In this document: positions 1-64,000 of the stretch, piece by piece
Layout: each line of letters opens with the position of its first letter
Position numbering within the stretch: position 1 is the stretch's first letter
Assembly: GCA_003971905.1 (NCBI GenBank)
Contig: RSEE01000019.1
Span: 558,001-622,000, forward strand
DNA length: 64,000 nucleotides
DNA from: Moniliella sp. 'wahieum'
Lineage: Eukaryota
Reading direction: 5' to 3'
Program-made: the position numbers and the translations under genes
Notes under the pieces: generated by a model
The model's input: only the letters and a program-made list of their open reading frames with translations
Databases searched by the model: none
Told to the model about the DNA's origin: nothing

Positions 1-199
1 CCGCAGTAGCATATTGCAATGCCTCCGCACACGAGAGGAAACAACCTGTACATCAGATTCTGCCTGGCTGTGTCCGACACACACTCTCCGCCGTCCGACG
101 TTGACAAAAACCGGTATATGTACGTTTTTTGGAAAGAGTTTTAGGGCTCTTCTGATGGAAGGAAAACCCTCCGTCCGGAAAACCAGCTGCACCGTCACT

Positions 200-1120
200 T
201 CAGGATGGACACCAATCGATGATGGAGGAGCGGTACCAGCCTCCCATTCGATATACGTGAAAAGTTTTGTGGGCCTCTATGCTTGGAAACGCCATCGGAT
301 GAGTGGCAAGGCAATATGGGGGAAGGGCGCACTGCGACTGACCATGCAGCTTCAATGCGCTTATTCGCATTGTGAGACCATTGCGGTATCTGAAGCTGTC
401 GCATGTCAAGTGAGATATGAGAGGCCAGCGAGTACACTTGTCCCAAAAGCACCACACATAGGAGACTACTATGCCGGTGAAGAGCTGTTCAATTTTGTGG
501 AGGGGGTATTGGTCCAACTTCAATAACCTATCATTCAACCTTCGACCTCCTGACAAAAGTGAATGCAAGCAACAGCTATACACCGGCAGCACTTAGTGTG
601 CAGTGTGTTGTATGTTCATACACCATTTACAGAGAAGGAGCCTAAGCCAAGTTGGAAAAAGAAACGCTGCACTTATGAACTCGGCTCGCTTATCCACCGA
701 GAAGGTGCTGCTCGCTCGTGTTGACAACTAACAAGTAGGAGACGAGCAGAGTTGTCAGCAAGTCGGAGGGCCCTCTCTGTGGTTCCCGACATTCGCTTCC
801 GAAGGAATGTGGTGTGAGTGGATACAAATGAGCACAGCAGACACATGTGATGAGGGAATGAATCATTTTGATCCATTTTGAGACTGCTTTCCTCAGAGCA
901 ACTATAGTAGTAAAGAGTCTCCAGTGCTGTCAACATCTTTTGTTAACCGTCGTCTCGTGGTGGTATAATCCCCCCGCGTGCCAGCATGACCAAGGAGGAA
1001 GGATGGCTCTTGAGTGCGTCCGTTTGGTGCTTGGCGTTCTCCAAGAGCCCATGCAGCTGCTTCTCCTGGCTCTGGCTTCTTGTGTATACCATGTTGCAAG
1101 ATTAATCGTCATAGCTCAGC
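200..1120 (-). mobile_element. Degenerate transposon remnant, probably a Helitron RepHel fragment
   Basis: Broken minus-strand frames give 'RAILPPWSCWHAGGLYHH' and 'TLYYYSCSEESSLKMDQNDSFPHHMCLLCSF'. These loosely resemble recalled Helitron N-region motifs (LFPxLFPxGxG...YxKxRLLxxDPRFRxH). Lower GC than the flanking genes, many stops. Confidence 0.3.
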
Positions 1121-1915
1121 ACATGAAGCACGATAAGCGCTAAGCGTGCTGCACTACGTGTTGCATGATGGTCAAGCAAGCCATTAAGCTTGAAGCTTGA
1201 AGATGCATGTTGCTCGAGCAAAAAGTAGACTCTACTGGTCGTCCTTGGTTGGTGCTGGGTATTGCGACTGATGTGTCTTGCATAGGCCAGTGGCGGGGCG
1301 AGCAGAGCTGCGACCACGCAGGCAGGGTCTTTCAAGTGTCGTTGCCGTATCGCCAGCGCAGCCAGGCCCAGCACTGGCCCAGCCCCCTTGTCCAGCATTG
1401 GCCTTGAAGCTTGACATACGTGACATGTCAAGGTGCTTGCGATGCCTGAAGCTTGAAGAGCGACGAGGTGCCTCCGGACAACATGCAGCTGCCCCATGCG
1501 TCAATTCCCGGTGGCGGCAAGATATGGGATTCCCCACACAGGGGTGGCGCCTGCGGGTAGCCGAAGCAGGCGCGTGGCCAGTGTGTTGCGCTGGTGCCCT
1601 GCGGTGCCCCCTTTGGGCCTGGGATTGGCGTGACGCGTGATGCGTGGCCGCGTGACCGGGTGACCCCACCGAGACTGCATGCCAGATGCGCCGCATTTCC
1701 GCGGCTCGCATGGCAAGCGAAGGCTGCGGAGGTGGGGGCAGCAGCGCCGCATCCCCCCCTGCGCCGCACCCGCCCTGCTCCCTCTGCATCCCCAGCAGCC
1801 CCGCTCGGCCAGCGACCATCGACCATCGCCTGCCCAGCGCCAAGTGCTGCGACTTCCTTCCGCCGACCTATACCCCCCCGTGTCTTGTGTCGGTCATCCC
1901 ATAGCCTCCTCTCGC

Positions 1916-2710
1916 ATGAGCTTGCCGTCTCCTCCGCCAGCGCTCCCGCGCTCCCCCCGCCCCGCACGTACTCACGCCAGGTGTTGCTTGGTGCCGTTCC
2001 CGCTCTCTTGTTGCCCTGGCTGCTTTTTGGCTGCTCTCGCATCCTCCCCATCCCACGTCCATGCCGCCCACCCGTCGGCACCGGCATTGGTGAGGCCAAC
2101 AATGTCACTTCCCTCGCCGGCACGTGGAGCAGCGGCTCAGGCCATGTCCTGACTGGGCTTGGCTTCTTTAATCCAGCCAACTACTCCTTTACCTATCCCA
2201 GACGGCCGGCATCAGCTACAGCTTCACCGACGATGGCTTCTTTGAGGAGGCGCAGTACCAGTACAACATCAACGGAAGCGACCCTCTGTGTGTCTGCCTA
2301 CCTTATTTGGCAGCACGGCATGTACCAAGTCAACGACACCAACTGGATCATCCTCACCCCCTTCCGTGCCGATGGCGCCATGCTCCAGGCTTCTCGCTGC
2401 GCTGGCAAGACGGAGCAAGTCCAGTGGTACGGTCAACATGAGAACCTGAAGGGCTTCCAGATTGGTATCGATACCCACTATGACCAAGCGGCCTATTACC
2501 TTCAACTGTACAATTTTGACGGCTCTCTCAAACCGCTCATGTGGCAGCGTTTCAACCCACCTCAAATGCTGCCTACACAGCCACTTAGGCGATCTGTTCG
2601 TCATTCCCTTCCGCCTTGCTGCGCTGGTGTCCTACTGTCCTCCCCGATACTGACTCTACCTTTCTTTTGCTCCACAGCCCGAATCATCCAACAGCCAGGA
2701 TGTGCTTTAG
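1916..2710 (+). CDS. ROT1: ER chaperone Rot1 (apparent frameshifts; probable 3' intron)
   Basis: NVTSLAGTWSSGSGHVLTGLGFFNP...SFTYP, GISYSFTDDGFFEEAQY (alternate frame), WQHG, LTPFRADG and LQLYNFDG...PPQMLPT are Rot1 family motifs. ATG at 1916; the 3' end is approximate. Confidence 0.85.
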
Positions 2711-3289
2711 GTCGCTGTTGCATACTAGTTCGGTTTTACTCCCCTGCACTTGGCGTCAAGGATGTGAATTACCCCGGTCCATCGCCTGGCTATCATTAAT
2801 GCCATATTCTCTCATCGCCAGCATTCTCCGGCCTTGCCGCCGATCTCTCTCCCCATCACTACATGTTTTACGGTTTGTATGCCGCTTTCTCCTGCCCCTC
2901 CTCTTCGTCTTCGAACTTTCTTCCCCCCTCTATCGCGGGTGTTCTCTACGCAACAAGTGCCGAACGGACGTGTCTCTTCCCTCGACTTCCTTTGTACCTC
3001 GCTCAAACGAGTACTGGTAATGGTACAACCCTGTATCTTTCTGCCAACGCACACTTCGTCTACCATCAAAATTACGGGGTCCATGAATCGACTCTTTTGG
3101 GGGATGGAGGGAAGACTGGTACCCGTAGCCGGATGGCGGTATAGGTCTGCTGTTGGGCCTGTCCCTACGTGCAACCACCAGTCACGACGACCTAGTCTCT
3201 GCAGCAAGTCAAATTGAGCCAAGACCAACCACATACCACCACGCTTTCATCGGAACAGGACCAATTCACGGTCCAGCAAGGAGTTCACC

Positions 3290-4750
3290 TAGATCCCGCT
3301 GCTACATAAGATACAGTAAGACATATTTTGTAATTGGGGGTAGAGGGGATACCACCGGCAGCACCTTCAATGCGACTGAGCGCCATGAGCACAGACGAAG
3401 AGCGGATATTTTGATGTGAGCCTGTACTACTAGTATCACGGTAAATTCTGGGGATGTGTGGGCCCTTCATTATGTGACTCGCTCGCAGCGCGTCTGACAA
3501 CGCACGGGACAAGAAGGAGTGTCTTCGGGCGAAAATGTCCCACAGCAACGTTGGGTTTCACGATAGGTTCGTTAAAGCCATCGAACGAATGGATCGTTTC
3601 CATTTGTCCACATGTCTTTGTACTCGTTTGACTCAGACTTACACCACCTCGATGTATATAATGTTGGTCCGAATTGACCCTGAGGCTTGATGCACCTTGA
3701 GTATACGTTGAGCATGCCCTCATCATCAGAGCTTTTACATTACATTGTGGTCTACTACCATGTATATCCCATTGCTTTATCAGGCCTGAGACCAACACAT
3801 GGGAAAAGTACTTAAAGCATGGCAAAGCCTTTAATCTGTTGGACGACGGAAGAGCATGCCATTCATCGAGCTGTATCATGGATTCGCTGATTCGTTTTAC
3901 CAGCAATTCCAATACCAAGCAGTATGTTAACAAGCAGCGCTACAAGGCTTGATATTCACATTTTCACTGAAGCTGATGTGCTTCTCAGAACAATGTATTG
4001 AACATGGAACCCCTTGGAAGAAGCGACCTGAATCATTTTTCTTATCCAGAGATCAGAGAGCAGGAGCTGTGCGCTCACTAACAAAACTGCGAATCTTCTC
4101 AAGCAATAGAGGGTCAAAACGCTCCATGGTGATTGAATCGAAGTCTTCCCGTTTCTTGGTAAAAACTTCGAGTTCACTCCCGATGTAGTGCCCTCCGCTC
4201 CTTCCCTAGTACATGCATTTCTCAGAATGTCCACTGTTCAAAGGGATAATATATCCGTCCCTCTCTAGTCTTTTACCTCTACACATCACAGAAATGAACT
4301 GCTCATGCAAGATGGACACACACGGCTTTCGCCTTTGTTTTCATCACGAACGTACGAGCCCCACCACCCACAACAAAGCCAGACCTACTAAAGCACTTAT
4401 TTAGATCCACCAACACAGACTGTTATCGAAAAGAGTAATCCGAGGATGTTAGGGCAAGATTGGGAAGCAAAATGTTTGATATGGTGCCTTCTTTATCTTC
4501 CTCTAGGTCTGACACCTCTCGCCGAACTTCCGTCTGAACTCGCATGATAGAGGGCGCAACAGCAATGCACACAAACCATTGGAGATCCATACAGTGCTAC
4601 CCGTTGGGCCCATTCCTGGGCGTATATCATACTTGCCGAGGCAACCCTTCCTTCAGCTCGTTGCCAAGGGTTTGCCCAGACCACCTTGGCCAAGTTTTCT
4701 TTGGAGGTGAGCATGTTCCTTCGGACGCATTGAGTACTGACCGAGCCCGA
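3290..4750 (-). mobile_element. Degenerate transposon remnant, probably the N-terminal part of a Helitron RepHel
   Basis: Fragments 'YAQEWAQRVALYGSPMVCVHCCCALYH' (W..P.CV.C motif), 'ALPCFKYF' and 'RACSTYTQG...QHYIHRGGVSLS' resemble recalled fungal Helitron N-termini. Interrupted by stops and frameshifts. Confidence 0.35.
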
Positions 4751-5013
4751 GGCGCTGATTCCGGTAAGCCGATCTTAAATTATCTCGACGTCATGGATGT
4801 GTGTCATGACGCGCGGTTCTACAGCCTGTAGGAGCAATCCGTTTGTTGCTGACTATGGATATAACATGTAAGTCCCCCCACCTGCTTCCCTCTAGCCAAC
4901 TAAAGCTGGGCTGTGGGATCTTATTACCCATGATGAGATGATTGGAGATGAGAAAAGAGAAAAGAGTACAAAGGCTCGGAGCCAACCGTGTCGCAATTCA
5001 TCATTGTTATCTC

Positions 5014-6384
5014 TTACTTTTTCTTTTTGCTCGCTGGCGCTTTAGCTGAATTGGCAGCCCCCTTCCGCTTTGGCCCACCTGCGCCACCTTTCCACCGGAG
5101 GCAGCAGGCGGCGCCTTCATCTTAAAGAAACTGTCAAGTCGACCTTGAGGCTTGGCTTGGTGTGCCTTGGTCAGCGTCTCAGCGCCCTTACGCACCCGGT
5201 CCTCTGCAAAGCCCTTTTCCTTGTGGAGGAAATCCACCAAGCCTTCGATATCCGGCAGCTCCCATTGAGCTGGAGCGGTGAAACAGAGGAAGAAGAGTTA
5301 GCTCAGAGGTAAAGGATAAGGAAGGGGGATGGGGTATGCGACGCACCTCGATATCATCTCCCTTGGTCACACTTGGGTGCAGGAAGAGCTTTTGGGCTTC
5401 TTCATAGGGATACATCTCTGGAATAGAGATGCTCTTTGAGTTTTCCTCGCGGAGCGCCTCCATGACTTTCTCGAGTGTGTGGTGGGTGCGAATAAGTTTG
5501 AGCGCCTTTTTGGGTCCGACACCCTTGATGGGCTCGAGGTAGTCGCAACCCAACAAGATACAGAGATCGGTGAATTGTTCTTTGGTCAAATCCAGCCCCT
5601 CGAGTGCCTTATCGAGGTGTACCTCGTCGACGGGCAAGTTCTTCGACTCGCTAAAGGTAAGATGTTTGAGCAGGATCGGTGCACCAAACGTGAGTGTATC
5701 CATGTCCTCCGAGCCAGCCCCAAAGACCTTACCGGCGCGGACAAGCTCGGCACATTGTGCCTCGGCCTCGGGGGGCGATGACCCAAGGAATGCCCATCAG
5801 GGTTAAGAGACGGCGCACTCTTCATTATGCTGGCGCGTGGGCCGGACCTGACGACGGGCAAGTTGGTCCATTCGCTCACTGTCGGCTTAAGAGCAAGCAG
5901 AGGAACGGTTAGTACAGTAGGGATCAGCGGAGGCAAAAAAAGACCACGTACCAACATCTTTCTCCTCGTCCTCTTCCTTGCGTGCATCTTCACGCTTTTC
6001 AAACCGTTGGGAGAGTACAGTTTTCTTAAGGTCAGGGGGGCGCCATCAAAGACGTACATGGGCTTGATGCCACGTCAACCATGCGAAGGGTGCGGTAGAA
6101 GAATCCGATCAGATGCGATGTGGTTTCGCCGTCGGCAGTCATGAGCGGAACTCCATCTTGGCGGATAGCAATTAGAAACTGGTAGAGACTCATGGAAGCA
6201 TCAATGGCCACTTTACGGCCAAAGTAGGTTTTGATGTCGTTGCCCTTGATACTGTCCGGAGCTTCGTCCTGCAACAGCTTGGTGAGTCCTGGCAACGGCG
6301 GCAAGCGGGGAGAGGGGTTAGGGGCAGCCCAGGCGAGCATGCAGTGGATGTGCGCGACGGGCAGTACACACCTTTGATACCCAT
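5014..6384 (-). CDS. RAD27: Flap endonuclease 1 (intron-containing)
   Basis: MGIKG-[intron]-[79 protein letters not shown] (H3TH) and the PCNA-binding PIP box QGRLDSFF. Confidence 0.96.
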
Positions 6385-6561
6385 TCTTGCGAGGGGTAGG
6401 AGAGAGGGTTGGATGGAGGGTTGGTGGCTACTTGCTGGTCCTCGGAACGCGACGTGCACCAATTTGAATCGCCACGACGCCACGCGTCTCCGCCGTGTTC
6501 CGGACTTGACTCGAGTCTGGTGGAGGCCTACGCGCCGACGCGCTTACGTCCGCACGTGTCA

Positions 6562-6910
6562 TTTGAACATTGAACATTGATATTGAACGTTGAACGTTGA
6601 ACAGGGGCGAGGTTGTCCAATGCGTGATGGATGTTTTGAACATTTGCTGTGTGAGATTTTGAGATCTTGGGATGTTCAAGCTTGAAGCTTGAAGAGCTTG
6701 AAGCTTCAAGCTTGAGAGGGGGAAACCAAATTGTGTTTCATTCAGTGATACCAAGTCAACCAACGTACCCAGCACAACAGAACACAACCCAGGGCGCTGC
6801 CGGCGTCTCAGATCTCAGTACCTCAGGGCCTCAGTACTCAGTCTGAGTGAGTAGTGAGTGGTAGACTCAGTCACGTTAAGCGTTAACGCTTAACGACGTT
6901 CACGCGTTCA
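6562..6910. repeat. Cluster of 7-bp NN-TNA-NN quasi-palindromic arrays
   Basis: (R)TTGAAC run at 6562-6602; CTTGAAG/CTTCAAG run at 6674-6716; TCTCAGA, CCTCAGG and ACTCAGT units at about 6805-6845. Confidence 0.85.
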
Positions 6911-8219
6911 ACAGAGCCCCGACCTGCCAGCCCTTCCCCGACACCTGCTCCACTCGATATGAGTCCCAACTTCAAGGAGAGCTCGATACAGTTTTGTGCT
7001 ATAGCTTCCGGAGGTCAGATATTGATGCATTTCTCTTTGGGACTGGACTTCCCCCGGATCCATGGGGACGTGGAGAAAGACGGGATGACGCGCCACGCGC
7101 GTCGGCGGCGTGAGACGTTGAACGTTGAATAATAAATACGTTGACGCGCTCTTCATTGTGAGAACCACAAACCCTTTGACTCAGTTGTCATTTTTCGGGT
7201 GCGTTTTGCTCTGCATTCGATATTCATATGCTCCCGTGGTGCATCAAAATCTGAACGTTCCACGTTCTCAACAGCAACATATCCCCATTTTTTTGCTGAT
7301 CCCGAGGGGCCCACACATGCTGGGAGAGTTGAATACATTGAATACGCAGCGCGAGCGTTGCAGCGAGGTAACCGGTAATGTGGGAAGAGCATGAGTAATT
7401 GGCACATGTCATGGCGCGCCACCGTGGTTATTGAACACGTTTTAAGTACACGCACCAGAATACGGCTCTTTATGCCACTCAATATTTTGAGCGTACTGTG
7501 ACAAGCACGGTCTAATTGTCCTTCAACTCAGTGCTTTCTGGGCGCCTTACCTCCATCTTCGTCTATAAGAGCAAATGTGGACAGGAATCACTAGTCACCA
7601 TTGAAACCCATCTTGTGGCCTGTACCCGAGAAGGAACAGAGGAGGCACTCCACGAGCAGATGAGGAGGGCGAACCCTCAAATTTATTGGTGCACTCTATT
7701 GTGACGCGCGTGTTCTGCGCATAGCACGGATTATCGGGTAAGGCGAGAGAAGTAGGGTGGCGTTTGATTTGGTCATATAATTTGGATGGAGCTGTTTGTA
7801 CGCGCACTCAGGAGAACATGTGTTACAAAAGGCCTCAAGGAGGCGACACATGCACCGAGACGCCTCTGGGAGCAGCACATCATCTATCGCAGTTCCACCA
7901 ACGGATTGGAAGAATAAGAACGCCAAAAGTCGAGGACGCATCTCTTCAAGATTGTTTTATCCTCTCTAACTAGCCACTACGCATGTGCATGTGCGTAATG
8001 CTAACCATGTAAGAGCCGTCACCTGATGAGAAGGTGTTTGTTGATAATGGGAAAAAATAATGCAGGAAAGGGACTCGCTGTTGGGAACGCGGCCCATCGA
8101 GTTACCATGCCCAACGCCGCTTTGCCAATTCATCCCTATCACTTTGGGGGTTCCGGTTATGCATGCCCACCCGATTCGGAGTTGTGTGCGGCGGGTGCCA
8201 GAAGAACGAGTACGCCGGT

Positions 8220-9870
8220 ACCTGCAACCGTAACTAATAGGTACTAGTAATGCATATAATGCATAATGAGTAACTGGTAACTCGTATACGCGTCACGCGT
8301 TACGCTCTGGTAACTAGTTACTAGTTACTAGTTACTGTTGCTAGCTTCCATGCACTCTATGAAAACAGCGAATGTAAGGCACCGCGGCGCACACCAGGGC
8401 ACAGCAGCCCACACGCCATGTGTGCATGATGCATGCCACAAGTCACCGGTCACGGTCACCGGCAGCCATATCATCGCTCTGCCTGCATCATGCATCCGTG
8501 CATCAGCGCATCAGCCATCGCGGCATGGGCGCATATTGTGAAGCTGGTTTTAAGCGGCTATGCGCGACCGAGTCCTGTTTCAAGCCCCAGCGTCTCGTTC
8601 AAATATTGGCGATATCGATTGTCCAGTCAACGTGTAACATCCTAGACCCTGGCTCAATACTCAGGTACTGAAGTACGACTTGCACCGATGTTCTAATGCA
8701 TAACAAGTGACATGTGACATGTGACGCGTGACGTGTGACAGGGGACGCATGGTGCATGGTGTGTGATGCTGTGAAGTGGCCGGCCACATATGCGCAGCCT
8801 TGTGCAATGCGTAATGCATTACACCAGCAGCCAGTACGGCCCTGGTTGTAGGATTGAATTGCGAGGTGTGAGATCTGAGAACAAGCCGCAGGACGACGGA
8901 CTGGACGTACTGGACACGCACGCATCCTGCATCATGCATCATGCATCAAGCTTCCAAGCTTGAAGCAGGTTAGCGCTTTAGCCTCAAGAGAGCAAACCCT
9001 TGCTCCGCCTTGACGCGTACGTATGACTTCCCACGGTTCTAGTGGATGGTTTTACTTAGGCTCGGGGACTAAGGCAAGGTCTCAGACCCTAGGGTCTCAG
9101 CCGCTTCAATGTAGCTCAGTATTCAAAATACTAACTTGCATTGCGCGCTGGTGCTGATGTACTGATTGGTACTGGTACTCAACGTCTCAACGTAACTAAT
9201 GCTGTACAGGGGCACTGAGCGCCTGCGCCGTTGCTCCCAGTAGTCAGACTCAGTACGTACTCATGTACTCAGTTATTCATTTCGACACGGAGACAATTGT
9301 CACCCTTCGCACGGTGCATCACGCATCGTTAGTGATTAATCATTAATCATGTATCGCATTGTCACATGTCACATGCCACTTCTCCTCGGCTGAGCGGGCG
9401 CGCTGAGCGCGCTCAGGCTGAGCTGAGGGTCCGCTCCCAGTCAGCTCTCAGCCGGCTGAAGCTGAAGCTTGAAGCTCCGGCCTGGCACGTGTCGAGTACT
9501 CTGGTTAGTAGTTAGGAGTTACTAGTTACTAGTTAATAGTTGCTTTAGGTTACTCAGAGTACTGAGTAAATACTCGGTTGAACGTTGAGTGTACGTTGAG
9601 TGTACGTTGAGTGTACGTTGAGTCGTACTCATTGTACTCAGTACACTCAAGACTCAGTGAGTACTCAGTGTACTGAGTACCTGAGTACTGACTGGCACTG
9701 AGATGCATGTGAGATGTGAGATGCGTGATGTATTACGTGTGATGCATCACATGCATCACATGATGACCTGGTCACCGGCACTGGAAGGCACAGCTGTGCC
9801 GTTGCTGGCTGTGATCGATGATCTAACATGTGGCATGCGAGACCGGGTGACCGGTGACCGGTGACCAGCA
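8220..9870. repeat. Dense field of 7-bp NN-TNA-NN quasi-palindromic arrays
   Basis: GGTAACT-(AGTTACT)3 at 8309-8336; AGTGACA-TGTGACA-TGTGACG-CGTGACG-TGTGACA at 8706-8740; (CATCATG)2 at 8930-8943; (GGTGACC)3 at 9846-9866; an 11-mer (GTTGAGTGTAC)3 at about 9584-9622. Confidence 0.9.
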
Positions 9871-10026
9871 GCTGTCGGCGTCGCTGCTACGTACACCCTT
9901 AGGTACCCAAGCCAGCCTGGCAACACCCCCTTCCGCCTCTCCCCCGCCCCGCTTTTGCCCTCGCAACATTCTTCCTCCCCCCGCCACCACTGCCATCGCC
10001 ACCACTACCACCCGCCTCTCCTCCCC

Positions 10027-11752
10027 ATGTCCGAGTCTTTCGCACAGCCTCTTTCTGCCGCTCCCCACCCCACAGGCGGGCTGCCCGCTTCCACGGCAAC
10101 CCCGTCAGCTTGCCATGTCTGGCCAGTGGACTTACCCGATGTCCGCTGCCCGATCCATCCCTGTCTTCAGCATCGCATCCCGCCCCAGGCCATTCTGCCG
10201 GCGCCTCCTCCAACACTCCTCTTGGATCTGGCGCCCTCAACTCTCCTGCCCCTCTCCCCGCCCCGCTAGCGCCTCAGTTGCCCGGCATGTCGGGCCGGGA
10301 GGACCTACGCGTCGCGCCTCTCATGCCCATGAGTGGCCCCGAAGGCGCTCAGATTTCGGCTCGCGTCACGCTCCCGACCCATTTACTCGATCAGCAACGT
10401 ACCGGCCCAAACGACCAGCAGTTCCACTTTACCATGGGCACGTACCTCTTTGCCGCCCACACCACTTATGAGCAGCCCCCCGCGCCTGGCTTCGCGTCGG
10501 TTATTCTTTTTACCAATGTGCCTATGCTCGCCGACGCGCCCGGTCTCGGCACCGAATTTCCGATTCAGATCCAATTCCGGCCTGCAGGTTCGCGCCGCCT
10601 CGCTATACAGCCTTGGTACTTTCCAGATCAGTATGTGTCCCCTCCTTTCCGATGCCTGCGTGCTGACCCATTTGGCTCCCGATGCACAGACACCAAACGT
10701 CACCCATCCAAGCCTGAGTCTGGCGCGTCTGAACTGTGGAGTGTAGGCAATGCTCAACCAGCACCGCCGCAGTATGGCCCGATCCGAGGCGCAGGCAGCA
10801 TGGCCGGCGGAGCGCGCCCCTGGGACCCCGCCAACCCCTACATGCGCGGTCGCTACTCGGACCACGCGCCGCCCCGGCCTGGCTCGCCTGGCCGTGCCGT
10901 GGCGCCGCGCGCCTCGCTGCCTGGAGTGAGCGGGATGCCGATGCCACCGTTGGGAGCGCCGCCGCTGGTTCGCGCGCCCCAGTCCAACCACTCGCACGAT
11001 GGCAGCTTCGTTTCCGATCCCATGTCCAACAGGCCCAGGGCCCAGCTAAAGCTGCAGGGCGACTTGAGCTCCATGGCATATGGCTGGACGGTCGATGAGC
11101 TACAAGAGGGCCGGCTGGTGCAGTTTTGGCGCAAGCAGGAAGGTACCACCATTCACGCCACCTTCCGTCCGATTATGCTGGAACAATACGTGAAGAACTC
11201 GATCGTCGTTTCCTGCATCTTCCGTGCTGATCGCAACGAATGCTACATCACTTCTGTCGATACGATTCTCTTGCTCGAGCGCTTGTCGCAAGCCGCTTCT
11301 CGATCGAGGAAAAGAACCGCATTCGCCGCAACCTGGAGGGCTTCCACCCCGAGACGGTTCGCAAGCACTCGGGCGGCTCGGAAGACTTTTTCAAGCGAAT
11401 CATGAATTTCAAGGACCCCAAGCCTCGTACGATTGCGAAGGACGTCAAAACATTCTCGTGGAAGGTGTTGGAGCATGCGCTGTGCAAGGTGATTGAAATA
11501 TGTGGGCGACGTGCCAGAGGTGAGCCCAGCTCATCGGGGCGGTATGCCTTCATCGCTCCTCGCCGTGGACAGCATGCATTTCCTTCCGCCTGTGGCTCAG
11601 TCGGCCCCGCTGCAGTAATACGAAGCTGGTCATTTTCGCAGTGTTGGCTTTTTCCCTATCTGGGTGCTGTGCAAGATACACTTCATGCATTGCCTTACCG
11701 TTTGACTGTGGCTCTGGTTGGCGTGCTATGTTCTCTGCCCCGCCCCGCGTAA
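10027..11752 (+). CDS. Medusa/MedA-like developmental regulator (DUF7082-type domain)
   Basis: LQGDLSSMAYGWT...RLVQFWRKQEG...SIVVSCIF...CYITSVDTILLLE...FSIEEKNRIRRNLEG...FFKRIMNF.DPKPR.IAKDVK.F.W is the conserved MedA C-terminal domain. Ends are approximate because of frameshifts. Confidence 0.85.
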
Positions 11753-14439
11753 CGGAGCATTTGTTGTATTGCATTTTTTTTTCGGGCGCAACAAGTCTTC
11801 AAGTCCCATCTTGCCCTCGAGATGCGGGCCATTCCTCTAATGGTTGTTTCTCCCAAGCACTTCTGATCCTTCTTCCCTTTCCTGGCTAATCCCCCTCCCC
11901 CTCTTGATTTGAGTTTGTCTCGTGCCGTCCCCGTGATGTAGGGGCTTTTGATCTTTTCCGCCGATTTCTCTGTCTCCTGTAAAAGAGTTGACTGGCTCTA
12001 TCGGCTTTCGTTTTTTTCTTCTGGCCCTTCCCTGCCGCGCCCAGTCCCGTGCGTTCTTCGCCCCGGCTGGGTTGGCGATATTTAATCCCACTCATGTAAT
12101 CTTCTCCGATGGGATTGTCGCTTGCGGGTGTGGATGAAATTCGAGAGGATGGATGTATCAGCCTAAAAGGCACGACCATTGTATACTGTTTGCTGCCTCA
12201 TATGTCCTCTGACGTTAAAAGGCAGTGAGAAGCGATGGGGAACGCGAGCACTCTTGCCCTGTTTTCTTGGTGCTTTTATATCCGGTAACTAGCCGTTGGA
12301 TAGGATGTCAAACAATATAATGAAGTCCAGGAAGTGGCTATGCTGGTCGTTGAAAGATATTTTATTTGACTCCTTTTCTGTCAATTGTTTGCCTCGTCCG
12401 AATGTCTCTTCATTTGTCTTGTCACTAGTCACTTCTCCCCCAGTCCCGTCGGAAGCTATAGAACTCGGCCTGATCGACCTGAACACCACATTGATATATT
12501 TATCCTTGACGCTGATGGGAGCTAAACTGCTGAGCTCTGAGAGTTCACCGGCGTTCACCGGCGTTCACCGCGTTCAACATTCAACGCTCTCCGCCGCTCA
12601 TCAGCGCCCGACGCTCGGAAGACGTGTCTACGCAATACAGCTTGCGCTCACCGCTCACCGCTCGCCGCCTCTGAGATGTCTGTGTAAGTCAAGTCAGACA
12701 ACCCAGGTCTTGGGTTTTGTGTATTGATTTCATGACATTTGCAATAAGACTCTAATAGGCATCATCAAGGACAAATAAATAAGGCGCCGCCTATATATAT
12801 ACTACTACTACCACTCATGACAGGCTTTTGCTCATCCGGCGTGTGCTCTGCCAACTTGTTGTACCAACTCAATTAGGAAAATTCAACGGTGTCGCCCGCA
12901 GATCAGGGCCATTTCCCTGCCCCCACATTCATATGCAACCCAAAAGCAGATATCGATCATCTTGTGGTATAATGTAAGCGATAAACCGACGTTTCCAACG
13001 ACATGTGAACCCTGGGTCACCTTTTCAACACATTTGGGAAGTTCCTTTCAGTGCTCCCTCTTTTTAGCAATATTTGTTGATGATGATGGCATAGTGCTCT
13101 CTTATTGTCATGGCCAGAGGAAAGAACAGATCTTGAGTGTGTCCCTGTGATAGTCGTTGTTGTTGCAAAATAATTCACTTCCTCCAACATGGCCCCCTTT
13201 CCGTGTTACAAATAATGCTTCACCGTCATCTCCTCGTCCAATACCTACACCCCTTGCGCCCTTTCTCATACACTCACAGAATGTAGTCCACCTTCATCCT
13301 CACTGTTCCAAACGCTCCGGTGGCTCCATTAAACGATCATTCATACGCCTGGCCTTCCTCCCCCACCCCGTTTCCTCTTCTTATCCTCCGCCACTAATAC
13401 ACAACCAGATTATTGAAAAAACATGAGTGTTCCAGTTGGAGTGCACAAAAAAATGAGAACCTGCTTCCGTCCTGAATCGTGCAACGTCCCCCGATGTTGG
13501 TTTGGGTGCAGGTATAGAAATCAAGATGTGCTCAAGCTATGACATTGCTGTGATTCATGCGGAGATGATAGCTTCCCTATAGACAGACTCTTTCTGTGAC
13601 GCTGGTACTAGGCCATTGCTGTATCCGGGTGTTTGCGCCTTCATTTGTCCTCCTGTTTTCCCTTTTCTTCCTCTTGTCTCTCCCCATGCCGGATACCGCT
13701 TCCCTCTCGTTCATTCTCTGTGCTCGAGATCACATCCCTATAGTTCTTTCAGTCAGCAGTGTTGTATATGAGGGGGGGACATCTTATTGCGGTCGGGTGT
13801 GGTCACAGCGCAACGACATTAGACCACCCACAGTTGCACTTGGTTAGTAGGCGAGGCACAACAGGATATACGCAGCTGTGCTGGAGAGACCAGTCTGGAC
13901 ACCCGCTTTTTGTCGGTGGCTCGAGGCACTTTTAGCAAAAATATACATCAAGGAAAGCCAGTTGCAACACATTGTGCTGTGCTCAACTACCTCTCGTCAC
14001 CATTCTGCTCTCACATTGACACTCTAGAGTAGCACACCTGGTTAAGTTCCCTGCTATATAATACAGCGCTGGCGCTGCGTCTTAAACTCCCCTACGCGTC
14101 TGCGGGCTGCGGGGTCCTCGAGAAGCTTGTGACTGTTGACGATCAACGATCAACGTTCCGCGTTCAACGCGGCGTCAACGCACCAACGTCGTCAAAGCTC
14201 AACACAGTGTATAAGTGGTGGTACGATCGCTAACTCAATCCTGTGTGTTATACAAGTCACTCCTGTCACGCTTTTTTCTGTTTTTTGGCATGCGTATACA
14301 GTGCGTAGAGAAGTGACATATACATTTTGACCAATGCAGCTGTAGCAACACACGTGGCACCGCACGCACAAGCCCATAATAGAGCTGTAGCCTGTGCTGT
14401 AGCCGCCTCTGTTTGGCATTGTGAATTGGATCCATCTCA

Positions 14440-15246
14440 TGGGATACCTCCTGAGGCCTGAGGGTCTGAGGCTTAAGGCAGGCCTGACATGCTGACATTT
14501 GTCGGCAACGTATTATCTCGGCAAAAACTCTCATATGTGTCACATCTCAGATCCCAGACCACAGATCTCACGCGTCACGCGTCACGAGGGATCTCATCGA
14601 AATCAACAAAAAGGCTATCTCTCTCCACCATCAGGGCCTGAGATATCCGGTCTCGGCCTGAGATCTGAGATCTCAGATCTGATATCTGAATAACGTTAAT
14701 AACGTACCCAGGTATATAGCTTGGTTCCTAAGGCCTAAGGCCTAATACTTAGTACTTATGATACAACTTATGGCCTGCTGCACGTGGGAATGACACGGTT
14801 AGAGATCGGTCTAAGATTATCGAGACACCAGCATATCTGCGCTCCACGCCGCGCTCCACTCAATATACTCGATGTTTTCTCTCCCCGATCCCAACTCTGT
14901 CCCACTCCTTTGTCCCAGATCCCAAATCCAAAATGTGTGAGAGCATGTGAGCCAGGCCAGGCCAGGCCAGGCCTTCCCGAGACCGAAAGGATATCGGAAA
15001 CGAGACCCCGGGCAAGCAAGCCTTTTGCCACGTCCACCCCACTTGCGTCACTGGGTCACCGCTCACCGTGAGCGCGTGAGCTCTCACCTGGTTATCCTAA
15101 GACGTCACGCGTCACATGTCACGCGTCACGCCTCAGGGCCTCGTGAGCGCGTGAGCCTCACATGCTCACACACACACCACGCGTCACGCGTCATGCGTCA
15201 TGCATCATCTTGTGACGTAGAGACACATTCGGTGTGACATGTGACA
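14440..15246. repeat. Cluster of 7-bp NN-TNA-NN arrays, partly overlapping the presumed Gypsy 3' LTR
   Basis: CCTGAGA-TCTGAGA-TCTCAGA-TCTGATA at 14657-14684; (CCTAAGG)2 at 14727-14740; CGTCACG-CGTCACA-TGTCACG-CGTCACG-CCTCAGG at 15103-15137. Confidence 0.85.
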
Positions 15247-16620
15247 TTGCCCCCTTTCAGACCTCACCTCCCTGGCGTTGGAGAAGGCAGGCATGGGCCA
15301 TACGACGGGCGCGGGGAACAGGCTTGTCGGGGTACATCGCATGGAAACGAACCACCGGGTGGGCGTCATGGGACACGTCCGCAGCTGGCACCCACTCCCG
15401 CTCGTGGACAGGGTAGCCTCGGAAATGGACGAAGTATAATACTCCAGATGTCCACCGCGACCCTTACGAGAACCTCCTGCAACTCATGATGAACCGCCCC
15501 ATCGTCGGCATACTCGGGGAGGGGGGAGGGGGCTCGACCAAGCGGTTAGAGACCTCGTCGCCCGAACTGTAGGCGCGCAACCGCGTGACTTGGAACGCAT
15601 CGTGGATATGAAGCCAATCAGGCAGGCGAACTTCATACGCAGCACGTCCGACAGCACGGACGATTGGAAAGGGTCCCAGGTAGCGGTAATCCAACCCGTC
15701 GGAAGGACGTTGGGTGGATAAGTAGCCATCGCGACGGACCAAAACCGGTTGACCAACTTCAAAGGAGTCGGCCTCGGTGCGATGCTGATCAGCGTAGTGC
15801 CGATACCGCTCCTGGGCTGCGGCCAGGGTCTTCCGCGCTACGGCCTGGGTCGAGCGGAGACCCTCGAGGTACGAAGCGGCGTCCGGCACGGCCGATGACG
15901 CAGCCGCTAACTCACCGCGGGGCGAGTAGCCATACGTAAGGAAAAAGGGGGACGCGCCTGTGCTGGAGTGGGGAGAAGAGTTGTAAGCGAACTCGGCCGT
16001 GGGAGAAGATAAAACCAGTTTGACTGCTGCTCATCCAGGTAGCAACGAACTGGTACTGTTCATCAAGAACCTGTAGTACCTGGTTTACCCTCTCCGTCTG
16101 TCCGTCCGATTGGGGATGATATATAGATGATATATGATACGCCGTGTTGAGGCTCGAGTGGATGCCCAAGTCACTGCACAGGGCCCTCCAAAAGTGGCTC
16201 GCAAAAGTAGGACCACGGTCGCTAACCAAGTCGCGCGGCAGCCCATCGTAGCGGAAAACGAGGTGAACAAACTGGTGGACAAGTCGCGGTGCCGTGTCCG
16301 TTGTGTGGACAGGAATGAAATGCGCGAACTTATAGTGAACCTGTCCACCATGACCAAGACGGCATCGAAACCCTTCGAGGGTGGCAGGTGGGTAATGTGA
16401 CAAGCGTGCGCATCAGCAGGTGCAAGCTGTCGTACCTCCCCCCGAAGAAGTGAATGCAACTCCTCCATATCCGGTGGGCACCACTTCAAGCCCAACCACG
16501 GACCACAGTAATCTTCCACCGGCACAGGAGGTATAGGACGCTCCCCGTCCACGTATCGCCTTGTGGGGCGCAGTGAGCTGGCCGCTCTGAACGCCTGAAC
16601 GCCCTGAACGACGACAACCC
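15241..16620 (-). mobile_element. Truncated Ty3/Gypsy (chromovirus) remnant: integrase and chromodomain region
   Basis: ITHLPPSKGFDAVLVMVDRF, GLPRDLVSDRGPTFASHFW, YHPQSDGQTERVNQ, the GPF motif 'RYLGPFPIV...AYEVRLP..LHIHDAF' and a PPPP linker. A purine tract GAAAGGGGGCAA is followed by TGTCAC (minus strand, 15258-15241), consistent with a PPT and LTR start. Confidence 0.88.
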
Positions 16621-16911
16621 AATCTCGTCAGCTGCGTTCTCGCAGGCGGGGCGTTGACAACAGCTGAAGCGTGCTTCTAGTAAGAAAAGAACTTTGTATA
16701 GGCGGAAGCAAGTGGTTTGGACACGAAGGTAAGGTGGATGGAGACATCTTTATTGATTAAGCAAACACATCTACTGAGAGGACGCAGGGTTGAACTGAAC
16801 AAGGGTCCGAGGTGGAGGAGACGCTGGCCGGGGAAGGGGAACAAGAGATGGAGGATGGAGGCGGAGGAGGGCGGGAGGGGGAGGGGGGGAGGTGAAGATC
16901 GGGTGAGGCGC

Positions 16912-19900
16912 TCAAGAAGGGACGGAGGCATCGGACAAGGGGGGGGTAATGGCATTATCTTTTGAGTTGTTTGAGGGACAAGTCCCTTTCTTGACCGAAT
17001 TCAGTTTCCTCCAGATCTCCTCAACCTTGAATGGAGTCCATTCCTTCTCTGGTAAGACCAAGTCAACGTCGTCGATTTGCGATAATTTGTCGCAGATCAT
17101 TGAGAACCCGCCTCGCTTCTTGCCCAACATTTCGAAGGCGGTGTGGACCCGCTTGACAATTTCGGACGTGGTGAGTTTGACCTTGTACGCGGGTGATGAG
17201 CTTGTCGATGCGCCGCCCAACCCTGCGACGGCGTTTGAGCTGGTTTTCTTGGGCACCACCAACCGCTTTGAGACCAGGTCGTCGCCGTCCATCTGGTCCG
17301 TTGAATCGGGATGGCGGAGTAAGCTGATCCCGCAGACAAAGCACTCCCCCCCACCCCTTGTCCCACTCCTCCCAGGTTGGGGTTACTGACGCGACGTTTA
17401 GACGCAGCGTAAGCTCACTGGGAAAAGGAGGAGGGGGTGAAGGAGGGGGTTGGATGGTCCGAAGCAGTGCTTCACACGTGACCGTAATCGTGCTGCTTGG
17501 AATAGAGGCTGTGGGGGGGATAGAGGCTGTGGGGGTTGTAGCGGCGACAGCGACTGGCCCCAGGCGACTTCCTGCCGCAGCAAACACAGAAGACCTCGTC
17601 GTCCGAACAGGGGTGGGGTTGACCATCACAGGAGGCGGAGCTGCATCAGGTTCGGGAACAACGTCAACACGTCGCCCCAAGGTAAGCACAGGGTCATCTG
17701 AAGCAGGCACGGGGTCATCTGAAGCAGGCACAGGGTAGGCCGTTGACCCTGCGGACGAGCGTGAAGTTTCGTTGGGGTCCAAGGGAGAACGGGTGAGGGG
17801 ATCCAGGCCTGCTGCGGGTGGAGACACACGGCGGGGTGGGGTGCCAATCGCATCCTGTGGAACGCCTATGCGACCCGCGATGGCGGCAAGCATGGTCGCC
17901 ATGCCCTTCATTTCGTTCGCCATGCCCTCCACTTTGGTCTCGATGCCCTCCACTTTGGTCTCGATGCCCTCCATTTTGGTTTTGAGGCTCTCCAACTCAC
18001 TCCGCATACCCTGTACGCTCAAGTCGCACGCGTCCACGTGATCCGCGTTGCCCTTAATCAACTCTTCCATATGGGGCAGTGAACTGCCCACAACATTAGC
18101 CGTCTGGATCGTCATCGAATCGGACGATTCTTGAGCTTCTGCGAACACGTGAACCGCATCCTCCACTGAGCCCATCCTGGTCTTGACCTCCCCCCACACA
18201 CTGCTGAATATAAGCAGTGAGATCAGGCATTGCGCGTTCGAGAGAAGGCTCTATCGGCTCCCGCTGTTCAACGACATAAGCCTTGAGCTTTTCGCTCCAC
18301 TCACTGTACTCCGGTGACTGGAACACGGGCAACTTCAAAATATGGCGGTTGCATGCGGTGTCAGACCAAAAAGGTGCATCTTGTAGGATTATTCGGCGGA
18401 ACATCCTCAGCATCTTTGCGAATTCTTTCGCCAAGAGAAGATGTTCTCGCCTGCTGTTGATCTCAGCTCCTCATATGCACGCTTCTTTCCCTTTTGACCG
18501 CTGGTGAGGGGCGCGACCTCCTGAAGCGCCTCATTGAGTTTATCCTCCTCCTCGTCCAAGTCAGGAAAAATTTTGCGCAGGAGATTATCAGGGGGGTCCA
18601 GCTGACCTCGGGGGAGGAAATAAGAACCGCCCTGGGGTGCCCATCCACTCAACGCGCGCACAACGTTCATGGCAATGGGGTTGTCGGAGTATTGAGGTTT
18701 GGCCGATGTAGCCCAGTGCCCAGCCCTACCGACTGCATCATCCGGGACACCCAGTGACTCGGCGATACGAGCAGCGCTCCCACGGAAGATGTCGGTCTTC
18801 TTGTGACCGTCGAGCCCCGCTGCCTTCAAATACCGCAGCACCGCCAGGTAATGGCCCGTCTCAGTCATCGGCGAACAGCCGATGGGCCTCTTGGATTGCT
18901 GGACTTGCCCGTGCCATTCGCGGGTCCATCCTCAGGTCCATCCTCGGGTCCATCCTCGGGTCCATCCTCAAGGCCATCCTCGGGTCCATCCTCGAGGCCA
19001 TCCTCGGGTCCATCCTTAGGTCCATCCTCAGGGCTATCCTCAAGGCCATCCTCAGGGCCATCCTCGGGGCTATCCGCGGGACCATCCTCCTGCAGATTAG
19101 TGGTGGAACGGCCGATCCCTTGACGTTGCCTGGAAAAAACCGGGTACTTGATCCAAGTCTCCGGTTCGGTTAAGGGCGGGCAGCATCCATCGCCCAACCC
19201 TTGAGGGCGGCGATCCCTTGCGACTTGCAACCGGAAGAAGAAATGCCGCGCTAGAGAGACGAAAGACAACACCGGTTCGGGTCTTGTTCCTCATAGCACC
19301 CATGGCGTGTTTGTTACCCTCCTGGTTGGGTTTTCCGTCTAACAGCAAGATCTGCAGCGCCTCGACCTTCTCGGTAGGTCCTTCTGGGGTAGGAAGTGAG
19401 AGGAAAACAGTCCATGATCAAAAGTCCACGCGCGTTCGAGCCGCGCAAAAGACCGTAATGAGAGAGGCACGCCATAGCGTGGTCACGAATACCCCCAGCA
19501 AAATTACGCGAGTTCTCCAACGTGGCGTTCAAAATCACGTCGAACTGCTCGAGCGTATAGCCGTCGAGGAAAAAACCTGGGTCGGTCACAAGGTCAGCGT
19601 ATGATAAAAAAGAAATGGGGAGATTGCACATACCATTCAGGCGGCCTTTGATATCGTTCTTCTGCGTCTTGCCATCAGTTTTGCGCTTGCACACCACAAC
19701 GCTTCTGCTATGTGGCTCATACGGGGGTTTGAAAGCGTCCAACCACTGATACCCCCTCTTGCTGTCATACTGGGAGCGTTGGAACTGGTGGAGTCCGCCC
19801 ACGCTCGAAAGGTAGCCATTCACTGTGGATTTAGAGAAACCCCCTTTCAACGCCTTGGACGATACGAAGGGTTGGGGCTCTTCAAATAAGCCCTGTTCGT

Positions 19901-20504
19901 TTGCCGCTCCAGTTCGAGGGGATTGGCTGTTCTCCGTCCGCCTTCGTTTGTTGGGATCCGATTCGCTGCTCTCCGACCGTTTTCGTTTGCTGGACTCTTT
20001 CGGCTTATAAATCCAGGAAGGGAGGTCCATGCCCGCAAGCTGCCCAGACGCCATGCGCTTGTCGAACGATTCGCCCAGGTAATCTGTGAGCGGACCACCG
20101 TTTTCGATCACTGCCTTTGTAAACATTGCCAGGTGATGATCATTAGTGAGGGTCCTGCAGGCACACAGGTGCATCAACATACGATCAGAAGAGAAACAAA
20201 GGTAGAGCGATGACCAGCATGAAGAGAGAGACCTACCGATGCTCAAACTCGACCTTGCGCTGCACCACATCGTCATAGGTAGACAGCGACGGACTGCCCA
20301 AAGTGTGTTCCCTTTGCAGGCAAAACTCCATGAAGGCACGCGCCTTGGGCCGGTAAGTCTGAATGGTGGCCAGGTTGAATTCTTCATCTTGTCCTCTTCA
20401 AGGATCCGCAAATCCGCCAGACGCTGATCTCGCTGCGTCTTGAGGAACCAGGGATGAAGTGACCTGCTGAGGGCGATCCTGCTGAGGGTCACCCGCTGAG
20501 GCAT
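16912..20504 (-). mobile_element. CryptonF-type tyrosine-recombinase transposon (NDC10_II-like recombinase domain plus GCR1_C-like domain)
   Basis: STVNGYLSSVGGLHQFQ, DGYT, RDHAMACLSHYGLLRGSNAR, GKPNQEG...GAMRNK, HYLAVLRYLKAAG...KKTDIFRGSAARIAE..GV....GRAGHW, FRRIILQDA...LPVFQSPEY and the GCR1_C-like WEEWDKGWGG...KRRRRV. Element ends not determined. Confidence 0.88.
18922..19089 (-). repeat. 12-bp minisatellite, 14 copies (encodes EDGP-type tetrapeptides)
   Basis: (GGTCCATCCTCR)n on the + strand; the minus frame reads EDGP ADSP EDGP EDGL EDSP EDGP KDGP EDGL EDGP EDGL EDGP EDGP EDGP EDGP. Confidence 0.95.
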
Positions 20505-21347
20505 CCCACGAATGCGTCCACTAAAATGAGCCGTATCCCTGTGACGAGCCTGGTCCGGCTGGTTCTAGATGGCATGCTCGATGACTAGGAGTACGCAAAG
20601 GGAGCTAGATGGGGGGGGGTGGCAGGACGCGTCAGGCGGTGGTAGTAAGTGGGCGCGCGGTTTTGCGCCTCGGCTACGATCGAGGACTGGGGGGCAATTC
20701 GACCAGGATTGAAATATCGTAAGCAGCCCCCTTCGACACATATGCTTTGAAACTGGAATCAATATGTTGTTGGCCGCCCCCAAGTCACCCTCTGTTATGA
20801 TTTCAGTGTCCACGCTCTGATCCTTGGCCTCATCTTAGATCGAAAGCGCGTTCGCGCGTTAATACGCACCACGTCATATAAGGAGGACCTTGGTCAATAT
20901 GGTATCTCACTTTAATGCGGGAGGAGAACGGGGACAGCAGTGGGATGAACGTCTGGGGGTCATATACAGCTGTTGGAGGGTGCCGAGAAATGGACATCCC
21001 TTCCAATCTTCGAGATATATCGAGATATATTCAATCCCCTGAGAAGAAAGGTCAAGCCACCATCGAGACACGAACACGCACAAGTCCTGTATCTCGAGGG
21101 TCTGAGCCAGAGAAGACCCGTCCCCAGTTTGCACATTCATTTGAGATGCGGGTATGTGGTTTTCAAGGAATCTTGGAACCAACAAGTTCAGCCGTTATAC
21201 ATCACGGGGCCTAAGGAAGGCGCTGCCCTTTAACGGATTGCGTATTGTGATTCTAAGCAAGCCAGGTGCCGTTTTGATAGGCCCATAATTAGCACCTGGA
21301 CTCACAAACACCCAGAAAGGGCATCCGCCGTCTGGTTAAACACTGAA

Positions 21348-24300
21348 TCAAACTAGGGTCACTTCGGCCACAGTAGTCCGTCCCAAATCAAGCAGAGTGA
21401 GAGGGGCTTCCCGCTTCGGCAGACCGCTAGGGGGTGGCAGGGTCTGCATTGGGGTCGTCTGTTCGGTCCACCAATCGAGAAGAAGAATGCGCACTCCTCC
21501 CACCCGTGCTGGGCCAGTCGAAAGACACAAGTAGCTTGCCGACAGGGGTACACTGGTGGCTGATTGCCCGGAGCAAGGCGGATGGGCGGGAGAGGTGTCA
21601 CATTTGCTCCTAGTGGTAGTACATCGTGGTCCGGCAATGGGCCCTCTGCATCCTCAGTATCCTCCGAACCAATTACCACTTGGGGCTCAGGCCAGCTTGC
21701 GTTTGGCTTTTCTACTTCCCCCTCTGACATGGAGGCAGGGGCGGGAGCGGCAACGACGGACACGGGAAGAGCTGTGCCATCAACTTGAATCGGAGAAGAG
21801 AAGGGCGAGGGAAGAGAAGCCGATGGAGTGGCAGTGCGGGACGAAAAGGTGGAGGAAGAATCCCTTCTCTTAGCCAAGTTGCCCCGTTGGAATGCTGGTG
21901 GTAAGAACGAGGATACTGTCTCACGGGTGCTGACAGCTCGTTGCAGTGTCGTGGAGGAGCTAGCCGTGACAGTTGAGGCTGTACTCACTGCCCGGTCGAG
22001 AGAGACGAAGTTCGGGATAGAGAGGACATGGTCCTGTTCCTCACTTCGGAAAGCGGCGGGCGAGACGTGTAGCCCAAGGGGGGCGAGACCGAGGAGTTTA
22101 CTTTGTGGCGACTGTCGATCGACGCCACATCAGCCGTTGAGTCTGCTACCGGAGTATCGACGGGCGAGGTGGCGGTCTCTTTGGCCACATGGGTGAGTTG
22201 AATTGCCAATCTAATCCATACAGCCGGGTGGGAATGGCGTGACGATTCGAGCTGTTCGGCCTGAGCTTCAATTACTTGACGCAAGCTGGAGGCAGTGAGT
22301 TCCCGCTTACCACCAAAGCGAGGAGTGCCGTGGACCGACGAAGCCCGGGAAGAAGCGACACTGCCTGCTTTGCTTCCATTCTGGCTTCGTGCCACATCGG
22401 AGGCAACCTCAGATAATGGCCGATCATCCTGCTCTTCAGATTCGTCCCCCGCATCGCTAACACTGGCTCCACTTTGCCTGCGGGCTTGGACATCAGCCTG
22501 AGCCATGCCGACCTCACGGATCCAAACGTCGTACTCTAGCTCAAAGGGTTCTCCTGCTTGAGCAGTGATGGCAGTCGAGGTGACGGCCAGTTCCGTTTGC
22601 AAACGCAGCGCCGGTCGGATGGGAATTTGGGATTCAGGAGTTTCCCCTTCTTGGGATTCGGCAGGGAGAGCAGGCCAAGCTTCAATGGTTGAAGGGAGGG
22701 GGAAGGTACGGTGGTGTACGATCGGGGTTGAGACGACTTGAGTGGGCTCGCCCATGTATGACCGGCACAGGGCACGTACAAACCCTAAATCGACTGGGGA
22801 TGTAAATGTAGTGGATGCAAGAGTGAGGGGCGCAAGTGTACTTCTAGCATGGACTCCTGCTCCAGTGTTGGGATTCAGGCTGTGGGCCGACTCAGGAGGA
22901 ACGTCAGGGGGCAAAGGGGCATGACGCCCAGGTTTGGTGGGATATAAGGCAAACACATATTGCCTTGACTCGCCTGGAAGGAGTAAACTTTCCGATACTG
23001 AGGGAGTATGCAATGAAAGAAGCATGGAATCGTTCGCACTGGGACCATCCAGAGGGGGCAGCAACTCATCGTCCCACCAAGCACAACGCACACTGGGCCG
23101 GTCAAGTTGTCGCCAATACCACAGGGGTGCAGCTGACTCCGACTGACTACAGCCGGGTTCAACCCAGTCTACTGCCATGGACGGTGACCCTGGCGCTGCC
23201 TTATTGGCGAGCGTGACTTGGAGGAGGACCCGTTCCTTGACATAGGAGTTGGAATTGAAACGAACTGTTGGTTCCATTGGCAGACGCAGCACCCGCGCCT
23301 CAATCTGCATCGGCGACGAGACAACTTGAAAACGATAAAACTTGCGGAAGCTCGTCTCCACCAAAGCAGGGGGTTTGGAATCGGGATCATCTCGCAACAG
23401 AGACGCATACGCTGAACTGGGCCCTGACGCGCGGGTGGTGAGATACGAGACGGTACAGACCAGTCCATGGGGGCCAGGCTGAGAAATAGGACATTTGACT
23501 AACGCCTCAAGCTTGTGTCGCGAGGCGAGTGAACTGCCACCTTCTTGGCCTGCCGAATGAGTCGTTACGTGCGCCAAAGGAAGAATACGCACGCGGGAGC
23601 CAAATCAGGGCCTAGCTGTGCTGAAGATACTGCGCCAGGGCCCGGTGCATCTCAACTGTGAGCGATGCCCCCATCACTGGGAAAGGGGCTTCGTTATTCA
23701 CACAGACGAACGCTGAAAACGTCTCTCCTTCATCTGACGGACTTGGCTGTCAGTAGCTGGCTCCTGATAGACGCGGCAATACTTACACACGGTCCCAAAG
23801 CTGGCCGGGAGCATGAGCAGATCCGATACAGGGAAGTCACGCAGGGTACTCATGGAGGCCGTTCCGTCATGCCACGCATCCGAAATGTGACTCTCGTTGG
23901 CGAGCAAACTACTTCTTGCTTCCAGTTCGAAGGCAGAGCGAATCTGGGCAAGTGATTCGCGCTGAGCAGCGAGGTCAACGTTGGTGTGCCATCCGACTAG
24001 CTCAGACTGCTCCCAATCAGTCATTCCCGGGAATATGGCATCAAACTGCTTTTGTGGGGATTTAGACAAGGCCGCCTCTTCCACCAACTTGTCCATGGGG
24101 GCATACTCGGCTGCTTCGAAGTAAGGCCAATCGGTAGCAGCGAAGGTGGGCTGAGACACGCATCACCTTGAGTGACAGCAAGTGTCCTCCAGGAGGTACT
24201 GCGGTTGATGCATGAGCAGGTGGATGTGCGGCTGTCGAACGCATCTGATGCGGTTGGGAGGCGCGCGCAGCGCGAGGGTTGGTGGACGAGTCGGGGGTGG

Positions 24301-24502
24301 AGACAGTGGAGGAGGCACGGGAAGGAGCAAAGGGGTGTGGGCGTGAGTGGCGGAGGGCATGGCGGCGATAGCTATCGTCACTCCCTGTGCGCGAGGCACC
24401 CATTGTGTCGGTGTGGTCGACGGAGCCATCGGTGCTGGCCGAGGGGCGCGACGCCATGCGGGGCGGAGAAGGAGGGTGGTGGTCGTGGGCGTGGCAGCGC
24501 AT
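21348..24502 (-). CDS. TRAPPC13/Trs65-like protein (DUF974)
   Basis: HLLSLKVMR-VSQP, DLLMLPASFG, PGPHGLVCTVSY and SFRKFYRFQV are DUF974/TRAPPC13 motifs. Long low-complexity C-terminus; start codon uncertain. Confidence 0.8.
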
Positions 24503-24735
24503 GCGTCCCAGCTGCAGCGGCGAGAGGCCACTTGCAATTTCAAGTCGTGCACCTGCCGCTCTGTGTGCTGCCGTAAGCAGGGGGCTACGCGGCTGGCGGT
24601 GGCGTGGGACGCCCGATTAGATAGATAGCTCGCCCCGTCCCCATCCATTGTCCCCACCACCAACCCTCTCCGCTCCGCCTCACTGCCATCCCTTACAGCA
24701 GCCACTCTTCGCTGGAACATCTGCCCCCACACGCC

Positions 24736-25323
<588 letters not shown>

Positions 25324-26096
25324 GGGTCATCCCGGGGCCCCGTCACTCCCGTGTTGATAGCACAGCTCTAATCTCCACCCCCCGGTATGGCTGCTCGCTC
25401 GCCATCTCATTTTTGACTCAAGGACTGAGAGCCGTTTCTCGTTATTACACTATTCAATCCCAATTCAGCAGGCGTTTTGACTCTCCCCTGTGTACTTTGA
25501 ACATCATTTTCGACCATCAACCATTTTGACTCCAGAGTGCCGTGTACCACTTATCACCATCATCGTAAACACCGTCTGCCGATCCCCGAGGATCCGCTTC
25601 TGTTCCCTTGTCTATGGCCGCCACCGGCCACGAGAATGATTATGACTCGTTCGATTCTCCTATGACCGACTAGTGACTCCCATCTTCTCTGCCCACACTC
25701 TGCATGTTGGATGGCTTACGAGGACCATAGTAGTTCCGTAATGTGAATGGGCTCGTAGTGCAGCCAGTCATAGGGAGTATCTAGGAATCAAGGGCGGAGC
25801 GATGTGTGGGAGGGGGGGGATTAGGCGTTGGGCTTCATATCAGATGGAGGTGTATGGACGGGCGGGTGCGTCCACAGCCACCGGCCAGGAGTGCGCAGCA
25901 GCTGCAATCCCGCAGCAGTGCAAGAGTAATTAAACCGGAGTCACGTGGCGCTCGGATTACAACCTGAATTCCGCCCTCATCAGCAAAGAGACGCGTGGGC
26001 GGCCTACCATACCCAGGCCACTTATATCCCAAGCAGGGGAGTGCCCCGCCACCACTACCACCAGGCGACGCCAGCAAGTCCGAGTTGGGACACGCC

Positions 26097-28580
26097 ATGA
26101 TCCGTATTCGCTCCAAGGATGGCCAGTTTCGCGTCACCGCAGATGCCGCCGACGATGCGTCAAACTGGGCTCCGAACTGGTCAAGCAGCTTCCCCAGATC
26201 GACCTCTCTAGCCTAACTTTCTCCAACCAGCCTCGCGGTGCGCCTGAGATGAAGCTCGATGATCTTGCCGGCACAAGCATTGCTGACTTGGGGTTATCGT
26301 AAGTACTGGATCTTGATTGTTCACGTTTCTTCCTTTGATGTTAACACCTATTGCACAGTCATGGCCACTTGCTCTATGCCAACTATCATGAAGCAGGTGA
26401 ATCCGCCCCGGCCCCCACATCGGAATCGCCCCCTTCTGCTGCCCTTCTTCACAGTTGTTTCTCCGCCGGATCCTTGCCGCCCGTGCCCAAGATCCCCGAG
26501 GCACCTGTGGACCAATACTGGGACGGACAAGATGGCAAGATTATGCGCAAGCGGGACCCCAACTTTTGTCGCCATGGGCCCCAGGGCATGTGTGACTACT
26601 GCATGCCACTCGAGCCGTACGACCCAAAGTACCAGAAAGAGCACAACATCAAGCACATATCATTCCACGCCCTTCTCAAGCAGAAAAATGTGGCGACCAA
26701 CAAGGCCCAGGGCTCTTCTTGGATACCTCCGTTGGAGGAGGAGGACTATCGAGTCAAGGTTCCCTGCCCATCAGGCCAGCATCCCGATTGGCCTGCCGGT
26801 ATTTGCACCAAGTGCCAGCCGTCAGCAATTACGCTTCAGCGCCAAGCTTTCCGTATGGTTGATCATGTTGAATTTTCTCATCCCTCACTGATCGAGAACA
26901 TGCTCCGCTTTTGGCGTTCTACCGCTTCGCAACGATTTGGGTTTTGCTTGGGAAGTACGAGCCGTACCCGGTCGTCCCCATGGGTATCAAGGCCAAGGTC
27001 GAAGCGATTCACGAGCCCCCTCAAGAGGGAGAGCTGGATGGTGTCACAATTGGCTGGCCTTGGACCGGGAAGGACGAGGTAGAAAAAGTGGCGGCTCAGT
27101 GCGGGCTGGAAGTGCTGGGATGATCTACACCGACTTGACCGCCGAGACGGAGAAGCGAAAGAGAGAGGATGGATCGGAGGATCCCAATCCTGTCCCAACA
27201 GGGAAGGTGCTGGTCAAACGGCACGCGAAGAGTTATTTCCTTTCGGGCAACGAGGTTCTTTTTGCGGCTCATATGCAGAACATGTTCCATTACTACACCA
27301 AGTTCGCTGAGGGGGCGCGCTTTGGCAGTCGTTTTGTCACATGCGTTGTCTCCGGTCAACTCGGGGGCGAGATTGGGGTGGAGGCGTATCAAGTGTCACT
27401 TCAAGCTGAGGCCATTGCCCGGGCCAATATGGTTCAGCCCAGTGTCCAGCCCAACACAATGCGTATCGCGTCCAATGAGAGCGCTTCCAAGAGCGCACCC
27501 CCTCCGGAAAAAATTGACGAGGGTAAAGAGGTGGCGTGGACCAAGCCCTACATTCCAGAAGTATTTTTCCGTTACAAGAACAAGTACGGCTTGGACGTGA
27601 AAGAATCGGCCAAGCCCACCTTCCCCGTTGAGTACCTGTTGGTGAATGTGACGAATGGCTTCCCCACCACCCGAATCCGCTCTTTATGAGCAGCGACTTC
27701 CCTATCGAGAACCGGCCCGGACTGGAAGACCAATCGGTTGAGGTGCTTCTCAACCGAGTCCACAAATTGCTTGGAAATGCCGAGCTGGAGCCGTACTCGC
27801 CCGAGGCGTCTTCCTCTGTTGACACGGATGATGGGTTACGACGCAAGTTGGTTTCCTTCCTCAGCGACTGGCATTTGTTGGCCTTTGTCCCTCGACCGGT
27901 CTTCTGTCGCAGAATGAGTTTGCTGCCATGGTTGAGGTCGCTGTGTCGCACGACAGTCACGCGGCTTTAAACAAACTCTTGGCTACACCAGGTTGGAAGA
28001 CACTGGCTACGTTGGCTAGGGAGCATGCACCTGCCACTTCAGGTGGTGCAGCGCTTGATGACGACGAGTTGACGCCAGAGGAGATTGCAGCGATCATTGC
28101 TAGCACTGAAGCCAGTCATATTGACACTGCCTCCTCTTCCAACCAGCCTTCTGGGAGTCGTGCGTCGCCGATTGGCGTGAGCGACCAACCCCTTTTGAAC
28201 CGTCCTCCTCCTCAGGTACCCACACATACGCGGGCTGCTGCAGAGGATGAGGCGTTCCTTTATGATGGAGAGGATGAGGATGTGGCTTTTGGTGCTGTGA
28301 GAGCGACAGCGACGACGATGTGGCATTTCAAGACACTCGAAGCCACACTTCGTGGGAACCCAACTCCAATCCCCAACCTCAGGCGGTGGTGGACGACGAC
28401 GACGATGTGCGGATGGGCGATACACCCCCTACGCTCGCTTCACAGCAACCCACCGAGGTGGCCTGCCCTACTTGTACTGTCCTCAATCCGGTCTCGAACG
28501 ATACGTGCTTTTTGTGCGGTCTACCGATGACATTTAGCACCCTCGCCTTCGTTACTACAAATGACTATTTGAGCACCTGA
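26097..28580 (+). CDS. NPL4: Npl4, Cdc48/Ufd1 cofactor, with a C-terminal NZF-type zinc finger
   Basis: [107 protein letters not shown] and a C-terminal ACPTCTVLN....TCFLCGLP. Confidence 0.95.
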
Positions 28581-28717
28581 GCAAGGAGTCTATCATGTAT
28601 GCAGTCGTAGTATGCAGGCGCATGTGGACTGAGTATATTCAGTTTCCAAATGGACAGTGATGGGGCGCGCTTGCTAGGTACCAGGCGGAAGATCAAGAGT
28701 AACCTTGCCTTGACCTT

Positions 28718-29582
28718 CTAGTAACAACGTTCAGCATCACGATCATCGATAGTGCCTCTCATCTCGACGCTCCCTGTCCCCGCCTTCTCTGTGCCGGGCG
28801 GACTCAAGCGATGGTGGTCGAGCGCGCGCGTCGCGTCGGACGAGGATACAGGTGAGCGGGAACGGGAGGGGGAATGGGAGCGGGAATGGGAGCGGGAACG
28901 GGAGCGGCCACGATGTGACCGCTCACTCGTGTCGGTCCCTTCTGCGGGAACCGTGTGACTCATGGCGATCGTCCCTGTGATGTTTATGGACGCGAGAAGA
29001 ATGGCGACTGCCATGGTCACGCTCCTTGTGCCTTGCATCCCGTTCACGGTCATGATCACGATGTCGGCGGTGTGGCTCGTGGTGTCCCTCTCGTCGGCGG
29101 TGACGCTCTTCTCGGCGTTTCTCCTTGACCTCCATCTTAGCAAGGGCCTTGGCAGCTTTTCGATCTTCCTTGCTCATCCCTGCTTCCAGCTCCTCGAGTC
29201 GCTTGTCCGTCTCCGCATCGCCTGCGTCGCCCCATTTGCGCATTGGGCCGGCAGTATTGTTGGCTCCTGTCCCGGCATCGCCGGGACGGCGTAGTGGGTT
29301 GGCAATCGGTTGGAATCCAAGGACCGAAGCCATAGCCTCCTGCTCCTGCCTCTTGATCTCATCAATCTCCTCCTTGCGGCGCTGAAGGGCGGCGTCCTTG
29401 TCGAGGGGGGCGCCAGAGGCGTCCTTGTTGTACCAATTGACATCCTTACCCTTTTGCCACCGCCCCGTGGGCGCCATGACAGAATGTCCCAGGTAATGCT
29501 CGCGCGACTTATCATTCTTGACGGCCTCCCAAGAAAAATCGGCGGCGCCGCCGCGTGTTCCGCCACGGGAGGGCATGTACAT
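28718..29582 (-). CDS. MMTAG2-like protein (kinase phosphorylation protein domain)
   Basis: SRGGTRGGAADFSWEAVKNDKSREHYLGHSVMAPTGRWQKGKDVNWY, then EEIDEIKRQEQEAM and an RS/RH-rich tail. Confidence 0.88.
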
Positions 29583-29902
29583 GATGGCGTGGACTAGTTG
29601 GCGACGGTGGTGTCGATGGCAGCGGAGGGGCTACCCTAGCTGCGTTCGTTGCAACCAAAAATGCTTACGTCAGAAGCTGACCGCCACAAGCCAAGATATC
29701 GATATGGTCACAACGTCACATGTGGCGGTCACGCGTGTCACATGACATGTCACATGTGGTGCTAGGGTTGCTTATGTCAGCTTGTGGAGCAAGCAGCCAG
29801 CCCACTCCCGCCATCCAGACAGCCACAGGGCCAGACGATGCTACCGATAGCGACCAACCAACTGTCAACCATCTTCCCGCTGCGTCTTTCTCCCCGTTCG
29901 CC

Positions 29903-30786
29903 ATGACGAGGCCAATTACGACTTCCTATACAAGGTCGTGCTTGTAGGCGACACTGCAACGGGTACGTGTACTCCCTTTGCTTGCCCGCCACAATCGGCG
30001 GATGCTCGGCTCCCACTCTGTCATCGGACATGTGCTCACCTCCTCTCCTTCACGCTCTTCCTCCCCGCCTCAATAGGCAAGTCCAACCTGCTTACCCGTT
30101 TCACCCGCAATGAGTTCAACCCGGACTAAAAGTACCATTGGCGTTGAGTTTGCCACGCGCAGTGTCCATGTTGACGACAAAGTAATCAAGGCCCAGATCT
30201 GGGACACAGCTGGCCAGGAACGGTATCGGGCCATTACATCGGCATACTACCGCGGCGCCGTCGGCGCGCTGCTCGTGTACGACATTGCCAAGCACCAGTC
30301 CTACGTCAATGTGGCTCGCTGGCTTAAAGAGCTCCGAGACCAAGCTGACAGCAACATTGTCATCATGCTCGTCGGCAACAAGAGCGATTTGAAGCACCTC
30401 CGTGCAGTCCCCACTGAGGAGGCTCAAGCCTTTGCTGGTTAGTCGCCTCTCCTTTCTTGAGCGAATAATTCTGACCCAACATCTCTCTAGCTGAAAATGG
30501 TTTGCTCTTTATCGAGACGTCTGCCAAGGAAGCGTCCAACGTGGAACCTGCTTCCAACAAATTATTACTGGTACGCTTGTCTACTCGGCCACGGTCTCGA
30601 TTGAGGCATTCATGCTGCGACTCACAAATCTCACCCTTTTCCCAATCCTCAGAAATCTACCACATTGCCGCCAAGCAAACCCTTCAAAATTCGGGCGATG
30701 GGATCAAGCCCTCGGGGGGCGAGACGATCACAGTCCAGCCCAGTGCCAACGATGGCGGCAACGATGCCAAGTCTGGATGCTGTTAA
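29903..30786 (+). CDS. YPT3: Rab11/Ypt31-family GTPase (introns)
   Basis: [81 protein letters not shown] and a C-terminal GCC prenylation motif. Confidence 0.95.
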
Positions 30787-32321
30787 GGCCATGCTGTGAG
30801 GGGCACCTACCCAGACCCCTGTAACCCGCTATTTTCCTTTCCTCTGTCACCGAGTCGCTACCCGAGAGACGTCTCCCTGCGAATCCCACTGGCTTACCTT
30901 TCGTTGCATCGGCAAGCCAGGAGCTCATGTAGAGGCTGTTTCGTCCTTTGTGCGAAAGAGGGGAAGTGAGAATAGAGATGGCGGTGAGAGAGGAGACATG
31001 TGGGAGAGAATTGCCCCGGGATGCGCGGTTACGCGCGCGCATGGCTCTCACCTAGCTATCCCGCCATCTAACGCGTATCATATAACATGGGGCAATTAAC
31101 GTTGTTTCTTAACCTGAGGCCTACCTGAAAACGAGCCTAGCGTCTGTTCATCTCTGAACCCGAGGACGGAAGTCCTCTTGGCATGCACAGCATCCCTGTA
31201 CGTCGATCACTGAAAACGGTGAACAAGAGGCCCACATGGGTAGCAGTATACAAACAAGCCAGGATGCGTGAGAAGCAAGAAATCAATTGGTAGGAGTGTT
31301 CCCCTCTAGGTTATGCCTTCAAGCAACGGCGACAGAGTCGCATCGCTCAACTGCTCTGAAATTAGAGGGTTCCCAAGCTCCCACTTCCAAGCGTGCGACC
31401 CGCGACTGGATCGGCGAAGCCAGCGGTACCGCAGTCCCCCTAGGGGGAAAGCAGTGACCAACCGACAGCGCGATCAACAGTTCGCGTGACCATAACGCCG
31501 GGGCCGCACGCGAGGAGGTGGGGGGGATCAATCTGGAGGCCGCCGCCCGGGTGTGCCGTAAAACAAAGTGTACACGTTCGCTCACCCCCCGAGGAGGCTA
31601 CCTGAGTTCACACCTCCCAATCAGACAGAAACGAGGCCAAACTAACACCAGTAACCAGGTGCAGCCTAACCCTATCGGCCCCCACGTGGAGGAGAAAAAG
31701 CAAGAGGCGGCACGCACATTTATAGGCCAGCCGGTGGCCACGGAATTCGGTGCAAACCAGCCAAAAAGACAGGGTGCGGAATACCTCCACACGAAGAAGA
31801 ATAGGGGTTCCGCTGTATTCGGTGCAAAGCCTGGGTGCGGGGCGAGGCGTCGATTACGCGTGCCCAGGGTGGGCTGCAACCTGCTGCGTTGGCTGAGCGG
31901 CAGCCGGCGGCTGGTGGCCAGTCACCCTGGTCACCTGACCTGAGCTGGGCGCGTGAAGCTTGAAGGCGTAGGCAGGCGGCAGGACACGGCACACGGAAGG
32001 CCAACACCCTGAGACTGCCCCTGTGCGGGAGGCGCGTGCGCCGGGGCGCCACACCGCAGTGCTTCTCGTTGTGTCGGCGCGCGCTCGGGACGCAAGACTG
32101 GCGCGGTGGGAGGGCGCTGCCCACCAGCGCGCCGGCGCAGTGGGCTGGCGGGGCTGGCTGGGCTGCTGCCTGCTCCCACACGCCGCCCGAGTGGAGCTGT
32201 CTGCGAGCCATTAATAAGGTCCCTTCCCCGCTTCGGCCCACCACCTCCGCGCCCCTCCTGCACACCCGCTGCTGGACAATCACCCGCGCCCCTCCCATCC
32301 CCCTGCCCCACCCTCTTCGCC

Positions 32322-33729
32322 ATGCGTGAGATCGTTCACCTGCAGACCGGCCAGTGCGGCAACCAGATCGGCACCAAGTTCTGGGAGGTCCTCTCTGACG
32401 AGCACGGCATCGATGGCACCGGTGCCTACGTCGGCAACTCGGACCTTCAGCTGGAGCGCATCGACGTTTACTAGTATGCACCATTCTCTTCTTCCTTTGC
32501 CCTGTGCCCTACTCACCACTCTCACTCCTCCAGCAACGAGGCCAGCAACTCCCGTTTCGTTCCCCGTGCTGTCCTGGTCGACCTTGAGCCCGGCACGATG
32601 GACTCCATCCGCTCGGGGTCAATGGGCGGCCTCTTCCGCCCTGACAACTTTGTCTTCGGCCAGTCGGGTGCGGGAAACAACTGGGCCAAGGGCCACTACA
32701 CTGAGGGGGCCGAGCTTGTCGACTCGGTGCTTGACGTGGTGCGGAAGGAGGCCGAGGGGTGAGCGACATGCTGCAGGGCTTCCAGATCACCCACTCCCTC
32801 GGTGTGGTACCGGCGCTGGCATGGGCACGCTCCTCATCTCCAAAATTCGCGAGGAATTCCCTGACCGTATGATGGCCACTTTCTCTGTTCTCCCTTCACC
32901 CAAGGTGTCCGACACGGTTGTTGAGCCGTACAACGCTACCCTCTCGGTGCACCAACTGGTTGAGAACTCGGATGAGTCGTTCTGCATTGACAACGAGGCC
33001 CTCTACGACATTTGCTTCCGTACCCTCAAGCTCAAGGCTCCTGGGTACGATGACCTGAACCACCTCGTTTCTCTCGTCATGTCCGGCATCACCACTTGCC
33101 TCCGCTTCCCCGGGCAACTTAACTCGGATCTGCGCAAGCTTGCTGTCAACATGGTTCCCTTCCCGCGTCTCCATTTCTTCATGGTTGGCTTTGCTCCTCT
33201 TACTGCCCGTGGCAGCCAACAGTACCGTGCCGTCACCGTCCCCGAGCTCACTCAACAGATGTTTGAGAGCAAAAACATGATGGCTGCTGCCGACCCACGC
33301 CACGGCCGGTATCTGACTGTCGCTGCCTACTTCCGTGGTGCGGTCTCGATGAAGGAGGTTGAGGACCAGATGCAGGCCACTCAAGCCAAGAACGCATCCT
33401 ACTTCGTCGAGTGGATTCCTAACAATGTGCAGACTGCTCACTGCGACATTGCCCCGCACGGAATGAAGATGGCGGTCACCTTCATCGGCAACTCGACCGC
33501 GATCCAAGACCTGTTCAAGCGTGTTTCGGAGCAGTTCTCGGCAATGTTCCGCCGCAAGGCTTTCCTCCACTGGTACACCTCTGAGGGCATGGACGAGCTC
33601 GAGTTTACCGAGGCCGAGTCTAACCTGCAAGACCTCGTGTCGGAGTACCAACAGTACGCCGAGGCCGGCATCGATGATGAGGAGTACCTTGAGGAGGAGG
33701 GCGAATATGAGGCTGAGCCCGAAGAGTAA
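32322..33729 (+). CDS. TUB2: Beta-tubulin
   Basis: [65 protein letters not shown] and an acidic tail. One intron at about 32475-32533. Confidence 0.98.
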
Positions 33730-35390
33730 CCTGCTTACCTGTCCTTGACAGTTTCCGATGTCGTCACAGGAAGCGGCACCCCTTTAGATTCCCAATTCGT
33801 TTCCCACGTGTGATTGTCCATTTGAGTCTGCCTCAACCAGCCCATTTTCTTCCCCCAGTTTCTCCAACACCGCCTGCTTCTCTACCCGTAGGTGCACAAT
33901 AAGAGAAACCCCACGTTTAGATCCCCTCACAGTACACCTCAATGCTTTTGTCAGCTCCACCGGGATGAGACGTGTGCCTCTAGAGCTTGAGCCACAGGCC
34001 TCATATGAGGGATCAGCCTGACCCTCCTGACTAGTAGGTAGTAACTAGCAAACTGGTCTAATGTGGAGCAAAACACGCCGGCTAATTTGCGTCACCTCGT
34101 CAACCATTTGAAGGAACGTCATCGTAATCATCAAACTTGAGCTGCTCAATGTCCCCACCCACAGATGGGACACCAGGCTTACAGCATTACAGGCGAGTGA
34201 GGCGGGTGAAGCTCGAAGCCTCAGACCTGAGGCCCTGTGACACGTGAGAGATCTAAGGCCTAAGGTGACAATGGTGCCGTGGGTCACAAAGTTAAGCAGT
34301 AATAGGGTGCCCTTTGAACACTGCTATGCCTTGGCGTTGCTTCCCATTGCCGAGCCCGAAGCAAAAGAAAAACTGGGCGCGATGTAAAAGTACCAACGCT
34401 CGAACAGACTGGTATTGGGTATTGCGTCAAAATATTTTGAACGACGTCTTGCAGTGCCCACTGCCCATGAGCGCATGAGCGCACCAGCTGGTCCACTGGG
34501 TACTGAGGCCCCTTGCTCGCGTGCGGAAGAACTTGTATCACGAACTAAAGGTGTAGCAGCCATTATGCATTGACAGGGTTTAACGTTTAACGCGTTTAAC
34601 GGTTTAATTGTCTCCATGCCCCTTTCGTTCCGCCCCCGACGGAATGGCACCTGTTCTGTCGGCATGGAAATATCCGTTTGCCATGGGCCTCCGCAGCAAC
34701 AGCTAATAGCCATTCGTCACTTCTCTCCCTTTCTTCGGCTACTGGTCAAGGCGGTCTCAAAAACAATCCTATGCACATCTGGAGCATGACTCCACCAGAT
34801 ACAGGGCACCTCCTTCAGATGGCTGGGCGTATGTCGTGAATGAACAAGCCCGTTTCCGTTAGCCTTACAACAACGCCGATTACAAATCGCCAAGCCTTTC
34901 TCTCGATGGAATCGTTGGGTGTACTGAAACCCAACGTGCGTGCTCAACGTCAGCCTCGGGGGAAATGATGGAATGAGATGAATCAGTATCTTTTTGCGGG
35001 GAGGGGATAGAGCAGGGAACATGATGAAGCCTGGAGACTGAGCTAGGTCGGCACAGACCCGAGAGTGGAGAACTTCGAGGGAGCAACGCTATATGAAGGT
35101 GCGCCATGGGAGGTACGAGTGGGAAGAAATGGCTAACCAACACCATGATGGGGGGTCAGCAACGAACAGGGACAGGGAAGGGGCATGGAAGCAGGAGATG
35201 ATAACGACTCACCAGCAGCTACCTTGCCCGTTCCCCTCAAGAGAAGAAGTGCCGACAGCGGTCACGCCATCGAACAGCGCCACCAGCACGGGCGTATCCC
35301 AGCACTTGGAAATAGCAAGATGGAGCAGATCCAGCCTACCGACGCGCGGCTGCTCTGGGGCCAAGCCAAAATGGAATAGGGAACGACAAG

Positions 35391-35861
35391 TTACATGGCT
35401 TTGGCCACCAGCTCGCCGCCGCAACCCACACGCACAGCATCCTTGATTTCCATGAACCCCCTTGGACCCGTGTTGATGATACCCACTTCACCGAGGCGAA
35501 GAGGAGGCATGTACTTTGCGCGGCGGCCCGTAGCAAGCTTCATCAGCTCGTCACGCTCGAAAATGAGTTTCCTTCCCGGCTTGGAAACCATCTTGAAATA
35601 CTCAAGCACTGCGCGGTCATCGGCGCGGTACTTGAGGTCGATCCAAAACCTGCGGTCGCCATGGGAGGGGGCGTGGATCCAGGCAGTGGGGCTGTGCGGG
35701 ACCTGGTTGGTGCCGCGGGAGATGTTGGAGAGGAAGCCTTGGTTGAGCAGCACCATGGCCATGCCCAAGTTGTCGTGGGTGGCCGCCACGGGAAGCGTGC
35801 GCACGCCGCGGCGCGCACCGTTCTGGATGCGCAACACAAACTCGGCAATGGGAGCCAGCAT
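35391..35861 (-). CDS. MRPS8: Mitochondrial ribosomal protein S8 (uS8m)
   Basis: IQNGARRG...VLLNQGFLSNISRGT...FWIDLKYR...MVSKPGRK...GEVGII...MEIKDAV...GGELV. Confidence 0.88.
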   Translation of the reverse strand: MLAPIAEFVLRIQNGARRGVRTLPVAATHDNLGMAMVLLNQGFLSNISRGTNQVPHSPTAWIHAPSHGDRRFWIDLKYRADDRAVLEYFKMVSKPGRKLIFERDELMKLATGRRAKYMPPLRLGEVGIINTGPRGFMEIKDAVRVGCGGELVAKAM

Positions 35862-36137
35862 TGGGCAGCACGCGGGCGCCGGCGGGGAGGTGGGGGTGAG
35901 GGGGGTGGGAGGGGGGCACGGCGGCGCCAGCAGGCTCCAGCGCAAGAAGAAGGATCGGGGCGGGCGGAATGGAGACACGGGTGGCGGGCGGAATTGGCCT
36001 GGGCCCCAGCCGAGACCCGGCAATTTGCTCGGTTGCTCGACTTTGCCTCCCTCAGCGTGCACTTGGCCGAGGCGCTTGCTCACTTCTCTCGCGTCACTCC
36101 CACGTCAGCAGTACCGCGGCTTGTGAACTGGCCTACC

Positions 36138-37423
36138 ATGCCGCTTTCGTTTGAAGAGATGCGCGAGTGTGCGGGCGCGCTCAGCAAGGGCGTGGGCGCC
36201 GGCGCGTGGAAAGACGTGGAGGCGCTACTCAAGCGTCTCCGCGACCATGCCGAGCCCACTGAGGAACAGATCCGCTCCACCAAGTTGGGCAAGACCATTG
36301 GCACGCTGCGCAAGTCCACCGAGCCCCACATCTCCGATTTGGCAAAGGCCATCGTCAAGAAATGGCGCAACAAGGTCGAAGCCGACAAGGGCAAAGACGG
36401 CAAGAGGAAGGCCGAATCCAAGCGTACGTCGTGTGACCATGCCCCATTCCCATGCTCGCTTGTTCGGATACTGATCCCTGTCCATCTGTATGTAGCTTCT
36501 ACCTCTTCCAAGACAGACCCTCCCAAATCGGCCTCGCCTGCACTGTCTGTTTCTCCCACCAAGCCCTCGCCGGCTCCCACTGCTACCTCACCAACTAAAC
36601 CAGCCAAGCCGACTCCTTCCTCGTCTACTTCCAAGCCTGCCGTGCCCCGAAGTACAACCAAGATTGACTTTGATGTTCTCGGGGACCGAGTTAGGAATGC
36701 TTGTCTTAAGCTCTTGTTCCAAAGCCTCGAAGTTGACTTGAAGGACGGTGAGTTGCACGTCTCACATGATCCTGCCAAGGAGACTGAGTACTGACCGGAA
36801 TCCCGTCTTGTCAGACAAGGTGGTTGCCTACGAGATGGCGCTTGAGATTGAGAAAGCTGTTTTTACCAAGTGTGGGAACGGAGAGACAAATGGGGAGTAC
36901 AGGACCAAGGTGCGTTCGCTTTCTCTAAATCTCAAGGACAAGAACCCTGCGTTGCGACAAGGCGTACTTGATGGTCAGATCGATCCTGCTGCGCTGGTGA
37001 CGATGACTCCGGCTGAGATGGCCTCGGACGCGCGTAAAGCCGAGCGCCAGCGGCTTCAGGCACAAAATTTGTTCAATGCCCGCGCTGCTGAGCCACAGGA
37101 AGCCGAGACGGACATGTTTGAGTGCTCGCGCTGCCATCAGCGCAAGGTGCGCTACTTTGAGAAGCAGACGCGTAGCGCTGACGAACCCATGACCGGTACG
37201 TTTTTCTTTTTCTATGCTTTGCGTTTTGAGATGGGCACTAACGCGCTGCGCTTTGGGCTACAGTGTTCTGCACCTGCACCAACTGTAACTTCCGGTACGC
37301 CTGGATCCGGCTCCTTTCTCTTACCTGCTTTGCGAGACGTACTAACATCCCTTGTGGTTCCTTTGGGTGTGGCCTTCGCATCTGCCTCTCTGCGATTCCT
37401 CCTTCAGCTGGAAGTTTTCGTGA
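36138..37423 (+). CDS. DST1: Transcription elongation factor TFIIS (three introns or more)
   Basis: N-terminal TFIIS domain (IRSTKLGKTI...LAKAIVKKWR), YRTKVRSLSLNLKDKNP and the zinc ribbon CSRC...QTRSADEPMT-VFCTCTNC...WKFS. Confidence 0.95.
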
Positions 37424-38346
37424 GCATGCCTTGCTGGAGGTGGAGCAGATCGGGTTAAGCACAAGGCTGAAACTAAGCCCGGGGCACGTATTCATCCGAT
37501 CCACCGTCGGATTCGTACCGTACCACGGGTGCCAGATGTCAGATGTCAGACCTCATGCATACACCTTTCATCTGTTACATGTTACTGCTTCACTCCGTCG
37601 GGCTGGATGGACTAGCTGGCTAGCCTGCATTCCTCGAATAAAAGATACAAACAGCTTCGAGCGCCTACTTGCAGGGTACATGGATCTGCCTATCTGGATG
37701 GCAGTCAGTCCACTCGGCGTGCTCGCGCCTACGCCCAAGTGGGTTGGTTGCGATGCAGATAGAGAGCTTGCCTATTACTACGCTAACGTTGATACGCCGT
37801 GAGGCTGCACGCCCGCGGCCTGCTGCCGCCAATGCCCCCACACACTCTTTCACGGCCTCCTGTCACCACAAGTCCACCGCCGCCTCTCTCTGTCTCCACT
37901 CATCTATAGCCTCAGGACTGCGCCAACACCCGTTTGGGAGCTTCGGTCGTGCAAGGAGGGGACGGAGGGCGAATCTGAGTGGGTCAGATGGTGGACACAA
38001 CGGCATATCTTGCTAGGCGCACAAAGTTACCCTGTCCCTCGCTGGTGCAGTCCACGCACATGCTGTCATGGTTCAGGAGATAGGATAGCATAGCGCAGCA
38101 TCAATTGCATTGTCTTCCTGGGTTCAAGAAAGCAAACTGCAAGACAATGTGTTGTCTTTTAACGTGGGGGGTGACGGGGGATGAGGGCAGGAAACAGATC
38201 GTGGCATGATATGTAAAAAGCAAAGGAAAGGAAGCGGGTGGGGGGGCATGTCCATTGTTGCCATAGAGGCGCGTCACAGCTAGCCGCCGAGCGAGAGGGC
38301 GAGGTTAGCAATGCAGGGTACCTTTCCCTTACAAAGGAGAGTCGGG

Positions 38347-41300
38347 TTACGCCTCAGGCAATTCCCCTTCTTCCGCCTCCCCTTCCTCTGGCTCCGACTC
38401 CAGTGACTCCATCGCAACCGGTGCCACTGCCGGAGCTGGCGGGACAGGCAGATCCGACTTGGTCGCTTCGATCGGCACAGGGGAGCGGGAGCGTGAGCGC
38501 GAGCGGGAGTGGGAGCGGGAGTGGGAGCGGGAGTGGGAGGGAGAACGCGTGAAAACGTGCGCCTTGCCATTCAGCTTGACCAAGTCCGGCTTGTCCTCAG
38601 CCTCCAGCCCAACCCCTGCAGCGGGAGAGGGGCCTGCCAACGTTGGGGGCACAGAGTCCGGCTTGGGAGTAGGCTCTGGCAATTGCGCTTCTTCCTCCAG
38701 GTCATGGCCTTGCGCAGCGACGGACGCAGGTTCAGACTTTGCTCGGGCTCAGGTGCAGATTGAGCCTCTTGCTCCTGCTCCTGCTCTTGCTCTTGTCTTG
38801 TTCTTCCCTCGGCTCCTGTTTGGGCTCCTGTTCCGGGTCCAGCTCTTGTTCCTGCTCCGGCGCTGCTCTCGCTCCTGCTCCAGCTCCGCCTCCTGCACTG
38901 ACACCTGCTCCGGCTCCTGTTCCTGTTCCGGCTCTTGCTCTTGCTCTTGCTCCGGCTCTTTGTCATGGACCTTGGCAGGCACGGAACCCTTCTCAGGCTC
39001 TTGCCCAGGTTGTTCCCCAGGAACATGTTGCGACACTGGTGTGGGCGGGCCGCGCTCCGGCTCCTGCTCTGGCTCCTGGGCTCGCTCCGACCCAGACTGG
39101 GACGGGGGCGCAGGGGGCTCGTCCGCACCTGCACCGGGTCCGCGTCTGCGCCTGAACCGGAACCGGAACCTGGCGACGGGGACCGTGGCGGTGGCGGGTG
39201 TGGGGGAGACGCGGCGTGGGCGAGGTAAGCGCGCCAGGGGCAGGATGCGACTCGACGTTCTTCTCGCGCTCCGGCTCGGTGGGGTCCTCAGTCGGCTCAG
39301 GCAGCGAGGGCGGGCGTGTGGTTGCGGCTGTCGTTGGCGAGGCCGGGTCGTGGGCTCTGCGTCTCGGGCTGCAGGGCCAAGAGCGGCGTTGGAGCGAGGT
39401 GGCCAAGGCGGATTGCGGTCCGGATCCGCTTCCCGATTCCCATCCCGATCCCTATCCAGATCCTCATCCAGGTCCATCCGGTCATCTCCTCCTCTGCCTG
39501 CGCCCGGGTGAGAATCGGCGGGCGCAAGCGACGCAGATCCGTTCGCCTGCGCGGGGGCGGCAACGATCCGTCTGCCTCGCCCGTACCGACGGCAGGACTG
39601 GCTTGCCGAGCCACGTGCCCGGGCTCGTCAGCGCCAGCAGCCAACTTGTCCTCTGCGTCGGGCGCGGCAGGAGCACGACCCGAGCCAGTTTCCCCGCCTG
39701 CCGCGGGGGCGATTCCCGCAGCTCATCCGACTCTTCCGTCTGGCCGCGCGCGACCGCGTGTGGCACACTTCTCTTTTCGTCGGTTTGCCCGCCGCCTTGG
39801 ACGCAGGCGGACTGGGTTGCGAGCCCACCAGAGACCCGTCCCACTGCGCCCACCCGCACCACGAGGCTTGGCTTTGGTCCCACTGGACGACCTCGGTTCT
39901 TGGCTTGCGTCCCGGCCGCCGCAGGTACATCCGACGCCACTCGTTTCCGTCCACCTGTAGCGCAGCCGCAGCCAACGGCGTTGGCGCCCGTGCTGGCATC
40001 GCATCAGGAGCCGCTGCCACCAATGGCATCGGAGCCGAGAGTGGCGCGGGTGCAGACGCAGGCGCAGGCGCCGACCCCATGCCGCGTGCCATCCCGGCCC
40101 CACTCGCCGCCAGACCCAACAGCGCCGCTGCACCATCGTCCTCCCGCGACCGACTAGCGCGCATCGTCGACGTCAAGGGCGTGTCCGAATCGCTGTCGGA
40201 TGCGCCGTCGGGTTTGGCCGTGGCCAAGGGCGGGGCAGACTTGCGTGCGGCCGCAGTGGGCTTCTTCTTGGTCCCGCACGCTGCTGGCCCTTGGCCCAGT
40301 GACCAGGGGCAGGAGTGGGAGTCGGGGTCAAGTTGGAAGTGGAGGTGGCCCGCGGCGCGGACGCACGCGGTTTGCGTTTGCGCGCGGCGGTCGTGGTGGT
40401 CGCTGGGCCGCTGGGGTAGCAAGCAATAGGGCGCCGCCAGAGGGGGTCTTTTTCCGAGTACGTTTCTTTTTGTCCTTGTCGTCTTTTTTCGCTGCGCCCG
40501 CGCGCCACCGCACGCGCAACGGGCGAGTGCGCACTGTGCAGCGGCCGATCCGAGCTACCGTCGGACCCAGAAGGAGGGCGACGGACCGGTCAGCGGCCAT
40601 TGCGCCGGCAGGACCGGGCGGAGGCGGGAAAAACCCAGGACCGCGCCCGAGCGCCATCCCGCCCGAGCCAGGGCGAAACCCAGCGGGGGGAGGAACGCTG
40701 GACGCAGACCAGTCCGGCTCGACCGGCGCGCCGTCATAACCGTGTCGCGGGTACGGCAGGGGCGGGGGGAAGGAAGGGTGGGGGCCATATGGCGGTGGGT
40801 AGGGCGCGCCTTGTTGCAAGGGAGGCGGTGGGGGACCCATTTGGGACCCCATCTGCGATCCCATCGGTCCCATCGGGCCCATCGGGCCCATCCGCGCTGG
40901 CCCACCGCCGGACGGGGCGCACCCAGTACCGACACACCGGGTGGCCCGGATGGTGCGTACGCCGATCGAATTCCCGCTCGGGCGGTGGGAAGCGATGCAA
41001 ATCCATCCCGGGCTGGCCATGCCGTGGCGGAGGGAGCTCGGCATCGGCAGGATGGGGGTAGGCGCTGTTGCTTTGTGCTGGTGGGGGCGGGAGCAACGGC
41101 GCACCGCGCGCACCCGGAGGAGTGACACAGGCGACATGTGGGCCCCATTGGGCGCCACACCCGGCGCAATGCGCACTGGACTACCCGGATTCGCGGCGCC
41201 GGCACTTACGCCTCCGCCGCCGGGGCGAGCCATCGTGGAAGGCGAGGCAGATTCGGCCGGGTCGGCTTGGTTGCGTAGCGCGGCAATACGTTCCTGAACA

Positions 41301-42526
41301 TGCGGGTTATTGGGATCGAGGTTGTGGGCGCGAACGTAGGCGTCGAGCGCGTCGGCGGTCTGGTTGTTGCACGACTCGTACAAGTGGCCCAAGTCAATCC
41401 AGACTTCGGGAATGTCGGGGTTGAGGCGAATGGCGCGCGAGTACGCGTCGAGCGCGTCGCGGTACTGGTGGATGGTGTAGTACAACGCGCCAATTGAAGA
41501 CCAAAACTCGGGGTCCTTGTTGTTGCGGTACACGGCTTGTTGGTACGCCTCGTAGGCCTTCTCGTAGTTGTCGGAGGCCATGTAGGCGCGCCGAGCAGGT
41601 ACCAACTCTTTGCATCGTCCCCGTCCGATTTGAGTGAGACAGTGAGCAGCTCCACCGCACGGTCCTGGTCGGTGAAGCCAGTGTCGGGCTGGTGATAGAG
41701 CCAGCCAAGCTGCTGGAGCACTTTGGCATGGGTCGGGATGCTGGCTAGCACATTCTCGTACGCCTCCTTGGCCGCAACAAACTGCTTGTCCATTTCGCAT
41801 ACATGGCCGATTTGGAACCAAATGTCGACCTGGGTCAGCGGGGGCGGGGGGTTGGGGGGATGTAGCGGAAGCACTCGTTGGAGGCGGCGTATTTCTCCTG
41901 CTGCTTGTAGATGATGCCGAGGCGGAAGTAGATCTCGTTGGCTTTGTCATAGTCGGGGTCGATGCGGACGACGGAGGCAAAGGCCTCCTCGGCGTGGTCG
42001 AGACTGCCGTACCGGTCATAGAGGATGCCGATGCCGTACCAGAGACGAGGCTCCTTGGGGTTGGGGAGGTGGTAGAGGGCTTGTTGGTAGGCCATGTAGG
42101 CCTTCTGGAGGTCGTCGAGCATCAGGTAGCAGTGGCCCAGGGCGCCCCAGGCCTCGCCATCGTCGGGGGCGAGGGCGAGGGCCTGCTGGAAGCGTCGACG
42201 GCAAGGGGGTAGTCGTCGTTGGCGCGGTGGACGGCGGCGACGCCCTTGAGGGCGGCACGGAGCGGGGGTTGTGGCGAAGGGCGTGCTGGTAGGCATCGAG
42301 GGCCTCTGGGGAGGCGCCCATGGCATCGGCGGCGCTGCCGATGGCGAGCACGCCTGCTCGTTGGCGGCGGCGAGGCGGGCGGCGGCGGGTGGAGGGTGGG
42401 GGGGCGTCGGGGGCGTCGGGGTTGGGGTGGGGGGTGGGGGGGGCGGCGGGGGCGGAGGGCGGGGGGCGGGGGGGGCATGGCGGCGTTGGGCGGGCGGGGC
42501 GGCGGGGGCGAGTGGGCGGGGGGCAT
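38347..42526 (-). CDS. SSN6: TPR co-repressor Ssn6/Cyc8 with a long low-complexity C-terminus
   Basis: WGALGHCYLMLDDLQKAYMAYQQALYHLPNPKEPRLWYGIGILYDRYGSLDHAEEAF, NEIYFRLGIIYKQQ, DIWFQIGHV, HAKVLQQLGWLYHQ, AYEAYQQAVYR and YRDALDAYSRAIRLNP. Ends approximate. Confidence 0.93.
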
Positions 42527-42595
42527 GCTGGCAAGCGAGGGAGGGCCGCGTCAGCTGGGCGGCTGGGCTAGTGCAGCGCACTCGGGGGATGGGGC

Positions 42596-42685
42596 GGGAT
42601 GGGGCGGAAGGCGGATGGGCGGAAGGGCGGATGGGCGGATGGGCGGATGGGCGATGGGCGGATGGGCGGATGGGCAGATGGGCCG
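42596..42685 (+). repeat. Octamer GGGCGGAT tandem repeat upstream of SSN6
   Basis: About 9-10 degenerate GGGCGGA(T/A) copies read directly from the sequence. Confidence 0.85.
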
Positions 42686-44330
42686 GACAGAGTAGGACAA
42701 GCAGGCCAGCGCAGACAGCACGCAAGGAGGCGCAGCAAGGGCGTGTGCGTCTGCAGCCAGAAGAAGGAGCGGCGCCGGCGAGGCGTGTGGGCGGGAAAGA
42801 GCGAGGCGCTTCGCACCCCAGCGTGCCCCCCAGCTCGGGCGTGTCGGCGGCCGGCTGTCCGGTGTGGCCTGCCGGCCTGCGCCGGCCCGGGCCACGCGGC
42901 GCTCGGCCGCCGCTGCACTGCCCTTGCGCCGCTGCCTGGCACGGGGCAGGTGCCGCCTGTGCTGCGCTGCCCTCTGCCGCTCCCGCTCTGCTCTGGTGCA
43001 CACTGCCCCTCTGCCTGCGCCATGCGCTCCCCCGTGCAGGTGCAGCGGCGCACCCCAGCACACTGCCTTCCTGCGGCTGCGCCAGCCCAGGGTGCTTGCA
43101 TGCTGCATGCTCCCCTCCTGTGTCCGAGCGCACGCAGGCCGAGTGAGCCAGTGGCCCAGTGGCCCAGGCGCCTGGTGACCCTTGCATGCCCGCGCCGTGG
43201 ACCCAGCGCCTTGGTGCTTGGACCCAGCCCAGCCAGGGCCAGCCTGGGCAGCCGAGGCAGCCCCCATGCCAGGCTGCACCCGCCAAGGCCAGGGACAGCC
43301 ACTGCGCTCGGGACATGTGCTGCTGCATGGCATGCGGCTGCCCTCGTGCTCGCCCCATCGCGCCCAGCGCCCATCCTGCGTGCGACTCTGCGCCAACACC
43401 GCCGCCGCCCCCGAGCCGTCACATCCGTCACACACTCTGCCCCCCTGCCCCCCTGCCTGCCCCCGCCGGCGGCCCTGGGCGCCGTTCGTGTGGCCGAGCA
43501 AGAGCAACGCCCCACTCCCGCTTGCTGGCCCTCGGCCTTCCCGCTTCCAACCCCATCCGCTGCCAGCTGCACGCGCCACGTCACCCGCCTCACCCTCCGG
43601 CCAGCCCCACGCACACCCCCGCCCGCCTGCCAGCTTGAAACATTGCACCCACCCCGCCTGCCTTTCTGGGGTTTCACCCTGGCGTCGTACCATACAGCCC
43701 GTCTCCAATCGACGTATATCCACGGTAGGCAGGCCCACGACGTTTTCTTCTTCCTCTGCTGTCCTTATCACCTCACCTCCCTTTTCCTTTCGCCCTTGCA
43801 ACCCGCTGCCTTGCTGCTCATCCCAGCCGCCGTCCCTACCTGGTTCGCCCCCCACCAACCTCGGCACCACAACCGCGTCCGTCGCGAGGGCCAACAGTAC
43901 AAGGGTGAGCGGCATTGGCGCCGGGTAAAGTGCCTACCTCACCGCGTCATCCTCTCCCCCTTTCACCCACAGCACTATAACTCCAACCTCAGTTTTTCTC
44001 TTTCGCTGCTCCATCTGATGACGATGATGAGTTGAAGAATCGGATTGATGGAGGACGCTTGAAGAGGTTCGGGATCAGACCCACCTGATGGTCACCCATA
44101 GTCACCAGGTGCACTGACTGATCCCTGATTCGTTCTAGACCCTGTTTTCCCCCTTCGTTGTCTATGCTCCCTTTCTTTCTCGTGTGATTCAGCCTGAATT
44201 CGCATGTCTCTTCTCCGAGGCATATATCCCTCGCCCCCTTTCCACTCGATGAATAGGATCCTCATCCTTTCCCCCATCTCCATCTCCTGTTAAATTAAGT
44301 TAAAGAGCCGGGAGTGCTGTGCTCGATGAG

Positions 44331-44406
44331 CGAGAATATGACAATAACGATCCCCAAACTTTAGAACGACCGAGAATATGACAACGATCGACAAACTTTA
44401 GAACGG
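44331..44406 (+). repeat. Imperfect tandem duplication of about 40 bp
   Basis: CGAGAATATGACAATAACGATCCCCAAACTTTAGAACGAC followed by CGAGAATATGACAACGATCGACAAACTTTAGAACGG. Confidence 0.85.
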
Positions 44407-45546
44407 TGCTTTGGGCGTGCATATATTTTGGTTTTGCTCGTTAGGTCACGACTGTCTCGTTTTGCTTGGTCTAGGGTGCAGAGCCACTCGATGACCCTGT
44501 GTAGTAGATCACTTGGGACAAACCGCCTCCCCTTCTTGCCATAACCAACACCTTGGTAGTTCGTTGGCTTCCGCCCCATCCCATCCATCCCACATCAACC
44601 CCGCTGGTGCAGCATCTCGCGACCGGGTCCTCGTTCACCCCTGGGCGGCGAGTCCCCGCAGTGCACGCCGAATCCCCTTCCGTAAAGACGGGCTGTTAGC
44701 CCGTGACAGTAGGTACACCCTTTTTTCTCAGTGTCGGAGCTGCCATCGGCCGTAGGTTGCGATCATATACATGCACACGGAGGGAAAGATGAGAGGGGGG
44801 TGCGACGCCGCCGACCTTCTAAGCTGAGGTCAACGTTTTCACCACTTTTTCCAACTGGGCTCAGTCAGGCTTCTGGCAGAATGATTAATGAGGAGAGTGT
44901 GCATGGTGAGTGCGGTGGGCGCCAAGCCGAAACGCTGAGCCGCTGAGCCGCTGAGGCCGAACCGGGAACCAAGCACCCAAAAGGAATAAGCCGCCAAGGT
45001 AAGGTGACGCGGCGATGTGGCGTCACAGCTGCACCGAGCTGAGACACACTATAGTCATCTAGTCATCAGCGCTGCGCTGCGCTCCGCGCTCCTCCATTGT
45101 ACAAGCGGTGTGGGCCAGAAAGGAAGGGGGATGGGTTGGGCGGCTGAGACCGGAGATGCGCAGGCTAAGTAGCTGAGTCCTGAGGCTCAGGCTGAGGAGC
45201 AAACGTGAACTTTCTCCGTCTTCGGATCTCACAGATCTCACATGCTCCCAGCGCGTAGCCGGTGTTGGGATCGATGAGATCTGAAATCTGAAAAGCACAT
45301 CCAGAAGCTTTTGGAAAGTGAGCCCGTGCACCCGGCACCCGAGTAGACGTCCCTACTATCTCACTCAAAAGTCAAAAGGGCAATAGGTGGGTGCTCAGAC
45401 AAACCAGCGCAAGTCGCTCTTCTTCATCCGTCCCAGGCCGAGGCGGCGGCGAGGTATAGTAGGAAGTTACAGTGCTCCCAGTTTGTAGGGGCACACTATG
45501 ATGTGCAAAAGACCCAAGTTATGTGGGCCTCCCAGTTGGTAGGCAC

Positions 45547-45808
45547 GTATAATGATCCTGGTTACCCAGCGATGTCCTAAGTGCAGTTATGCAGTGGTAG
45601 AGAGAAGACAGGAGCTGGGTTGAACGTTGAACGTTGAACGTTAAACGTTGAACCTAGACTGAGGATCAGAAGAAAAGAAAAAGAGAAGAAGGAGACGGAG
45701 GAAGAGTGGCACAAGGCCAGAGGATAGGGATACCGACGCTGTGGTGCTCGGATGTAAGAGGGTCAGGATGACCTCGGAGGTGGTTGGCCCTTCGGACCCT
45801 GGTCAACA
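45547..45808 (-). mobile_element. Probable solo LTR of a Copia-related family
   Basis: The minus strand starts TGTTGACCA, as do the LTRs of the neighbouring Copia. It interrupts a degenerate repeat of about 50 bp. The other end and a target-site duplication are not clear. Confidence 0.4.
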
Positions 45809-46371
45809 ACACTATGATGTGCAAAAGAAGTCACAGGCCTCCTAGTTTGTAGGCACGATATGATGTGCTTTGCCTGGCTTCATTATGTTTTTGAATCAAG
45901 GTGTGGGGGAGTGGTGGGGCTAATAATATAGGAGGACGGGTGATGCTGATGGTGATGGGCTTTTGGCAGTGGTGGATGGCTACGCGAAGTCAGACCTCAG
46001 ATTCAGCAGAGGTCTGTTGAATGCTGAACGTTGAACGTTGAGGCTGTGGAGGTGGCGTCTGTGTCGGACGCCAGGCCGACACCCCCGCGTGCTCTTCGCT
46101 GGGGCAGGCTGAGGTCACAGAGAGGAGACGGTCAGACCCTCACAGGAGTGTGTTATACAGAAAAGAAGAGAATTGAATGTCGTTCAAGTTGAACGTTGAC
46201 CCGTTGACCATTGACCAAAGATGATAATTGACCATTGACCCCGTCAATATGCAATGGCGCGATGAGAAAGATGACGATGCCAGAGACGAACTCAGCATCG
46301 TTCGCAGCTGCGCCTCAGCGCTCAGCATTGCATGAATGTTCAACGTTGAGTTCAACCTTTTGTTCAACATT

Positions 46372-46581
46372 TGTCACAGGCCTAGCTAGCGATGCTGGCG
46401 ATGGTCGATGGAGATGGCATTCAAGAGCTAAGGAGAGCTAGAGCTATGGGCCTTGATAGGCTCCTGGCCTGGAGGCCAGTGGAAACCCGTGGAAGGGTCG
46501 GAACTCACTGCCCCGGTGCACTGTGTGGATCGGGCCACGTGTCACTGAGGCCGATGGGCTCTAGACCACTGGTGGTCAACA
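46372..46581 (-). repeat. Copia 3' LTR (210 bp)
   Basis: Matches 51414-51624 except for one single-base indel by visual comparison. Confidence 0.95.
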
Positions 46582-49500
46582 CCCCCGCTGGCCAGAGGTC
46601 TCAGTGGTACGATGGAAGGTTGTAACGTCCTCAAGCTTGAGGCGAGGCAAGTTGGCCAGGAGTGAGACCTTAGTGGCTGGTTTGGTGAGGATGTCGGCCG
46701 GGTTCTCGTTTCCAGCAATGTGCGCGATTTTGACTTCGCCCGAGTCGACATGCTGGCGTACGTTGTGGTACCGGATGTTCAGCTCACGTAGTTTGCCCGT
46801 GCTGCCCACTTTTTCGGCCAAGGCAAGTGCCGCCATGTTGTCGCAGTACCAGTGTATGGGCTCGTCTGAGGTGATGGCACCGAGCTCCAGTAAGATGTTT
46901 TTAACGTAGTTCGCATCAATGAGGCCCTCATATCCCGCCGTATATTCGGCCGCAGCAGTGTTGGTGACGCTCTTGGTTGACGCACGCTCCTCCAGGACAC
47001 TGGAACCCCGTAGACGAAAAGCAGGCATCCCGACGTGGAACGCCATTGGTCAGGGTCTCCAGCCAGGTCGGCATCCGTGTATAGCGCGAGAGCGGGTGCG
47101 TTAGGCTCGGGTGTTAGTCGGAGACCGTAGCCCTTGGTACCGTAGAGGTAGCGGAGGAAGTTTTTGTTGCCGCAGCGCGGTGGGCCTTGGAGGGATCGGC
47201 AGTTGCTCGGCTTAGAGCTGAGATGCCGAACAGCGCATCAGGGCGGCACATGCGGGCAGCCCACAGCCCAGATCCTACTTTGGCTTGATAGTCGCGTCTC
47301 TCGGCGGGCAGTGCGGGCGGTTCGGGGTCGGTGCGCGCGGGGATCATCTTGCTGGGGTGGGGGAGGCCCATAACCAGGGGTGGCGGAACCTCATGTTGGC
47401 AATGGATTCCTCAATGAATTTTGGCTGGCTAAGGTACAGTTTCCCGTTTATGGTGTCGTACTGGCAGCCAGATGGTAGTTGTAGGGGGCCGTTTCCCCGC
47501 ACCTCGATATGGGTGTTGATCTCAGTGAGGAAGGAATCGTAGCGTGCGTGAGACGTGCAGGCGATGAGAAGATCGTCGGTGTGCACGGCAAGGAGGACCG
47601 TGTCGCCTTTACGGGGTCGGATGAACAAGCACGGCTCAGCCAGAGATTGTACAAAACCCATGTCTCCGCGGAGCAAGTCACGGATGAATACCGCCCAGTT
47701 TGCGCCGGATTGGTGGAGGCCATATAGGCTTTTCCGGAGACGCCGACCTTGCCTTTTCCTCGGGAAAGAATGGGGGTGGGCGGAGGTACACTTTTTCCGT
47801 GAGGGGAGCGTTCAAATAGGCAGAGTGCACATCAGCAGTGAAGAGGTGGAGGCCGAACTTTCCAGCAAGGGCGATAAGGCTGAGGATGGCAGGAGTGCGC
47901 ACGGCAGGGCGAATGTTTGTCCCCATGTTCAGCATCCTGCTGGTGGCCCCGGCAACGAGACGGGCTCGGTAGCGTAGAAATTTCCGTCCGCGTCCGTTTG
48001 GTGTTGATGCGCCATAGACCAATCAGCAGCTGCGCGTCTGGAGGGGGCGTGACGATTCGAATGTGCCGTAGCGGGCTAGGGTGTATTTCCGTGCGCATCG
48101 CCTCCAGCACTGGTTCGAATGAGGGGTTGGATTGGAGGCCCTTCATTGTCTTGGGTGCACAGGTACTCCGTCCTTGTGAGCTGGATGCGCTCGTGCGGCC
48201 CTGGCTCGCTAAGGGCGATCATCGCCTGTATCAGGCGGATGGAGACCGTCGCTGTACGCGGGCAGGGCAGTGTCGGGCAGTGGGAAGCGTAGGCCGATCG
48301 CAGGACTACGACTACCGTCAGGGAGGGGAACCGGAGGCAGCGCGGCAGCGTGTGCGTGGAAGTCACCATCATGAGGGTCGTCCGCTACGGGGAGCTGTGC
48401 CCAGTCAAGTCAAAACGGCGCTGGTGGGTCCGGGCGGGGTACCGTCTGGTGGTGGGGGTGGTTGGATGGGTGTCGTTTGTCTTGCGATGGTCGCGTCAGT
48501 ATCAGTGTTGATTCTCGGTGGTGTGTTGGGATTTGCAACTTCAATTTTGTTTCATTTTTTCTTCTCCCTTTTTGGTTTCAGTGTCAGTCATAGTTCTGTC
48601 AGGCAGGGGTTGAGCGGGAAGCGAGATACGTCAGGCGGAAGCGGTCGGGGAAACCTCGTGGTATTGGCGCTGGGTCCACTTGTATGGTTTTGCCCATGGG
48701 ATCGGAACGTGCCCATGGACGGGTCGTACACAGCCCAGCGCCAACCCTTGTACCTCGACTGCGTCGTACCCGACGAGCATGGCTTCGACAGCCCGCGGAC
48801 TGAGCTTATGTCACGTTGGTCCTGGGCCAGGTGAAGGTACACCAAGGATCCGAAGGCGTGCATTGGCAGCGGTGGGGGTGACCCCTTGTACAGCTCAGCC
48901 CGAGATTGTGTGCCCTGGCGTGGAGATGTCGGTGGCATGAGGTTGTGCGTCCAGCACCCTGCCAGCAAGGCATCCTGCCACCAGTTTGATGTCGGGAGGC
49001 CCGAGGCGATGATGAGTTGGCGCGCGCGTGTGGTGATTGCCTGGATGGCTCGCTCGGCCACCCCATTTGATTGACTTTGGCCTGGTATGGTGGTTTCCGT
49101 CGTGATACCTTCGGATTCAAGGAACGGACGGACGGAGTGCGCTGGTGAGCTCGGGGGCATTGTCTGTCTTCAAGATGCGAAGCAGACGGTCCTTTCCGAT
49201 GCGTTGCTCGCGGGTGATGAGTTTTTTCAGCTCCGCCGTGGCTTGTCCTTTCGTCTTTAGGGGAACAGCGAAGGTGTAACGGCTCCAGTCATCAACCGCG
49301 ACCAGGGCGTATCCATGTCCCATGCCAGTGATGCGAGGGAGGTCGACTACGTCGGCGTGCAGTACTTCGAAAGGACGTTCCGAAATGCGGCGGCCGTGGC
49401 GCGAAGGGTGGCTGGGCGCTTTGGCCAGAGCTTTTGTGCAGGTGGGACAATGCCAGAAGGGGCGGATGCGTCGGATTTGGGCAGGGCTGACGCGGAGGCT

Positions 49501-51396
49501 CGCTCGCGCGTTGGCGGTTAGTGTCGGGAGTAGGTCTAGCGCGGCGTGGTTGTACTGTTGGTGAACGTACATGACGTGCTCGATGGTGTTGGCTGCGGTG
49601 TGTTGGGTGGCGACGGCAGCTTTGGCCGCGTGTTCGTTTGTGGGTGTCGGTTTCGGGACGATGTTCAGCTTGTATGAGGAATCCGCGATTTGGTGATATT
49701 TGCCATGCTTGTCATTTAACCAGATACCTTTTCGGTGGGGGGCGAACCAGGATGCGTGGCCTGCGTCACTTATTTGCGCTACGCTCGTGAGATTGCTTGC
49801 TATGCCGGGGACGTATAGACTGCCGGGTAGGTCTACATGGATACATTTGCCGTCGGTACACTTGATACCGATGCTACATGTTCCGCGTCCACTGGCTTTA
49901 ATATGTTTTCCATCAGCGATTTCGATTGAGCGGTTGCTGGGCTTGAGGGTTTTGAATACCCTGAGATCCTTCCAGATGCTAGGATCCGCGCCCGAGTCGT
50001 GACGAGACTGGATGTCCTGGTTGCCCGCGAGTTCCTATTTGTCAGATAGGGCAAGGTCCACAGACAGGGTCTCCCCTTCGGAGACGTCGTCTTCGGTGGC
50101 AATGTGCGCTCGCGCGGAGCTGTTGCGGTGCCATTTGTTGTTCGAAGGAACCCCGGTGTGGCCGGACGGCTTTCTCGCAAGAGCACCCCCGCTACGGGGA
50201 GATGCACCGGCAGGAGGACCCCCGCTATGCTGCTGGGATCCCGCGCTGTCGTGTTTGCCAGCGCCCGAGTTGGCGGTCCGGGGGTGACGGCCCCGGTACG
50301 GAATTCTGTACTCTGGGTCCGCTGGGATTCTCTCCACGTCTTGCATTGTCTCCGCCAGAGTCATGTGCTCTAGGCGGCGACGGTCACCAGGGTCGCGGAG
50401 GGCCCCGACGAGGATACGGCGGAATTGCTCGTCCGACATCGGTGTGGTTGCGCTGATCCGGTTGCGGAGCGTCCCCATTTCAGATAGGAACGCGCTCCCG
50501 CTGCGCCGGTTTTGGTAGCAGTGGTGAAAGCGACTGGACAATTCATGATACGTCTTGCAGTCGACCGTACCGTATTTGTTTCGCAGGGCACGGAGCAAGT
50601 CAGCTGACGTGTCAACGTTGTCCTGTGCAATAATGGCAGATTGAACGTCGTTCGGGAGGTGGGACCACAGAAGGTTCTGGAGGCGTAGATCGAGGGACGA
50701 GTCGTAGTGTGGTGACGATGGACCGGAGCGAACGATGTCCTTCGCGGCGGGGTGGATGCGGTCCAGGATGTTGAGGATGGAGGGCTCCCAGAGCACATAT
50801 TCGGTGGGGTCGCGGAAGGCGTCCTTGCGCGTCGCGTTGGTACGCTCGATCTCTTTTGACGCGCGTTTCTCAGCGTGGCGAAGCTCGGCCATGTCCTCAC
50901 TCGCGGATGCAAGGGCCTCACGGGTGTTTTGCGGCTTCGTGAATTCAACGGCCAATACATATTTCTCCAACGCGAGGGTGAGCGTGTAGATCCAATTTTC
51001 CTTTCCGCCCGGTGTTTTCTTGCTCTTCGGTCCATACGCCGCCGTGTGTGCATCCGTAGCGAACGAGCGGCATGTGGAGCGGAGATTGTCAGCGCTGGTG
51101 GGCTTGAACGCGCGGGTGCTTGCGAGGAGGTTGTCTCTGACGTCGGTGAGGGCCTGTTGCCAGGTCGGGTCGGAGACAGGGGTGGTGGTCGGTTCGTCGA
51201 TGTCCTGCGCCTCTTCGATGACAGAGACTTCGGGAGGAGGGGTGTTTTCTTCCAGTTCGGGGGGCATGGTGGCTGATTTTTCCTTTGTTTTTTTTGAATT
51301 GGTTGGTGTGTGGTGCCGATGGTGGCGTTGGGGTGGTGGTGGTGACGGTGGGCGCCGATGGTGGTGCTGAGTATTGATCCTTTGCGCCAGTGGGGT

Positions 51397-51413
51397 GCTT
51401 CAGATTGTAGCTC
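51397..51413 (-). promoter_or_regulatory. Putative primer-binding site complementary to a tRNA anticodon arm
   Basis: GAGCTACAATCTGAAGC abuts the 5' LTR. Its complement folds as TCAGA-TTGTAGC-TC(TG), a stem with a 7-nt loop. Confidence 0.6.
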
Positions 51414-51624
51414 TGTCACAGGCCTAGCTAGCGATGCTGGCGATGGTCGATGGAGATGGCATTCAAGAGCTAAGGAGAGCTAGAGCTATGGGCCTTGATA
51501 GGCTCCTGGCCTGGAGGCCAGTGGAAACCCGTGGAAGGGTCGGAACTCACTGCCCCGGTGCACTGTGTGGATCGGGCCACGTGTCACTGAAGGCCGATGG
51601 GCTCTAGACCACTGGTGGTCAACA
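51414..51624 (-). repeat. Copia 5' LTR (211 bp)
   Basis: Direct repeat of 46372-46581, upstream of gag on the minus strand. Confidence 0.95.
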
Positions 51625-52550
51625 ACATTCGGCTCAGCATCCGCCCCAACGCATGATGCGCATCGGATTGTCCGCGGTGCTTTGACCAACCTTGCCTTTG
51701 ACGACGGCTGTGCTTTTTGACGGAGGTGGACTGAGGATCCTGATGACGTGTGGCATAATGAAACACGCGTGATGCACGATGAGTTGGTTCCATCGCGTTA
51801 GAATGTTTTCTTGGCGCAGTGAGGCGCTGCGCGGCCGGAGGCTGAGCGGCCTCCGCGAAGCTGAAGCTAGCCTGAGGCTTCCCTGAAGCCTGAAAACTGG
51901 AACTGTGGAAGACGACGGAATTGGGAAGCTGGAAGCGGCAAGCTTTACTTTGCTGCGCATGGGGTAATTAAACTCGCAGTGTCGTCGTGCGCCGGCCGGC
52001 CGGCCACGGCTCGGGATGAGGTCATTGCGGGGGGAAAACAGGTGCGGTGCGGCCAGCCACCGCCGCCACACCACGCGCAGGCCCAGTGTCACCGCGCCAT
52101 TGTCCCATCCCGCACGGGGGCAGTCTGCGCCGCTGGACGGCTCCGGTCGTCTGTCATCATGTCATATAACTTGCATTGCACTTGCCCAACCACCGCCGTC
52201 GCCTCGCACGGCCCCCTGCTCGCCATCGGCATGGCGCAGGCAAAGATGACCAGCGAACGTGCCAAGCTCACTCTCACCCATTGCCCTCCCTCCCAGCACG
52301 CCCCGCCAGGGCCCATCGCGACACTGCCCAGGTCGTACTCTCTCGGCTGATGCGTGCGCTGATGCATATCTCGATCTCCGCCGCACCCACCTGCCCCCTA
52401 CGCGCCCACAGGCCCCCCCTAGCTAGCCAGCCCACTGCCCAAAGCGCAGATGAGAACCCCCTCAGCGGGGTGGGAAGAACAGCAGGGCTGAGCAACGCGC
52501 ACACAGCCCCCCTCCCTCCTTCTTCCTCGCCTCTCCTTGCCACGACGAGC

Positions 52551-52560
52551 ATATATAAAA
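52551..52560 (+). promoter_or_regulatory. TATA box
   Basis: ATATATAAAA about 110 bp upstream of the ATG at 52667, in otherwise GC-rich DNA. Confidence 0.6.
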
Positions 52561-52666
52561 CGGTGGCACTCTCTCCGTCACAGAATGATACTTTCCACCC
52601 CCCCAGCCTCAGCCCTGTTCCGTCGCCACTTTTCTACCACCGCCCTTCCACCCGACCTCTGCCACC

Positions 52667-53563
52667 ATGTTCTCCAAGACCTTTCTAAGCGCGCTTGTTG
52701 CGTCCGCCTTGGTCGCTGGCCAGGTGGCCGCGTTGCCACAAGCTGGGTCCGGCTCGGACTCGTCGTTCTCGAGCGCCACGAGCACCGCCTCGGTTTCGTC
52801 CGCGTCGTCTCCTTCCGCGTCCAGCTCGAGTGCCTACGGTTCGTCGTCCAGTGGTCGGTCTTCCAGCGCATCCTTCAGCGGTTCGGCCAGCGCGACGTCC
52901 TCGGGTCTCGGCCCGCTGCCCACGGGCCGGCCCGGGAACTCTTCCACCGGCACCGCGATTAACGTTACTGCCCTCACCACCACGGAGACCAACCAGACTG
53001 GCTTTGAGTGCTGGTCGATTTCGGAAGATGTCAATGTGACTTCGAGCGCGGCCGGGGTGGCGGTTCTGTATGGGTTTGAACCGACGGGCAATGTGACCTT
53101 CTCTCTCTTCTCGCCGGGCTACGATGCAGGTCACGTCAATGCGTCTACGTCTTAGTATGTTTCTCCCTTGCTTGAATTGCCTTCGGCTGTGTTCATCGCG
53201 GAAGGGCCGTGCTAACCTACGTTGCTTGTGCATTTCTTTTCATTTCTCAGCTGGGCGTACATCACCTCGGTCTGGCTCAGTTCTCTCTCGACGCTTCCAA
53301 CGCCACCTCGTCCAACGGCACCAACGCCACCCTGCCTGTGGCCAATGCCACTTTGTCCGAAGCCGAGGTTGCCTTTGTCTCCCCGGCGCGTTTGGTCTCG
53401 TGCTGATCGACGCCAACGCAACCGCACCCGTCTCGTTCAACCTCTCCTTCCCGGGCCCGAGCCAAACCACGTTCCTGTCCACGGGCGTTACCGGTACCCC
53501 CAACCACACCGTCCTCCCACGGGGCAGTGCAATGCGACGAGCCAGCTGGCGGCGCTGGCGTGA
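52667..53563 (+). CDS. Secreted Ser/Thr-rich protein with a conserved fungal small-secreted-protein (possibly cupin-like) domain; one intron
   Basis: Signal peptide MFSKTFLSALVASALVAGQVAA, Ser-rich linker, INVTAL...FECW, GYDAGHVNA, GLAQFSL, P.HTVL..GQC and many N-x-T/S sequons. Confidence 0.75.
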
Positions 53564-54736
53564 GCTGGCACGTGAAGCACGCCCATCAGCGGGAGCTGAG
53601 CATACGATGGATAGCATCCGTCCACGGTGTGGTGGTGGAGCGAGTGCGATTCTGCGGGCAGCATTTTTTCCTTAAATTCCCTGGATCCTTCTCATAACCC
53701 ACATGATCGGCCATCCCGATTGTGTGGTGCGATTAGCTGTTTGCGTGAGCTCGGCCGCGTTGCCGTCGTAGGGAATGCGGGGAACGCGAACGAGCGTCCA
53801 TACTATGGCTTCAACCTCTTTCTTCCCATGCATCTTTTATCCCAACGTGAGTACTATTGTTGAGAAAACAAATCAATTCTTCTTCTTTTCAAACCTCCTC
53901 TATAGCTATCCCGGATGAGATGGCCATCCTTCCTTCGGGGCGTGGTTGCCGGGCCCGTAAAAGCCGTCGTAAGCGAGGAGATCGCAGACTGCTACAACGG
54001 TTATTGTACATGCTCATGGATGAGAGATGTCAACTGCTTTTTGCATGGAAGGAGTGGCCACTACAAGGGCCTTAATGTGGGCTAACTTTTTGGTTTCGGG
54101 ATGAGAGCACAGTGAGGTGGGCGGGCGGGGGGGGACTAGGAGAGGGAAATGAAGGACTGGGAAAACCGTGCATGCAGCAGGAGGTACAACAAAGTGAAGG
54201 TGCGAGACAAGGGCCAGAGAAGACAGTTGAAACTATGCAAAGAGCGAGTAGAAGAGCCGACCGAACCACTCAGCCTCGTTGGCTCGGCCGCAGAGAGAAG
54301 GAAGGAAGACGAAATGCGCGGGAGAACACCGTTACCTGAACCTAGCCCCATTGGGGGACCCCCAACAGCAAGGGAAGAGAGAGGAAAAGAAGTGTTTTTG
54401 TCTCTGGCGTCATATATCATAGGAGTGGGGGGGGGGGGGGGGACTTTTGAGGCCAGACGAATGCAACCTTTGGAAACTGAGAGAGGATGGGAAAGAAGAT
54501 GACCAAGATGACGGACTATTGTGATTGGGCACACCGGCCACAGCGCCTAACTAACCACATCCACATTTAGGGGCTGGACGAAGTAGGACGCCAGAGGGGC
54601 AGAGTTGCACGAGGCAGCCTTAGAGCAAGGGGGACCCTGGCTGAGGACCCCGGCAGCTCATTGGAGTAGTGGGAAAAGGTAGGGGAAAGAACAGTCACCG
54701 GTGCTCCCAGAGGGGCGGGCCAAGCCGGAGGTTAGC

Positions 54737-57700
54737 TCAGGCGGGTAAAGAAGGAGCGCCAGGAATCCCAGTTGCCACCAAACGGCATCTGGGACCAAAA
54801 TGGCTGCCACACTGTCCTCTTGTCGCCTTGGCCATCATGTCCAGCTCAGCATGTGGCTGGGCAAGAGGAGGCGGAGTTGGACGAGCGGGTTGGCCAGGGG
54901 AGGGGGCTGGTTCCCCTCCGAGGCGCTGGTCTCCCTTCCTGGGTCGCACAGGGACGACACAGCCGACGCGCGGACAGGGGTTGGAGGGTTGGGCGCCGTA
55001 GAGGGCGGTGCAGGGGCTGTGGGAGCAGGATGAGGGACCGAAAGCGTTTCTGCCATATCCACCTCCGCCGCCACGTCGGACAAGGAGTGGAGGATGCGAA
55101 CCAGTTTGCCTGCCAAAGGATGAGACAGTTCCATCTCCTGTAGCGAAGCCAAGCAACGTGCCATCAGGGCCCGGCAACGAGCTGCCGTATCGGAGGCCTG
55201 TTTCATCTGAACAGGGTCAACTGTTGGCATGGTCGCCGACGTAGTGCCGCTTGCTCCCGACACTGCATCTGCTTGGCTCGGTCGGAACGAGGAGGCACCC
55301 GAGCTCAGGTGGGGCTCAAGGAGCAGACGATGGTACCGGCCTCAAACAGCATGTAGACCCAGACGCTGGCTAGCTTGCGCGGCGGGTACAGGGCCTTGTA
55401 CGCATCTGCAATGTCCAGAATTTCCGCCGCCGCTTGGATGCTCACCTGCGCCGCATGGGAGAGGGGGAGGAAAAATGTTGGCCGACAGGTGGGGTTGGCA
55501 ACCGTCTTTGGATCGACAGCATTGTGGCTCGGCGAGGATGATGGGGCAGCAGGACGGGGAGGTGCAGTTGGCCGGATGGTCTGCCGATGCTGCTCTACCA
55601 GGAGACTGGTAATGCTCACCTTCAGTCCCGGTCGGGTTGGCGTAGTTGGCACAGCGGGTGAGACTCGGGATGCCACCTCATCGGACCTGCCCATCGTACC
55701 GTGAGGGGCGGGCTGGGTATGGTTTGGGCCGGGGGACGAGCCATTGCTCGTGGGTCCTTTGTGGACCGCAGCGCGTCTTGACCAGGCCGTTCAGCCGCGA
55801 CGGGGGGCGCGAATCCATATTTGCGCAGCGTTTCAAGGTCAAAGTGGAGTAGGTGGGGCTGGACAATGAAAAGGCGGTGGAGGAGGAGGATGTTGAGGTG
55901 GGTCCAAGCGCGCACGCTAAGGAAACTGGGGGGTGCACCGGCATGTCGGGGAGGCATGACGAACAGCTCGGGAGGCCGTAGGGGATTGGCATCGGGCGCC
56001 GGCGGCTGGGCATAGGTCAATGGCATCCGTTCTGTGCGGATCGATGGGGGCATGTTCTCAGACAGTTGGGTGAGCATACGCATGATGCGCAGATAGCTTT
56101 CCCTCAGCCGCTGTTGTAGATCAGCTCGCCCGGCGCCGTCGCCTCCCTCGCCTGCATCCCACAAGGCCAAAGAATCGGATAGCCAGCGGGAACCCGCCTC
56201 CCCATCCTGGTCTGTGTCCATCGGACTCTGCTCAGCTGATCCCCTGAATATGCCAAGGGATGTAGTGTCTCTGGGCGGGGTCCACACAGACCCAGGTGAG
56301 GTGGGCTGCAGGGTTGGTATGTAGAGAAGATCGAGGATGTGCTCGGTGATGACACAAAGTTGCGAGACGACAGAGAAGGACACATCGATCCGAGCAGGCA
56401 CGCCCTTGAGTTCAGGGATCACCGTGGGCAGAACAAACATGACACTACTTTTTGTGAGCCACGGTTGGGTGACGTCCAAGCCAGTGGGGGCAGGGAGGTC
56501 GACATCCACCTGAGCGCGGCGGATCATACAAGGGCGCTCCGTGAAGACCGAGATGAACTTGTCACTGGGGACAAAAAGAAACGCAGGTCAATACGGCTCT
56601 GGTGGCCAAGGTAGGTAGACTGGTAGGAAGGCCGGCCGCAGCCAGTCATACAGTACAAACGAGCACCAAAAGACCCGACGCCGGACCAGGATGATTTCCT
56701 CCAGCGTATAGGCGCCTGCAGCAGCGTACATGGCCCGTTCTTCTTGCGCGTAAGCTTGTTCCTCCAAGGTAATAGCGTCGGTCACCATGCTTGGTACCAA
56801 GCGATTGGGTCGGTCCAAGGTTGATGCGATCCTCGGTCGGTGAGGCGCACCATCCGTTCCATTTCCATTTCGCCTTGCTTTCGATGAAGATTCATATCGA
56901 GCACAAGGCGACACACGAGGCCAGTGGACTGCCACCCTTGGTGGATGCGCCCTGCCGAGTAGTCCGTCATGGCCAGTAAGAAGAGGGCTTGGGCAACCCA
57001 GATGGCACGGATGTGGGCATAGGACATGAGTGCGATTCGGCACTTGTCCACTAACCGGTCCAAATCTTCCTCCGTCACAATGTCTCCCGGTTGCACAGGT
57101 ATGCCTGCCACAGGGTCGACTCCTTTGGGCGAGCTGTTTTGTGTGAGGGTATTGGCGGCCGCACAACATAACAACTGAAAGAGCAACGGAATGGACTCCT
57201 TGAGTGAAGCGATGTAGGAAGAGAGGGTTTGATGGCGGGCAGACGCAGGGGCAGGAACTGCCCGGGCGGATGCAGGATCGGGTTCGACACCCAGGCTAGG
57301 AGCAAAGAGAACGTTGGGAGCCAGCAGAGGCCAGTGGTCGTGGATAAAGGCGATATAGATCTCAATCAGACGCGATTCGAGTGGGGTGATGACTTTGGGG
57401 TCTTGCCTAGGGCCCTCTTCCACCACCGCCAAGGGGGGAGGATTGAGGCCAAAACGACCAAAGGAATTGGGTGATGGCTCAGGCGCAGCCGGGGTAGGTC
57501 GGCCGGGTTGGCTGGTGGGGGGAGGCGGCAGGGAAGATCCGCGCATTTCTGCTACGGGCGGTAACCTAGGATGTGGCCGAGGTACCGGGGGAGAAGGGGC
57601 ATCCTTAGGGGCGGGAGCAGGCACTGGGGGAGAAGGGGTTTCGATAGGAGCGGAAGCAGGCACCGGGGCGGAAGCAGGCGCCGGGGCGGCAGCGGTACAG

Positions 57701-58229
57701 CGGCGCTTGCGTGCGTGGCCACGGGTGGGCGCGCTGGCCTTGTCTGCGAAAGACGGATCAGGTCCACTGGAGCGTTTACTGGCCTGGGCATCCTCACGCA
57801 TTTTTCGCTGGGCCGCCCAATAGCCCTTGGGGGGGCCGCGCTTTTTGGGATGGGGGTTAAACTGGCACCGGTCGCCACATCCAATGCTGCTGCAGCCGGA
57901 GCAGGGCTTGTTGCCGTCGCATTTTATCTTCTTGTAGGCGCAGCGCGTGCATGCGTTCAGGACGCGCCGCTTCTTCTTAGTGTCGGTGTCGGTGTTGGTG
58001 TTGGTGTTGGTGTTTGGACCAGTGCCAGTGCCAGTGCCAGATGCAGAGGCAGCCGGGACGAGAACAGACCGATCAGCATCCACACCGTGCTGCTGCCGGC
58101 GTGGCTCGGACGAGAGCAAAGATGGCGGGCATGGGCGGGGGCATGGGCGGGGGGACAAGGGTGGGGGACAAGGGGTGGGCGCAGACGACGCACTGGCCGG
58201 GGGGGGTGAGGAGGGGAGTGGTGAGGCAT
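54737..58229 (-). CDS. Zn(II)2Cys6 fungal transcription factor with middle homology region
   Basis: ACTRCAYKKIKCDGNKPCSGCSSIGCGDRC, KKRGPPKG, LIEIYIAFIHDHWPLL, VAQALFLLA, LVLDMNLHR and RRRVFWCSFV. Ends approximate. Confidence 0.9.
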
Positions 58230-59782
58230 AGGGCAGGTGGTGGTGACTTGGGTTTATGGGTTAAGGTTGCGATGGACAGCGGACAGAGATGCTTTCATCT
58301 TTCAACTTTCGGTCTTTCTTCGGTCTGAGCGGCCTCCTGGCCGATGCACCGCAGCAGCTGGTAGCAGCAGCAGCACCGATCGCCCGCCATCTGGGTCACC
58401 CATCGGGCTTTACGAAGTTTCAGCTCCACGCTGCACGATTAGATAGGCTTTGAAATTTGACATGTCACTAGTGCCACTTGAATATGATCACCAGCTGCCC
58501 TGCCGTGCGCAGGCGCAGCAGGGGCCCTGCATGGCGCCCCAATCGCCCGTCTGTGGGCGTGTCCCAGCTCCAGCGCCAGTCACGCGTGTCACATAGTGTC
58601 ACATCCTGTCACATACAGGCCGCAGCTCCCCCCAGCCGCCACTCCATTCATTAATCGAACCATTAATCATGCACGGTGTCTGATGACATGGATGACACAC
58701 GAGGAAGTGCTATCGGATGACTACCCATCTTCATCACAGAGCATGGCTGCACAACTAATTTTGAAGCTTTTGAAGCTAGTTTTCCCGAGCGCCTTTTTGG
58801 AAGCTTGAGCTTGAGCACTGGAGGGGCAAAGGAACGCTGCGTCTACACCAGAAGTATATCGTACTGGACCCCGCGCGGGTTGGGACGCCCCTGGGGCTGC
58901 CGCCCGCCCCTACTCTTCGTCTCTATTTCGGAAACCATATGTAGCTGTGGTCGATCTAGACCCTATTGCACCTGCTTCGCCCTCAGGCTGAAGACTGGGA
59001 GCCTCAGTACTGAGCTGAACACGCACAATGTCAGACTTTGCCCGAGGGAAAACCCACGCCGACGTTGTCGGCGCTCACCGTGACTTCCCCCCACACATTG
59101 GGTATTGTATAGTGCACCCGCGCGCCAATGAGGCCTAGTAGGGAATGCTGACCCGCCCCGGGCCCCTATCCCATTTTCGTCGCTGTGGTCTCTGGTCCTA
59201 AAATGAGATAGTCGGGCTCTCTCGTCCGCATCGGTGCGACCGCCAGTGCTTCTATTTTTGATTTGGAGGAAAGAGACATATGTGGAGGGGGAGTTGCTGC
59301 TCATCACGTCCAAGCAGATCTGCCTTTCGTCCACAGGTTGGCGTTCCCATCGCCCTCGCGGGCACCTTCCTCACCTACCGACGGACATTCTCAGCAACAA
59401 GTCGCCATACTGATGGGACAGGTCCTAAGCAGCACTTATTGGACTCTCTTCTCTCGTCAAGGATCGCAATGAGATCCGTATAGGTAATACTGGGCATTGA
59501 ACTTCTCGACGGAAATGGATGCCCCGTCGAGAGGATACAGACGACCAAGAGCTGGTTTCACCGTGGATTGAAGCTGGACTAAGACGACAGCTGGTAAGCT
59601 AGGAAATGCCTGGGTCTCAAACATAGATTGACGCAAGGATGATGGTACAACGAAAAGGACAAAAGTGGGAGGCAACTTAATGCTCCAAAGCGCGACTGGG
59701 CTCAAAGGAACATGGCGGGCATCATGCATCATGAGAACGATAGTAAGCTCGTACATCATCATTGATTATATCAATGGTCGAA

Positions 59783-62293
59783 TCAAATATAGGAAGGCAT
59801 TCCCTCTTTTAAAGAGCTTAGAAAGGCGGGCAACAGAGTGCGGGTATATAGCAGGGCAGGTGGGGGAGCAATCGTGTGGATCGGTGTGTAGTGCACCTGC
59901 ACGCGATCAGGCCCTTCAGCGAGAAGATGCTGCCCACACGGATCAAACGAATCGAACCAGTGGCGAGGATCCGTCTTCGACTCGGTACCCCGGGCAGGCG
60001 AAACGCAAAGCCCCGAAAACGGCGTCATTGGTGCCACATCCGCATCGTTTTGGCTTTGAGTCATCAAACGAGTCACCATCCCATCCACGTTGCGTACCAG
60101 CGCATCCATCCAGTGGGGACAAGCCTCCCTTCCTAGCCCTGCAGGTGGATGAGTATCCGGGTGGGCAAGGATGAACCCCCTACGGACAATCAGCTCGGAT
60201 CGAACATGGTCCCAAACACTCCAGTTGACCAGCGCGTCCAACTCTTGCATCACCCCGGCTCGCATCGTTGGCTCCAGTGTGTTGAGAAGTCCGTCACAGT
60301 TGACCTCAATTTTAGTTTTGCCCTTCTCCGAGCTCACATGAGGCGAAGAACCCGAAGACGGAGAGTGCAGACCGTCCGTTTCAGAGGTAGCCATGAAGGC
60401 ACATCCGCGCTCACACCAAGCCAAAATGGGATCGGCCACCTCGGGGATGCAGCTGAGCTCATGGAGTAATGTCCACAAATTTTGCTCATGACGAGCAATC
60501 AACGCCGACCAAATCTCGCGGGTCGAATCCCCTCGCTCCCGTGTGGCGATCAAATCCTCGAGAAACATTTGAACGTCCCCCAGCCGGTCCGCAAGATGGG
60601 CTCGTTTCGCTGCCAAGGCACAGACGGGAAGTAATGCGTTGAGCAAGTCTTTGATCAGCCCGGGTACAAGCCCTGACTTCATGGCGTCATTGGCGTTCTG
60701 CAAGTCACGAGCGTAGAATACCTCCCGAAGTAACAACTTGAGCCGAGCAAAGGCCAGTGCATCCTGCTCCCTCCTCCTTGGTCAAGGGACGAAGCGGCTC
60801 GCCGCCTACAGTTCCTGCTCTTTGAAAATCCTTGGCAGCCGCCGCTTTGACCTGATCGCTCGCAACGGGGTTAGCGGCATTCAGGTGACCAACATATTGG
60901 GATCGGGCAAAGGACGCTTGCATCCGCCATACATGGGCCTCCTCGTCCGCCTGCTCTGCTCCATTTCGTAGCCCACGGAGCAGAATGACTGTCAAAATGT
61001 CGATCCCTTCGCTGCGGGCCTTCGCCACGACAGCCTCTCGCTCAGCGGGTGAGACAGTGTGAACATATGCCTTGACAAGCTTCGCGTAGGACTCGTATTT
61101 TTCAGGGATGCTGTTGGCGACGGGTGCGACTCGGGTGGTTTCGAACAGCTTGTGCTCCCGAGCAAAGTTGTTGCGCACAATGCGCTGGATCACACTCTGT
61201 GTCCCGGCAGGCCGAGCTAACAGGAGCGAGATCAATCCCTGCACGATCCCCACAGCCGAGGGGGAGCGCAGTACCTGGCGAACCGCCCAAAACGGAAAGC
61301 TCGCTACTCCATTTTTGAGGGAGCGGAACATGAGATCACTCTCGGGTTCGAACATGAGCAACTGAAGCAACAGGTTGGCAAGGCCTTCGCGCACGACACG
61401 AATCACGTTCTGTTTGCTGGGGGGCAAATCACGGATCAGGGGCGTGGCAAGCGAGGCCCAAGCATGTCGCATCCCCCGGGCTCCTCGATGCATTCTACCC
61501 AAAACGCTCGCCAGTCCCATGCTTGCTGTCGTGCATGCTGACCTGCGCGGTGCCAGATCTGTCCTTGGGGCCCCGATTCCAAAGGGAAGAGGTGGTCGAT
61601 CCGGGCTCGAAGAGAAGGGGGGATTTGAGCGGGGCGGGCCAAGCCACGTTTGATGCGAGCTCTCCAAGGTGTGCTGGACTCAAACTGGCCCTCCCCCTCT
61701 TGCTCACCTCCCACCTCGTCCGCAATACCAACACCACGGGAAAAGAAATGGGATCCAAGATCAGCTGCCATGAGGAGGCGGTAGCGAAGCAGAGTCATCA
61801 TTCCTCGCTCCAGTGGCGATGACATTTGGCGGATGGCCAGGTCGTCAGCAAGGGCCTGGATGCGCATCCGCCAGAATCGGTCGGGGAGCGAATCGAGAAA
61901 GGGGAAACCTTGAGGGACGCGTGGAAGATAAATCGAAAGATGATGGGCTCGGGACCAGGATGACGCTGGCCGTCCATGAGAGTGCGTGTGGGCGTTGGGT
62001 TCTTGCTCCTCCTGATGTCCCCATTCGGCGCAGGGGTGCAGACGGGGGCGGGGGCAAAGGGCGGTCCGTAGAGGGCGAGCTGGCCAGGACGCATGAGGTC
62101 GTCCAGCTCGCGGCCAAGTTGAAGCGAGACGAGGGAGCTGACGAGGTAGTGGCGCTGCTCGGGGGACAGCGCGGGGGAGGCGGCGGGCGGAGGGGGCACG
62201 AGTGAAGGGCGTTGGACAGGGGGGCATCATCGGCGATGGTGCAGTGTCCGCTGCGGCGCTGGCGGCGGGGAGGGCATACGCGACGGCACCCAT
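59783..62293 (-). CDS. PX-associated (PXB)/DUF3818-type protein
   Basis: LSPEQRHYLVSSLVSLQL..E...LALYGPPF, FRFIF...FPFL....FW..RIQ, FPFWAVRQVLR and LLLARPAGTQSVIQRI. Confidence 0.75.
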
Positions 62294-64000
62294 CGTGCGC
62301 AGGACGGCACGAGGACGAGGACGAAGACGAGGACGAAGACGAGGACGAGCTGCGCAAAACGAGGGCGGCGGGGGTTGAGCTTCGCAGGACGAGTCGATCC
62401 TCCATTCTGCATTCACGCGCAAGCATCCCCGCCCGCAATCTCCGACGGGCCCTTGCGTCGCCGAGGCCAGCAGCCGGGCATTGCAATTTGAAACCACCCA
62501 TGCCATCTCATCGATCATCCATCATCGGTCATGATCTGGCGCCTAGCTTGCTTTTCCGAGTTGACCAAAATGCGACGAGCAAGTTTCAAAGCACATTTTC
62601 CCATCGAGTGCGAAGTGCGCGGGCCAACTTTTGTCGAGCAAAAAGACCCATGTAACGGGCGAGGGTGGGGGTAGCCGAGCCCGGCCGAGCTCGGCCGAGC
62701 TTGTTCGGACGTTGAACGAACCCATGTAATCCGTTATGTCCAAACGTAGCATGTTCCCATCTCTATCTCGATCTATGCAGCTATGGGATCAAGTCCCGTT
62801 TTCGTGCGGCTGAGGGGATCTGTACGCGAGCTTCTGCGTCCCTGCATGATTTTAGCATACTTCAACTATTTTGGTCTTTAGTTTTGTACGCACGTCAGCT
62901 CTGAGTCGAGCCACCGGATCTGGACGTCGAGCGTCTCGTTTTCGTTTGAGATTCTCCCCTCATGCCTTTACCCGATTTATAGCCGAGGGCGGAGAACCTC
63001 TGCCCTTTATTAGCTTGAGCACTTTTCTCGTTTTGACTGTTCCCGATTCTGGCTGAGTGTGGGAACCTTTTCTTACTTAGTTTGTGCTTCTTTCTGGGAG
63101 ACAGTAATCTCGACTCCTTTCCCTTTCTTTCTTCGTTGTGTTGTCTATCCTTTCTAGATCCTGCATGTATAGCCTTGATCCGTCAGTTCCTTTGCTCTCC
63201 TAGCGGCGAATTTCGTCTTTGTCTCTTCTCGTCCACACATTCCGTCTGTTTCTCTCGTCTTTAGTCCTTGTACACCATCCTTTTCCAATGCATCGTTGAC
63301 CTGCCAGACAACTCCGCGGTGCGTTACTCTTAGTACTTGCGAACCAGTTGTCCCTCCGACCTGCTTCCAGCAACCCCCTCTTGGTCTCTTCCCGTATTTT
63401 TTTCGACCGGGCATCCATTGCCGTCGATGTCCAGCTTTCTGCCTTCTCTGTACGGATCCCGCGGCGATCCTATAAGAGGTGAGTTGTTCTGCCTCAGACG
63501 GAACCTGTCCTAACCTGTCTTTGTTTTGCCTACGGCAACTGAAGGGTTGGCTTGTTTCGGCGCATACTCACCCTTTTTTGCCACCCGAGCCGATACCCCA
63601 ATTGATAGGCCTCACCTCGTCGTCGCTATAGTTCCCTTCGGATCTGCCAGTAGTGTTCGGGTTCGATCAATCGTGAATGGCCTGTCCTTCTCCACTCCAA
63701 AGGAAATCGCCCTTAAACCATGGGACGGGTTCTAGTCCGGGGCCCGCGGTGTGACGAGCCATCCTGCAACGTTCCATCTTTTTATACCAGTGACGATGAT
63801 GTTGGGCAACTGCTGGTGGGCACCCAGTTCCGTTTTTCTCGTGTTGCCTCTGTCGGTGCGCAAACACGAGGAGAACAGGGCACAGTCCTGGCAGCAATTG
63901 GAGGGCTCAACTTCGGTGTTGAAGATGAAGCCCCGCGGGGGTCGCTTAGCATCCTGGTTGTTCTTACATCAATCAACTACTGTGGTCGATGGACTGACCC

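Follow-up and report, generated by a model that had tools for sequence, protein, structure and literature searches.

Heptamer repeats with a T-N-A core in Moniliella sp. 'wahieum' resemble excision scars of a transposon with a 7-bp target duplication

Flank-templated heptamers centred on T-N-A

The window, that is, the whole 64-kb stretch of Moniliella sp. 'wahieum' DNA that was analysed, carries a heptamer pattern that was confirmed as real and far above chance, and that probably consists of the donor-site excision scars of a cut-and-paste transposon. The pattern follows a single rule, in which a site xyTNAcd gains exactly seven bases and becomes either xyTNA-y'x'-xyTNAcd or its mirror, xyTNAcd-d'c'-TNAcd (primes mark complementary bases). 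The comparison with shuffled controls and other cores that an earlier note on this DNA had proposed was run on the window and came out in favour of the pattern: the core of the first product, xyTNA-y'x'-xyTNA, has 38 matches and the mirror 39, against 0.18 and 0.21 in 200 block-wise dinucleotide shuffles, and each of the other 15 cores gave 1–4 matches under the same +7 rule. A set of 80 other eukaryotic contigs yielded 11 matches in 679 kb, compared with 77 in the 64 kb analysed here (0.16 vs 12 per 10 kb), and the share of TNA among all-core matches was 8% there and 65% here.

The same signal is seen in the spacing of TNA pairs. Junctions of the form TNA-[4-bp palindrome]-TNA with the same N on both sides occur 69 times in the window, about 2.1–2.4 being expected, while the other cores with a 4-bp palindromic spacer occur 1–13 times vs 2–10 expected, none of them clearly raised. 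Among the spacers of 0–12 bases tested between TNA pairs, enrichment was found only at 4 (137 vs 42 expected overall) and at its second neighbour, 11; the adjacent spacers 3 (48 vs 42) and 5 (57 vs 42) are not enriched. Specificity is seen at three levels: the T-N-A core, the 4-base spacer and the present genome.

Exact tandem runs of at least two copies number 87, 60, 50, 14 and 9 in the window for periods 5, 6, 7, 8 and 9, respectively, which indicates an excess at period 7. Half of the period-7 runs (25 of 50) have a rotation that is palindromic around its central base, a property of 10.4% of all primitive heptamers. The T-N-A core is present in 23 of these 25, the exceptions being CCCAGGG at 11032 and TGCTGCA at 43097, in agreement with the fixed core and self-complementary flanks described in the earlier note, whose ten example arrays were all found at, or within a few bases of, the coordinates given for them.

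Fifteen of the 16 possible 4-bp palindromes occur as spacers in the window (13 had been listed before), and N tracks the background frequencies of TGA, TCA, TAA and TTA, so that there is no binding-site-like preference beyond T-N-A. The spacer palindromes are centred exactly on the copy boundary, and in 59 of the 69 junctions they are templated from the flanking dinucleotide. Being copied from the adjacent two bases, the palindrome is made rather than recognised.

The events group into 47 clusters, 30 of which are single events, seen as bare 12-mers. In these 30 isolated 12-mers the outer flank lacks complementarity (d = x' holds in 8, c = y' in 13); the target is therefore only T-N-A, and the self-complementary flanks arise from the event. 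On this point the earlier proposal of an enzyme that targets NNTNANN needs correcting. The two mirror products are balanced overall (38:39), among isolated events (14:16) and at non-palindromic sites (20:21).

Genomic distribution of the events

The clusters occupy 14 of the 32 two-kb bins and are concentrated at 0–2, 6–10, 14–16 and 44–48 kb, so the earlier description of arrays in most intergenic regions was somewhat generous. Long open frames (300 aa or more) take up 37.5% of the window and contain 26% of its TNA sites; only two of the 47 clusters lie in such frames (three if those merely touched are counted). The reported absence of arrays from exons thus holds roughly, as a depletion. The main loci are listed in Table 1. 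The event at 36783–36794 probably sits in an intron. One event, at 16128, lies inside a dead gypsy fragment.

Table 1. Main loci with heptamer events in the window
Locus	Position	Events and arrays
Cluster upstream of Rot1-like gene	1134..1665	+7 events at 1134, 1189, 1403, 1447 and 1629; +8 junction 1651-1665
Cluster upstream of XPG/FEN1-like gene (minus strand)	6560..7378	GTTGAAC and CTTGAAG arrays; isolated events 6806, 6831, 7117 and 7367; +9 junction 6688-6703; +8 junction 6821-6835
Densest cluster, upstream of DUF7082 gene	8250..9870	12 event clusters; AGTTACT, TGTGACA/CGTGACG, CATCATG and GGTGACC arrays
Array TGACA-TG-TGACA-TG-TGACG-CG-TGACG	8708..8733	A-to-G in one unit, then CGCG spacer (8720) from the altered flank
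+9 junction CATCACA-TG-CATCACA	9745..9760	Two full 7-bp copies and two inverted bases
Group of 8 event clusters	14100..15250	CCTGAGG, CGTCACG, TCTGAGA/TCTCAGA, CCTAAGG and TGTGACA; +9 junction 14689-14704; +8 junctions 14483, 15067 and 15142
Events 34254 and 34578	34254..34607	Events 34254 and 34578 (GTTTAAC); +9 junction 34586-34601; +8 junction 34466-34480
Isolated +7 event ACTGA-GT-ACTGA	36783..36794	Between Med26-type and TFIIS_M-type coding frames of one gene
Cluster adjoining young copia element	44880..46349	Five-unit GTTGAAC array 45619-45653; events 46025, 46188 and 46315; +9 junction 45227-45242; +8 junction 45053-45067
Events 58449 and 59720	58449..59733	+9 junctions 58682-58697 and 58760-58775

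The array at 8708–8733 is informative about how arrays grow. Its CGCG spacer is templated from a unit that had already mutated, which shows re-hitting with local templating rather than slippage. The repeated hitting of the same sites proposed in the earlier note is directly visible in some arrays only, such as this one, and slippage may add further copies.

Length of the duplicated target

Five bases are duplicated in every event. Rarer junctions retain more of the target and are new: with W7 denoting the whole heptamer, W7 + y'x' + W7 (+9), with both full 7-bp copies and two inverted bases, occurs at 7 loci vs 0.00 in the shuffles, and a +8 form with the first six bases of W7, y'x' and W7 occurs at 11 loci vs 0.15. 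Since these junctions retain seven or six bases of both copies, the duplication spans 7 bp (nnTNAnn) rather than 5 or 3; the junction at 9745–9760 is direct evidence for this length. In 7 of 10 TNA-centred W7 + NN + W7 repeats, the two inserted bases are an inverted copy of the heptamer's first or last dinucleotide. When the junctions are tabulated by the numbers of bases lost and of P bases gained, the diagonal predominates (77). The products of shorter duplications are not enriched in the window, either for 3 bp (TNATNA, 50 vs 42.5 expected) or for 5 bp (xyTNAxyTNA, 5 vs 2.7 expected), and the +11 product with both overhangs retained has zero matches. At non-palindromic sites chimeric spacers were also found, 10 plain direct and 5 double-inverted (vs 0.13 and 0.17).

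Proposed mechanism

The explanation that we favour, with reasonable though far from complete confidence, is the excision of a transposon with a 7-bp target duplication, whose perfect flank hairpins would be opened 2 nt from the tip and joined by ligation of the overlapping 4-nt overhangs. Insertion and later excision at the scar sites are read here from the junction sequences. The element would insert through a cut with a 7-bp stagger that has T-N-A at its centre, so that nnTNAnn is duplicated, and at excision each flank would be closed as a perfect hairpin. Opening of the hairpins by a host nuclease 2 nt from the tip would leave the self-complementary 4-nt 3' overhangs cdd'c' and y'x'xy. These may lie across each other, each being joined by ligation to the opposite side's recessed 5' end with neither polymerase nor trimming, to give a +7 heteroduplex with a 4-nt bubble, which replication would resolve into either mirror product in equal numbers. 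The less common +8 and +9 scars would come from overlaps of just 3 and 2 nt, respectively. Chimeric spacers are a prediction of the heteroduplex idea, and since both kinds were found they are counted in its favour. The overlap-ligation step is a putative one and not a documented pathway in Moniliella sp. 'wahieum'.

Each scar would contain two TNA sites, so that new hits, and probably also slippage, would build the 7-bp arrays. Scars would persist only outside exons, as a gain of seven bases causes a frameshift. The earlier proposal of a 7-bp duplication at NNTNANN with hairpin repair and P-type nucleotides agrees with every sequence-level test run, subject to three corrections; its hairpin component in particular is supported by the templated spacers, the equal mirrors, and the inverted dinucleotides that accompany a 7-mer or 6-mer in the +9 and +8 forms.

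Several points count against excision scars. The junctions vary less than is usual for end joining, the density of about 47 clusters per 64 kb is high for a region that holds no copy of the element, and the +11 product is missing from the window. A search of the window for elements with inverted ends flanked by 7-bp nnTNAnn duplications also gave no candidates. Its 177 stop-free frames of at least 120 aa had no Pfam match to DNA-transposase families, including the hAT transposase with its BED finger and hAT dimerisation domain, and the only transposon-type domains found were retroelement integrase and reverse transcriptase. The earlier statement that no intact DDE transposase is present in the window accordingly holds at the Pfam level.

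Comparison with known systems

The scars share with the flank-hairpin excision footprints of Ac/Ds, Hermes, Transib and MULE, and with V(D)J coding joints, a target duplication kept at the empty site, junctions with short stretches of inverted flank sequence (P nucleotides), one dominant junction class with minor length variants, and opening 2 nt from the tip to give a 4-nt palindrome. They differ in the 7-bp duplication with central T-N-A and in the even palindromes that have no 1-nt offset, and their outcome is far more uniform; they are also dense and seed 7-bp arrays. In Hermes and Ac/Ds, both of the hAT type, the first nick lies 1 nt into the flank, and odd palindromes or complement changes beside the element result. 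A Hermes-type offset would therefore be expected to give odd palindromes and a net gain of six bases, whereas the scars here are even and +7. The analogy with hAT excision drawn in the earlier note is thus imperfect, as even 4-bp palindromes need perfect hairpins. The hAT target consensus is nTnnnnAn, which does not match the nnTnAnn seen here.

Transib and RAG-like enzymes (the CMCT clade) form perfect flank hairpins with even P-nucleotide palindromes, like the scars, but their duplication is 5 bp (2–5 bp in the clade), unlike the 7 and 6 bases retained here. According to passages of PMC5499845, the flank hairpins of hAT, Transib, MULE and RAG1 are opened by host Artemis-type enzymes before end joining. 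Two groups of basidiomycete DNA transposons with 7-bp target duplications, hAT7 of the rust fungi (Pucciniales) and Kyakuja of Laccaria, are described in parts of PMC12730594. Elements of the hAT superfamily duplicate 8 bp, or 5–7 bp in named sublineages, and the length inferred here fits hAT7 only (PMC12730594). The termini of Kyakuja (KDZ) are CA..TG (PMC12730594), as in the RAG/Transib-related clade. Flank-hairpin chemistry is known from the superfamily to which hAT7 belongs, but the window contains no hAT7 transposase; for Kyakuja the 7-bp duplication fits, but the window contains no KDZ element or transposase. These fungal lineages are the candidate families.

The PIF/Harbinger group NuwaII, which is reported from two basidiomycetes, is described in part of PMC4482050 with the target C|TNA|G and a 3-bp duplication, and in PMC4561436 excision of the mPing type is reported to be mostly precise. 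The symmetric T-N-A target with any central base is common to PIF/Harbinger and the scars. However, PIF/Harbinger (PHIS) elements duplicate 3 bp (TNA/TWA), and neither the +3 product nor spacer 0 is enriched here; the bases beside TNA in the window also lack a preference for C...G. Tc1/mariner elements leave footprints such as TA-C(A/T)G-TA, in which the palindrome comes from the element ends and is fixed per family. Both systems leave a palindromic 7-base scar whose central base is ambiguous, but here the adjacent flank supplies the palindrome, which varies by site.

Alternative explanations

The scars might be made with no mobile element at all, if a host enzyme, e.g. a domesticated transposase or some other nuclease that forms hairpins, cuts at T-N-A with ends staggered by 7 nt and repair duplicates seven bases with two inverted, as an endogenous mutational or promoter-remodelling process. 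The lack of a suitable transposon in the 64 kb, the very uniform junctions and the clustering of events in few upstream regions would all fit, but we consider this explanation unlikely: two duplex ends, each with a full 7-mer and passage through a hairpin, are what is expected from element excision, and filling of a staggered break by polymerase would give plain direct duplications, which are only a minor class at non-palindromic sites (10 vs 41). A Transib-like transposon with a 5-bp duplication (xyTNA) and two P nucleotides only on the flank away from TNA is improbable. The commonest product is literally five direct and two inverted bases, Transib/RAG-type enzymes make perfect hairpins, and passages of PMC12730594 place CMCT duplications at 2–5 bp. 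However, seven and six bases are duplicated in the +9 and +8 junctions, the +5 product is near background, and the mirror P product xyTNA-TN'-xyTNA is rare (4 and 2 matches, shuffles 0.14 and 0.21). The +9 product expected from such an element was found 0 times, and the asymmetric nnTNA target would require a fixed element orientation and one-sided hairpin opening.

Selected cis-regulatory elements, in the form of tandem palindromic promoter sites for dimeric transcription factors, are very improbable, even though the arrays lie mostly upstream of genes and some units resemble bZIP-type half-sites, e.g. TGACG. Such sites would not be expected to use nearly all spacers with N at background frequency, the spacer being set by the adjacent two bases; events are also present in the probable intron and in the gypsy fragment, and the phase is broken by the +8 and +9 variants. 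Still less credence is given to ordinary heptamer microsatellites arising by replication slippage with a hairpin-related bias to palindromic units. Arrays of 3–5 units are present, and any tandem duplication can be extended by slippage, but slippage needs a pre-existing repeat and cannot make the first inverted dinucleotide; most clusters are single first events, the CGCG unit at 8720 was templated anew, the units follow the flank-templating rule, and the effect is limited to the T-N-A core. An assembly or sequencing artefact can practically be discounted, the pattern being sequence-specific, flank-templated, varied and depleted in coding frames; we know of no error mode that gives such a pattern.

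Implications

Literature searches found no published description of the heptamer scar pattern. It is conceivable, though rather unlikely, that the lineage keeps a still-active transposase which produces the scars, an enzyme of the RAG/Transib-like, perfect-hairpin type that targets 7 bp (nnTNAnn) and is either domesticated or carried by a very low-copy element. Its repeated action would then be the main source of promoter sequence turnover, palindromic motifs and heptamer microsatellites, and the scars would reflect an endogenous promoter-diversifying system rather than passive debris.

If the excision of a transposon with a 7-bp target duplication is the correct explanation, the scars would indicate an element, as yet uncharacterised, that targets 7 bp of the form nnTNAnn, and a single transposon family could produce much of the intergenic short-repeat and palindrome content and seed microsatellites. 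The fungus would open DNA hairpins in vivo 2 nt from the tip and mostly join the overhangs by simple overlap. Its genome would be a natural archive of hairpin-repair events, with dozens in the 64-kb window and many more if other regions are alike, and the 7-base steps of predictable sequence would provide a ready marker for strain typing and studies of promoter evolution.

Occurrence of the T-N-A pattern

Every example array cited in the earlier note was found in the window. Exact tandem runs with periods of 5, 6, 7, 8 and 9 bases number 87, 60, 50, 14 and 9, respectively, so that period 7 stands out. Half of the period-7 runs (25 of 50, against 10.4% expected) are palindromic around the central base, and 23 of these 25 have a T-N-A core. 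The pattern can be written as a 12-base rule, in which an original site xyTNAcd appears either as xyTNA-y'x'-xyTNA (F form) or as its mirror TNAcd-d'c'-TNAcd (R form), primes denoting the inverted complements of flank bases. The F form occurs 38 times and the R form 39 times, compared with 0.18 and 0.21 in 200 block-wise dinucleotide shuffles, and each of the 15 alternatives to the T-N-A core yields 1–4 matches, which confirms the observation of the earlier note. The 77 matches fall into 47 clusters, and 30 of these consist of one bare event each. The outside control was 679 kb of eukaryotic metagenome sequence, made up of 80 contigs surrounding tubulin homologues; there, 11 TNA-core 12-mers were found (0.16 per 10 kb; 8% of all-core matches), compared with 12 per 10 kb and 65% of all-core matches in the window.

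Two TNA triplets with identical N, separated by a 4-bp palindrome, were observed 69 times against 2.4 expected, and all but one of the 16 possible palindromes occur as the spacer. When spacers of 0–12 bases between two TNA were compared, an excess was seen at 4 alone, plus its second neighbour at 11. The choice of N in these junctions (TGA 34, TCA 20, TAA 8, TTA 7) matches the background TNA frequencies (1025, 978, 333 and 333).

The palindrome is templated from the flank

In 59 of the 69 junctions, half of the 4-bp palindrome is the dinucleotide adjoining one of the TNA triplets; the templating is of the F type in 20, of the R type in 21, of both in 18 and of neither in 10, the last being explained as nested events. 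Reconstruction of xyTNAcd for the 30 isolated events revealed near-uniform base usage at x and y, and no complementarity of the far flank, where d equals x' at 8 of the 30 sites and c equals y' at 13, so that T-N-A is the sole target. The palindrome is made, not recognised. Thus, of the NNTNANN target with self-complementary flanks suggested in the earlier note, the T-N-A core stands, while the complementary flanks are a product of the event.

Templating can also be followed within arrays. At 8708-8733, an A-to-G change in one unit is followed by a CGCG spacer templated on the changed flank, which slippage cannot produce. Slippage probably adds to long arrays. As an example of the nested cases, three events plus a single substitution would suffice to build the array at 15103-15135.

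Length of the duplication

The commonest product can also be read as five direct plus two inverted bases, and the length of the duplication was assessed from a grid of junctions, in which the number of bases missing from the left copy (k1) was set against the number of inverted bases gained from the right copy (k2). The diagonal is dominant, with 77 junctions at (2,2). Off-diagonal classes are real: with W7 denoting the full target nnTNAnn, its first six bases followed by y'x' and W7 (net +8) occur at 11 loci against 0.15 in shuffles, and W7-y'x'-W7 (net +9) at 7 loci against 0.00. In TNA-centred W7-NN-W7 repeats, NN inverts the two bases at the start or the end of W7 in 7 of 10, for a chance rate of about one in eight. 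All seven bases can therefore be present in both copies, and the duplicated stretch is the 7-bp nnTNAnn, T-N-A lying at its centre.

A duplication of 3 bp was rejected, and one of 5 bp is unlikely. A 3-bp TNA duplication would leave TNATNA, which is at background level (50 against 42.5), or, with P nucleotides (inverted flank bases left by an opened hairpin), xyTNA-TN'. For a 5-bp duplication, xyTNAxyTNA is likewise at background (5 against 2.7), the expected mirror P products have 4 and 2 matches (0.14 and 0.21 in shuffles), few beside 77, and the expected +9 product has none.

A proposed model of excision and joining

The interpretation of the arrays as cut-and-repair footprints is partly supported, and it can be sharpened to a 7-bp nnTNAnn duplication, perfect hairpins and 2-nt P additions. 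An element would insert with a 7-nt stagger, and its excision would leave both flanks sealed as perfect hairpins. Opening of the hairpins 2 nt from the tip would leave each side with a 4-nt 3' overhang (left, cdd'c'; right, y'x'xy), the left duplex stopping exactly after A and the right one starting exactly at T. If the overhangs were laid across each other, each 3' end would meet the recessed 5' end of the opposite flank, and ligation alone would produce a +7 duplex containing a 4-nt bubble, which replication would resolve into xyTNA-y'x'xy-TNAcd or xyTNA-cdd'c'-TNAcd.

This overlap-ligation model would account for the net gain of exactly +7 and, without any asymmetric step, for the equal abundance of the mirror forms (F:R of 38:39 overall, 14:16 for isolated events and, where the site is non-palindromic, 20:21). 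Overhang overlaps of 3 or 2 nt would give rise to the +8 and +9 classes. Patchy mismatch repair of the bubble would be expected to give chimeric spacers, and plain direct (10) and double-inverted (5) spacers were found against 0.13 and 0.17 expected. Among 10-base perfect palindromes, an excess is confined to the TNA...TN'A class (17 against 2.3). Deeper hairpin openings (k = 4–7) would yield TNA...TN'A palindromes, which were located at 13 positions, or these could arise from mismatch correction inside arrays.

Genomic context and distribution of the scars

The window consists of fungal nuclear DNA with a G+C content of about 57%. The genes and domains encoded include Rot1, an XPG/FEN1-like nuclease, DUF7082, TRAPPC13, NPL4, a Ras-type GTPase, tubulin, TFIIS, a TPR protein, a Zn2Cys6 factor and PX-associated domains. 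A search of 5.8 billion proteins returned just two relatives of the TRAPPC13-like frame (61% and 50% identity), so public data cover this lineage poorly. A weak indication of affinity to Basidiomycota was also obtained. In the long plus-strand frame overlapping the ribosomal protein S8 frame, the TFIIS N-terminal (Med26) domain is encoded only further downstream; together with the antisense position of S8, this indicates that the long frame does not represent a single exon.

Features of the window (scar, a 7-base gain)
Position	Strand	Feature	Details
15467-16412	minus	Ty3/gypsy integrase remnants, decayed	rve and Tf2-type SH3 domain in separate frames
16128		+7 scar	Inside the dead gypsy fragment
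17063-20564	minus	Three long frames	One with NDC10_II domain (E = 1.2e-7); in-frame tandem repeats of 21 bp (17686-17994) and 12/36 bp (18914-19089)
21985-23604	minus	TRAPPC13-like frame	
35394-36104	minus	Ribosomal protein S8 frame	Antisense to first part of long plus-strand open frame
36783		Scar	Probable intron
38000-44000		Block of 65-72% G+C	Open stretches in all six reading frames; minus-strand TPR-repeat gene; no 7-base scars
42366-42683		Long G-rich low-complexity repeats	Inside the high-G+C block
44331-44405		Tandem repeat	37-bp unit, 1.9 copies
45487-45550, 45810-45860		Dispersed similar stretches	Common to both: CACTATGATGTGCAAAAGA...GTAGGCAC
46372-51624	minus	Ty1/copia retrotransposon	RVT_2, rve and Pol_BBD frames; LTRs of 210 and 211 bp, TG...CA, identical save one 1-base indel; flanking 5-bp duplication ACATT

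Clusters are located mainly in upstream intergenic regions, at 0–2, 6–10, 14–16 and 44–48 kb. Frames open for 300 aa or more, which served as the coding proxy since codon-position GC is too weak for an exon mask, contain 26% of the TNA sites and only 2–3 of the 47 clusters. This scarcity fits selection against frame-shifting insertion, to which a preference for open chromatin may perhaps add. The copia element is young, and no 7-base scars were found inside it or its LTR pair. Self-BLAST of the window detected the two LTRs of this element and coding tandem repeats, and nothing else. The dispersed stretches at 45487-45550 and 45810-45860 may belong to a small repeat family. The NDC10_II domain has a tyrosine-recombinase-like fold, and the gene encoding it may be Crypton-related or of the host centromere type.

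Alternative explanations and relation to known elements

Several other origins of the junction were rejected. Tc1-like palindromes from element ends fail, the palindromes here being flank-derived; a telomere-resolvase-type hairpin at TNA makes two direct copies of xy impossible; and fold-back or cross-fork template switching involves a return switch without pairing. Against the reading as transposon excision scars, neither a suitable element nor any DNA transposase was found in the 64-kb window, the latter result in line with the earlier statement that an intact DDE transposase is absent. A scan of the window for inverted-repeat elements with 7-, 5-, 3- or 8-bp duplications gave nothing convincing, the few candidates being array-to-array matches, and the candidate terminus CTCACTG (19 matches against 10.6 expected) formed no pair with matching ends or duplication. 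In addition, the +11 product is absent from the window, end-joining footprints are typically less uniform than these junctions, and a density of 47 clusters per 64 kb implies very many visits. The rival reading, in which a host nuclease acts without any mobile element, is considered improbable.

Flank hairpins are described in the text of PMC5499845 for hAT, Transib, RAG1 and the MULE Muta1, and are there said to be opened, probably by Artemis-type host enzymes, and end-joined into footprints. Two basidiomycete lineages of elements with 7-bp duplications, hAT7 of rust fungi and Kyakuja of Laccaria, the latter with CA..TG termini, are reported in the text of PMC12730594, where CACTA, Transib, Plavaka and relatives constitute one RAG1-like clade with 2–5 bp duplications. 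NuwaII elements of two basidiomycetes share the TNA target (C|TNA|G) but, according to the text of PMC4482050, duplicate 3 bp rather than 7 bp. Cryptococcus elements have 3-bp, TA and 4–8-bp duplications, footprints being unmentioned in the text (PMC12810828). Literature searches returned no published description of such arrays; target logos for hAT7 and Kyakuja may exist in figures or supplements.

The scar is remarkable for its density and regularity. In Hermes, the nick is reportedly placed 1 nt into the flank; combined with a 7-bp duplication, this predicts odd palindromes and a gain of +6, and an 8-bp duplication with the 1-nt offset gives +7, but its palindrome would be odd and built on the base that precedes the repeated 5-mer, and the inverted dinucleotide would be the wrong one. 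Since the even palindromes exclude a Hermes-type nick, the chemistry looks like that of RAG and Transib, the likeness lying in the perfect hairpins and the difference in the length of the duplication.
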